Shown: positions 1-64,000 of the stretch, piece after piece
Layout: the number at the start of each line of letters is the position of its first letter
Position numbering within the stretch: the stretch's first letter is position 1
From: Moniliella sp. 'wahieum'
Lineage: Eukaryota
Assembly: GCA_003971905.1 (NCBI GenBank)
Contig: RSEE01000056.1
Span: 248,001-312,000, forward strand
Direction of reading: 5' to 3'
Length of the DNA: 64,000 nt
Notes under the pieces: model-generated
Databases searched by the model: none
Seen by the model: only the letters and a program-made list of their open reading frames with translations
What the model was told of the DNA's origin: nothing
Made by a program: the position numbers and the translations under genes

Positions 1-84
1 ATCTCTGGCATTCAACAGGAAGACATTATGCATTGGCCAAACACCCCTCACCCTCTGAGAAGAGGTGAAGGGTACTTGCATTGA

Positions 85-1582
85 TCATGAGCAGGTAGGG
101 GTAAAGTCGGTATCTTTGTGCAGTGCGAATCTGGTGCAGAGGAGCACTTCGTTCTCCTCCACCATGGGATGTGAAAGAGGAATGGGCGTAGGATCCCATA
201 TCGCCAGGTATGGCCGCGTTGTCTCGAGGCCGAGAGGGCAGAGCGGATGGATCCAGATGGCACGGGAACAGCGTCAAACGAAGGTGCATGTGAAAACGTA
301 GGAGAAAAGAGGGCCAAGATCGAGCCTGTACTACGAGACGTACAGCGGGCCAGGACCGCGCCGCCGGGGGGACCCATTGGGATGGTCGCGAGCACCTGCA
401 ACACGTGGGAGGGGCGGGGCGCGTCTTGCCCCCTACCTGTCCTGTGAATGCGGGCGTCTTCTCCACGTCAAAGATAGACGGGCGGGGTTTGGATGGAATG
501 CGCGGCGGAGCCGGCGCATATTGCTCCTCAGCCCAAAAGATATGCTGGGACCGAGCATGCTGCAGGGCGGCCATGGCCTTCTCCACTAACCCCCAGAGAC
601 AGGGCGCGCTTTGCGAGCGCGGGCACGTGCCTGAATGATGCGCTGCACAGTGGTCATGCCCTGCGGCGGTTCAGCCGAATCGGCCGCAGAGGGCGCAATG
701 CGCACCGGAGCGGGCGAGGGGACTGCTTGGCTGTTGACGAGTGGCACTGGGTGCTCCCGTGGGCGAGCATCCAGACGAGAGAAAGGGGTCGTCGGTTTGG
801 CACCATCGCTACGGCGGGGACGGAAATGCTTGTCCACATCAGGTTGTTCCAGGTGGTGCACCAGGGCAGTAAGGTTGACTCCGCGCGGACGAGGTGGAGC
901 AACGCGAGAGGGGGAAGGTGACCGTTGCCGCTTGCGCGTAGATGGCGTGGGAGAGGCCGAATGTGCGGCCTGTGGGCGGATTAGGGTCTGGAATGGGGGG
1001 TGGGGCAGGCGCGTGTTTGGGACAGAGTTCGGGGTGACAATGTGGTTAGATTGAAAACGGGACTGGGGCGTAGAGCGTGAGGAACGTGGGGGGTGGGGCA
1101 CAAGCGGTGCGGTGCGCATCATTGTCGTCAGCTCTGACAGGGACAGTTTCGCTTGCGGCCGGTCGGGGCGGGCGGAGGAGGAGGAGGACGCGCATTTTGC
1201 CGCGCAGGTGTGGTGAGCTTTGGGTTTGGATTGGCTGCGAGCGAGGAACGGCGCCAGATGAGTTTCTGTCGTTCGCGTTCGGCGCCACGGGAGAAGAGGA
1301 GCGGCTCCTGATCAAATGCGAAAGAGGGGGCCTGCTTGCTGGGTGCCTCGGGGCGGGAGGGGGGCAGGACACGTGGACTGCGTGGGCTGCGGCCCAGACG
1401 ACGGCGGGGCGAGGGCTGGCCCTGCCATGGGTGGGCGGGAGAGGGTTGTTCTCGTCGGCGTCGGCGTCGGTGCCGGAGCAAGCGGGGCGCGGGCTCGGAA
1501 GCGGACGCTTGCGCTTCGTTGTGGGCGTCGCTGGCAGCGGAGGTTGCGGGCAGGGCGGGGACGTGCTGCGGGTGGGCACCAT
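85..1582 (-). CDS. Hypothetical protein, Pro/Ser-rich disordered N-terminus (frameshifted; 3' end uncertain)
   Basis: Chained minus-strand ORFs 1046..1621, 586..1122, 26..586 and 48..404 with protein-like composition (MVPTRSTSPP..., ALVHHLEQPDVDKHF, WDPTPIP..EVLLCTRFAL); no family recognised. Confidence 0.5.
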
Positions 1583-2659
1583 GGAATAGGGAGGCTGTGG
1601 CCGTTGGACGTTGGTCGCCAATGTTAATGAGGGAGAGTGACTAGGGAGGAGTGAGGCTGAGGCGCGGAGGCCTTAGCCGAGGCACTGCATCATCCTTTGG
1701 ATGATCGATGATCGATCGCCAGTGGCGGAGAAGCGGCGTCGAGGAGCAATGGTTAAATTTTAAACGGGTAAATGCAATGGCAGACAATGGCCGCCACGCG
1801 TCGCGTGTGTCATCGATGTCATCGATCATCGATCATCGATCATCGGTGAGCATATCGGCCATCTTGATCGATCTGTGCATGTGATCATTAAAAGCGGCGC
1901 GTGATGTGCGGCGCGTGACGTGACGCGACAGGTGGCTTCTTCTCGGTTACCGCTTTCGCAAATTTATGAACGCCGCCAGGTTGCCATTTGCATTCTCAAA
2001 GCCACCAGTGTGGGCAGCACGAGGCAGCACGCAAAAGAGGCACATGTGACGCTCTGCATTTCTGGGTTGCATGACGTGTACGCTGTCCCGCAACTCGGCA
2101 ACGCACGACTCAGGCAGTACTCAGTTACTCTCAGCCTGGTCTCGGATCTCAAAGTGCAGAATCCACAATGCATGTCATGCATGATCAACAGTTGATGAGA
2201 TCGATGATCCCCACACCATGGTGTCTCTCGGCTTCGGACTTGGCCGGAGTTATGCCGACAAAAAAAAAACTCCTCGGAGCAGCCATGCACCGTGCAACAC
2301 AAGCGGCATCGCTCCGCTTTGGCCGTACGCTTTGAAATTTGATACCGCGTCGCTAGTAACTAACTAGTAACTAGTAACCAAGTAACCGGGTAACCGCCTG
2401 ATTTGCGTGCTCCTTTGCAGACGCAGGGCTGATGCTGGTCTACCCCAGCGTGCCCCCCAATATACGGTTTCTGGTGAAAAGCTTCAAGCGGCCCGTAGCT
2501 GCTGATCGATGGCCGTCGAGGGCCCCAGCCTTGGCTTGCAACTGGCTGGCACATTTGTTTTCTTCCAATCCCCCTTCCCACCAACACCCCATCTCCTCCT
2601 CCATCCACCACCCCACCGACCGTGCACATGACGAACGGCCGCCCGGCCTGCTTACCGTC

Positions 2660-4578
2660 ATGACCAACATCTCCTCTCCTTCTACCTCGCCCGTTACGGC
2701 CCCCCCAGCAGACCTTGCTATACCTGACGCTGACCGCGCCTCCCCAAGCTCCAAGACTAAGAAAAAGGGAGAACCCCACTGGCTCACCCTCGAGGAGGAG
2801 CAGGCTCTGCCCGACAACAACCGTTGGGCTGTGTTCAGCTCCCTCATGCTTTGCGTCTTCACTGCGGCCCTTGACCAGTCAATTGTTGCCCTGCCCTTCC
2901 CACCATCGCTGCCGATCTGCATGCCAATGCCGCGGGCTACTCGTACGTCTCTAGCTCCACAGGATGCCCAGGCAATCTGAAAGCGTGGACCAGCTGACAC
3001 ATCTTTGGCATAGGTGGGTTGGCACAGCCTATCTCGTAGCTGCTTCGACTCTTAACCCTATGTATGGGCGCTTGAGTGACATGGTGGGTCGCAAGCCACT
3101 CCTATTCTGTGCAATCGGTTTTTCTCTTGGGTAGTGCTCTATGCGGTTCCGCCCAATCCATCATCTGGCTCTGCTCGGCGCGAGGCGTGCAAGGCCTTGG
3201 TGGTGGTGGTATTATGTCCCTTGGCCAGATCGTATTGGCCGACCTCACTACGCTGCAAGAGCGGGGCAAATGGACGGGGCTCTATGGCTTGGTCTGGGGG
3301 TTCGCCAGCGTGATCGGGCCCCTCGCTGGTGGAGCTTTGACCACCAAGGCCAGTTGGCGTTGGTGTTTTTCATCAACCTTCCCATCTGTGGTTTGGCAGG
3401 TGCCATGCTCTTTCTTCTTGAATCTCCCTGCTCGTCCCCTCAAGTCGTTCAAGGCCGTACTGAAAGAATTTGACTTTATGGTCTCTTCCTCATCTCGGGT
3501 GGGGCAATTGTTCCTCGTTGGTTTTAGCAGTGCTGAAACCGGGACCTGGGGCGAAGGCAACACGATTGGACCCATCGTCTCGGGCGCCGTCATGATGGTC
3601 TCATTTGGATTTTGGAATGCCAACACAAAGCGGACCCCGATCATTGCGCCCCGCCTGTTCAGACTCCGAACGACCACAGTGCTGCTAGTCATGGTGGCCA
3701 TGCATGGAATCACCTTTATGAATGCGACCTACTATCTACCCAACTTTTACCAGGTCGTCAAGGGCGCCAACGCCCTCATGTCGGGGGTGTACGTCTTGCC
3801 GTACCTCGTGCTCTCCTCCCATCGTTTCCGCACTGGCTGGAGTAGCAATCAGCAAAGCCGGCGCGTACCGATTCATGCTCTACTTGGGCTTTGGAATCAT
3901 GACGCTTGGATTTGGGTTGATGTGCATGTTGACCTCCAAGAGCAGCCTTGCCGAGGACCTGATCCTCCCTGCCGTTATGGGATTAGGAGTGGGGATGTTG
4001 TTCCAAACACCTTCCATTGCGGCACAGGCGGCCATGCCCGCTGCCGAGGTAGGTTCGACGATTGCCGCCCTGATCTTTGCCGCCAATTGGCTACTACCAT
4101 GGGTATCTCGATCGGCGGGACGATTCTCAACTCGGACTGGAAACGACGGGCGGGACAGATCGAAGGTCTGCCTCCGGGGATAGACAAGCTGGTCGTGAGC
4201 AACGTGCACATACTGCGTACGTTGCAGCCACCCGAACTGTCCAAGCGGGCAATCTATGCCTACAGTGAGTCGGTCCGGCTGATCTGGATCGTCAACACAC
4301 CTCTGTGTGCAGTGGCGTTCTTGCTCTGCCTCGCGGTCAAAGGATACAGTTTCAAGCGAGCTCCCAACACTGGGGCGCAAGCCGACACCGAGGGCCAATG
4401 CTGCGGAAGATTGCTGCTGAGGACACTAAAACGGACGGCTCCGTCCAGAGAAAACGCCTCCGACACGCTTCAAAATCCTTTGTTCCCAGATGGGGAAAAG
4501 ACACAAAAAGACGACAAGATTGGCAATGAGACTCAGAGAGTCATTGTCATCCCACAACTCCCGAAACCCACTTCTTAA
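2660..4578 (+). CDS. MFS drug:H+ antiporter (DHA2-like, 14-TM type)
   Basis: WAVFSSLMLCVFTAALDQSIV, GVQGLGGGG (motif C), ERGKWTGLYGLVWGFASVIGPLAGG, ASWRWCF; intron about 2943-3013; several 1-nt frameshifts. Confidence 0.9.
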
Positions 4579-5322
4579 AGCTTGATGCTCTGATGAACTG
4601 CTGCACGCTGGAATGTCTGTTAGCTTGGCTCACAACATGCGCAGCGTAATCTTCTCAGAAATGATGTCATGGTACCTTCAACACGTAGATGCTACTATGC
4701 CCCCCCCCACTGCCTTCAACACGCTGCGGTATTTTTGTCAATGCACTCTTCATATTATTCCCTTTAACGTTTCACCGAGTTAGTGATCTTCAGTAACTGA
4801 GAGTAGTCGTAACTAGTAGCATAGATCTAAGAGGAGCTCTCAAAGCTCACAGTGAGAATTTGATCTCTTCAGTGCCTTCAGCACCAGAGTTTGTTTTGTT
4901 TCCTGTGGCCCTCTAGTCCCTCTCTTTTGATCTCGGGGCTTCAACAAGCCATTCAATCTTCGACACTTCCCACTGCCTAGGTTTGACTTTTGGATTGTTG
5001 AGCTGGGATCCTGCGTAGCATCCGCTTGTACCCATGCCGCCCGCCCTTTCAGCATGGTGTGAGTAGTCAGTAGTCAGTCGACTGCTACAGATGGTCACGG
5101 ATTGGGGAATGGGTCTGATGCATGATGCATGATGCAGGACTGACGCGTCGGAGTGAAATGTTCGATTTGCACGACGCGTCCTCCCCGCCACGCGCCACGC
5201 GACCGACATGGCCACCGGCGAAATTGAAATCATCTAATTAAGAGGATCTCGACGCGCAATGCGGCAGCCACCACCACCACCGCCAGGGCAGCCGCCACGA
5301 CCACGACCACCATCAGAACCCA

Positions 5323-8300
5323 ATGGGGGACGAGGGTTACGTGCTGACCTCGGACCCCGAGGAGATACTGGAGGCCGCATTCAGCCTTTCCATTCATCCC
5401 TCCGATGCTCCACTGCCCCCATCTTCCTCGCCCGCTCGTGCACATTCACAAGCCCAGCTGGCACAGCGCATCCGCACACGCTACGCCACCCGCTTGCCCC
5501 GCAGCTTCCTCCTCGCCCCACCACAACCGAGCCACCGCACACCATCACCGCCCTCGTCCACGCCGCAGCGCCTGGGATCGTCCCCTTCTGTCGGAGGGGA
5601 CACGACACTTCTCACCCCGGCCGTCGCGTCTTCGATGGATGCAGACCCTAAGACGTCCACCGTCGCGCCTCGGGCCGCCTCCTTCTTGCCGTCGCCCGGT
5701 TCGCCACACATGCGGTCTCTTTACAAACGCAAGACCCGCTCTGTCTCTCCTCAGATAGGCCGATACGGATCCACATCCACCGCTACGTCGCCTGCGCACA
5801 GCGCCCTCGTCTGCGGCGGCATAGTTGGGACCACATCCAAATCCACACCTCCCAGCACTTGCCACACCCATGAGCGAGAGCGATGATGACATGGACCTTT
5901 TCCGTCCATTTCCTGTCCCCGCATCCAGCTCCGTCATACCCCCCCTACCGCCAGAGGGTGCACCCACCCTGGTCACGGAGCATCCCTCGCGTTAGCGGAT
6001 ATGGACACTGCATCGCCCGACCCCCTCGCCTTGCTCGCCACTCAACCTGCCGGTCCACAATCACCAGGACGAGTCATTTGGATGTTCTGTCTCCCACCAT
6101 ACCTACACCACCTTCTCCTTCTTATGGGCCAACACAGCTGCATTGTACGTCCTTCCGCATCCAAGCAGCTCTTATTCTGACCGTTTTCCAGATGAGGGCT
6201 CTTCTGGTATCGGCACTGAACCGGCCGCTCTGGATCATGATGCGCATCTACAACCCCTTCACCCATCCGCTCCCCAATTAACGACGAACCCAGAGTTCGA
6301 CTTCTGATCCATCCACCTCCCGCTTCCAGCCCTCCACCTGCGCCTGACCCCTCCCCAGCCGCAGCGGAAACAGCGCTGGAAACTGACCCGCCTGCAGCCA
6401 ATGGATCTCCTCCTCACCCTGCAGCTGAACGTGAAATGGACGCGGCAACACTGGCTGCGCTCGCGGCACCATCGCCTCCACACCGCTCTTTTCGCACTCG
6501 CAAAGCCGCCCAACTCAACCCGTTCACATACGAACAGCAGCGTATCAACGCACTCTCTATGCGCGCGACTGGGAAGACGCAGTCGTCACTACGCGGGAGC
6601 AGCGCCTAGAGGCCAAACGCGGCACGCCCTCCAGATGGAGGAGGTACGCCGTGCGGAAGAGGGGGAGGAGTGGATGGTACCAGACCAAGAGTCTCAGGAA
6701 CCTCCGGAGAGATGCTCCCTCTCCCCGTCCTCCTTCCGCAGAACACCCACCCCCTCACCGTGCTGTCCCACATTCGAATGGTAAGCGCAAGAAGAAGCGG
6801 ATCCCAAGCAGGACCAATGCTCAAAGGCGAAACCTACCCCCCCCAACCGGGAGAAACGGAGGAGGAACGAATCCGGCGGATCAAGGCGAACCGCGCCAAA
6901 ATCCTCTCTTGGTTCTCCGAGTCCGAGTCGGAGAAGAGGGTGACCGCTGAAAGAGGGCGATGAGGGTGTCACGACCCATTCCAGGGGCCAATGAAGAAAC
7001 CCAAAGCCCTCCTCCAACAAGGCGAGCAACGGTTGTTTCAGATGGCTCTGATGCCGAGGGTGGGGGCGGGTCTGACCCGGAACTTGAGGCTGAACCTGAG
7101 CCGCAGAGAAGGACACGGCACGACGAGATGGAGGCCGAGCTGCGGCACCGCTACCGTCTTCTGATCAAGGTGATGCCCAAAGTACAAGCCAGAATCTGCA
7201 TTAACGATCTGCGGCGGATGATGCAGGGCAAGCCGTATCACTCGGATGGGCACTCGTCTGATTCTCCACCCCCCCCCCCAGAGAAGAAGACCTTCTCCTG
7301 AACCCGACGGGACACCGGTTCCAGGAATTGCTCATCGACGTCGAGCTCGCTCAGGAGACCCATCCCGTACGAGATTGTGGGCGATTCGGACTCGTCGCCG
7401 TCGCAAAACGAGTATTTGGTCATCAGTTCGGACGAAGGAGGGAGCATCCGTTCCGAGGATGAGATGCCCACACCGAGACAAACTCGGCCGAGGGAAGACC
7501 TCATTGATCGCATGCTTTCTCGCACTAGGAGGGCCCCAACGACACGTCCCAAGCCTCGTACCCGTCCTCGCCACCGAAAGGAAGGCACTTCGATTCGCCT
7601 CCCTATTGAAGGCCGAGATTCCTCCATTCCAGGGCGACGATTCAGTCGCACCCCTTCCTACTCCAATACTCAATTTGTGGGTGGGACAGTTTGGGACGAT
7701 GAAGCAGAGGAGATGGGCAGGAAGAGCTCAACTGGCGGAGCGAGAGCTGGGGCGGGAGCCGGGGAGGGAGAAGGCAACCGATCACGGCATCAGCCAGTCG
7801 TAGAAGTGGGGGCACGCGGCGCATGGTCCTCGTGCTAACCCAGTCCACCCTCGCGGTCCACCACGTACCCCCGCTCGCCACGGGAAAGAAGGGAGGAGTC
7901 GGGCAACCCCTGGGATACACTTTTCATTCCCCGTCGTCCGACCCACGCAGAACTGCAACGTCCTCCTGCTCGCCCTTCTTACCATAAGGGTATGGGGGCT
8001 AACCCAGACCCCGTCTCACCTCGCCGCATTCGATTGCTGGATGAACGGCTTGACCAAGAACTCTTCACCGACCCGCGTGGGCGGCGGGAACTGCCAGCCC
8101 CTGCCGAAATGCCAATCCCTGCCGCCGAACTCACACTGCTCGACCGAGTAGTGCTGGCAGAGCGGAACGTCATCCTCCCCCCTTTCGTGCTACATCTCCT
8201 AGTGGAGAGAGGCATCGTGCGGTCCAACAGCTGCGGGAAGCCAGGAATGCAAAGACCAGGCCTTCGGCGGTGCGTCCACCTTTGGTAGAAAGGCAACCAG

Positions 8301-11300
8301 AGCTACAAGATTGGTTCCAAGTGCAACCAGTAGAGGCGCCTCCAAAGGCGGCACTGGACGAAGCGGAGCTCGAGCGGGCAAATCAATGGTCCGGGTTGGT
8401 GACCATGCGACCGAGTCTAGGGGTTCCCTTACTTCCCTCGCACGCGCGGGTAGAGGGTTGCTATGTTGCCAAAGGGCAGTTGCAAAAACTTATCTTTTCC
8501 TGTCGATCTGGACTCTACCATGCCGGATGAGGAAGATGAGAACGAGCTAAGTGGGTTCCTCTTCCCCTCTCTCGCTCCACGCGGCCGGGGGTGGTGGCCC
8601 ACGGGTTAGCCGATTTTTTCGACACACTACGAACGGACTGTCGTTCAGCTTCGGAGGATGGATTGGCCGCCATTCAAACCCGATTCATCGCCTTGGAGCG
8701 GTACATCATCTCTCGTTTCACATGGGGAGAAGCCACGGGGAGAGCGAGACGGCGATTTTGGTTAGCTAGGGGAAACGGCAGCGACAAGATGGAGCACCTG
8801 CTCGAATTGGTGCAAGAAGGAGAGGCAGAACAAGCCTCAGATGACAATACCCGCTCTGCCACTCTTGACTTGATGGTGGGTATGGCCCATTTACGCCTGC
8901 TTGTTATCGCGCGTCACCTCCGGAACAGGCTTGAGGGACATATGGCACATCCCCGAGATTGCATCTTCCGCAGCCGGAGTGGTACGAAAGCTGCTGCAGT
9001 ACGGGCTGCATCATACCATGGCGTCTGTGCGGGCGGTCAGCGTCTCCTCCCCCGAGGGGGAGGCGTAAATGATCAACTGTGGATATGTGGGTTTCGCTCA
9101 TTTCGCTTTTGGGCTCATCCTTCTGGCCCACCGTGGAGGAGGTGGTCATTAGCTGGCTGGGCGGGTTGGCGGGAGCACTCTTCAACCCTGGCTGCATGGG
9201 GAGCGGATCTGGTTTGTTCTGTTGAGCCTGCTGTGCCTATCCCAACTCAATCGAGACGGGCTTGCGATCCCACCCAACGAAAGCCCATTAAAGGAGAATT
9301 GGTCTCTGGTGGGCTCAGCTGTTTCCGCTTCTTGTGTCCGCTACTCCGCACCGGTCGAGACCCATATGCGGAGTACGCCCTGCAGCAAGGGATGAGTATA
9401 TCGATATGACCTTTCGTCGTATCCTCCTCCTTCTCTCGCGATGGAATTGGAAACTCTGCTCCGAGGGGGGGAGCAGCTACTTCGTCAATTGGGTAAGGGT
9501 ATCTTTGAGGCAAAAGGATATTCGTTCCAGTCCCTACCTAGCCAGACTGGCAACGACTTCCCTCCCTTCCTGCGGGACTTGAACAACCATTCCATCCTCC
9601 ACCCATTGGAGGATAGTGAGGAAGGAGGCAATACGTTTCACCTTTATCTTCGTCTCCTATCTGCCTACGGCCTCGAACGGCAAGCCCCCGGAGGAGACTT
9701 GCGGGCTACTCGGCGTCTCTTCTACCGTCTTCTCCTGTACAACAACTACGCTTCTCCGTTGCGCAACCTCCCACTGGAAGCGAGCTAAGCCAACTTGTCA
9801 ACCTCTATTCCTTGGCTTTGGTTGCACTTTACCTTGCCCCCTCCGACGACGGGAGAGAAACGCTTTCTCAACTTCGTCGTGTACAGGGCTGGCTCGACTT
9901 TCGCGCAGCCGATCAGAACTCCCAGCTGATCTGCATCCGTGCCGTACAGTACTTTGGATTGTGTGCCAAGATCAGCACCTGCCCTTGGATGATGTGGGGG
10001 AATGGTTTGCGCAAGTGGTGGAACAGCTTCAGCAGGTTTCGCGCCTACCTTGTCGGGTGAAGTAAGTCTGGGGGGGATCGAGTCGGAACGGGTACGTCGC
10101 CGCGTCAGCGTGACGCACGATTGCTCCTCATGGCTTCGTTGCGGGCTTTGCGATACGTGATTCAACACCCTTCCCTTTCTCCCGCGGCCAAGCCCGACCA
10201 CCTTGTTTTTCCCAGCGCAGTACTCTTGAGCCCAAGTACGTCTTCCCATCCCCTTTTGTTTATCAATACTAACTAGGTGTGTCTAGTCTCGGATAGCCTA
10301 CTTACCACACTTGCGCTGGCCGAGGTGGACGTGGGAAAGGAGGCGCTAGCATGTATCCAAGCCTTCTTTGCCCGGCGGCGACAGTTACCAGGCTGTGCGT
10401 GAGGGTGAGCCTGCTCCTGCCGCACATTTGACCGACACGAATTTGGACAGTCAAGACCTTTGGGACAACGACTTATGGGACGACGCAGCGTTGATGAACG
10501 ATCCAGGGCTGAATGCCTTGTTGGGTGGAACAGCGCCAGCGCCTGCGTTGGCGCAACGATGCCCCAGCACCGACCGAGACCGAGGGCCGTATGACCCTGG
10601 CACGTTCACTGAGCTCGACGAGCGTTTGGCCCGAGATCGACTGGTTGCACTCGCCAAATCCCTCTTGGCTGTTTTGGTCAATGCTGTCTCCCCTACCGCC
10701 CGTCTGGGACAGCTGGGTCCGATCACCTCACTCGCGGTTGAGGACCAGTCGCCATCGCACTTGCGCGATATGCCGCTGGGTCGGCTGGCACAGCTGAGCG
10801 AAGGACGAGAACTGCGCAAGCTGGTGGAATTGGTGGTGGACACGTTGGTGGAAACAGCGGGGATTCTGGTGAGCAACAAGGTGCTTTCGTGGCCGAGGTT
10901 GTTCTTCGTGGGGACATGGCCATCTCGTGTCTTCCGCCCACAGGCCGGGGCACGCGCGATGTGATTCTGCGTTTTGAATGGGGGATGGCGCGTGATCCGT
11001 CCTGCCTTCCAACGATGGGACAAGAGCTGATCAAGACATGGTTCCGCACCGTGGCGATTCGCCATCTCTCGGTTCAGGGGGAATTTACCTTGGCGCTCAC
11101 CAAGGCCAACCCGCCACTCCCATTCTTCCAGGGCGCGGAACGGTCTGGTCTGTCGATGCGGGGATAGAAGCATTTACCAAGGCTCGAACCGCTATTCTCC
11201 AGGTCATTCTGGAAAACATGCGAGAAACGGGAATGCGACGGCCGCAGGACAAGGGGCTGATGCTGGCCTACTTGCCCCACCTCGTTTCTACCCTGCGGGA

Positions 11301-11511
11301 GGAGGTGACGGCAATCCGTGCGCCAGGCCATGTCGCTTCCCCCACCGACAAGGCGTACCTCGCATTTGCTCAGGAGATCCTTGACATCTTCCCGGACGCG
11401 ATCGGTCCCACCATCTACCACGCTGATTTTTTCCGCTACATTCCCGAACAGCTTGCGTTGCTTAAGCATCAGCTTCAGCCTGCCCCTGCTGCGCCAGCGG
11501 CGCGTGATTGA
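5323..11511 (+). CDS. MMS22: Mms22/Mus7-family DNA replication/repair protein
   Basis: Long disordered N-terminus with RSFRTRKAAQLNPFTYEQ..YQRTLYARDWEDAVV (about 6485-6590); helical C-terminal region with ELIKTWFRTVAIRHLSVQGEFTLAL; recognised from memory of the fungal family; many frameshifts. Confidence 0.7.
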
Positions 11512-12453
11512 GGCATTCTTGGACTCTCATACACTTTGATTATACTTGAAAACTATTGTTGAGCGTGGTGAGTGCTTGAGGCAGGGAATAGAGAACGAAC
11601 GAACCGGCCATATGGCCATGGATGGAGGATATAAATGTGTTTGACATTGGTGAGGATCAGAGAAGTTAGGATATGAATATGCCGGCTCATACTAGTAGTA
11701 TACTTAGTACTAGTAGTATGCCAAAGGATTGGCCTCGTTATATAGTACTCTTTGATACCGTTGGGTGGATGGGTAGGACAAAAGGTGCCGGAACGGCCTA
11801 CCGTGGATGCCAAGCGAGACAGTTGCCGTCCCAGACAGCATCTTCTTGATGGGCGAAAGATACATATGGCAACCGCTATGGTAATCGAGACGGTGGACAA
11901 AGGGCGCGTTTATAGGTATACAGTAGTACTATGGAGATACGAAGATGAGCATGGCACCATGGAAAGGGTTATCGTCATCTCCATATGGTGAACGATATAG
12001 TAATGAATGGCCCCGTGCCGCTGGATAAGTGTATTTTGGGGTCGGACTATACACTTGTAGGAAACCACCTGGGGAAGCCAACAACGCACCATCCATGCTG
12101 TGATCAAGACATCAAAAGCGCCGCAAACCAAAGAAAAAGAAAAGCGATCATGTCGACCATGAACGACGTCACACAACCCCATTCTCTACATCCCCGATTC
12201 CAACTAAACTGTCGCTACTCATAACAGCCTGAATATAGACAGGAGGTAACACGCAACGGATACTAATACATCAGCATGCGAACGTAACCGCCCGATCCGT
12301 AACAAGCCGGGAAATGTACGAGGGGGAGCGAGCAATAGGCGAGGACCCCTCGGTTTGCAACCGACCAACCAATAAACGACAAAAAGGAAAAAAAGTGAGC
12401 GAGGGGGAACATAGGATGCAAATAGCGAGGAGGCAAGGGCTGGGGGGGGGGAG

Positions 12454-14449
12454 TCAAGGTCGGCGAAGAGAGTAGATGCAGACATCAAACTCGATCCGAG
12501 CCAACGGTTCGTGGGAGGGAATATCATCAATCCGGCTCTGGAGCACATCGTAGAGTGCATCCAGGGTATAGGCCACAGCGCCCTTGCTCAGTCGCCCGCG
12601 ATGGGAGAGGAGCTGACGCCAATGCGCCTCATACAAGTTCTTGGTGAGTGCAATAATGTGCTGGCCGTAGGCCTCGCGGCTTAGGTGGCCGGCATCGTAG
12701 GCGACCCAAGCCGGAGAGGGATGCGCAGCGGACGAGCCTGACTTTGCGGTCCCGAGCCGTGCGGCAGCTCGCCCAGACCACACGCCCACTCTACCGTCCA
12801 CAGAGACGCTTGGTCACGGAGAGTGTGCAAGCTCTGCTCCTGGCTGCGCGGGTAAATGGGGAGACTCATCATGGCCCGTGCCATGTCGGCCTTGAGCATG
12901 TTGCAGGAGACAAGGCGTTGAATGGAAGGGGTTAGCAAGGAGCTAAGCACACTCCACACTTCCTCCTTCTCTGGGCGGAGTGAGGGTGAGCCAAAGGCAG
13001 TACGCGCTCCATCGTCCCGTGCGATGTAGGCAACCACCAGCTGCCCTCCTGGGCGCACTTCACTTGCTCGGGCCAAGAGGAACCGACTCAGTTGCCGTTC
13101 CTGCTCGAAATCAGTTACGGGAACGAAGGAGGCCGAGGCGGAGGTGGGTGGCGGGCGAAAGGGGGGAGAAAGGGGACGTGTCAGATGATGGTGGGGCCGG
13201 GTGGGCCCAATGCAGATCCATCAGAGACACGCCCAGGTCAACGCTTTGACGGGGACAGACGGGCGTCGCAAAGGGTCGCGTGGTAAAGTACGGGAACACA
13301 TGAGCCGAGGGGGGTGGGCATGAAGAAATTCCTGGGAAAGGTAAGAGGTGGGATCGGTATCAAGCGCATCCATAAGATTGCGAAAGTCGGTTCCGTCACT
13401 ATAAGTATGAACGATAATCATGTCTGTACCTTCATCCTGGGCGGGAGAAGCAGCCGACAAGGCGTCAGCCAGGGTGCCGATTAAGTGTGACAACAACGAG
13501 AATGCACGCCCATGCACCGATCCGTATTCCACCACTCTCACCGGGCGGTCAGGGGAAGGAAGCGAACCTCCTTTGACCAAGGCCTCGAGGGAAGAGAAAA
13601 CTTCGCCCTTGCAGGATCAATTTCCTGTTTCTCTCGGGCAGAGCCGGTTGTTTGGATCGGACGCAGGCATTTCAGTCCCGAACAGGGCACCGAGCGCAGG
13701 TTTGGGCTCCGACCACCCGGAACCCCCTGGAGTTGCGGACAAGCTCTCTGTGGAAGTACGGGTAACGGAGGCAGGGCTGAATGGAGAATCGGGGGAAGTG
13801 AGCTTGTTTCCATACGAGGGTTGGCGGTGAGAGTCTTCTGAAAACGTAGAAGCAGCGGGACCGAGGCCATACTCGTCCTGCCCCGATGGGGCGGTCGAAG
13901 CGCCCCGGGGATCACGCAGGGGGGGACCAAAGAGGTAGCTTATATCTTCGGACCGCGGACGCGGGCGCCCATCAGGAGGAATAGGCCTCAACGAGGAGGT
14001 AGGCGAAAAAAGGGAGCTGGGCAGGACAGTGGAGCGGGAGGCGGCACGCTCAGCTAAGGAGGCGAGTGCTCTGGGTTGGACCTGACTCGGACGGAAGAAC
14101 TTGAGGTCCCCCTGCCCTGAAGGATGGCCCAAACCAAGCTCCAAGCCAGTGCTTACGGTGGGGGAGATGTTGCCAAGGGAAAAGTCGTCCGATGGGATGG
14201 AGGGGCGAGGAGACGGAGGGGGTGAGGACGAGTCTTCCTCGTCCAGGACGTTGGACAGGTCCACGAGGCGGGTGAGAGGGGAGAAGGAACGCTGGCACTA
14301 GGAAGGATGGGAGCTGTGGCCACACCTTGGACGCGCGGCATGCCTCGGACGGGCGGAGGCAGCTGGATGTTCCGTGGCCGGCGCCGAGTTCCCACTGCGT
14401 GGCTCGAGGCACCGGCCGAGTAAGGGACACCAGACTGGGAAGAGCTCAT
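12454..14449 (-). CDS. SAM-dependent carboxyl-methyltransferase (SABATH)-like domain protein with long Ser/Pro-rich N-terminus
   Basis: VRVVEYGSVHGR (degenerate motif I), TDFRNLM, PRQSVDLGVSLMDLHW, FLLARASEVRPGGQLV, LPIYPRS; start could also lie at about 14638; frameshifts. Confidence 0.65.
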
Positions 14450-14512
14450 CGGGCGCACATATCCCTGCAGATGAAGGAAGAGGTGGAGAGGTGGTAGGAG
14501 AGGGAGGGCTGT

Positions 14513-14592
14513 TGCGGATGCGGATGCGGATGCGGATGCGGATGCTGCGGATGGGAATAGAGATGCGGATGCGACTGCGACTGCGACTGCGG
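14513..14592. repeat. Hexamer microsatellite (GCGGAT)n/(GCGACT)n
   Basis: Directly visible tandem repeats in the 5' region of the methyltransferase-like gene. Confidence 0.85.
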
Positions 14593-15561
14593 AGGCAGAG
14601 GTGGAGGTGGTGGTGTTGGTACTTGGGTCGTGCATCATGCATCATGGCTGACGGAGCAGCTGGCGTTGGGCCGCAGCGGCTGAAATTAGAGTTCAGTAGC
14701 CGCCGTTGTTGAAACGGGAGCCGCATCGGGACACCGCACACTGCTTCCGTGCGCCGCCGCGGACGGAGACAACGGCCGTCGTAGATTGCGTCTTGCCGCC
14801 TCCAGCGCGGGGGCAGTCAGCGCAGGTCAGTATCAGTGCTCCGTCCTCAAGCCTCAAGCCTCAAGCTTCAAGCTTCCACTCGGTCCGCAGGCCGCCCCTG
14901 CCCGAGAGCTCGAGCGTTCGGGCCCTGCTGAGTGCTCCGCGGCACTCGGCCGCACTCGGAGCTGGCTGCGGCGCACGGAGGTACTGCGGAACGCGTAATG
15001 CAAGGCACAATGCATCCTGTCGCAGATTCCGCAAATCTCAGATCGATCTCAGATGCGCGCCGGCCGATTCAGAATCAGATCTCAGATTCAGATCTTCACC
15101 ACCCAGATCTCAGATCTCACAATCGCCGCTTTCCCGCTCGGCACTTCCTTCGTCGCCATCGCCGCCAGCATCACCACCACCAGTCTACGCCCTCCCCAGC
15201 TCTCCACCGTGGGATAAACGTTTATCTGAGATCTGAATCTGAGCAGCAATAATAAAACTCTGCCTCCCTCACTTAATCCGACCTAGGCCTAGCGCCTACA
15301 TGAGGCGTCACGCGTTGCGCGTCACGCGTCACGCGTCATGCTTCATCAATCATTTCATTGCCTCTCATATATTGGTCACACGGAAGCGAAGATGACGATG
15401 ATAGATGAATGGCATTGCAGAGGCGGTCCACAGACTACATGAAGTGCATGTGACGGCACTCTCACTCCAATCTCCATCGCTGGCCTCGGCCATCGATCAC
15501 CCCGATGGAGAGCGTATCACATATCAGGTGATGGAACGTATGGACAGGCTAGTACCTCTGT

Positions 15562-15716
15562 TGTGACGCCACACTGGCGTAGTGGCGCCGGTAGCCCAAG
15601 TCCGGAACCTTCTGGTTTGTTCCGTGCAATATTCCTTCCTGGCTGGCAGGAATATTCTAGCCTCTGTAGCTCATGTGCAATGCAATACACTACCAACTGC
15701 CTGCTCTGGTCTAACA
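15562..15716 (+). mobile_element. Solo LTR-like element, family A (155 bp)
   Basis: TGTGAC...CTAACA flanked by a perfect 5-bp TSD TCTGT; homologous to 48667-48828; strand is arbitrary. Confidence 0.85.
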
Positions 15717-18532
15717 TCTGTTGAACAAGAGCTGATGCACTGGTGAAAAAGATGGCCGATAATCGGGGTATAACCGGGGTAACCGGTAACCGGTAACACA
15801 GTATCGAACGGCCAAACAAGCCGCACGGGACTGAAGTTCCCTGGTCCAGCCAGAGTCTCAGGGCTTCATAGCCTCGGCCTGCCGTCACTAGCGTCACTAT
15901 AGTCACTTGACCGCACATTGAAGCTTAAAGGCTAGTCACTAGTCAGCAGCCAGCACTCAGCGAACTACTCTCAACTCTAATGGACAGCGCCAAGGCCCAA
16001 CAAGGATCATAGAAGGGGACCGTATTAGGTCAACCAAAGTGGGTAGCATTACGTTGTATGAGCGTCAGCAGAGTGGACCCCGCTTGTGCCTATATGAGAG
16101 CTTGTAAGCACCTGCAAGCTGCACACTTCTGCCCCGCTACCAATGCCCTGACCACCAATGAGAGCAGGTGCATATTGAACAGAGATTCTCTTGTGGCCCG
16201 CTTATGGTTCCTGTATATACTTACGTGCCAGGAGAGGGGAGGAAGCAGCTGATTCACCCCTTTGAGTTCATGAACTGTTCACAGAGGAGAGAAAGCCATT
16301 GAACTTGAACTGTGAACATGTGAACTGACACCGTTGTGTGACCGAGAAAAGGAGACGATATAATACGCGAGAGATTGAGCTGCGACAGACCCTCCTCACA
16401 TTGAAAGAAAGATCTCCGGCGTTCGCGCCCACGGCTCTCGAGGTAGAACCCTACACAGATAATGAGGAAAAGGGGGAGAGCGCTAAACATAGGTACTGTG
16501 ATCCTTAGATCCGCAGCTGAGGGGGGGCAACGATATAAGCATGCATACACACGCCTCGGGAAACTCCCCCAAAACCATGCGGGCCCGCATGCACTTCTTG
16601 TTCGCCCTTGAAGTGTTAAATCCATTGAAGTCACCTGGTAAACGAGAACTCCGACACACAGGTCAATAAAAGGGGCAATCAACGCATCGTCCGTATGAAT
16701 TAAGGTTGACCCACCGGATGGCTCGTGCGTTTGACCAAGGTCCCTCCGTCCCTCATTAAACCTAGGAGTGCTATTGTTTTCTCGCGGTTCTGTTTTTCCT
16801 TGTTCCGCAGAACCAGGTCAAGTGACGATGACTTGCTGCTTCTTGTCCCTTTCTGTAGGGTTGTTTGGTTTTGGCATAGAGGCCAAAACCACACATCACT
16901 GGTACGGTTGCATATCCCTCGAGGACAATTCTAGGTCTCAGTTAGGGAGGGCTGATACCAGAAGGATGTACACTCTTGTGCGCCCGGTATATGTATTTCG
17001 AGAGAGAAGACACATTGCAATGGATGTAGAGCAGACTGTGAGTGCCTCTGATACGCGCAATTAAGGAGTCAAAAGACAGTCCATGATGGACAAGCAGAGC
17101 CGCAAAGGTCATGACGTGTTCCGTTTCGACGGGCCTGAGCATGGACGCTATCGATGCTATGGCGGTCCTTGCAGTGCGTATACACGCCGCTGAAGTCGCA
17201 AGGTGTTTTCAGATGTGGGCACGATGATAGAGCCTGGAGTGGGGGCGACCAGCGGAATTGGAGCAGATACTTCCGCCAGTTTGAGTGGCCAAAGGCTCGA
17301 CAGAGCTAGACCACAAACAAGCAATTGCTAGTCAACTAGTGTCACATGTCACTCTAGTGACTAGTGACTACTGAGTCACAGTCTGAGCACTGTAGCTCCG
17401 CCTGAGCTACGCAGTGTGCTCCAGCGCACAATTGCCGACACCGGGCTGTGCAGCCAATGCGCCGAGCGCGGTGGCCGGTGGCCGGTGGAGGCCCATTGCG
17501 CATGCAGCAGGGGGGCACAGACACGCACACGGCGCAGCCAGGAATTAGTACTGTCACGCGTCACGCGTCACGTGTCACGCGCACGCATTATGCATCACAT
17601 GCATCACGCATCTTGAAGCATACCGTCACACGTCATGCATCATGGCGTCATCGCGTCATGCTTGCTGCAAGCATGCTGCAAATGACCCGTGTTTCCCTCC
17701 GCCACCGCTTTACCCACACCTCTCTCTGCCCCATTATTGCTTGCCTTCTTCGCTTCCTTCGCGGCTTGGCCGGGCCTCCGACCTATGTTCAGACCGAAGG
17801 AGGAAGGTCTATGTGGGTGGAGTAGCGGGAGGCCACACCCGGTCAAGGCCCCCGCCAAGTCCAGTTGGGGCCAGCGTCAGGTTCCGCACGGTTGCGCTCA
17901 GCAGACTCGGGTTGCGGGGAATCGCGTCTCGGCAGGCTCGAGGCCAGGGGGGCGCTGATGCTGTGTACTGACGCTGCAGAGCCCCAGTGCCCGGGAGGGG
18001 CGCTTCGAATTGCTTCTTCCGCAGCGCAGCCCAACGGGACACAGGCCGGATGCCGGGCTGATAAGCCCAACTGCCCCGCTGCCCGCAGCCAGCCACGCGT
18101 CCGCCCGTTCAGACTGCACAGGCGACACTGCCCGTCTGCGGTGCTGCGTCACGACGAAATGGCGCACGACACTGGCCTAGTGGCTGCCACCGGGATTGGG
18201 TACGTGTCGCGCGCGCCCGCACCTCACGGGTCAAATCCGTAGTTGACCGATGATGAGAGCGGACGTATATAGGGGAGCGCCCGCCGCTGCGCACCACCCA
18301 CCGCCACAGCCCGCCGCCCCCTGTCAGGATCACAGGGCCACAGCCGATCCCCTGTTTTTGAAATTGCAACGCGTGCCGGTTCTCAATAACCTCTGCTTCT
18401 CCTGAGTGACCAACAGCCCAAAGGAGGCTCAGCCCCGTGCACAGTACAACACAGTCTTGGCACCGTTGCCGTCGCCGTCGCCGTCGCCGCCGTTCTTGTC
18501 AATACTGCATCTCCACCAGACCTCATTCTCCG

Positions 18533-19292
18533 ATGGTTAGTCTTGCCCTTCCTGGGGCGGGTGCGCCTGGTGCCGACCTCGCCCCGGTCCCGGCTCCGGC
18601 TCCGGCTCTGGCTCTGCCTAAGCAACTCGCCTCCGCCGCACCGACGGTCGCCGCCACCCCTGTCACCCCCGCTGCCGCACAGCACGAGGTTTTGCCCACG
18701 CTGCAGTAAGTCGGTTTTCTCCTTGTCCTGAGCGCCTAAGCTCACATGGTTCATGTTGCGCAGAAATATTGTTGCAACAGTGAACCTCGAGGTGCGCTTG
18801 GACCTCAAGACGATTGCTCTGCGTGCTCGCAATGCCGAGTACAACCCCAAACGGTTTGCTGCTGTCATTATGCGTATTCGTGAACCACGGACGACAGCGT
18901 TGCTCTTCGCATCGGGTAAGATGGTGGTGACGGGTGCCAAGTCCGAGGACGACAGCCGTCTGGCCAGCCGCAAGTATGCGCGCATTGTTCAAAAGCTGGG
19001 CTTTGAGGCCAAGTTTTCAGAGTTTAAGATTCAAAACATTGTGGGATCTTGCGACGTGGGTTTCCCCATCCGCCTTGAGGGACTGGCCTATTCGCACGGC
19101 CCATTCACTTCATATGAACCTGAGCTCTTCCCCGGGCTCATTTACCGCATGGTCAAACCCAAGGTTGTTCTACTTGTGTTCGTCTCGGGCAAGATTGTTC
19201 TCACGGGTGCCAAACATCGTGACGAGATCTATGATGCCTTCCGATTGATCAAGCCTGTGCTCGCCGAGTTCCAGGCTGCACCGAAGCCTTGA
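18533..19292 (+). CDS. SPT15: TATA-box binding protein
   Basis: [58 protein letters not shown]; intron 18706-18763. Confidence 0.98.
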
Positions 19293-20278
19293 TTGTTGTC
19301 GGTTATACATGGTGCGTCTCCAAGACGCGCCCACCGTCATACGCGCGTTATTTTCTCTCGCGGGCCCGGCCTTTCGTTCACTTACATTGGACCTTCGGAG
19401 AGAGGACTTGGTTTCATCGCATACCTCTCTCTCATTTTCAGCACGTTTCCTCTTCCTTTCCTGTACCCATCTTCCCCTCTCCCTCTCCCCTTCAGCACTA
19501 CATTGTACAGCATGTAAAACAGGTCCATCTCATCCATCAAAGTGACCAATCATTTTGTCGTTTGGTGTGCAGATGAGTATGAGCCTTGGACCGTCGCACA
19601 GTTTACTTGTCCCTTCCGGTTTGGCCTCAGTGAGATTTTTTGCCAAGCAGCAGAGCGCTTTTAACGCCTAGCGGTTAGTATACCAGCGAGACCCATTACG
19701 TGAGCAATAGCGCCTACGTCTCTTGATCGAGATCCTATTACTGGCGCATTTATAATCTTCGAAGATGTCAGACAGGACAATGCGACGCAACGCACGCAAT
19801 GGAGGCACTACACCTCCACACCAGGCTGGCGATGCATGATGCATGATGTGGGCTGAGATTCTGAGACGCAGCAGCGGTGGGTTGAACTTCAACAACGTGG
19901 AGACGTTGAGTCGAAGCTGATCGTGGGAGCGGAGGAACTGGGAAGCGGTCCAGGTCTGGGTCTATTCGGCCTGTCGAGCCGGAATAGCCGCCGGGCGGGG
20001 CCTGGCCTGGGCGTATTCCCCGCAGCTGAGAGAATGCCTATCGATTATCGGTGATGCCGATTATGTACGCCCCCTCTTTTCCCCGGTCACACCGCCAGCG
20101 TGTCACATGTCACGCGTCTTCAGGCGGACAAGTTGTGTTTCAGCTGCTGCCGTTTGGGTGAGGCAAACTGCAACAGCAACCAGAAGCCAGAGGACCAGCA
20201 CGTCCTGGCTGAAGACTCTCTTCTCTTCCCACCACCTCAGCCTTCGCGCGCCGGGCTCCGCTCTTTTTCTCCACCAGC

Positions 20279-21375
20279 ATGTCTGCTCCCTCGCCGTCGG
20301 CGCCCAAGCGTACGCTATCTCCCCCTTCCTGCCTCCGTCTTTCACTAACACCCATCCCTACGCCCCTCAGCACTGCCCTTCTATGCCCAGTTCTCGGCTG
20401 GCGCCATTGCTGGTGTGACGGAGTTGCTCTGCCTCTATCCGCTTGGTACGTTCCTCCTCCCCTGTTCGTGCGTCTGCCTGCGTATCTTCATACTGACCTG
20501 AAACAGATGTGGTCAAGACGCGGATGCAGCTGCAGACTGCGGGCTCCGGCCCGCAGTACAAGAACATGTTTGACTGTTTCGCCCAGATCATCAAGACGGA
20601 AGGGCCCCGGACGCTTTACCGTGGCTTGGGTGCGCCCATTTGCCTCGAGGCACCCAAGAGGGCAGTCAAGTTTGCTGCGAACGACTTTTGGGGTGCTCAG
20701 TTCCGCCAGTTGACAGGCGCAACGCACATGACCCAAGGGCTGGCTCTGTTGACTGGGTGCGCGGGGGTGCAACGGAAAGCTTTGTGGTGACGCCCTTTGA
20801 GCTGGTCAAAATCCGCCTGCAGGACAAAGCTTCGGCCAAGCTCTACTCGGGCCCCATTGACGTGGCCAAGAAGATCATCCTGGCCCACGGGCCGCTGGGG
20901 CTGTACAAGGGCATGGAATCGACTTTCTGGCGGCACGTGGCTTGGAACGGCGGGTACTTTGGCTGCATTTACCAAGTCAAAGGTCTCTTGCCCACCGCGA
21001 CTGTACGTCTGCCTTCTTTTTATGCGTGAGAGTGTCTGAGTGTTGACCGTTCCTTTTCCAGACCAAGACGCAGGAGCTGACCAACAACTTCATCTCCGGT
21101 GCCATTGGCGGCGGTGTCGGCACGGCCATCAACACCCCCTTTGATGTGGTTAAAAGCCGGATCCAGAGCTCCAACCCTGCGCCAGGGGTGGTGCCCAAGT
21201 ACAACTGGACCTTCCCCTCGCTCGCGCTGATCGCGCGGGAAGAAGGATTCAGCGCGTTGTACAAGGGCTTTGCGCCCAAGGTCCTCCGTCTCGCGCCGGG
21301 AGGTGGTGTCTTGCTTCTTGTAGTTGAGGCAGTGCTGAACCAGTGGCGCAACCTCCTGGGCCCCCTTACAAGTAA
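20279..21375 (+). CDS. ODC1: Mitochondrial 2-oxodicarboxylate carrier
   Basis: PLPFYAQFSAGAIAGVTELLCLYPLDVVKTRMQ, EAPKRAVKFAAN, PFELVKIRLQ, KYNWTFPSL, PKVLRLAPGGG; three introns. Confidence 0.93.
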
Positions 21376-21658
21376 TCTGCCCCTCTCTCGTCCTATTGTC
21401 GATCTCTCCTCTGGTATGAAACGATGTGCTTTTCTCTTCTGGGTATTTTTTCTCTGTTGCAGCTAGAAACAGGTAGGAAGACTGCATGCCTTGTCCACTC
21501 TCAATTTCACCCTGGCCGGCGCGAGTGTGTTTCCTATCAACAGAGTAATGCAATGTTTCCGCATCAGACGCCCCTTCCCTTAGCCAGTGTAGCTACGACT
21601 ACTCTGTTATACAGAACATAGGTGCATTGGCAAGTAGTCCACGAATCTGAGCTGAGGC

Positions 21659-22095
21659 TTAATGCTCGGCGTGGATCTCAATGGGCTTGGCAGCCTCTTT
21701 GAGGTATTCAGAGATGGACAGGCCCGCGTCGGTCACGCCCTCCGTCTTGGGAGGTTCAGCATGATCAGGCTCGGCGGCTGCGTACGCATCCAACTCACTG
21801 GCCAAGGCGGAAGAGGAGGGAAGCGCAGGGGGTGTGGGCCCCTTGGGCGCAGCAAACTCACGCACCACACCCACGTGTGCATCGGCGGCCTACGAAGCAC
21901 AGTCAGCACACCATGTTTGTTGTCCGCCAAGGGAGAGCAGAGCAAGACGAAACACACCTTGGGCGCCGGCTTGAAGTTCTTCAGGTTGACCAAGTACAGG
22001 TCCTGAACAACGTCGCGTCTCAGCGCCGAGGTGGCCAAGGTGCGCGATCCCCGCAGAGCGGGCGCGGCCGCACGGACAAGCAGACGCGCAGACAT
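21659..22095 (-). CDS. ATP14: Mitochondrial ATP synthase subunit h
   Basis: Mitochondrial presequence, then DVVQDLYLVNLKNFKP, intron, AADAHVGVVREFAAP..LASELDAY. Confidence 0.9.
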
Positions 22096-22647
22096 GGCGG
22101 CACAGACGGGTCGAGGAGCAGCGGTGGAGCAGCACAAGCGGCGTTATGCGCTTGCCGCTTCAATTTGAAGTTCAAGTCAAGTGTGATGTCACCGTGACAC
22201 GGGACATGTGACAGTGTGTCAAGTTGAACGTTCAAGTTGACCATTGAACTTGAACGTTTTAGACCAAGGCGCCGAGGCCCGAGGCTTCGGCGTCTTCAAT
22301 TTCAAGGACCGACCCGACCCGCCCATCCAGCCTAGCCGAGGGAGAAGCAGCGGCACCGGCATATTCCGAGCCTCCTCTCCACAGCACTGCCCCCATGCTT
22401 CCTGGGCTTTCCTGTGCCAGCTGGCGCGATCCGGCACAGGGGTAGTCCTTTCTGAGGTTAGCTAATCGCCATCAACCCTACTGCGTCACACCCGAGACGG
22501 GGCACCAGAGCGCTCTTCCCCCCGAGCAGGTGGGCTTGGCCTGTGCACCGATCTCGGGTGCTGATGGCTGGGCAAGCCAGCAAGGCCACTCTGGGTCCCG
22601 CCAGGTCAATCCACCCCCACCACTCTCCCTTGCTTCCGCCACTCACC

Positions 22648-23188
22648 ATGATTGCTCCCCTTCGCCGCGCCACCCTCGCTGCCCCTCGCATGTTCGGCCA
22701 AGTCCGCTTCGCCTCCGGCCCGGCCGGCTCCTCGTCTTCTGGTGCGACGGCCAACTCGGCGTCCTACAAGAACCGCGAGCAGGGCGAGGAGACCGTTTAC
22801 ATTAAGCAGCACGAGGCTGAGCAGCTGAAGAAGTGTACGTCCTTCGTTATTTTGACCGCAGTGGTCGGTCTCCTGCCCGCACTAGTTGCGACTAACCTGT
22901 CCACACATTTTCCCCCTACACAGACAAGGAGAAGATCGAGGCCCACAAGAAGGAGATTGAGAAGGTACGTAACTCATTCCCTGTTACACTAGCTGGCTCT
23001 TCTCTCCCTCCCTGCATTCTTTTTGGTCCAGCATGCCGTCCTTTGCATGTTTTCTTTCACGGGGCGGCATGACTATTGGGCGGGAGGAAGCGGTTGGCCT
23101 TTGTACTTGAGTGATTGCCGTATGGATGACATGTCTGACCTCTTTTTTCCAGCTCGAGGCCGAGGTCAAGGACATCGAGTCAAAGTAA
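22648..23188 (+). CDS. INH1: Mitochondrial F1Fo-ATPase inhibitor (IF1)
   Basis: Presequence, GATANSASYKNREQGEETVYIKQHEAEQLKK|YKEKIEAHKKEIEK|LEAEVKDIESK*; introns about 22834-22923 and 22965-23152. Confidence 0.88.
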
Positions 23189-23472
23189 ACCAATCTACAG
23201 CTTGCTCCAATTCATCTTGCCCCATATGTGTTCATTGTCCAACACATCCACCGATTTTGGAGTGTTCTCAGTGACCTCTAGCAGGAACCCCTTCCGGACC
23301 CATATGGACGAAGGGGCTTTGGATCCGCAAACCACTCGGTAGTGTAGGTGGCTTGAAAGGAAAGGTTACGCATGTATGGCAACTCAGTCGGGTCGAAGTG
23401 GATGAGATAGTCATTTTGGGGCGAGCCAAAAAGCACGTCAGGAAAGCGGCCCATTCCGCAATCAAAAATGTT

Positions 23473-23565
23473 TCTCCCTCTGGGAGTCGAACCCAGGACA
23501 TTCAGAGCGACGATAGCCGCGTGACCAATTACAATCTGACGCTCTTCCAACTGAGCTAAGGAGAG
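23473..23565 (-). tRNA. tRNA-Tyr(GTA) with intron
   Basis: CTCTCCT TA GCTC..GAGC, anticodon stem TCAGA/TCTGA around TT-GTA-A plus intron, CTGGG TTCGACT CCCAG; acceptor stem is one G short relative to the 37781 copy. Confidence 0.93.
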
Positions 23566-24399
23566 GGCTGTGTCATTGTTGACTCTTCTTCCCACCAACC
23601 GTTAAAGAACATGGTCTATCCCTCAGCCTCTCATTTTCCGTAGCAGTATTTATGGTAGCCTTCGAGCATCCCCATCAAACACAGATCCCTCTTGCGACAC
23701 CACACTGCGATCGCAGCGCAAATAGCCTAAACTCGGGTCAACTCTCCAATGCATACAGCTTCCCGGAGAACTGCGTTCAATCCCGCATCAATGCACAGAT
23801 AGTATACTTGCAGTGTCTAGCTTCTCTGTAATGCAGTCACTGGTTGCTCTCTGGCCTCTAAATTCTTTCTCATTTTCTTCCACACACTGATTGGAAGATG
23901 CTGGGACCTGTTGGGACCTCGCCTGCACCCGGCGTGACCCTCTCTCACATCGCTTGAATTCCTGCCAGGTGGAGAGAGGCGATGCGCCGTGACGGGCATC
24001 GTCTCTTACCACCCTTCTGAATCCTTTACTGCGTCCCCGTGTCATTAATTGCTATACCCCCAAAATGGAGGTTACGATGCAGTTTGTGCTAATGTGAAGA
24101 GGAGAGTGTGGACTCCGGAAATGTATGTGAAGGCTATTAGAAAAGGGGGCATACACAGGGCTTTTTATCCATACACAAAAAGAACACCTTGGAACACAAG
24201 AGAAGAGCATCCGGACGGATATGAGCTGGTCAGACCAATCGCCCTCGTGCCGGAAAGATGGCGTATAAAGGCATCGCCGCAGTAGTTCCTGGTGACGAAA
24301 CATTATGCACCAAGGGAGCACATATAGGTCGATGCATGCTCGGGCAAGCCGCTGGCTGTGGTCGCCGGTCACCGGTCACGCGTGACGAACAAAAAAATG

Positions 24400-24485
24400 T
24401 TCCCCAACCGGGAGTCGAACCCGGGTCTTCACGGATCAGCGAATTGCTTGAAAGCGTGACATCATAGCCGTTGGACCATTGAGGA
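24400..24485 (-). tRNA. tRNA-Glu(TTC) with intron
   Basis: TCCTCAA/TTGGGGA acceptor, TCACG CT-TTC-A..CGTGA, CCGGG TTCGACT CCCGG, downstream T-run terminator. Confidence 0.93.
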
Positions 24486-24740
24486 CTAATTGAACAGGCC
24501 GCTTTGGAAAGGTTTATCAGCTTGCGGCCTGCAGGTCATATATCCTTCACATTTGATCTTGTCTCCTCAGACAAACCCGGTCCACGTAGGACGACCCGAA
24601 GCCAGGCCCAGTCGCAAAATCGGGCGTCTCCACCTCTTTGTGATACCACCTCTCTCATTCTAAAGCGACGCAGTTTTTGCCGTGGTGCGAGGTGGTGAGT
24701 AGCGCACTCTGACTGCTGCGGCTGTGCCACACCTCAACCG

Positions 24741-24972
24741 TGTCCTTACTGGACTTGACATTATTGGGGCGCTCATTGTCAGCTCTTGGCTGGTCTTTCT
24801 ATCATTTCCAATTTCTTCGTCCTGAGCCTCTCGTGCCTTCTCACTTCTGCCGCCTCGCGCCATTATGTCCTCTGCTCTTGCTTCTCCGCGAACGATTGCT
24901 GCAATCCTTGTGACCTTTTAGTAGTAGTCTCGGATCTGGTCTCCCTCGCCTTACTAGCCCCGACTGTGTGCA
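24741..24972 (+). mobile_element. Solo LTR-like element, family B (diverged)
   Basis: Shares TTTCCAATTTCTTCGTCC, GAACGATTGC and TGGTCTCCCTCG..TAGCCCCGACTGT with the other B copies; no TSD seen. Confidence 0.65.
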
Positions 24973-25893
24973 GCCCCTTTCACCCTGGCTATCCGCATAC
25001 GTTGGGAAAGTGGAGAGAGATAACGTAGTGGGCATGTCAATAATGGACGAGCGGAACTCTTCCGCCCGGTTAAGTGAGCGTCACCGATCCACCGAGGGCC
25101 GTGCAAGGGAACCCCAGCACTACCCTCCAACAGAAGCAAGCGAAGGCTGCGAAGGCACTAAGAATGTCATCCGATAGCACTTCCTCGTAATGGATAGTCA
25201 TCACCTTCTCTCGGACATATATCTATTGACAGCAACACATTGAACCACATTCATGTTTGCTGATGCAAGTGTGTTTGCTTTTTGTATAATGGGTAGAAAT
25301 ACTTCTTCTCTTAACAGAATCCATCAACACGGTATAGGTGACAGAAAAGGGGGGGGAGAGGAGGCTATGGTTGGTGGAATGAATGATCTGTGCAAGTTCA
25401 GTGTATAGGTGCACCGTGGCAGTTACGATAACAAATCGTATATACGCACTAAAAGAGAACCAACGGTGTATGTGTTGTCTACGGTCTTTTTCTCTATGAA
25501 CGCATGTATGCCTGGGCTGTAATGATCGAGAAAAACGACGGTCGGAGAGCTAGTACCATTGATGAGACATAAAAGCAAATTGTTCGATAAAACAAACATC
25601 AAAGACGGTCACCACAACAAGGAGATAGGCGAGAGTATACAGGGAGGAGAGAGAGACACACAGGGCGAGGCGTTACCTCAGAAAGAAAAGAAAGGCCCAA
25701 AATGACGCATGACGGTGGCGGCCACATACGGAAAAGGGCAGAGGTGTATGTAAACACCTTGGAGAGCTCGTCCGTACGATACGCATCCTCCGTCCCGAAA
25801 CAGAAGAGAAAAAATGGAATGTGGGTGTGGTAACATACACACACACAGTTGATGCAGGTCGCGCGCAAACGCGTGGACTCCAGATAAAGCATA

Positions 25894-26480
25894 TTAGTTG
25901 AAGGAGACGATGCGCACACCGTTAATCACCCCCTTTTTGAGAGGGCAAGGGCAGAGAAGACAGCCTTGGTTGCATCAAGGTGCTTCAAAGAGAAAAGAGA
26001 GAGAAATAGATGTCAGTAAAGTGTGTCTAGAAGAGGAGACCGAACGCATGTACTTACATGAGGACTACATCCCTCACATTGGTCAACCACGGTGGCGCGC
26101 ACCATCTTTCCGTACTACACGAAGATAAAAGAGTTAGTATACCAAGTGCAAACGGGCATCAGGTCGTGGGAGAAGACCGGAAGATGAAAAATGGAATGGT
26201 GAAGAGTAGATGTACGTACGCGTGTAGTTGGACCTTAGCCCCGCAGCGATAAGGCGAGTTTTTACCCACGGCAACAACAAGGTCCCAGTCGTGGGGCCTG
26301 GAACCACCGCAAGCCGGATGTCGAGTGACGAACCAGAGTACCAAGTCAACTTTCCCATTTTTATAGCGGAAGCCGCGCTTGGCCATGGCATCAGCATCAG
26401 TGTTGGTTGAGTTGGGGATTACAGCAGCCGAAGCAATGGCGGCCATGTAGGCCCGTGGCAACGATGGTCGAGAGCTGCAT
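25894..26480 (-). CDS. Small secreted RlpA-like double-psi beta-barrel (loosenin/expansin-like) protein
   Basis: Signal peptide MQLSTIVAT..MAAIASA, KR site, GKLTWYSG..PACGG, DLVVAV, CGAKVQL | VRATVVDQCEGC | HLDATKAVFSALA..GVI; two introns; not captured as one ORF. Confidence 0.85.
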
Positions 26481-29400
26481 GGTGGGAAGATGGAATGCGT
26501 GAAAGGCAGAAAACGTAGGCGAGAGTTGGGTATGTGGGGAAAGGAGGAGAGGCGTGTAAGTTGCGACGGTAGTATATATAGGACCATGTATTCACTCACC
26601 ACAGATCTGGGGATGCTTGTCCCCTTCTCACCAGAAGACAAAAATATACCATTTCCCCCTGCCTCGGGATTATACCAGCAAGTGTGCGGTGACCGCAATG
26701 ATGAAGAGAGTGGCATAGAGTGGCTTTCCTTCGGTGTTGTGAACAGAAGGGGGGTATACTGTGTTGGTGCACAAGTACTAAAGTATGTAAGAGACTTTCC
26801 TAACGTCGTCAGCCCCTCCCCTGCTTTTTTCGAAAGAGGGGGGTCACGGGGGTTCCACCCCGCCGCGGTTGTCTCTCTCTCCGCCCGAAGACGATCTTCA
26901 CCAGTTCCTGCCCCTTGTGGGGGCGTTATACATGGTTCGGTTTTTTAACGTTCCCCGCGGTAACGTAACCGGTAACCGTTCACCCATATGTAAACAAACC
27001 TGTGGCGTTGTATTTGCTTGCACGCAACATCTGCATGTCACATTTTTGTCTCACGTTACAACTAGAGGAACGCGGGGCCACAGCTAAAGCGGGCGGGGGG
27101 GTGTCTTTGGGCGGGTTATATAACCGGCTCCATGGGCGCAATGCAAATCAGGGTGGTATCACATGTCACAGGCACCGTCGCGGGCTATAGTCGGCTAGTC
27201 CCTAGCTAGTCCCTGTTAGGCACCAGGGACCAGGCACCTGTCAGATACTCGAGATACCAGGTCTCAGATGTCACATGTCATGCATGTCACCGGTCAGGCC
27301 CAGGGCTCAGGCTCTTCTCAGCCGAGCTAAGGCGCTCAGGCGCTCAGGGACAGTCAAGGTCTATAGACTATAAAAGCCGCCAAGACCAGTATGTCAAGCT
27401 TTTCAAGAGTTTTAAGCACTACTAATAACTACACTTTACCAGTATCATATACACCGTGTGCACTTGCCGGTTTGCTTTTTTTTGTTGTGTTTCGGTAACG
27501 CAAATGTTCCGAATTCGAATGGATGTGCTGTGGCGTTCAAGTCGTGAACCAATAACCCTCAATGTGTTCAACCTTCGCCGGCCTGAGGTCAGTGACCGGC
27601 CTGGCTTTTCTTTTGTGGTACAAAAGAATGATGAAAGGATGACAAGATGTATTTGTAATGGCCTTCTCACATATATGTATGCACAGAATCGAGGTCGCCA
27701 TATACCTCTGTGATTTCCTTTTAATTCATCTACTATAGTCGATGACTCCATGTTTTCTTTGCAATTCATCGTGAAGTGCTGTTGAGAAACCCCCGAGACC
27801 GGAAGAAACGCATAGCGGCTGTGTTGCTGCTTGGGCGGTATTGTTTCGGGACTTGTTTTGAACTTACAGTGCACAGCCTCTCTGTGATAACAGAAGGCGT
27901 ACTACTACGTTGCTTCAGTCTTTATAATAACCGTATAAAACCTTCTGTATATACCCGTAACGGCTTTCGGTTACCCCGGTTACAGTTTAGTACCGGTCTT
28001 AGATATCTTACCCTTGAAAGCGTGACCCGTCCTCATTGCTGGGAGATAGCCTTTTGGGCAGTACCTATTACCTCTCTCCAGATACCAGATGAGCTTTGCA
28101 TTCATCGCTATCCCTCTATTATATCCCTCTATATCCCTCATCACTAGTCACTTGCGTACGCTTCTCCTATATAGAGACAACAACTGATGAGGCCCGGGGT
28201 CTATCATTGCTCCATCCACGCACGAGAACATCCTTCCTTTTTTTCACTCCCTCTCTCTTGCCTCTTCCTTCCTGCCGGGCGAGTGGCAAGGATCGACAAT
28301 GATTAATGATCTGCAGGTTGCCAATATATATGACCGGTACGGCCGGTTGTACTTCATATTGAGCACATTATACAGCACCCCCGTTGCCTGGTTGCGCTCT
28401 CGCCCAAATGTGAGATCGATCCTCGAGCGCAGGTGAGCAGTCCTCTGTCTCCTTCCCCTGGTTTTTTTATCTTTGTCTTAAACCACATTCGACCCCCCCC
28501 CACCATGCATCAGGCCTCCGGTATTATATCATCGACCATCGGTCATCACCTGTTTTGGAGGGTAGTGCTAGGTAGAGTTCCCTTTACGGCAGTCAACTTC
28601 AAGTTGGTCGGTGAATAAGCTTGAAGGTCTCGCCTAGTTGGACGGAGGAGTTCTGCTCAGCGCTCACAGGCTTCGCACACCCTAGTATGCTCGCTCCATC
28701 TCACTCTCTCCTGTCTCATTCCCTTCCGACGTTGCTTGAAGACTTGTGGCTCACCACTTTGCCTTCACGCCTTGTCTGAAGGCTGCTTTTTTCATGCGAT
28801 TGCCGAGTGATGCTCCCAGTCGTACTCCAGCATCACCTTGTGGGGAAAAGGGGAATTAAACATCAACAATTCTTTTGGTTTTACCAAGGAGGGTATATAT
28901 ACTGAAGGAGTACTTCACTCGGTACATCTGTGCGAAGTCTATCGGCGCTGAATCTAGTTCACATAATATAAGAGAGCCACACTGTTTTTATATGAGTCGT
29001 AAGTTGCAAGTTTTGCGTATGCCAATAAAAGGAAGAGAGGAGCCCCGACAGTATATAATTATTGAAGACGAGATGACGAGAGGGGTGTGAGCCGTCACAT
29101 AAACCTTACAGCTCAAACGTTGTGGGCAGAGGGTATATCCTTGGGAGATAAATAGTTCTCATTTCTCCCACCCCCAAAGGATGTGGATGCTCTGCTCTCT
29201 GTGAACAGAGGGTGCTAGAGAAAAGGCAGAGGGCATCTATCCCCGATAGTCACAACATCGCTACAGATATTCTCTGTCACCAACGGGCAAGAAGACGGGC
29301 CGGCGAGACCTTAGCCGAGACTTGCGCACTCCGCGGGAGTAGCCCCCTCCGTTTTCATGTGAGTCAGCCGGCCCAAAGCGATGCAATGATCTCCTCCCAC

Positions 29401-31484
29401 AGATGGAGTACAAATGAGGAAACTCCGCACCGAAATGCGTAAAGACATGTCTTTTTGAAGGGGAGCGTGATGTTCAGGGCCTTCCCTCGGATCCAATTTG
29501 TGTTGATAACGCTCAAATGGGCCGTGCGTAACCGTTGGCGATGAGAACTGTCACCCCTTACCTTTCTATATTTTCCGTTCTTACCCACACGTTTTTGTTC
29601 CCGCTGGTGACGGAGCAAAGCAGGTCTGCTTTTCCTGTTTTTCCCTGCCCGGGAACAGTCTCCCATGTGTGGCGACTGTTCCCAAGCTAATGTTTTCTAA
29701 CCTCTCGTTCTCCCTCTCTACTGGGTTGTTTCCCAATAGTCCCTTTTCCTGTGTAGCCTATGATGCTTCGTGGTTTTCTTCCACGATCCCCATTGGCGTC
29801 CCACACCTTCTTCAATCCAACCGTACCGTCGGTAACTTCTCCTCGTCGTTGGCACATTTTCTCTCCATCACATCGCCTCTCAACTGGGCATATATATCAG
29901 CTATTAAGTTTATCAGCCGTTCAGAGTTAGTCTTTCCTGTATCCAATCCGTGGTAGCTCCACTGCAGCAGCCCTAACTTCCAGTCTCAGCAGTACCAATT
30001 CCAGTTCCCGCGCCAGTCCAAGTTGTGGCAGTGTTGTCTCCGCTGCCTTTCCACCCGTCCCCAGTACGAATGTCTTTGGACACTTTGCTACTGTTGCCAA
30101 GGTCTGTACCTATACCTGCCTCTCGCCATATAAGTCTCTGCCATGATGCGTCGAGGGGCCCCAGACGGGACCCGGCCATGACATTCTGTTTCATACATAT
30201 GTTAAAACTATATCAGTCTCGAGTTTGTCATCAATCGCGGTGCGAGAGGCACCAAAGCCTCACCATCTCATTCCAATTCTCAATGAAATGAGTATGCATC
30301 ATATTGGGCTGTCCTTCGCAGCCTAGAGTAGATTATGCTCTCATTTTTGGGTATCGTCAGCACCACACACCATTTATCCACGGATGGGGACCAGAAGAAA
30401 AGATGTATATTCCAAGAAACAATAAGACCTAGGCACTGATGAGTACGTAGAGTAGTTGTCCACAGCAAACTGTGATGAAGCCGCCATTCACCTTGAATTC
30501 AACGAAAGTGCCGAACGAACAGCATCTCCCGCAATGCCTATACGTCATTACACTCTCTTTTCTGTCGTAAGGTGCTTTGGAATGCTCCTGAAAGACGCGC
30601 TACGACCCCACAACATAAGTGGTCAAAACCCTCCCACACCTTGTGTTTTATTTTGACGAAACGCTAAGGATTCCCCCCACAAATGAGATAAAGCCAATGT
30701 ACTCTGCTGTCTTCAAATCGTTTTCAAAAGCATTATACATCTCCCCTTGCAGTTACCCAGCTTTCCAGCTCTCGAGTCCTTGGTGCTTTTCGAACACATG
30801 TATCGGAAGAAGTGCAGGATTAACGAGGCCCACAAACCCACAACACTTTTGCTAATGGGAGCACGTTGTAGCATTTATATATGCGCACTCTGGTGGATGG
30901 CGTATGGTCACAGTGGGTCTATTACGCCAGCGAACAGAGCCACCCCCCTTCCGGCGTCGAGAGCATAGGGCGTACAAAAGTACATATGCAGAAGAGAGCG
31001 CACGCGAATCATGGAGGGCAGTCCTTATCGAAACATATCAGCAGTATTTCCTTCCTCTCTGTGTGTGGAGACGCTCTTGTTGCTGTATCTGCCCAGCGTA
31101 GTGTGTATAATACACAGCAGTACATTTTTTATGAATCCCCACTATATACGCTCAGGGGGAAGACGAACCATAGCTGCTTATCGCCCCTGTATACTGCAGC
31201 GATTTATCGTTGGGCGCGCTGTGAAATGTTGAAGCGGCGGTGTTGAAAACGCTTTGAAACCGCGAGTCGGCCCGGTGGCACAGTTCGAATCCCGCATGGG
31301 GCCACTGTAGAGCAGCAATGACATCAGTGTTGTGTGAAGTGTGAAAGCGGGAATTAGGTCAGCATGCGGCGCCAGCTGCTCCATGGAGGGTTTGGCTCGT
31401 TCGATAGCCTCATTCTCAGCCCGCCACCACCTTGTCTGGCTGCCCCATCGTCCCCGCCTAATCGGTTATCCCCTGTGCATCACC

Positions 31485-33239
31485 ATGGCTCCCGAACCGA
31501 CCCAGACGAAGCGTCTACCCACCGACTACAACCTGGGCCCAGAGCAGAGCTCCCCTGACAATGAGGAACCGACCCAGTCGTCCAAGATCAAGTCTCTGCT
31601 CGGTATCCTGAAGAAGGTTGTGGCGTCAAGGATTTGGCCGCCATGTAAGTCCAGCCCCCTCTTGCGACCGCAATGTTTGCTGACCCTATCCGTGCCCTCT
31701 ATCCAGCCGGTTCTCTCTCCCGGCCAGCTTGATGGAACCCATTGTGCGTCTTTCTCTCCCTTGCCTGTAATGAGCAAATACTAACTCGTCTCACTTCCAC
31801 AGCCCAACCTCGAGTACTGGACTTACCTCGACCGGGCAGACCTCTTCGCCACGATTCCCGACTTTGACCAGCCTCTGGATCGAATGCTGGCTGTTCTACG
31901 CTTCGCTCTAACGAAAGACCTGAAGGTGATCAAGAATGGGGTCTGCAAACCGTACAATTCTATTTTAGGCGAGCATTTCCAATGCCACTGGGACGTGGAG
32001 ACCCCGATTGTGCATAAAAAGTCCGGGCAGATCGTCCGGTGCAGAACTTGGACAACAAGCAGCCTACGCCTATGCCCATGGCCCCCACGAAAGGAGAGAA
32101 GGCGGCGCCGTCCTCACCTTCCACGCCCAAGCGCGGGTTTGCCAAGCTGCGCACCGCAGGTTCTTCCACCCCCATGAACGGGTCTGAGGCGGCGCTGGAT
32201 GTGCTCACCAGTGACTCGGCCCAGGCTGGGAGCAAGATGCCCTCGCAGAAGCGGCGCATCGTGTTTCTTACTGAGCAGGTGTCTCATCACCCGCCCGTCT
32301 CGACCTTCTATGGCTCATCAGCTGAGGCTGGCATTGAGATTTCCGGGGTGGACCAAATGTCGGGCAGGTTCACAGGCACGTCAGTGCGTATCTATGCCGG
32401 ATCGCTGAACCGGGGCGTATTCATTAAGCTCCTTCCTACCGCAGCGGGCAAGGAGGCTGCGGGGGAGAGGTACCGCATCACTCACCCTACCGCTTCGATC
32501 AATGGACTGCTTCGTGGCAGCCTGTGGGTGAGCATGGCCGATGCGACGGTGATTGACTCTTATGGTGGCTCGCGGGCAAGTGATCGCCCGGACAACAGCG
32601 GTGGGACTCGGCTCCGCGCTCTGATCGAGTACAAGGAGGAGGGGTGGCTAGGCAAGGCCAAGTACGCGGTGGAGGGTGTGATTTACGAATACGACTGGGT
32701 ACGTGGAGCGGGTTTGACTGATGAGGAGGATCTCCCGGATGGCGAGCAGACAGGCCCTGCGTACTGGACCAAGGTCAAGCAAGTGCCTGCGGACAAGGTT
32801 GTGGCTACCTTCGAGGGTCAATGGAACGGAAAGATCATGTTCAAGATCAAGGGAGACAAGGTATGTACTCCACGTGTCCTTCTCCTCGTCATCCGGATAC
32901 AATACTAACTTATTCTTTTCACAGGAGTCACGTCTCTTGGTCAACCTGGCCGATCTGAACGTCACGCCCAAAACGGTGCGGCCGGTGGAGGACCATGGCC
33001 CACTCGAGTCGCGGCGGATCTGGGCGCCAGTGACGCAGGCGATCCAGACAAAGCAATATTCTGAAGCGACCAAGTCCAAGCAGGAGATTGAACAACAGCA
33101 GCGCGACCTGGCCGCAGAGCGCAAACGCACGGGACAAGAGTTTGTGCCGCAGTTCTTCTCTAACGAGTACTCCTCGGGTCGGCCGACTCTCTCCCTGGCA
33201 GGCCGCAAGGCGTTGGCGGAGGAGCAGGCACTGCCCTAG
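31485..33239 (+). CDS. Oxysterol-binding protein family (OBPa/Osh-like)
   Basis: KPYNSILGEHF, FLTEQVSHHPPVS, ESRRIWAPVTQAI..ATKSKQEIEQQQR; three introns. Confidence 0.95.
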
Positions 33240-34296
33240 TTGGGCCCAGTGGCGTCCTTGGATTTCGCTGGCCCTACTACATCTGTGGTTGGACTATTAT
33301 CGTGCTTCTCTCGGTCTCGTGTCATACTTGTGCTCCCGCTCTGCTCCCTTCGTGCTCCCTATCTCTCACTGCCCTGGGACGAACACTTTCGCATCACTCT
33401 ACTTGTGACCCATTGACTTCTAGATCCGCTTCTTGGTGTGGCGAAAGAGGTTCTCTTGTGTGTTCCTGGGAGCTGTAGCACTAATAGGTGTAGTATAGTG
33501 CACATGCCGACGCGCCAAAGGCTAGTGCACTATTGCCTTTTTGTTTTTGGCTTGCCTGCCCACTGCATGTCAACTGGGAGCTCCATTCCTGTGTTTTTGA
33601 CAGGTGAGGGTCTGAGGACAGGTGGCGGTGTTTGGCCGAGCAGCTGGACTAGATGGTCAATGATTTCGAGTAATGTGAAGCTAATGAAGACTGAGGTTAA
33701 TGAGGTCGGTGGCCGGTGGGTGGATGGGAACGACCTGGAGATGACGATTATCCGGCCGATCATCGAGATTAACTATCGGTTATCGACGCCTCTTATTGAA
33801 GCTTGAAGCTTGATTTTTCGCCATCCAAGAGCCGGCGCTTGCCACAGCCTGGCCAGGGTGGCGGCACGCAGACACAGAAACCCCACACACTGCCCGCGTG
33901 CGCCGCCTAGCTGGTCCCTGGTGGGCGGGGCGCAGGCCAGCGAGGCGGCGGTCGGGCCCAGCGCCCAGGCCGAGACCGGAACACTGGCGAGGAGCTGCGC
34001 GGGGCAGCGCTTGGGCGCGATCCGGTTTAAACGTTAAACGTTAACACAGGCGCAACATAGCAGGTGTTACATGGTAATGCTACCGGCACCAACGCAGAGC
34101 GCTTGTTTGGGTTTCGATCTCAGATGCAATTGTTCCACAAACAATGGAGGCCTCGTTGATGCTTTCTTGGTTACTAGCTGCGCGATTCAATATTCATGCC
34201 TGGTACATGGTTCGTGTTACCCACCGTGCCTCTGCCCCTTCCCACCACCACCCCCTACGTGGAGCGCAGGAAGAAGGAAGAGGGAAACCATTCTCG

Positions 34297-37210
34297 ATGG
34301 GCCACACGTCGTCCAAGCCAAGCACCGCTGATCCAACCCGTAATACAGCTGCGCCGGCCGTGGCCCGGGGTTCAGCGGGGCCCACTGAATCTCGACCATC
34401 TCACCCTCGCACGCCTCCTCGCCCCCCCCCGCCGCCCCCACAATCCATCGGAACCCAACCTCCAGTCCAACCCCAAGCCGATTTCCAAACCCAAGCTTAC
34501 ATCGAAATCAAATTCCACCAAATCGCCTTCGCCGCTCCTTCGCCCCTTGCTGCTGATGCCGGACAACCTGTCCCAGAACGTCTCCCGCCATTCTGTGCCC
34601 CCTGCAAATGGACATGCAGCGCAACGCATTGAGCGTCCCCGCTCTGCCCCGGGGAGGAGCGCAGCTGGCCCCCGTTGCAAATCACAGCACCTTCCCCGCA
34701 TGACACCAACCACGATGGCGGCAACCCACCCGTACCGATTCTTATAGCAGACCCGGCCGACGACCGTGCTTACTCTTCTGCGCCATTGAGGTCACGATAC
34801 CTGCAAACCGTCTCTCCCATCCTTGAGACGGGTGAGGACGGGCAGGGTGAAGAGTGGGTCCTGGGGTGCACAGATCGCTCCCTTTCCCGCCTTGCCTTCC
34901 GTTCCGGCCCCACACCGTCCCAAAGCCCCTTCTCCATCCTCGGCGGATATAACAGCAAACCAGCCTTGCAGCCCTTTCCTCGCCGCTGCCCCCACATCCA
35001 TGTTGCCTCGATGCCTATCAGCCCCTACCCACTTGCTTCCCCAGGATTCGCCTCGTTACTTGCAGCCTGATCAGGTGCGTTCTTTTTATATCTCTGGCCC
35101 CGTTAGCTGCTATTCGTCATGTATTGACACTTCTCACTTTGCATAGCACATTCCTGCGGAATCAACTACAAAGATCCAGACTCCAGAAAACAGGCCCACC
35201 CGGATCCACCCACGCTGGCAAAGTGTCCCTCCCCTCTCTCACTCCGGCCCGCCGCAGAAGAAACCGGTGTCATGGTCTGGATACGAGATACCACGACACC
35301 TGTTGGCCGAGGAAGAACAGAGGGACCGGGGGTATGGGGCCGACATGCGGAGCCCATCATCGTTGGGGATGCGTTCTTCTCCACTGGAAGCCAACGTGTT
35401 AGCTCTAGAGGCCCATCCTTTGGTTCACACTGGCGAGGAGGGTTCAACCCAACCTAGCCAATATGACCGCTCCCGTATGGCTGTCACATCGACCCCGTCT
35501 AACCTAAGAGCTCATCCGGCCGCTTGGAGCACAAATGCAGCGTCCCACGCGGGACTCGGGTTGTTTGATCCAACTGGGGGACGAAGGACCAACGCCAGAA
35601 GCGCAAGCGGCGGTCATGGGTTTGGATCCTGAACGCTTCCCTTTCCAGCATCTGATAGCAGGAGATCATCCTGAACAGGAAGACGAAGGACGACACACAG
35701 AGCACCAGCTCCTATGGAGAAGTCCGCACCATTGTTGACAACTCCGTCCGCCTCTGGGCAGTGAAATCTTGCCTACATCTTCCCCAACCTCCACGCAGCC
35801 AGCGTTCACTCCTGCTACGGAGGAGCAGCTAAATCTGCTCATGACGTTTCATGCCTCATCCTCTACTCCGCACGTGCTTTCAGATGCGTACGAAAAATAC
35901 CTGCACGCCATTGGGGGGAAGCCCCGCCGCAACGCAGATGGGATGCGGTGGGACCATCCTGTCCCCCCGCCGCGGAGTGCAAAAAGAGGATCGGTTATTC
36001 ATGGTTCACCCCGTGACGTGCCACAGAGGGAAAGAAAGATATCGCGGCCTCAGTCAGATGTGATGTCGTCCGCTGCCTCACCCTCCTTTGGGGTGAGCGC
36101 CTTGCCCAATACATTGGAACACCCACTCTCCCTTGCTTCCACTCCGTCTCTGGAATCGCCCTCGGGACTCGTCCGTCCGCTCAGTCCTTCCTGCTCCGCC
36201 AACGCTCCTTCGCCGTGCCTTGCACCCGCGATGCATCTCTCTTCCTTCGATCCAGTGCAATCGCCAATCTCTCCACATGAGGAAGGCGTGATCTTGCGCC
36301 ATGCCAGACCGAGCCAGGCCTCCATCACCTCACCGCTTCGCACTTTTGGTCGCACTACCCTTCCCGTACTTGGAGTTACGCCGTACTTGCGTCACACTAC
36401 CTACACTTCCTCCCCCTCGCTGTGCTCTTCAGAGCAATCATACCAGCCACCCGACTCACCCGCTCCATCCGCTCGCAGCGTAAGTTCAGAGGGCTCTCCT
36501 CCACCGCCACAGGGCACACAGGCCTCCCTTGCCATTCTCCGCGCAATGGAACGAAGCCAAGAGGAAAGAGGGCGGGGATGCACCGATAAACCCGTTGAAC
36601 GCGCCTTCTTCCATGCTGGCATACCCACCGGGGCCACTAGAGGGTCAGTAATTGAGCAGCATTCTGCAGCGGAAGGATCCTCAATACGACCCCAGCTCAG
36701 ACCGCTGTCTCCTCCTTTGTCACCGCGCAAGACTGCGCCTGTGCCTGCGCTTGCTCCTAAACCAAGTTTCACCACCCTGGAGGCGGAGGAGATTGGACGT
36801 CTGCTCCAGACGCTGGTGGCACACAAGAAAGTCAAGCGTCTGCGCCCGCCGCGATTGCCGCATTGGCGAAGAGCGAGAGCGACGATTCGGACGAGGAGGA
36901 GGCGCGTCGCCCGAGGCCGGCGTCTCCATCTTCGCTCTCAGGAAGCATGGAACACTTGGCTGACCCCGTGGCGGTCGAAAGTTCGCCTGAACCCATTTCG
37001 CTCGTTTGGGCCCGTGAACAGGCGTCCGTGCGCAAGGCAGATTCCGGTTCTTCCCTCGACCCAGGCCGGTTGGGGGACACTGACACACCCTCCAGTGGGG
37101 TCCGCCCCTTGTCCCTAGCCGTTAACGGACCCCCCCCGCTCGTCCAAGGCGCGCACCCGGCCGGAGCACCCCGCAGTGGCGTACATCGGTCCAAGCTCTT
37201 CCTCCATTGA
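34297..37210 (+). CDS. Hypothetical Ser/Pro-rich protein with N-myristoylation-like start
   Basis: MGHTSSK start; chained ORFs including 449 aa at 35769..37118; probable intron about 35074-35146. Confidence 0.6.
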
Positions 37211-37780
37211 AACGGTTGGCTGAAACCAGTGGGTGCTCTGCATTGACGGACGTGTACCTCGTCCCCACCAACTCCCCAAACTCGCACACACGCACGTTAC
37301 CTATTTCCGCACACTACACGGCTGCCGTGGCCATCACAATTACATTGGCGTCCCTATCTCCTATCTTTGTAAAACCAACAGTGCCATATGGTGCAAAAGG
37401 ACAAGGGCTTCCTATATTCGAACGTTCGTTGCATTTACAGGGATACAGGTTGTGCTAGTCCGCCAACAGGCCGTTAGCGCAAAAACTTTTCGTTATCGTT
37501 CTTCCAGCGAACAGTCCCTCCCACATTTTTACGCTGTTGGCCTCCCGTTAACAGAAAGCTCCGTGGGCTCTGACCATTGAACTTCAGTTTAGCGCTCCTT
37601 CACTCTGGTGTGCAAGATGGACCGGACGAGTGGGAGTGTATGTTCGCGGGCGTGCGTGGATATCGTTCCACCATCCTTGAAGCAGGGTTAGGTAGACCAG
37701 CAGAACAAAGGTAGATTGGACCCAAAATGTCGGCATGAGATGGAGCACCACAACTACACGCCTTGCCAGCGAAGCGTATA

Positions 37781-37877
37781 CTCTCCTTAGCTCAGTTGGA
37801 AGAGCGTCAGATTGTAATTGGTCACGTGGAAGCCCCTTCCGCTCTGAATGTCCTGGGTTCGACTCCCAGAGGGGAGA
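37781..37877 (+). tRNA. tRNA-Tyr(GTA) with intron
   Basis: Complete cloverleaf with CTCTCCT/AGGGGAG acceptor and discriminator A; exons match the 23473 copy apart from one G. Confidence 0.95.
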
Positions 37878-38044
37878 TTTCTTTTGCAACTGGCGTGAGG
37901 TGGGGCTGCCAAGAGTTGCACCCTACTCAAGCGGCTGGCCCGCGGGTAACCCCAACATTAAATTAAGCGCTGGCCAGGATGGCCTGAAAGTGGCCTTCCC
38001 GCTCATGAGTTACTTCTCCCCCCCACCACCATCCCCAGTAAGCC

Positions 38045-39474
38045 ATGGGCGTTCTTACGCACCTCCCGTCTTGGGTCCAACCTATCGTCGGCAACCCTCT
38101 CAACCTTCTGCTTCTCCTCCTTCTCATCCAATTTGTTCGTCCTGCCCTGCGCCCCTGGACTGCTTGCCTCACCGCACCCTCGCGCTCGGCCTCATTCCTC
38201 CTCCTCTACCCCACTCCGGCTGAGGCAAAGTTGCGTGGCCTCCCCGGCCACCTGGGGGCTGGTGTAGGTACTTTTTCGCGTCCCCCGCAGATCCCGACCG
38301 GTGGGGGCGGCGGTGGGTTTCACGGCGGGAACCCAGTTGCCGAAGCTCAGGCCCGCAAGCAGGCAGTGGAGGATGGGGCGCAAACAACCCGGACGCGGTG
38401 GAGGAACTATCTGCGCCGGCTTGGTCGGGCAGAGCATGCTCCGGAACAACGAAAAGAAGTACTGCTGTCTGCGCGGGCCGGCGTACAAGTGCGCACCCGG
38501 CGGGGCGTTGGGCGCATCCTTCCCCCTTCCCGGATGGCGGAGAGGAGGTAGGATACAGCTCCCTCCCCACATACCACACTTCGGTCTCGGTCTGGCGTCG
38601 TTACACTCCCAAGATGCTCGCCCGTTCGATGGTGCCGGACTGGTTCTCTCCGAGGAAGAGAAGGCCCGCGTCGCGGACCCTCGGCGCGAAGCAGGACATA
38701 ACCCCCATGTCGAGACCGGTTCTTCCCCTGGCACGATGGACGCGGGACAGGATGCACCTCTTCCTGCAGGTCATCCGCCTGTCCCGGAAGGTGCCGATGC
38801 GTCACACTGCCCTGCCTCGGCATCGTGGGCTCGTAGCCCCACCCCCCTGCCGCTGCTACCGAGGAGAAGACGCTGCCAGAGGCCGAAGCAGTGGAGCAAG
38901 CTCCGCTTCCTCCTGGCCACCCCCTGTACCAATGGGTGCAGGTATCTCTCAGTGCCCTGGCCTTGCGCGGGTGGGTGAGAAGACGGCGGTAAAGAAAGAG
39001 GAGCCCCCCTCTGAGCCTACCCCTGCCCTATCCCTACCCCTTCTCCCCTTTGGCCGATGATGATGCCCAGGCGGAGTGGGAAGATCTGGTAGGGAGTTAC
39101 TGTGGACCGACGCATTCTGGGTCGTCAGCAAGCGGCTCGGGGGTGATCTTGATTGGGATCAATGGACGGGTGTATGATGTTTCGTCGGGGCGGGCGTTTT
39201 ATGGTCCGGGAGGTCCCTATTCATCGTTGCAGGACGCGACGCGACACTGGGCCTGTCCAAGAACTCGTTTGACGCGGACATTCTCCCGTCCTGACTGAGC
39301 GCCCCCTCTGTCCCCTTAACTCCTGGGGCACCTCCCATGGAGCTCCATGCAGACGCCGGACCGGTTGCCCGTGCTACGAGGGACCTGACCAAAGCAGAAC
39401 GCTATGCTTTGGCTGACTGGATCGAGATGTTTGAGTCCAAGTACGGTGTTGTGGGCGAGCTGGTTGCGGAATGA
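38045..39474 (+). CDS. Cytochrome b5-like heme/steroid-binding MAPR (Dap1-like) protein with insertion
   Basis: N-terminal TM segment; RYTPKMLAPFDG...ILIGINGRVYDVSSGRAFYGPGGPY..AGRDAT; LADWIEMFESKYGVVGELV. Confidence 0.88.
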
Positions 39475-40543
39475 AGATATGATTTTGGACTGATTGACGG
39501 GTGGCCTAAACTGTCTCTGATGCAGAGCTGTAGAACGGAGGCAAAGGGTCGAAGACCGCCATCGTAATGCGAGCAGTCTAGCTCTTGCCCTCTCCCGCAT
39601 TGTGACTCCTACCGTCAGATGATCGCTCGACACGCTTTCTTCAGGGAACTCTCATCATGGCTCTCCAGCGTGGGCATGCCGGCTGCAGCAGCACGGATGA
39701 TTGTGGTCCTCGTTGACAATTTGTCTCTGGGCAGTTAACACATGCTGCACAGCACGTGACTTCCTGACTTTAGTCAGCGACCAGTAAACCAAACATTCTC
39801 TGGGGGGCCCTTTCGATCATGGAGCGGGATGTCCGATGCCCGGGGTGACCAGGATGGCCATCAGGGTGCGCAATTGGCCTGCAAGGGAGGATACGCCGTC
39901 TGGGTAGTTAGGCGGTGCACTCTTCCGCCCGTTTCGCAGCACGAAGCGAGAGATGCACACTTGTGTGCGATGTATCTCCGAAGACCTATATATTGCGTTT
40001 GCTTGAGATGAGGAGATGGAGCGGCCTACGTCTCAGCCTGTCACATGTCAAGCTTCAAGCTTCAAGGCCGGGAGTCGGTTGGATCGGCCCTTGATGGGTT
40101 CTCATTCCCGCCGCTCCGCCGCTTCGTCGCTCCACTAGTTTCACCACTACAAACTGCTGGCGTCCCCAGGCCTGCGAGTGCCGGTGACAGAGACGCGCGC
40201 TGGCGATGGCTTGGACGGCGGCTGAGCCGCTGAGCCGCTTCGCTGGCAGGTTATGCGCTTTGAAAACTGTGATGTGCGGAATCTGTTTGTGGGGGCTTTT
40301 CCGCCCGCACAGGACGAGTGTGCAGCCAGGCTCCTTAAAGCCGCTGGGCCGCCACGAGAGTGGCCCCGTGCGGCAGCTGCATTGCTTCCGCTGCCGCAGC
40401 GCCCTCAGTTGGGCCGTGTCCCCAATCCAACCGCTGGCGATCTCTCTGCGGTCCGCTCCTGTCGTCGCCTTGCGCCCAACTACCCGACCGCCGCGCCCGC
40501 CCCCACCACCGCCACCCCCGCCGCCACCACTACCCTACCCCCA

Positions 40544-40964
40544 ATGGCCTCCGCTGGTGCTCACTCGTCGCGCTTTCAGGCGTTCCTCAACCACCCGGCG
40601 GGTCCCAGGACTGTTTTCTTCTGGGCACCCCTCTTCAAGTGGGCCCTCGTCATTGCGGGCGTCAAGGACCTTTCGCGCCCCGCCGAAAAGCTTTCCGTGA
40701 GCCAAAATGCTGCCCTCGCCGCCACGGAATGATCTGGGTCCGGTGCGTCCTCTCCCCCGCCCCACCCCCCTTCCCTGTTCCTGCGTAGCCCTGACCCCAT
40801 CCTATTAGGTACTCGCTCGTGATCACTCCGGTCAACTACTCGCTCGCGGCCGTTAACTTCTTCGTTGGTGGCACGGGTCTCGCCCAGCTGGCTCGGATTT
40901 GGATTACCGCCGCAAGCACCCCGTCCAGGCCGCGATTGAGGACAAGAAGGCTGATTCGGCGTGA
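40544..40964 (+). CDS. MPC2: Mitochondrial pyruvate carrier (MPC2-type)
   Basis: HPAGPRTVFFWAPLFKWALVIAG..RPAEKLSVSQN, ITPVNYSLAAVNFFVG; one intron. Confidence 0.93.
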
Positions 40965-41181
40965 GGGGCTTTACTAGCCTGACTGACCCCACCTTTTCTC
41001 TATCTCCCCCCCTCCCCGCTCGCACATCCCGGCGCCGGATTCGATAACCTGCACCATCACTTTCTCTGGCCCTTTTACTGCATCTCTCCTGAGCTCCACA
41101 TTGCTAACGTTTCTAGCGTCCCTCCTTCACAATAGGTAGTAGTGCAGACGCACGTCGTTCGTTCATTTCAGGAAGGCATGC

Positions 41182-43301
41182 TTAAGCCTTTTTTTGCCCC
41201 TCTTCCTCCTCTTCTTCCTCCTCTCCTGCTCTCATCGTCTCCCTCAATTGCGCCACCCCCATTCGCCCTCGACGTCCCACCGGCTGCCACCCGCCGAAGC
41301 CGAAAGGTACTTGACAAAGTGCATCACTCCTTCATCCCTCAGCACCACATTGAGGGCATTGAACTGGGGCGTCAAGTTGAGCAGCACACCATCAAAGTCG
41401 TCTTCAGGGTCATACTCTCCATTTCAACCACTCTCCTCCTCCCCTCCTCGCCCTCCTTCTGGCTTCTTCTTCCGCGTCATCCTCCTTTTCCTCCTCCTTG
41501 GATGCGTCCCCGCTCTTTTTGGGACCGCTTCCATACACCGCCGGGTCATCGTCTTCTCTCCATCGGCGCCATAAAGCATTCCCATCCACCTGCGTCGCCC
41601 GAATCCATTGACTCGCAGCTCTTGATCTCCTTGGCCGACAGTCCACCTGCCGGTCCAGCCGTCTTGGCACGTTTCGCTGCCAGGCCCTGCACCTTTTTTG
41701 TTGTCGTCGGCCCGGTCACCGAGTCGGCACATTGGGGTCAACCCCAAATTCACATGCAGCACCGCCTCGTCCTCGTCCTTCTTAGCCAGGGTGTAGTCCA
41801 GCCGGGACGGAAGCGCCGAGCCCAAAGCGGGTAGCGAGCGGCGAGAGGAATGAGCTGGGTCACGTTGGCCAGGAACGCGCGGAACGCCGGAGAGGGGAAG
41901 AGGACAGATCGCAGCAAAGACAGAATGGCCTCGGCCGTAGCAGGCACAGACGCAGGCAACGCCGGATTCTGCCCCGTCAGCGTCGAGGGAACATCACCTT
42001 TCCAGTCCACGAGAGAGGAAGCGGTGGTGGTGCGGCGGGCCCTCAAGCTCCCACATGTCCTCAGTCCCAGCCGCAGCTCCGACGCCAGTCAAGTGCGGCT
42101 GGATGACGCAGGCCTCCCGCAGCTCCTCACCAGACTTGCCTCACCAGTAGGCTCGAACCAGCGGAACCGATCGCGGCGGTCGAGGCCGATGAGGCCGGGC
42201 CGAAGCACGTCGACCAAGTCCTTCTTGAGGAAGTCGGCGAGAAGAATGTTGCTTTCATCGCCGAACTGGGCAAAGAGCTTGGCCTGCACCGAGGGGTTTA
42301 AGTAGGCCGGGTTGAGGAAGAAAGAGAGGAAAGTGCGATCCTCCGCTGACAGGATTACCCGGCACCACGCTGCACGTCATATCCAACGTTTCTTCCCCTG
42401 CATCTTCCTGGGCTGCGGCAGGTGCGGCGTCGGGGTAAGGAACGAAAGGGCGGGTGCGTTTTTGGCTCACCAAGCTTTCGGCGGAAGAGTAGTCCTTGCG
42501 CGCCTTCTCCTCCTGGTCCTCCACCTCTTGGGAAAAGCCTTCTTCATCCGGAAGAGGGCGGTGGAACCAGCCCTGGATGCTGATCCGCGATGCCTTGGGG
42601 TGCACACCTCTTCCACCGAGTGGAAGGAGTAGCCCGGAATGACAGGGAAAAGGCGAACTGGTTCCAGTAGGGTACGTGAACCGTAGTGGGACCGGCTCGG
42701 GCTCATGAGCTTTGCTCACGGGTAGAGCTCGAGGGAACCTCCGTACTCGCGCTTCCAATCGCGATCGGGCATGTAAAGGATGAAAGAGACGCGGCGCGTG
42801 GAAATCACATCACTACCACAGCAAGAAAGGTTAGCTTGCCCCCTTGCCAAGGGAAGGGGTACGTACTCATGGTTGAGGAGGTGGCAGCCATCGCGGTAGT
42901 CATTGATGCTCATGTCCTTCTTCTTCAAGGAGAGCGGGCCACACCCGGTGATGCGCTGAACGACCGCGCGGAATTCCTCGGAGAAGATGGCATTGCGAAC
43001 CTTCATCAGGTTCTTAAGTCGATCCTTCTCGCTATCCGGGAGCCCATCAAGGTTGGCCAAATCGCCAGTTTGGTTGACCTTGTAAATGTCAGTCTCCTTG
43101 TCGGCAAAACGCAGCTCCTCCACAATCTCGTCCCGTGCCGCATGCAACAGCGCATCGTCGAGCAGTGGCCGCACGCGCCGTGGTGGTAGGGCTGGCTCTG
43201 GGCACAGGCCGCGGCGTAGTCCTGCACCAACTGGCTTTCGGCGTCGGCCAGGTCGGGCGACGAGAAGCAGCTGCAATCTCGGGACGGATGGAAACGGTCA
43301 T
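41182..43301 (-). CDS. TPA1: uS12 prolyl 3,4-dihydroxylase Tpa1/Ofd1
   Basis: [27 protein letters not shown](DD)[53 protein letters not shown]. Confidence 0.93.
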
Positions 43302-43892
43302 GGCGGTGGTGGGGGGAGGGGAAGTCGGGGGAGGAGCCAGCAAGCACGAGAAGAATAATTTGCCTTGTCGCGTTTTCTGGTCTGATTTCTGAGGCGAGGG
43401 GTTAAATGAACTGACTGAGAGCTGAAAAAAAAATGATGAAACTGCAAACGAACTATATAAAGCCAATCGGAGCAGCTTCACTAGCTCTTCACTAGTCGTC
43501 ACTAGTCATCTACTACCCACTGCAGCCTGCCCTTGTGCTCGATTTTGCCACTGTCACTTGGCCTGCAATCCTTCGATTATAGCAGTACTCTCTTCGTTCG
43601 CCCAAAGAGCCAGGGACCAGGCGGGGGACATGGCACCATTGGCTACCGTTTCCATCTCGATCGTGTCATCAGATCTCAGAACCGAGAGAGAGCAAGATGC
43701 CGACATGGGAACTATAGGACGAGGAGCTTCCCCGAAGGCGGCTTCGAAGGGAGGATGGGCGCTATGGGGGGCAAGTTAACATAGGAGGATATATGGGGTC
43801 CCGCCAGAGGAGGGAAGCAAGTTAGTGCACTGATGAACCCGTCTGGTTTTTTGTATCGCTCACCAGCAGAGTGAGGATGAACTCGGAAACCG

Positions 43893-44074
43893 TGTCATAG
43901 TTGACTGATCTCACTCCCATTTTGCCAATTTCTTCGTTCCGAGCGTCTCGCTTTTCCCTGTTCTTCCGCTTCGCACCATGTCCTCTGTTCTTGCTTCCTC
44001 CCCACGAACGAGTTGCTACATCCCTTGGACTTAGTCTCGACTCTGGTTTCGCTCGCCTTAGCCCTACTGTGACA
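43893..44074 (+). mobile_element. Solo LTR-like element, family B
   Basis: TGTCATAG...ACTGTGACA; clear similarity to the reverse complement of 48849-49028; no TSD seen. Confidence 0.75.
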
Positions 44075-45210
44075 GATGCCGAAGAAGAGCTCAGATCGTA
44101 GAGAGCATCAAATGGAAACGGAGGTCGAAGGAGATGCGAAGGCGGTGTGGCGAATCAAAGTCCTCATCCAGTTGGGGGGAACGACGCCCGAAAGCATCGC
44201 ATGCTTATCATATTATGATGCTCCTTCAAGCTTCAAGCTTCGAGCTTCAACACTCCAGCCTCGGACGGAGGCAATGCGATGCCTGGGACGCATGGATGTT
44301 GCATGACGTACAAAAATGGTCGCAAGTCAACGTTCAGTGCTCACCATGCTCGATAATGACGATGCATCGAGCAGATGGATAGTCCTGGCTCTGATGGGCA
44401 GAGGCAAAAGGCGGAGGAAAAGCCGATACAGAGGCGGCAGCGGGAGAAAAAGGTCAGTGAATTGACTTGGCACAACCCGCTCATAGCCTGAGGCCTGGGC
44501 CAGATGCCATCGAGGGCGGTGGAGTCGCATTAACACTAGTGGTGGTGGTTGATGGTGGTGGTTGTGTAGACTTGGGCCAACGAACGACGCCTGCAGAGAA
44601 CTCATCAACAGGCCACACAACCGCGCTCGGACTTGAAGGACAACATAGCAAGCGAGAAAAACCCTGCTTTCTTCGTGGCATCCCTCCGGCCCGGCTTGTC
44701 GTTCCTTCCGGATTGCGCGCGGCGGTTGGGAAGGCCAGTTCCCCATGTCGGTGACTCTGCGAAAAGGAATCATTAATCATCGATCATCGACATCACATCC
44801 GCCATCATATTCCGCCATCCCCGCGTCTGCGCGCGCCTCCCCCGCCATAGTTCCGCGCAGGGCACAAGGCTGGGGACTCACGATAGCCTGGGGTTAACTG
44901 ACAGCCGGTAAGCCGGTACCTGGGCCGTGGAATGTGCCGTGCGGTAGAGCCCCCATCCTGACGAACAGACTGAATATGAATGGGGCCGCTTCCGCATCCG
45001 CTCGGACCCTCAACCGGCGATGCACCACGCCAAACTCAGCCGAGCCAGGCCGAGGCTCCGACGAGCCGGTGATTAGGTCGTGCGCTTTAGGCCTTAGCAT
45101 TCGCGCGCGTGATTGAGCTGTGAATGTGAGCCAGGCTGAAACCTCGTCTTACGCCATTCAGCTTCCTCCCATCCCTCACCACCCCCACCATCGCTCCGCC
45201 AAAGTCACCC

Positions 45211-46353
45211 ATGCCCCGCGCGCCCCCCAGCGTCCCACGCCCCGTCGAACACATCGCCGACGCACTGGCCGTCGACCCCATCGGCGTTGGCACCGACGAC
45301 ATCTTCCGCTCCCGCACGCTCTGGCTGCCCTCCCAGGCGCGCGGTGTGTTTGGCGGGCAAGTGCTTTCCCAAGCTCTGGCCTCGGCTGGGCGCACGGTGC
45401 CCGAAGGTCTTTCGCTGCACTCGGTCCACTCTACTTCCTTGCTGCTGGCAATCCGCTCGAATCGATCGAGTACCGCGTTCGGCGCCTCAGGGATGGTGGG
45501 CGGTACGCCGCGCGCGTTACTATCGCCCTACAAAAGGGCAACATCATCTTCCTCGCCAGCTCTTCCTACCACCGCGGCGAACCGGAACAGCCTTCGTTCC
45601 AGCTGGACCTTCTAGCTCCTGGGCTGCTCCTCCCGGCTCTCACACCACCCACTCGGACGCCACCTGGGCCGCCACCCTTGGCACTCCTTCCTCCCCTTCC
45701 GCTGGCGCCGACCCTTACACCACCGACAGTGCTGACTGGATGGCATCGCTGCTCCCCCCGAGGAGGCGCCAACGGCAGTCGCGCGGTTTGATCATCTGTT
45801 GACGCAGAAGAACGTGCCCGAAGCGATTGTGGAGGCAGTGAAAGGGTTCTTTGCCGACCGAGATGCGTCACCGATTGAGATTCGAGATGCTGACCCAACA
45901 TGTGGGACGAGAATGGGTTGGCGTTGCCAGGGACACGGCAAGCATTCTGGATGCGGGCAAGCATACTGTGTGTGCGGGGGTGAGAAGTTGGTGGATGGGG
46001 ACAAGCTCGCCGTAAGCTATGCCAGCGACTTCAACTTTCTCAGTACCAACGCCAAAGCGTTGGGAATTCTGCTGCCAAGCATGATCGCGACCATCGACCA
46101 TAGCATCTGGTTCTACCGCAGCGACTTTGATGCTCACGATTGGTTCCTCTACCTGATGCAATCTCAAGCGGCCAGCAACGGTCGTGGCGTCGTCTTGGGT
46201 CGGTTGTACCGGCGCGATGGTGCATTGATCGCTGTCACTGTGCGTTCCTTCCCCCCTACTGTGTTGCCAAGCTAACTCATGACTTGCTCCTTAGGCCCAG
46301 GAAGGCGTCACCCGAACCTGGGGGAAGAAAGGGGCAAGGAATCTAAGCTCTGA
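45211..46353 (+). CDS. TES1: Peroxisomal acyl-CoA thioesterase II (TesB-like)
   Basis: ARGVFGGQVLSQAL, LHSVH, YASDFNFL, MIATIDHSIWFY, GRGVVLGRLY; C-terminal SKL (PTS1). Confidence 0.92.
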
Positions 46354-46488
46354 TTCAGACGTCACGCCAAGTATCACCCTGCTTTGCTTTGCTACTCCCC
46401 ACTGTCCGCTCTAGCGGAGGGAAGGGGGGTTGGACATGGCCTTGTGTGTGCACCGTGTTTCCCACGTACTATCGCTTACTACATATTA

Positions 46489-48098
46489 CTACGCGCCATA
46501 ATTATTATACACGCCAAGCGCGATCCTTCGCGGTGGCCAGCAAACGACTGTAAACCCGGATAGGAGAACAACAAGAGATACACCGCCAGCCATCATGGGG
46601 CTTTGGAAGCCGGTCGTTTCTGCATCATCGCCACGCGATTTTTCGCGGCTTGGTCCGACTCGGGGCAAGGTCGGAGGCGATGGATCGAACTTGGAAGGGG
46701 ACATGGGTTGGGCCGAACCAAGAAAGACATTCAAGTCGGTAGCGTTCAACGGCTGGGGAGACTTGGATGGACGCGATTGTGCGCGGAAGATCGGGGGGAG
46801 GGGGGATAGGTCGCGCCTCGCGCTCCGCTAGGAGAGTGTGGAGCGCCACCTCGTCAGACCCAGGCTGGGAGGAGAGGGGTGGGTCCACTCTTGCCTCGAC
46901 CGAGGTTTACGCCTGCGTGGGGTGCCGCGTGAGCTGCGGCCCCCGTGTTTGCCGATTCGTCGGGCTTGCGCATCTTGGTATTCAACTTGGGCAGAGCATA
47001 GTTTACACTTGAGCGCTGACGCAGAGACCGGCTCCTTCGCCCCCCCGCCTCCGCCAGTGGGGAGGTTGGTTCCCTCTCTTCCTGTGGAGGGATTGACTCA
47101 TTCTCCTGTGGCCCAAAGGGCGGCGGATCTGACGGTGTGACGCGGGACTTGCGCCGCGGTTTGGGTACGGGCGTGCCTGGCCCAGCTGTTGCCGGTGCGG
47201 GCTCAAGCCTCGGTCAGGCGACTGGTGCCGCTTCATTGTCCTTCGTGATGAGTCGGCCAGATTGTCAATTGAAGGGGGGTCTTGCGTTTCATGGCACGAG
47301 AGCCTGAGATAAACGTCAGTATGCGCTTGTAGAAAGATGTTTAACACGTACCGGAGGCCGAGGCAACACGTTCTGGGCAGGTGGAGGCACCGGCTGGGGA
47401 GGTGAAGCATTGGCTGGATAGGTGGAGACAGCAGCTGGGCGGGGGAATAAGTGGCTGTGCATCATCGGCGAGTGGTTGTGCATCTTCGGCAGCCTCCTGT
47501 AGATAGGAGAGAGACGAGAGCTCCACTGGAATTCGAGCGAAGGATCCATATCGATCTCGGTTTCGGCATTTGAGGTTCTCGGCTCTTCCTCCGCGTTAAT
47601 GGAGCATCGTTCCGCATTTCATGGGGGGAAGAGGCGACAGGCTCCTCGGGCGACTCGACCAAGGTACCTAGTTCCGGAGGGAAATGATATTCTGCCGCAC
47701 GCCACCTGGAAGCGTACGGCCAACAAGAGAAATGCGCGGACAGTGTTCGCCTCTTCAGGCTCAGAGTCGGGGAGAGGAGCGGTGGCGAGGGCATCGTTGA
47801 TCGCCGCGCTGGCCCGCGCGACGGCCGCAAGAGCGCGGCGAGCCTGTTGCAGCTGGGCAAGGAGGCGTGTGTTCTGGATTTGAAGCTCAATCAGCTGGGC
47901 ATCGCGCTCCAGCACCTGCTTCTGAAGTTCCTCGCCCTGAACGATGTGGAAGGCATTGCTGGCGATCAGCTCGCGGTTTTGGGCAGTGTGCTTGCGCTTG
48001 AAGGCACTCAGGTCCGCCAACACGTTCTCCAGCGCAGCGGCTGCCATGGCCGCGTCGGATGCGCCGGGGCCCATGCTGCGGCGTGTGACGCGCATCAT
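46489..48098 (-). CDS. SGO1: Shugoshin
   Basis: N-terminal coiled coil FKRKHTAQNRELIASN; SGO motif RSLRQRSSVNYALPKLNTKMRKPD (about 46960-47035); 3' end uncertain. Confidence 0.85.
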
Positions 48099-48666
48099 AG
48101 CAACAGGACCGGCTGGGCACGGCAGCGAGGCGGGAGATGGCGGAGTGGGTTGGTCTGCGCAGCCGCATCGGGCCGTGGCGACGCGAATGTTGCTCTGCCT
48201 CGCTTCGGCCGCGCCGGGCACGTGACCTGCCACGCGCGTGTTGTGGAAACTTTCTGCCAGGCCCACGTGACAGGCACGTGATGCTACCCCTTGTTCAACG
48301 TTCACGCGGTTCACGCGCCGTCAGATCTTCTCGGACTTGCCTCCCCAGCCCCCCAGCCTCCCCTCGATCTGATCGGTGGACAGATCGACACCCACACCAA
48401 ACGCTCATCAACTGATCGCAGCAGTGTTTGCAAAGTGCCGTGGTCTGTTGGACAGCTCTCATCCAGTGTGCTGGGTTCCATTGTTCTTTGGATGTGTTAT
48501 TTCGTCCGGACTGGTGTTGCATTGTATAGTAGCGTGTGCGAATATGGCGATGTCTCACTGAAGATGGGCTCTGTGGGCTTCTACTGGTGGCCAACACTTC
48601 CTTCAAATCAGTTGTCTAGAGGAACACGTGTCGTCCCTCCTGCTAGAATGATGATAAAGGGACTAA

Positions 48667-48828
48667 TGTGACGCACTATGGGGTTCGCGCCTGTAGCCCA
48701 AGCGTGGAACCTTCCGGTTCATTCCCTCCAATATTCCTTCCTGGAGGGCAGGAATATTCTCTAGTCTCTGTAGCTCATCAGTGTGCAATACAATACACCA
48801 TCACCTGCCTGCCCTCTGGTCTTCTACA
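48667..48828 (+). mobile_element. Solo LTR-like element, family A (162 bp)
   Basis: TGTGAC...TCTACA flanked by a perfect 5-bp TSD ACTAA. Confidence 0.85.
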
Positions 48829-48848
48829 ACTAATTTACGGCTGTCACA

Positions 48849-49028
48849 TGTCACAGTCGAGGCTAAGGCGAGCGAAGCTAGAGCCGAGACTAGGCTAAGG
48901 GATGTATTGGCAATCGTTAGCGGGAAAGAAGTAGACATGTGGTGCGAAGTGGAAGAACAGGAAAAGAGCGAGACGCTCGGGACGAAGACATTGGAAATGG
49001 GAGTGAAATCAACCAAACTATTAGGACA
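48849..49028 (-). mobile_element. Solo LTR-like element, family B
   Basis: Reverse complement reads TGTCCTAATAG...CCTCGACTGTGACA; no TSD seen. Confidence 0.75.
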
Positions 49029-51120
49029 GGATTGTCATTTCCATCTATCTTCTTTGTCGCCCCGTGTTGGCTCCAAAAGTCCAACGCTACATTCCTTTTG
49101 TCAAAACGAGAACAGAAGGGCATGCGTCTTTTTTCGGAGTGGACACTTGTTCCATCAACGTTCAACCCCGCACTCCATTTCTCTTGCCTAGCTTGCGGGC
49201 GCAGTTGCGCGGCAATATGGTGCTTTCTCCAAAAGCTTTTCAAACTTCCCTTTCCTCCACAGGACCAGCTTTCTCAGCTCACAGCAGAACGCAGCTCCGC
49301 CAATGCTCACGCGCATTGACACTGTTCACTCCAACCTTCAACACCAAGCGCGACTTGAATGCAGAAGTTCAACGACGTTCATTTGCCTGTGTTGCGTCAG
49401 GAAAAAAGGTCATGGGTTACATGGCTTGTGGAGGTCAATCCTTCTGACGCCCCCATCCAGGCTGAATAGCGCAGGCTCAAGCACATACACTTTGGCTAAC
49501 ATGTAACACGGAAGACCGTGGGCTGGATTCTCTGTTTAGTCATCTTCTCCACTTTCTTGCGACGCCTGGTGGGTAGCCCATTGCCCATCTCCCATGATGC
49601 ATGATGCATGATGCATGACATATCCATGACTTGCGTGCATCATGACGTTTTGCATGATGCAAACCCTGCCCAAGGTGTACACGGTAGATGTGTGTTCAAC
49701 TTTGAAACGGTCAACGTGCAACGTCCAATTTCCAACTTGAAGCTTGAACGTTCATGAGCACATGGCTCAGGGTGAGGGTGAGGCTGAGGCTGCGGTAAAC
49801 CAGTAACCCGGTAACCATCGGTTTCAGTGACGTCACACGTCCGTATTCAATGGAGCAGATCGGATTCGGAAGTTTCCCCGGCTGCGCGCGGAGAGGGGGG
49901 GACACAGCCCTAGTGTTCGTCGTGTTGCGACCGAGAGCAACGCGCTCTGTGGGGGGATGATTAAGTGATTGATCCTTTGGCATGCCAGATTCGGCGACAG
50001 CATCGACATGTCCTGTACGCCCCCGGCAGAACGGTGGCGGGCATGTCGTGGATGCTCGAAGGTCGACTGCTGCAACAGTGATGATGGCTTCGATGGGCAA
50101 TGGTTACTCGGGGGCTGGCAGGTGGCTAGCACACTTCAACGCTTCATGACTAAGAATGGGTGGTCGATGGTCGATGAGCGGAATGACCACGGGGCACTAC
50201 GAAATGTGCAAGCCACACGAGGCATACGTCTCCACACCGAATACACAGGGCTGACGCTGCTGACGCGCTGGAGCTGCCAGCGCCAGCCAGGCCCCAGGGC
50301 AGCAGGCCTGGCCGCACAGCACGCTGAGCCAGGGTGGGGTTAAACGTTAATCGAGTTCAGCGTTCGTTCACCCAACTTGAACGTTCAGATCCCAGACACT
50401 GGTGCCCAGCAGCTAGCCGCTCGGGGCGACGCGCAACCAGCCGCCAGTAACTAGTAACTACTAACTCAGTTTTACTAAACCCGTGGACGTCGTTACTAAA
50501 CGCGGCTGCTCCTCGGCGGCATGCGGCGAGCGTAGCGTTAACTCCTGTTCATGCTAGAACTCCCCCCCACAGACCCCCCGATCAGCGATCCCCGCACACT
50601 GGTCGGGTGCCTGCGTGCGGATGACGTAGCGCATCCGCCGCCCCAACAGTGTGCCCGCTGTCACGCATCGGTCACCGGTGCCCCTTGCTGGGTGCACCGG
50701 AGAACACGCAGGCGCGGCGCTGCTGGTTCTCCGCGCAGGCTCGCTGCCCCCGCGGCGCGGCGGCTGCAAGCGGGAGGCAGGCTCGGCTGGGCACGGTCTG
50801 TGCTCGGCCGGGGAACAGCTGCGGTGCCTGGGCGCCCACACTGCCCCCGCGCCGCACCCCCGCGTGCACGGGCAGCACAGGCGCGCAGGCATAAGAAGGG
50901 TTGACATGCGTGCGCTCAAAGCCGCCGGCACGGCGGGTGTCGCCGTGGTTGCGCAGCGCCCTGCCCGCTGGCTGCTCCAGTGCCCCCACCCGCCACGCGG
51001 TGCTGCTGACGCTGACGCAAGACAGTGCAGAAACCTTCCTGGGTGCATGTCCGCTCTATAAAGCTCTCCGCTGCTTCCGTCGCCCTCCCGCCCCCCTACC
51101 CCCACCCCCTCTTCACCGCC

Positions 51121-52524
51121 ATGTCTCTCCAGCGCACCGCCTCTCTCCTCCGTGTTGCCCGCCAGAGCTCCGCCCCCGCGTTCGCCACCGGCGTCCGCTT
51201 CGCCTCCACCAAGACCATCCAGGAGGCCGTGGCCGAGGTGGTGCCCGAGAAGCAGGAGGCGCTCAAGCAGCTCAAGGCCAACTACGCCGACGCGGCCCTG
51301 GGCGAGAGCAAGGTCAGCCACCTCCTCGGTGGCATGCGTGGCCTCAAGGCCATGCTCTGGGAGGGCTCTGTCCTCGACGCCGAGGAGGGCATCCGCTTCC
51401 ACGGCCGCTCCATCCCCGACTGCGAGAAGGTCCTGCCCAATGCCAAGTCCATTGGTGCCGACGGCAAGGAGATGCTCCCCGAGGCCATGTTCTGGCTCAT
51501 TCTCACGGGCAAGGTTCCCACCCCGGAGGAGGCCAAGCAGTTCTCTGAGCAGCTCGCTGCCCAGGGCAAGCTCCCCGCCTACGCCGAGAAGCTCATCGAC
51601 TCTTTCCCCAAGTCGATGCACCCCATGACTCAATTCGCCGCTGCCGTTGCTTCGCTCAACCACGACTCGGCCTTCGCCCAGGGCTACAAGCAGGCATGAA
51701 GAAGACCGACTACTGGCAGCCCACCCTCGACGACGCCATTAACTTGGTTGCCAAGATCCCCACTGTCGCCGCCCGCATCTTCTACAACTGCTACGGCAAG
51801 GGCGACGCCAACCAGTCCATCGACCCTGCCAAGGACTGGTCGTTCAACTTTGCCAACATGATCGGCTACGGTGCCGACAAGGAGTTTGTCGACTACCTCC
51901 GTCTCTACCTCTCCATCCACGCCGACCACGAGGGTGGTAACGTGTCGGCCCACACGACCCACTTGGTCGGTTCGGCCTTGTCGGACCCCTACCTTGCCTA
52001 CTCGCTGGTCTGTTGGGTCTTGCTGGCCCGCTGCACGGTCTGGCCAACCAGGAGGTTCTTGGGTGGAACTTGGCCATGCAAAGGCAGGGTGACGCGCCCA
52101 CCAAGGAGCAGATCACCGACTACCTCTGGGCCACCCTCAAGGGCGGCCGTGTCGTGCCTGGGTACGGCCACGCTGTGCTCCGCAAGCCCGACCCTCGCTT
52201 CACTGCCCTGATCCGCTTTGCTTCCGAGTCCCCGCGTCTGTCCAAGGAGCCTATCGTCCAGCTCGTCCAGAAGGTCTTTGAGACGGCCCTGCCATCCTCA
52301 AGGAGCACGGCAAGACCAAGAACCCCTACCCCAATGTTGACGCTGGCTCGGGCGCTGCGCTCTACACGTTTGGCCTGACTCAGTTTGAGTACACCGTGCT
52401 CTTTGGTGTGTCGCGTGCTCTCGGTGCGCTGCCCCAGCTGGTGTGGGACCGTGTTCTGGGCCTGCCCATTGAGCGCCCCAAGTCGATGAGCATTGCCGCG
52501 CTCAACGAGCTGCTGAAGAAGTAA
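51121..52524 (+). CDS. Mitochondrial citrate synthase family (2-methylcitrate synthase-like)
   Basis: [60 protein letters not shown]; strongly biased codons; intronless. Confidence 0.95.
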
Positions 52525-53287
52525 AATGGTCGCCATGACCCCGGATCGGATGGGATCCCCCTCCCCTTTTTTCTAATGGCCTCTCTGTCTCTTCCCACAT
52601 GGCTCCATCTTCCTCGCCGCCTGTGTTGCGCTAGTGTTAATGCGTTTCGCTCTTCCTCTCCCTGACGGGAGGCCGTCTACACTGTATGACCTCTTTTATA
52701 CCGTGCTTGAAGCGCCAGCCTTGACCGTCTATCTGATAGCCTCGACGAAAGGAAGTAGACCCAATCAATGCTCAGACGAACTACGAGTTCGAGAGTATAG
52801 TAGCGTGCGGGGTACCGGTGGTAGTAGGCGGGAAGAGCCAAGTAGGGAATGCATTGGTCCATGCACAAAATGTTGGACCACACGTGATCGGTGACGGCGG
52901 GGCCCCACATTTCCTCACTAGGGCTTCGTCGGGCATTCCCGGGCCCCGCCGGGCCTTGCTCCCGGTTGTTGTCTTAGTACATACTTCGAACTCGACGCTC
53001 TGCGATCGTTGCGCCCCCAATGAGCGCCAAGGGCCAAGGCCCTCAGCGCCTCAGCCCCGCTTGAATCAGGGTCAGACATGCGTCCCAACATCCCAACACG
53101 GCAGACATATATTACCAGGATATAGCCCCTGGTTCCATCTACTCCGGTGCCTAATAGTACGTAACCCAAATAGCAGGACCAGCCCTGCCCCGCGTTTCTA
53201 TAGCCTGGGACGCAGCAGCCGACAATTCACAACAGGAACGCTGCTCAGGCGCTCACACTTGGATGGAGAGTTCCGGTGTAGAGAAGG

Positions 53288-53464
53288 TGTAACAGTCGGG
53301 GCTAAACGAGGGAGACCAAGGTCCTGTCAGAGGCGGGGGGAAAGGCAAGATCGTTCGTGGGAGGAAACAGAAGGCATCAGGCAGAGAACAGAAGCAAAAG
53401 GGAAGGGAAGAGCGAGAGACACAGGATGCGGAATTGGAAATTGGAGCGAGCTTAGTCGGTGACA
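53288..53464 (-). mobile_element. Solo LTR-like element, family B (177 bp)
   Basis: Reverse complement reads TGTCACC...CCCGACTGTTACA; perfect 5-bp TSD GAAGG. Confidence 0.8.
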
Positions 53465-53858
53465 GAAGGCGTGTCCCATATATAGGCTCGTATAGTATAC
53501 CATGTCTCGCACCCCACAGTTCCAGGCTTTTTGGAAAGGAACCCACCAATGAAAAGAATGGCAATGGGAAGAGAGAAGGTCCGTAAACAAGGGTTGCTGT
53601 GGCAAGATCTAAGAGTACTCATCATTACCATCTTGCCTGCACCATAATTTAACTCGGGCAATTACATGACAATAAAAAGCCTCTGTGGCCTCTTGGCTAA
53701 TCAAGCCTTGACCCTTTTAGCTCTCCCTCCCTCCTTCTCGTTATTGGCAGCCCCACGGCACGCTGGACGACAGATAAGCCAAACCACTGCAGGTGTCCTT
53801 CGCATGTCACATGCCATATGTCATGATACACTTCTCTGCCACCATGAGCGCCTGAGCA

Positions 53859-55797
53859 CTAAAGAAGCTCCGCGCTGAGGGCAACAGCACTGAACTCCGA
53901 CTCCCGAAAGTGGAGGGAGAGCCGCGCGGCGGTAAGCACGATTTCACCATGTTCCCGTCGTTGCGGCTCGAGATCTGACGCGTGACCGCACACTGAAAAT
54001 GGAGGTGGCGAGGTGCTAGGCCTATTAGACCTTACTAGGCCTTTTATGGCAGTATGCCCTGCGTTTTTGCTGAGCCTCAGGGCTCGACCGCTACCGCCCC
54101 CCAGCCTTCCCCTGCGCCGTATCTGGGGTTGTCGCGCTCGTCTCTGCCGCCTTCTTGGAAGGCGCGCTCGGCCCCGACAGGCGACGTACCGATTGACGTT
54201 CTCGTGCGGACCCGGAGAGTAGGTCGCTTGTGCTAGCTGCTGAGCTGGACCGTGGACGGGCAAATGGGACGAGGTCCGGGCCCAAGTGGTAGTACGCTTA
54301 AATTGGACCCGGCGAAGGGGCGCTTTGGCGAGCATAGAGAGGGTGCCGTAGGCAGTGTTGGCACCGTGGCCGGTCCCGCTGTTGATGGGGTGTGGGCTGT
54401 GGGGCGACCTGCTCCTCCCAAGGACGAGGCAGGGGAAGCCAGACCGTAAGTGCTGCGCTTGGGCGGGATCAACTTGTTGCGGCGACGTTCGATGATGCCC
54501 CGTACCAAAGGCTGCCAGGAACCCTGCGGGGCACTGGTGGACTGGGTTCGGGTGACCTTGACCTTGTTGTGCACGTCGAGGTAGACGTCAAATTCATCTA
54601 CAATTTCCCTTCCGATCATCTCCTCAATCACATCTTCGAGTGTTACCACGCCCAGAGCACCACGGGGTTCGCCTGGGTACTCGGAAACGAGGAGCATGTG
54701 CGACCGACCTTGCTGAAAGTAATTGAGGCAGTCAAACAGGGTCAGTTCGGGGGGGCTTCGGGCAACCCAGCCAGCTGGAAGCGGGAGACTTGGTCTGCGT
54801 CCTCGGGATCGTAGGAGATCAGACTTTTGACCAACAACATCCCCAGCACCGCATCGGGCTTGCCGGGTTCGTGCACCGGAATGCGCGAGTAACCATGTCG
54901 GACCAACGTGCTATCCCGGCCTCGTCCAGGACGGCATCAGACGGTAAGGTAAATACATCTTCGATTGGTGTCATAATGTCCTTTAACGTCTTCTCGTTCA
55001 AGTCCAACACGGCTCGAATGATGGCCACTCGTCGTTCGTCAACGTCTCTCACCCAACGCTTGGTGCAGCGATACGAACGTTTTCAGTTCGGCTTTGCGAT
55101 AGACGGTGCCTTGCTCCTCGCCCAAGCACCAGTCGAGTAATTTGGCTGTCGGCCATGCAATTGGCGCCAGAATGATCATGACAGCATGTACCATCGGTGC
55201 ACAGTATGCGCCAATCGACAGCCCGTACCGTGCACAAATGGCCTGTGGTACAATTTCCCCGAAAATGACAATGAGCAAGGTGGAGGTTAAGACGGCGCTG
55301 AGACCACCGCCAAAGGCGGAGAGAAAAACGGGCAAAGTCTCGTTCACAATCACGTTGCCCAGCAGCAGGACAACAAGGACCCAGTGCCGGCCCTTCTCCA
55401 GCAGAGCAAGGACAACACGCGCTTCGCGCTGCTCCGACTCACTCCCACTCGTACTGAGTACTTGCAGATTAACCATATCCAGCCCCATCAGGCCCAGGGT
55501 GAGGCCAGCAAATACACCGCCTAGCAGGACAAGACCTGCAATGCTCAGTAGATTCAAGATCAGCCGGGCATTCGTTTCTTGGGAGGCAAACGTGGGTTCC
55601 CCCCCGCGAGGCTCGGGAGGACGAAGGGGGGCTTCCAAACCCCGGGAGGGGAGGGCAAGAGCAAGTAGCGGGTGGCCAGCGAGGGCGACGAAGGAGATAA
55701 GGGCATGGGCGAGGCGTGTGCGTGCAGGCGGGCCGAGTGTGCAACGGCGCTGAGAAACGGCGAGCACCGAAGGCGACTGCGAAGACAGCAGGGACAT
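53859..55797 (-). CDS. MAM3: Mam3/CNNM family (DUF21 + CBS pair) metal transporter
   Basis: [86 protein letters not shown]; ends approximate. Confidence 0.92.
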
Positions 55798-56233
55798 CCA
55801 CGGTTCACCCACGGTTGGAGTGCACGGGTAAATACGTTGCGGGCAAAGTCGGCACAGAAGATGGAGGTGCAAAAAAGGGAAGAAGGACTGGGCCTTAGGC
55901 AGTGCTGTCCGTCAGCAGAGGGTGTGACGCGGTTGCCGGCTAGACTCGACGTGACGTTAAGAAGCTGGCAGGCAGCTGGGCCGAGGTTCATCCATTTCCT
56001 TATAGTTGCGCGCCGGCGTCGCGATCGGCGCGCTCCTACAACGGCGTTCACAACTGATGTACTGACGAGAAGATAGGCTTCCCATGCCATTACTGATTGG
56101 CACTGGAAGATCCCGATGCCGATGATGACCAGCCTACTAGGTAATCCTCAGCTGCTCTGTGCAAATTTGCACTCAATGAGTACTCAGTCTGGGTACTGAA
56201 CTCAGTTACTGAGCTGTTTGTCCATGTCACTAT

Positions 56234-56274
<41 letters not shown>

Positions 56275-56432
56275 TCACCGGCGTCACATGTCACACATCA
56301 CAAGTGACAATGCCCTAGTAGTCACCACTGAGTTCAGTACACTCTGAATACTCAGACTGAGTACCTTGGCGCCCTCGTCGCTGTGGCAGCTACAACTGGC
56401 AGCGTACTCCTGCCCCCAGAACCATGCCTGAA

Positions 56433-58559
56433 TCAAAGAAGCATCCCTTAGTCTCCCCCCGCGCCTCGAGTTCAGCCCAGCGTGCATGCGCCTCCTTCAA
56501 ACGGTGCTGGACGTGGGAACGCTCCAGCATGCGTGCCACCCAGTCCATCAGCCCATCATCGTCCTCCACGACAAAGTAAGACGACAGTGCACTGAGCAAC
56601 GTCTCGAATCCACGCTTGGCCCGGGGCTGGCGGGGCGCGAGCAGCCGCGCTCTGCTGGGCATTCGTCCCATCGGAAGAGTATGTCCCACACCCCAGAGCA
56701 ACGCCAAGCCCGTCAGTAAGAGCACATCGGGTCCCAGCAACAGGTATGCGTCCCAGATCCGCAGCTGCGTCGCAAAGGGCACGGCGCCATTGAAAGGGTG
56801 ATGTACCAGCGCGTCGCGTAGCTGCTCGGTGTAATTTCCGCCTCGTCCAACGCGGCAGCCAGAGAAGGGAGGTAGGCGCGTACGAGGGTTTGGTGCACAA
56901 AAAAGAGTTGCTGGAGTCCGGGAAAGCCAGATTGGAAGGTACTGTGGAGATTGTAGTGGTCGTGCAAGCGCGTGAGCGCAGTGTAGGCAGCCAAGTCGAG
57001 GGCAGCTGGAGCAGAAAGTGGCTGCGATCAGGCCCATTCCCTGGCAGTATCCGCACGAATCGGGACAGTGCAGACTCATTGCATGCAAGACTTGAAACAG
57101 CTGGACTTGACCCTTTCCATAGCGCGTGTAGAAGGTCCCATGACCATTCATTGTCCGCGGCACGTCCAAATCGATCTGCACATCGTACCGACTCGGCACG
57201 GTTTGGGCGTGCACAAATTCTCGCTGCGCCTTTTCCTGCGTCTCACGCCCGACTGCGCCCGAGGCAGCACGACGATGGTGCTGATAATGGGTCCAATGTG
57301 TCTCCCCCCCCGACACCTGGGACTCCGCATCCGATCGCATCTTCATCCGGATCAGCAGGGGCCACACCACAGGGCGCCAAGAGTCGGGAACGCCTTTAAA
57401 CACTCGCCTCTTCACTGCCGCAGCAGAGATGCCGACTTGAATTCTACCTCGGCTGTTGATCCGACACTTTGTCTCTGCTGGGGGGTAGTGAGCATTTTTT
57501 GCCACTTGGCCGCTCGGGTGCGATCGCGCGCCAGGTGGGCCTTGTGCAGCGCCTCTCTTCTTTGCAAAATGATCCGTGCCTCCTGCTGCGCCAGCGAGCG
57601 CGGCACCAGTTCCTCATTCGACATTGGGCTCGCCGACGCTACCAATTGCAACGAGGGGCGGGGGGAGTTGGCGCCTAATCTACCATCGGACCGGATCGCC
57701 TCGAACCGAGGACGGTGCGGAAGCTTAACGAACACCCGGCTGGGCAACGCCAAGACCCGACCTGGCTCATCTTGGTCTCGGCGTCCGTCTCAAAGAAGCC
57801 GTACCGGTCCACCGCTCGCTCTTCCTCAGACTCCCTGACTGCGACGTGTTAGGAGACGGCGAGGGAGCTCGCCTCCGTTCGCGCGACGCACGGGCCGAGC
57901 GCGACCCGAGGGCAAATGCAGCAGAGAAGAGCGGACGATGCAGAGGGATCCTCAGAAATCCTGGATGTATGCGACGACGACGGCGATTGGGAAGGGAGCA
58001 GGCCTTGCCCAGGTGCGGGGGGCGTGGATGCGGGTCTGGAGCTGCGGGGGGGCTCAAGGAGGGACGTGGCGGCTGCAGCAGCTTGGGCAGGCCCACTGGA
58101 CTCGGCGTTCAGGCCTTCGCCCATGGATGACGTTGCCGGGCGCTGGAGGCGCATGGGCGGAGCCAGACCGTCGGCGCCGTCGGTGTCTGGCGCGTAGGCT
58201 GGGCGATGTGCATGTCAGAGAGCGCGGCCTGGTTGGCCCGGCGTCGTCCGGCCCACGGCAGGGGACCGGCCTTGTGGCGTGTCATCTCCTCGCCGGCCAC
58301 CCTGCCGTCGCCGGGAACGGGTGGGAGGCAAAGTACGTACGTGGCGCGGACCATGGCGCCCTCCTTGGCGCCAGGGGCGGACCAGTCGTTGGCGGAGCGC
58401 GGGAGCTGCTCCGAGGCGCGGGCCATGGCGGGGGGGCGGATGGGGACGGGGGCCGGCGGCGGCCCAGGCGAGGCGGCTGGACAGCGCGCGCGAGAGGGAG
58501 CGGGTGCGCGTCGGCGAGGGCGCAGCGCCCTTGCTTGCGGCCGGCGTGGTGGGGGCCAT
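56433..58559 (-). CDS. Rab GTPase-activating protein (TBC domain)
   Basis: VDRYGFF, RRVFKGVPDSWR, QIDLDVPRT (R finger), GYCQGM (Q finger), LRIWDAYL; start uncertain. Confidence 0.9.
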
Positions 58560-59617
58560 GCCGTGGGGCGCTGCTGGCTGCCTGCGCTGCTGCGCTCTGG
58601 CCTCGCCCGCTGCGCCACCATCCCCCCCCGAAATCGGCTGAGGTAATCGCTCCCCATCACCGCACGGCGCCAGCCCCCGCCCCCCCAGCCGCCTGTGGGC
58701 TCACGACCTGAACCGTAGACGCTCGTCGCGCAGCAGCCCGACAGCCATGTGACTGGCACGAGGTAAGCTCGTGGTGCCAGGGAGCGCGAGCGCAGGTAAC
58801 GCAGTGGAGTATGTTTGAACAGCTGATATGCACTCTCGAGCCACTCCACATGTCACAGCCGATCCTCTTCATCCCAAGGAGGCACCCCCCGGCTCCACCA
58901 AGCCCTGGTTGGAGACTATAATGGGCGATTCTGGTGGGCCATCTTTTGTACCGCATTACGTTCACAGAAGGCATCACATGCGGCTGTAGGACAATGAGAC
59001 GGTGAGGAGGCCCACGAGTGGGCTCCTGTTGTTTGGCCATTTGAGTAAGTTCCGGGGCAAGAACAATCATGCGTTTCGTTTCGTGTTGGCTCTTTCCTGT
59101 GGCGCATCTCGACATCTCAACAGTGTGCCTTTTGTCCCCGTATTCCAGCAGGAAGTTTGGCGCAAGACTGTTGGTGCTTCGATAGGTGCATCTTTTTCTG
59201 AGGATGCACTTGTGGCGAAACAGCTATATGGGCACAGGGCGCACTAATAAGCGACATTTCAGACAGTGGCCAACAGGAATCATCGGCTCCATTTTGCTTA
59301 CTGCGGTGGGGTGAAAAAGACCCGGCAGCAGTGACTAGCAATGGCAATTGTCCCTTTCAAAGGCCTGAGGGGGGCTTTCAAGATTCGCGAGGCGAGCTGT
59401 GTCGCGTGCTATGTAGCATTGAGGAGCGGCCTTGCCGATGCTAAGCGCTAATCTTCCATCCATTGCCTGAACAGCGAGCTCATCTCACATGGACCAGTAC
59501 ATCCATCTCTAGTTCCCCGCTCATTGACCATTTCCTCTTCCCTCCTTCTATACTAATGGATCTCTAAGACGGATTGGTCGACAATGTTTTCCGCAATGCA
59601 TAACGTTTTTGGTCCGC

Positions 59618-60272
59618 TTACACCGATGCGGTGAGCAGATAGTTCTTTCAATGGACCACAGAGTCAGTATCAGACCAAAAAAACCAATGGGGTTAGGATG
59701 ACACACCTTCTCGGCCTGGGCCACAGCCGACTTGAACTCTTGAACCGAATTGAAGCAATCCAGCGTGCGCGTCGCATTGTTCCTTTTATCCTCTCCTGTC
59801 AGTTCCCTGCCAACACACGGAAAGAAGCACATACTTGTAGCACTGCGCAATTTTCTCGCGGGCCGCAGCAATCTCTGGGGACTGGAGCAGCGATGCGCGC
59901 TTCTCCTGACTGGCCTTGATCTGGGCCTGAATGACGTCGAGCTGAGCTTGGAGCTTAGCAGAGCTGGTGGCAGTGGCGGGGAGACTGGCCTCCTTGCTCT
60001 CAGCGCATCCTTCTCCAGCTCCAACTCGATCTGCCGACGCACATCGGCCTCAGCCTTACGCAGCCGCTTGGCCTCGGCCACAATCGAAGCCTGCACCCGC
60101 TCATCGAGCTTCTGCAGCTCCTCAGCGAGAGGCCTTGGCCCTTGGCCGCAGCGAAGAGTGCTTGAGATTCCTTGGACGCCTCAAAGTCGGCCAAAAGCTG
60201 AGCGCCAAGTGACGCCGACTGCTTGCCTTCGGTAAGGTCAGCAGTTGCGGGTTTGCTCCCGGACGCTCCCAT
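59618..60272 (-). CDS. MIC19: MICOS subunit Mic19
   Basis: MGASGSK myristoylation start; LDERVQASIVAEAKRLR..ELEK; CYK|..TRTLDC..VQEFKSAV motif; two introns. Confidence 0.8.
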
Positions 60273-61505
60273 GGTAGCTAGCAGAAGAAGGTGATGGTGG
60301 GGCGCAGCGCGCTTTGGCTTCTGTCCACCCGCTTTGGGGGCCTCCCGGCCCTCGCATCGCTCGTCTCCCGGTCTTGGCCGTGCCAGCGTGCGAACGCAGG
60401 CCCAGTTGAGCACCAGCTGACAAATGATTTCATTCTTTCAACTCGATTTGTTTTCTTCTTCACGCCGCGACGGCTTGGTACAGAACGTCACGCTGGAGGC
60501 CAACGAAGGATTCCCAAAACGGAGCCTGGGACAAGGACGACGCTATTCCGACCAACATACCCATGCAGGTCCATAGAGAGTCCTGGCCTAGTGTTCACTA
60601 CGAAATGTTGCACAGAAACGGGGAAACAAAGGGGTATTCATATCTTCCTGGGAAGGAGTGTGGGATCAAAAAATGACCGCTTCACACCGGATTCGAGGTG
60701 GCGGTGTCTGTAGACCCACCCCTCCGCCCAGGTTGCCCTGAGAAGAGAGTAGCCTTGCTCTTCCCCATACTTAAATTGGCCCGTCCCATAGGCCTCGAGA
60801 GCTGGGCGGACCAGAGTGTTGATGGGGGTGACGCCTGTCAATGGGCCGATGGCCGGGGGCGATGTCTGTCTGTCAGTAGCTCGGCAAGGCGAGATGGGTT
60901 GCGCAGCAGTGGCAGGTGCTACACACCAGCCACCATATGATTTGGCCAGAGGAAGGGGATAGGAGGTTGCCGGCTCGTCCGTCGATCGATTGGATGGTTG
61001 CTGGGGAGTGGTTTGGAGAGAGAAAACCAAACCAGCGGGTGCAACCAGCCTTTTTGACCAACAAAAGACGACGGCCGGTGGAGGCATTCCGGGCACTCGA
61101 GCTCATTCCGCCGATCGATGACGACGAGCATTTCCGATTCTCCAATGTTGTGGGTTTGAATGCGGCGGCGTGGGTTTGAAATGATTTTGTCGAGCCCAAG
61201 TTTGAATCCCCCGGAGATATCAGTCTGGGAGGGTGACTGGTGAGCGATTAATGGCTGGCGATCTGAGACCCCTTTGTTTAGGGCTGACATAAGCGAGGCG
61301 CGGCGCTTGCGTGGCCTGCTGGGTGGCGGCAGGTGGCGCGCTACCGATAGGGTATCGGCACCGATCCCCGCCGGGGTGGGACTGGCCCAGTTGGACGATG
61401 ATCGACGCATGATCCATCGCCGCATGCCTGCTGGGGCGATATGATAACGCACGCCTCCCAGCCACCCTCGACGACGCTCCCTGCTGTGCATCCCCTGCCC
61501 CTCCC

Positions 61506-61533
61506 ACCACCACCACCACCACCACCACCACCA
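61506..61533. repeat. (CCA)n microsatellite upstream of the Ubl-AN1 start
   Basis: About 9 tandem CCA units. Confidence 0.9.
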
Positions 61534-61623
61534 GCCCTCTTTGTGCGTCTTCGTCTTGTCCCCCTCTTGCATGCGTTCACCACACCCCCTAACCCCCACC
61601 CCCCCCCTCCCATCTCCACCCAC

Positions 61624-62091
61624 ATGCAGCTCACTATTCGCTCCGTGTCAGGCCACGCCTACCCACTCTCCCTCCCCACCGGCGCTACCGGTGCGCAGGC
61701 CAAGACCATGCTCCAGCAGCTTGCCGGCGTTGACGTCGCCCAGCAAAGGCTTTTCTCCCCATCCGCTCGATCCTGGATTGGCGACACCGACTCCCTGTCG
61801 ACCGACGACGACCTGTGCCTTGTGCTCCGTCTCCGCGGCGGGGGCAAGAAGCGATGCCAGCACAATGCGGGCCAAGTGACGCAGCAAGGAGGCAATGCCC
61901 AATGCCGTGATGCTGCGGTGCGGCTGGTAGGCGAGTGCCCCCACTGCAAGCTGCAATTCTGTGCCCAGCACCGTCTCCCCGAACAGCACATGTGTGCACT
62001 CCAAGATCAAGTACGCCACGCTGCGTTCCAAGCCAACAAACGACGGCTCGAGGCTGAGCGCACGACTGCAACCCATGGTCTGGCCCACTAA
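61624..62091 (+). CDS. Ubiquitin-like domain fused to AN1-type zinc finger
   Basis: MQLTIRS...QQRLF...LVLRLRGG followed by C..C..CPHC..FCAQHRLPEQHMC. Confidence 0.9.
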   Translation: MQLTIRSVSGHAYPLSLPTGATGAQAKTMLQQLAGVDVAQQRLFSPSARSWIGDTDSLSTDDDLCLVLRLRGGGKKRCQHNAGQVTQQGGNAQCRDAAVRLVGECPHCKLQFCAQHRLPEQHMCALQDQVRHAAFQANKRRLEAERTTATHGLAH

Positions 62092-62885
62092 GGCCTCAGC
62101 ATGGCTTTTGCTTATTTTTTCGCCCACGGCTACGCCGCACCTGCCGCGTCTCCCTTTCAGGCACATCTCCATGTACCGTGCTACTCAACTCTCACCCGAC
62201 AAGCTCGGTGTATATACCGCCCACACTCCCCTGGGCTGCCCCCAACCTTCTCTTTTTTCTTGATCCTTCCCTCCTTGCTGTGAGGACCCTATGCGCCGCT
62301 TGGCCTTCTGGTCTGCGCCGCCTTCATGTGCCATACTCCTGATCTCCGTCTCCTTTCCTTTGATGTTTGTCTTTCTCCCCCCGCCTCTCGCTCACTTGAG
62401 TTTGTCCGCGCCCCTTCACCGGCTTCACCGGCTGTCCTTTCTAGTTAACAGGATCTCATTCAATTTGGCGTTTCTTGGTATCCCGCTATCGTTCTGGGAC
62501 TAGGAAGATGGATGTAGATTGCAGGGGCAAGGATGACCTCGATGACCCCTGTTTAATGATGTGAGATGCAAACGATCCACAGTGCTCTTTTGCATGCCTG
62601 CAGGAAATCCGACGACGCTAGTACGGAGCTTTAGCCCTCATCCACACACGCCAACACATATACCTTGAGGGTAGTCGTGAACGTTGAACCCGTGAACACT
62701 TTGCCCCTTGTCCGCACAGCCGGTCCGCTCGGCCAGCTAGGTTCGCATCGTCGGTACGTAACCCGCAGCTTACCGCACTCCACACACCCCACAACCCTGG
62801 TCCCAGCTGCGCCTCGTCCCACCTACCGGCCGTCAGGCCTTAGGTCGGGTTTTCCGGACGGCTCCCACTCCCACCGCATCCTCAA

Positions 62886-63886
62886 TGCCTGGCGTTTGGC
62901 CACGACCCCCCCTGCCCGACATGCCCCGCCTCGCCACGTCGCAGCAGAGCAGCAGCGCCAGCTGGCCCCGCCTCTCGGGAGCCGGCCGCTGGACATGCTC
63001 ATCTGGTACAAGCCCGTCCCCATCGCCACGCTTTCACTGCCAGGCAGTCTGCCCTTGCCACCCGAAAACGCAAGTGCCCAATGCCTGCCCCGCCGAGGTA
63101 AGGCTAGCAGTTGGCACCGCCGCGCAGACTGTGACGGTGGTGCTCAAAACGGGGCCGTACTGTGGATGCTGGACGAGCTGGCAAGCGGATGGCACCTACT
63201 CCACCAAGGCGCCGCCATTGCCTTTGCGATCCAACTGTTGTGGACTTAATCCGCTCCTGGGCGACTTTAGTCCTCGTTGTCATTCTCCGCGCCTATCGCA
63301 TCGCAACCTATGCCGCTCTCACTGGTTCGGATCACCATCCTCTCCATCTTGTCGTGGGAGAGATCGGGTCATTTGGTAAGTCCCCCCCCTCCCCGTCTCT
63401 GGTTTGTTAGCGTTGCTTGGTTCAATTACTCACGCCTTGCAGTCGTCTCCCAAGTAATGTATGTCCAAGCAAGGCGCGAGGGAAGCCATCCCGACCACCC
63501 CTCCAGCTGTTGGAATGCAAGACGATCGCCTTGTCCTGCTCGACGAGCTCGGTTGGGTGGGATGCCACGTCTTGTACCTCCTGGCCCAAGCCCATCAAAC
63601 TTCCTCCCACCGTGCTATTCCCCGAACAGGTATACCTCCCTCCCGCCGACAAGCCAAGGGGCCAACAAAGCCCCCCACCGCCGCCGCACAAGTACCCCCG
63701 CTACACCATCGGAGACAAGTCCTTTGCTTGCCCCGTCCGCCTCTATCGCAGGGGAAGCAACGACGCTTCCTCAACCCATCTCACCGTCGCAGCTATCCAG
63801 CCTCTGCAGCACACACATCCCATCAATCCGTTCAATCCAGCCTCAACGCCAGCGCCAAGCACGTACGCCGACGCAGCCTCACATAG
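62886..63886 (+). CDS. Possible hypothetical protein (frameshifted, boundaries unclear)
   Basis: Chained ORFs and a GT..AG intron about 63376-63442; no family recognised. Confidence 0.3.
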
Positions 63887-64000
63887 TCATATCTTTCTTT
63901 CGCCTGCACCGCAAGATGTGGAGGATGAGCTGTTCAGCCGTCCATCGGTGGGTCGGTGGACGCAGCACCGTCTCAATACCACAGCCGAAGGCCACCTCGT

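Follow-up and report, generated by a model that had tools for sequence, protein, structure and literature searches.

What kind of event places one 4-bp palindrome after another between two copies of the same trinucleotide? The window analysed here, a single 64-kb stretch of DNA from Moniliella sp. 'wahieum', raises this question through 7-bp-period arrays of the form TNA-[4-bp palindrome]-TNA. An earlier note on this DNA had read them either as scars of a recurrent symmetric cut-and-repair process, amplified by slippage, or as binding arrays for a dimeric factor.

A T.A-centred pattern far above chance

Every array cited in that note is present, at its reported position or a few bases off, and the pattern extends past its last coordinate, to 62687. 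With the same N on both sides, TNA-[4-bp palindrome]-TNA occurs 65 times in 51 loci of the 64-kb window, compared with a mean of 2.3 in 50 shuffles, while the equivalents centred on A.T, C.G and G.C occur 3, 4 and 9 times (2.1, 6.2 and 7.0 in shuffles). A spacer of 4 is the sole enriched length among 0-9 (112 vs 37.4). The shuffle control thus bears out the enrichment of both the 4-nt spacer and the palindromic cores, at T.A centres only. The window holds 23 exact period-7 repeats in which 9 or more bases are repeated, against 0.2 in 20 dinucleotide shuffles, while periods 4, 5, 8, 10 and 11 give 0 to 4 each; the repeated unit is a 7-bp palindrome around T.A in 17 of the 23 (p about 2e-22). 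The full 12-nt rule has 75 matches (0.3 expected), and the 12-nt half-event is more common than any other class.

As had been proposed, what is conserved is a geometry, T.A with a 4-nt palindromic spacer, rather than a sequence: 14 of the 16 possible cores are used with the same N, GTAC and TATA being missing. The GTAC core reported earlier does exist, solely with unlike N (TGA-GTAC-TCA, 56177). Similarly, the AGCT array placed at 14847-14875 holds for 14861-14876, while 14845-14866 is CCTCAAG x3, with the non-palindromic core AGCC. The suggested intergenic bias is also seen, on a crude codon-usage partition into coding-like and non-coding-like DNA: coding-like DNA holds 8 of the 51 loci, yet 42% of TNA sites (p = 5e-5). 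Our literature searches returned no description of such a pattern, and a search on the Ustilago heptamers that the note placed in the same frame brought up nothing pertinent.

The features are listed below. "Scar" denotes a candidate insertion product; each entry gives the TNA, the core and the flank (left, right, both or none) that the core mirrors. In the k0 class both 7-nt target copies would simply be retained; the k4 class would reflect deeper hairpin opening. Strand is given where assigned.

1702..1711: +7 scar, TGA, core TCGA, one core; both flanks
1753..1762: +7 scar, TTA, core AATT, one core; right flank
1808..1823, + strand: +9 junction, TGTCATC x2, GA between (7-nt target copy plus 2 P bases)
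1819..1842 (array 1819-1845): +7 scar, TCA, core TCGA, three cores; right flank
2333..2342: +7 scar, TGA, core AATT, one core; left flank
2361..2377 (array 2361-2378): +7 scar, TAA, core CTAG, two cores; no flank, complex neighbourhood
2383..2395: +8 junction, TAA, spacer CCGGG (4 + 1)
5062..5078: period-7 repeat AGTAGTC, non-palindromic, central TCA; k0, both 7-nt copies retained
5116..5132 (array 5116-5136): +7 scar, TGA, core TGCA, two cores; right flank
14635..14644: +7 scar, TCA, core TGCA, one core; both flanks
14845..14876: mixed array, CCTCAAG x3 (k0), then TCA-AGCT-TCA (+7, AGCT 14861-14876); right flank
15036..15053: +11 junction, TCA-GATC-GATC-TCA, flanks tc / ga; both 4-nt overhangs kept
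15075..15084 (GATC array 15075-15119): +7 scar, TCA, core GATC; right flank
15110..15119 (same array): +7 scar, TCA, core GATC; left flank
15227..15236: +7 scar, TGA, core GATC; left flank
15322..15338 (array 15318-15338): +7 scar, TCA, core CGCG, two cores; left flank
15780..15796 (array 15778-15797): +7 scar, TAA, core CCGG, two cores; left flank
15883..15898, + strand: +9 junction, CGTCACT x2, AG between
15936..15945: +7 scar, TCA, core CTAG; left flank
16313..16325: +8 junction, TGA, spacer ACATG
17342..17351 (array 17340-17352): +7 scar, TCA, core CATG; left flank
17358..17367: +7 scar, TGA, core CTAG; both flanks
17554..17570 (array 17553-17572): +7 scar, TCA, core CGCG, two cores; right flank
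17633..17642: +7 scar, TCA, core TGCA; right flank
17648..17660: +8 junction, TCA, spacer TCGCG (1 + 4)
19837..19846 (array 19831-19848): +7 scar, TGA, core TGCA; both flanks
20103..20112 (array 20101-20113): +7 scar, TCA, core CATG; left flank
22225..22234: TGA-ACGT-TCA, second N the complement of the first; k4; left flank
24369..24385: +7 scar, TCA, core CCGG, left flank; then TCA-CGCG-TGA (k4)
26966..26975 (array 26965-26978): +7 scar, TAA, core CCGG; right flank
27159..27168: +7 scar, TCA, core CATG; right flank
27271..27280: +7 scar, TCA, core CATG; left flank
27287..27296: TCA, core CCGG, decayed scar or chance; no flank
27336..27348: +8 junction, TCA, spacer GGCGC
28141..28150: +7 scar, TCA, core CTAG; right flank
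28300..28309: +7 scar, TGA, core TTAA; left flank
28657..28666: +7 scar, TCA, core GCGC; left flank
33797..33813 (array 33796-33813): +7 scar, TGA, core AGCT, two cores; no flank
34028..34044 (array 34027-34044): +7 scar, TAA, core ACGT, two cores; no flank
34187..34196: +7 scar, TCA, core ATAT; left flank
40041..40064: composite, CATG, AGCT, AGCT, target tg-TCA-ag; each core mirrors one flank
40223..40235: +8 junction, TGA, spacer GCCGC (2 + 3: both 7-nt copies plus 1 inverted base)
43499..43508: TCA, core CTAG; no flank
43669..43678: +7 scar, TCA, core GATC; right flank
44226..44235 (array 44224-44241): +7 scar, TCA, core AGCT; both flanks
44327..44336: TCA, core ACGT; no flank
44770..44786: composite, TTAA, TCGA (array 44776-44790), target aa-TCA-tc; each core mirrors one flank
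45087..45096: TTA, core GGCC; no flank
47010..47019: TGA, core GCGC; no flank
48295..48315: +7 scar, TCA, core ACGT, left flank, overlapping +9 junction (GTTCACG x2, CG between)
48842..48855: +7 scar, TCA, core CATG, one extra TGTCACA relative to paralogous repeat copy; both flanks
49155..49164: +7 scar, TCA, core ACGT; right flank
49497..49506: +7 scar, TAA, core CATG; right flank
49595..49618 (array 49593-49618): +7 scar, TGA, core TGCA, three cores; left flank
49738..49747: +7 scar, TGA, core AGCT; left flank
50341..50350 (array 50339-50350): +7 scar, TAA, core ACGT; left flank
50448..50457 (array 50446-50460): +7 scar, TAA, core CTAG; both flanks
53043..53055: +8 junction, TCA, spacer GCGCC
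53976..53985: TGA, core CGCG; no flank
56177..56186: TGA-GTAC-TCA; k4; right flank
56234..56274: (CACTAGC)x6, CTAG core, CCA replacing TNA
56284..56293: +7 scar, TCA, core CATG; right flank
59442..59451: +7 scar, TAA, core GCGC; left flank
62414..62429, + strand: +9 junction, CTTCACC x2, GG between
62532..62547, - strand: +9 junction, GGTCATC x2, GA between (read on - strand)
62678..62687: +7 scar, TGA, core ACGT; right flank

The core mirrors its own flank

Of the 40 single-core loci, 34 have a palindrome that repeats in mirror image the two bases next to one of their TNAs (chance 0.12): on the left in 15, on the right in 12 and on both sides in 7. Minimal 12-nt events fall in the two predicted phases, 7 and 8, in 15 of 18 cases (p = 2e-6). 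This flank-mirror rule excludes plain slippage, a transcription-factor word and filler taken from transposon ends, and upholds the earlier view that neither one factor motif nor a single microsatellite suffices. Furthermore, because the core consists of two flank bases plus their inverted copy, it is not a filled-in stagger.

At two composite loci (40041-40064 and 44770-44786) a single 7-bp target accounts for both cores, one from each of its flanks. Different cores, each flank-predicted, indicate that these two arrays grew via separate events, and at 40041..40064 no fewer than two kinds of event in the same place. The repeat copy at 48842..48855 equals its paralogous copy (~44066-44074) plus exactly one 7-nt unit, TGTCACA.

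Minor junctions point to a 7-nt target

Rarer T.A-specific junctions accompany the +7 class: six of +8, five of +9 and one of +11. At the control centres A.T, C.G and G.C the counts are 0, 1 and 2 for +8, 0, 0 and 1 for +9, and 0 throughout for +11, and the mean over 30 shuffles was 0.0 in every (kept, kept) cell of this test. Each +9 junction is a full direct 7-nt repeat nnTNAnn with two inverted bases in between, which points to a target duplication of 7 nt rather than 5; five of the ten +9-type patterns in the window are T.A-centred, although T.A sites make up 4% of positions (p = 2e-5). The six +8 junctions and the +11 junction match one overhang kept whole and the other cut back.

Excision scars as a proposed explanation

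We favour, with guarded confidence, the reading that the 7-base insertions are scars left where a cut-and-paste DNA transposon, itself absent from the window, excised, a proposal drawn from the sequence. The element would integrate through cuts staggered by 7 nt with T-N-A in their middle (target yz-TNA-wv), leaving 7 bp duplicated on either side. On excision, the transposase would turn each flank into a perfect hairpin whose tip coincides with the outer limit of the 7-bp copy, and a putative host nuclease would nick each hairpin 2 nt 3' of the tip, giving 4-nt self-complementary 3' overhangs (left wv+v'w', right z'y'+yz). End joining would then link the 3' end of one overhang to the other flank's recessed 5' end, with the second overhang clipped. 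The predicted product is yz-TNA-[wvv'w']-TNA-wv when the left overhang is kept and yz-TNA-[z'y'yz]-TNA-wv when the right one is; in either case 7 bp are gained, and the 4-bp palindrome mirrors one flank. Less clipping of the second overhang would give +8, +9 or +11, and a palindromic target would make the two overhangs identical and cohesive. The arrays would be built by repeat visits to one site and occasionally by slippage, and scars may survive in non-coding DNA since an extra 7 bp can be tolerated there.

Among the model-explained +7 junctions, 59 match opening at +2, 4 solely the tip or +1, and 3 match +4/+5. The available text of published work offers parallels: flank hairpins are produced by hAT, Transib, RAG and a MULE (PMC5499845), Artemis:DNA-PKcs opens perfect hairpins mainly at +2, so that the inverted repeats form 3' overhangs of 4 nt (PMC2175297), Ac/Ds excision in Candida leaves scars skewed toward few products (PMC5873905), and hAT7 and Kyakuja of Basidiomycota produce 7-bp duplications (PMC12730594). 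The note's idea of a recurrent symmetric cut-and-repair scar is supported as the best reading, with the transposase hairpin as the one fitting agent of its three candidates. A 4-nt stagger of the topoisomerase II or meiotic-break type is not supported, in view of both the composition of the core and the 7-nt target duplication.

Several points weigh against excision scars. No transposase Pfam domain was found in 230 open frames of at least 110 aa in the window, or, between 22.5 and 31.8 kb, in 66 frames of 60-109 aa, and a search of the window for inverted-repeat elements bordered by duplications of 3, 5, 7, 8 or 9 bp found none. The density is very high for excision, at 51 loci and 12 minor junctions per 64 kb, with about 3% of non-coding-like TNA sites scarred. 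Experimental Ac/Ds excision also yielded a broader range of products than is seen here, with 28 footprints from 128 events (available text of PMC5873905). Finally, loci without a mirrored flank (6 of 40 single-core and 3 of 8 two-core) exceed the chance expectation of about 2.

Alternative explanations

Host break repair or replication error might act with no mobile element, for example through a TNA-specific nuclease, or through a polymerase that switches strand at a T.A quasi-palindrome, copies two bases in reverse and then resumes (duplication-inversion-duplication). Such an origin would suit a window without a detected element and a density and uniformity unusual for transposon scars, and an inverted T-N-A, which self-pairs at two of three positions, could seed the switch. 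We nonetheless consider it unlikely: A.T, C.G and G.C centres show nothing, and polymerase error should not be so selective; the second switch would lack microhomology; the direct 7-nt duplication requires a staggered, integration-type step; and the minor classes obey the arithmetic of two joined 4-nt overhangs.

The same hairpin-scar process acting on a 5-bp duplication, NNTNA, with two P nucleotides added to just one side, yields the main +7 product and both phases. It requires hairpins to open asymmetrically and a target that is itself asymmetric, its TNA lying at one end of the five bases, and it cannot yield the +11 junction or the five +9 junctions, whose spacers it mispredicts (at 1808-1823 its 4-nt filler differs from that observed); we regard it as very improbable.

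Ordinary heptanucleotide microsatellites, created and lengthened by replication slippage, are scarcely credible as the source, even though arrays of 3-4 units exist. Slippage cannot make the first event's two inverted bases or the T.A rule, periods 5, 8, 10 and 11 are not enriched, and composite loci carry different cores. As an origin it is contradicted, and it remains a secondary amplifier at most. The two composite arrays speak against the main amplifying role it had been given; at least one array does need it, (CACTAGC)x6 at 56234-56274, whose unit lacks TNA and so grew without TNA-targeted events, probably as a mutated scar unit extended by slippage.

The scars lie mostly in gene-flanking DNA. 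This location would suit arrays of dimeric transcription-factor sites or another selected promoter code, as would cores giving words such as ACGCGT, which we take to resemble known ones. Yet 14 of 16 cores are used, each set by its local flank and not by a consensus, the commonest class is the 12-nt half-event, and +8, +9 and +11 variants break the 7-bp register; the binding arrays of the earlier note thus appear highly improbable.

Filler from transposon termini of the Tc1/mariner type (TNA duplicated, with 2 nt contributed by each inverted end) would place a 4-bp palindrome between TNA copies, but every one of the 14 cores would call for its own family. This reading predicts no core-flank relation, is contradicted by the flank rule, and merits almost no credence. 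An assembly or sequencing artefact deserves equally little, the pattern being sequence-diverse, strand-symmetric, flank-tied, depleted in coding-like DNA and different by one unit between two paralogous copies, and we know of no sequencing-platform error with such properties.

Comparison with known systems

RAG and Transib make 5-bp duplications, against the 7 bp inferred for the excision scars. V(D)J P nucleotides and RAG-Transib hairpins share with our junctions an even palindrome whose centre falls precisely where the retained flank ends; the 4-nt self-complementary 3' overhang left by Artemis:DNA-PKcs opening at +2 matches the 4-bp core, and host end joining serves both V(D)J recombination and our proposal (PMC2175297, available text). 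Unlike V(D)J, there is here no signal-sequence element and no lymphocyte context, and our junctions vary much less than coding joints, where P nucleotides are mostly lost (same source).

Ac/Ds and other hAT elements likewise excise via flank hairpins in a cut-and-paste manner, leaving retained target copies and short inverted repeats with a host-dependent product bias, and the dyad target of TcBuster, nnnTAnnn, recalls the T.A dyad (PMC5873905 and PMC3499496, in the text available). The usual hAT duplication is 8 bp rather than 7, and hAT palindromes centre on the complement of the element-adjacent base, through a nick offset by 1 nt; that geometry fits 2 junctions here, compared with 75 for perfect hairpins.

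Among 7-bp-duplication elements, hAT7 (Pucciniales) and Kyakuja (KDZ group, Laccaria and other Agaricomycotina, without terminal inverted repeats) match the length inferred from the +9 junctions; in the available text of PMC12730594, their description includes no TNA centre ('TNA' occurs 0 times), hairpin chemistry or footprints. No hAT7 or Kyakuja member was found in the window.

PIF/Harbinger and Tourist-like elements make a TNA-type 3-bp target duplication and are reported to excise mostly precisely. Their dyad target is alike, T and A around a free central base, but TNA-TNA at +3 is not enriched here (43 vs 36.4). Canonical 3-bp duplications are also mentioned for PIF/Harbinger in the available text of PMC12730594. 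Tc1/mariner footprints likewise are a short stereotyped insertion between two target copies; their filler comes from the element, whereas here it comes from the flank.

A 7-bp pattern centred on TNA

The pattern of a TNA, a 4-bp palindromic core and a second TNA, which we call a scar where both TNAs share the same N, is a real feature of the window. The tandem intergenic arrays cited in an earlier note made from the sequence alone are all present, with two small corrections, and Tandem Repeats Finder reports many arrays of period 7. We count 23 exact period-7 repeats in which at least nine bases are repeated, versus 0.2 in 20 dinucleotide shuffles; the same count gives 0-4 at periods 4, 5, 8, 10 and 11, and 9, 4 and 1 at periods 6, 9 and 12. 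Counted against 50 shuffles, as the earlier note had suggested, the scar occurs 65 times versus 2.3. The figures are 12 versus 5.1 when the two N differ, and 47 versus 35.1 for TNA-N4-TNA with a non-palindromic core. Centres of the form A.T, C.G and G.C yield 3, 4 and 9 matches against 2.1, 6.2 and 7.0, and among spacer lengths of 0-9 only a length of 4 stands out (112 versus 37.4).

The 65 units collapse to 51 loci, among whose cores 14 of the 16 possibilities are represented, and 17 of the 23 long period-7 repeats contain a palindrome around T.A. The full 12-nt rule, in which the core must also mirror the adjoining flank, is matched 75 times where 0.3 would be expected. With one mismatch there are 61 matches versus 8.4, some of them array edges; most copies are thus undecayed. 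An assembly or sequencing artefact is an unlikely source of the pattern.

Cores mirror their flanks

A better description of the unit is yz-TNA-z'y', a 7-bp palindrome with a free central base (primes denote complements). Arrays are not the commonest type of event. That place belongs to 12-nt half-events, the minimal form, where a stretch of five bases recurs 7 positions further on. Among half-events with a T.A-centred unit, 15 of 18 fall in two of the seven phases (7 and 8; p = 2e-6). We examined 40 single-core loci for mirroring of the two bases just outside a TNA, and found the left flank mirrored in 15, the right in 12, both in 7 and neither in 6. At least one flank is thus mirrored at 34 of 40 loci, where chance would give a proportion of 0.12; single- and multi-core loci together include nine with neither flank mirrored. 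The palindromic cores are even, 4 bp long, with their axis 2 nt beyond the TNA, and this inverted repetition of the flank at junctions (P nucleotides) is specific to T.A centres. Because the core copies one flank, no palindrome is required at the pre-existing site: the event itself creates one.

Several details accompany the rule. CATG is the commonest core (8 loci), and its target is always TG-TCA-CA or something close to it. Counted on the + strand, there are 28 TCA loci and 13 TGA loci (p = 0.03); the process should be strand-symmetric. The perfect 10-bp palindrome TGAACGTTCA is found at 22225, 49745 and 50378. The copy at 22225 alone obeys the flank rule; those at 49745 and 50378 may have decayed from scars or have another origin.

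Minor junctions and target length

With the target written yz-TNA-wv, we searched all pairs of like TNAs for spacers composed of the first p bases of wv+v'w' followed by the last q bases of z'y'+yz, taking yz and wv from the flanking bases. Beyond p+q = 4 this junction test recovers six +8 junctions, five +9 and one +11, minor classes with a longer spacer. The shuffle mean for these classes is 0.0 in every (p,q) cell (30 shuffles). In the real sequence the A.T, C.G and G.C controls, the latter two with twice the site number of T.A, give 0, 1 and 2 junctions at +8, 0, 0 and 1 at +9, and none at +11.

Junctions of the +9 class, by window position (junction test)
start 1808: +9 junction
start 15883: +9 junction
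start 48300: +9 junction
start 62414: +9 junction
start 62532: +9 junction

Each +9 junction consists of a 7-nt nnTNAnn unit, an inverted copy of its last two bases and then the same unit again. Of ten patterns of this type five have a T.A centre, which accounts for 4% of positions (p = 2e-5). In the +11 junction (15036-15053) both predicted cores stand side by side. Two full 7-nt target copies are retained in +9 junctions and 5 + 5 nt in +7 junctions; together, the +9 and +11 classes point to a duplicated target of 7 nt. Two composite loci carry both outcomes at one site: 40041-40064, with cores CATG and AGCT on target tg-TCA-ag, and 44770-44786, with cores TTAA and TCGA on target aa-TCA-tc.

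Three other schemes were rejected. A 5-bp duplication with two P nucleotides yields +7, but gives the wrong filler for +9 and makes +11 impossible. Plain retention of both 7-nt copies as a major class accounts for 2 loci only, and loss of both overhangs (+3, TNA-TNA) shows no enrichment, with 43 cases versus 36.4 in shuffles. Separately, a 6-nt palindromic spacer, TCA-CTATAG-TCA, adjoins a +9 junction within 15883-15907; there are 3 such spacers in the window versus 0.6 in shuffles, and the overhang model offers no explanation for them.

Genomic setting, insertion and array growth

The 64-kb window has a G+C content of 57.5% and short open frames, and its source organism is an intron-rich eukaryote. 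Pfam domains, read over split frames, are of housekeeping type only (MFS transporter, TBP, mitochondrial carriers, oxysterol-binding protein, pyruvate carrier, acyl-CoA thioesterase, shugoshin, citrate synthase, CNNM, RabGAP and AN1 zinc finger). Scar loci cluster in the gene-flanking stretches, and many clusters sit upstream of genes that could be oriented by their Pfam domains.

Scar clusters (kb)
1.7-2.4
14.6-16.3
17.3-17.7
19.8-20.1
24.4-28.7
33.8-34.2
40.0-40.2
43.5-45.1
48.3-50.5
56.2-56.3
62.4-62.7

Coding-like DNA, delimited by a crude codon-usage partition over a range of thresholds, holds 8 of 51 loci versus 42% of TNA sites (p = 5e-5). This scarcity may reflect selection against frameshifts or targeted insertion. 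Some 9 kb at 22500-31800 are poor in genes, with a G+C content of 0.49-0.51 versus about 0.58 elsewhere; they contain two tRNA genes, one copy of a dispersed repeat and 8 scar loci, and none of their open frames of at least 60 aa carries a Pfam domain.

tRNA genes (Rfam; three in the window)
23472-23565, - strand: tRNA gene, inverted relative to that at 37781-37877
24400-24485, - strand: third tRNA gene
37781-37877, + strand: tRNA gene, partner of that at 23472-23565

The inverted pair is 98-100% alike in the exon parts and differs in the middle (89% across 95 columns, 7 gaps); the two genes probably encode one tRNA whose intron has diverged. Just one member is picked up by ARAGORN, with an odd 4-base anticodon call. 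At 14513-14596, within a long - strand open frame, TGCGGA x5.5 is followed by TGCGAC x3.7, a period-6 repeat of another kind than the scars and probably coding.

The window's only dispersed repeat family permits a comparison of paralogs. Its four partial copies share 72-81% identity; the longest, at 48.7-49.0 kb, has no coding capacity and indistinct ends, and the family may represent a solo LTR or a non-autonomous element.

Copies of the dispersed repeat
15562-15712: partial copy
24786-24953: partial copy
43897-44074: partial copy
48667-49021: longest copy

The motif TGTCACA stands twice in one copy (48842-48855) and once in an inverted copy (near 44066-44074), with a third copy too diverged at this spot to help. 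The paralogs thus show one clean +7 difference, together with several unrelated small indels, and that difference is evidence that the scars are insertions. Elsewhere in the repeat, 24861-24867 reads CATTATG where two other copies have CATG (compared at 43978-43981): three nucleotides of TNA type are inserted within a 4-bp palindrome, the reverse of scar geometry.

Perfectly palindromic targets are hit somewhat more often than other sites. Among flank-matched single loci, 7 of 34 match on both sides versus 1/16 expected (p = 0.004), and by our own arithmetic the hit rates at non-coding-like sites are ~7/124 for palindromic and 27/~1290 for other targets. Second events were seen at 11 loci versus roughly 6 expected, a rough figure for which each site is given a hit rate of a few percent and each scarred locus two or three TNAs. 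On these numbers, repeated visits explain much of array growth. The earlier note had raised slippage as an amplifier, and this holds for at least one array: (CACTAGC)x6 at 56234-56274 has CCA in place of TNA and so cannot have grown by TNA-targeted events. Slippage therefore also occurs.

A proposed mechanism

We lean, by a modest degree, towards reading the scars as the excision footprints of a cut-and-paste transposon with a 7-bp target. Integration would proceed with a 7-nt stagger centred on TNA. Excision would then leave a perfect hairpin on each flank, each hairpin would be opened k nt 3' of its tip, and one 3' overhang would be ligated to the other flank at its recessed 5' end. When the strands are written out, the net gain is 7 bp for every value of k, and k can be read from the spacer. 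Among +7 junctions that the model explains, 59 correspond to k = 2 (or 3, which gives identical letters because T pairs with A), 3 to k = 4 or 5, with the second N then complementary to the first, and 4 solely to k = 0 or 1. Artemis:DNA-PKcs acting on perfect hairpins likewise opens them mainly at +2, leaving a 4-nt self-complementary 3' overhang (PMC2175297). The +8, +9 and +11 junctions would arise if trimming removed 3, 2 or 0 bases of the second overhang rather than 4. At a palindromic target the two overhangs would be identical and cohesive, and rejoining would consequently be seamless.

The density of 63 junction loci in 64 kb is very high for scars and counts against the model, as do the nine loci with neither flank mirrored and the failure to find an element in the window. 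The spectrum is also narrower than that of Ac/Ds reporter excisions in Candida, where 128 events gave 28 footprints (PMC5873905). In 27 reconstructed single-event targets the kept overhang ends in A in 2 cases and the lost overhang in 11, and a final T is found in 9 kept versus 2 lost overhangs (Fisher p = 0.003); in this small sample the bias may reflect a ligation or nuclease preference.

Alternative explanations

A host process acting with no free element would account for the fact that no element is seen, and for this reason we retain it as an unlikely but real contender. A host nuclease working alone does not easily produce a direct duplication and hairpins in one step. Polymerase strand switching at a T.A quasi-palindrome would explain the inverted bases, but would not explain why T.A alone among dyad centres is used or why exactly two bases are inverted, nor would it explain the direct 7-nt copy or the overhang arithmetic. 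A heptanucleotide microsatellite arising by slippage would be expected to show no relationship between unit and flank; instead, in 17 of 23 long period-7 repeats the unit is a palindrome around T.A, and slippage cannot generate inverted bases. Filler derived from element ends is contradicted by the flank rule. Fill-in of a topoisomerase II or Spo11 stagger, raised by the earlier note, gives the wrong length and no inverted bases, while its other proposal, binding arrays for a dimeric factor, and a transcription-factor code in general both fail on the use of 14 cores and the tie between core and flank.

Significance

Scars mark roughly 3% of the non-coding TNA sites in the window; were the window typical, extrapolation would give around ten thousand events or more across the genome. 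If the transposon model is correct, they form a dense fungal archive of excision through hairpins and of end joining, in which each scar records the 7-bp target, the overhang kept and the trimming of the other overhang. Such excision spectra are normally obtained from engineered reporters only. The model further predicts an uncatalogued element type, with a 7-bp nnTNAnn target and perfect flank hairpins, and an Artemis-like +2 preference in hairpin opening in a basidiomycete.

More speculatively, we suggest an undescribed and very active basidiomycete cut-and-paste system, present or recent, that combines a 7-bp TNA target and RAG/Transib-like hairpins with Artemis-like +2 opening by the host. 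Scars would then be one of the main origins of new promoter sequence and would record, naturally and on a large scale, how hairpin ends are joined. We think it improbable that the agent is a domesticated, host-encoded transposase in place of a free element. Given their gene-flanking position and the new palindromes they create, scars may steadily supply promoter variation, and the 12-nt rule (75 versus 0.3 expected) provides a simple diagnostic for screening other genomes.

Comparison with known systems

Pfam detects no transposase domain in 230 open frames of the window or in a further 66 from 22.5-31.8 kb. Inverted ends beside 3-, 5-, 7-, 8- or 9-bp duplications in the window are either the arrays themselves or chance-level matches, and a candidate end motif, CTCACTG, shows no enrichment (7 occurrences versus 11.3 expected). 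Two metagenome scans, with the 459-aa frame at 35739-37115 and the RabGAP frame at 56393-57613, returned no relative. Our literature search, for which subscription journals were largely out of reach, located no account of genome-wide TNA-centred 7-bp scars, and the Cryptococcus transposon literature it covered held no footprint data.

Excision footprints with P nucleotides are textbook knowledge, and the two marks of the hairpin type, retained target copies and flank P nucleotides, are both present here. In hAT elements the hairpin is offset by 1 nt, a geometry also supported by work on Hermes. Such offset hairpins were rejected here: they fit 2 junctions, versus 36 + 39 for the perfect hairpin. 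The hAT superfamily duplicates 8 bp, or 5, 6 or 7 in named subgroups, and among these the inferred 7 bp would fit hAT7 only. In hAT footprints the palindrome is centred on the base complementary to the one that adjoins the element (PMC5873905), and the hAT element TcBuster has a dyad target, nnnTAnnn (PMC3499496). Flank hairpins are made by hAT, Transib, RAG and a MULE (PMC5499845). Basidiomycete 7-bp duplications are reported for hAT7 in rusts and for Kyakuja in Laccaria and others (PMC12730594); the passages of that paper on these groups do not mention a TNA centre, and its supplements give consensus sequences without target logos.

Kyakuja (KDZ) elements combine a 7-bp duplication with CA..TG termini and a KDZ transposase, and agreement with the scars is in length only. 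PIF/Harbinger elements duplicate a 3-bp TNA/TWA, whereas the stretch duplicated here is 7 nt and +3 is not enriched (43 versus 36.4). RAG and Transib form perfect flank hairpins and duplicate 5 bp. Perfect hairpins give even palindromes, as seen in the scar cores; the 5-bp duplication does not agree, as +9 and +11 require 7 bp. The combination inferred for the scars, perfect hairpins on the flanks and a 7-bp nnTNAnn target, matches none of the documented families that we found. While P-nucleotide footprints are well known, our literature search turned up no genome peppered with one stereotyped class of scar from an uncatalogued pairing of target and hairpin.
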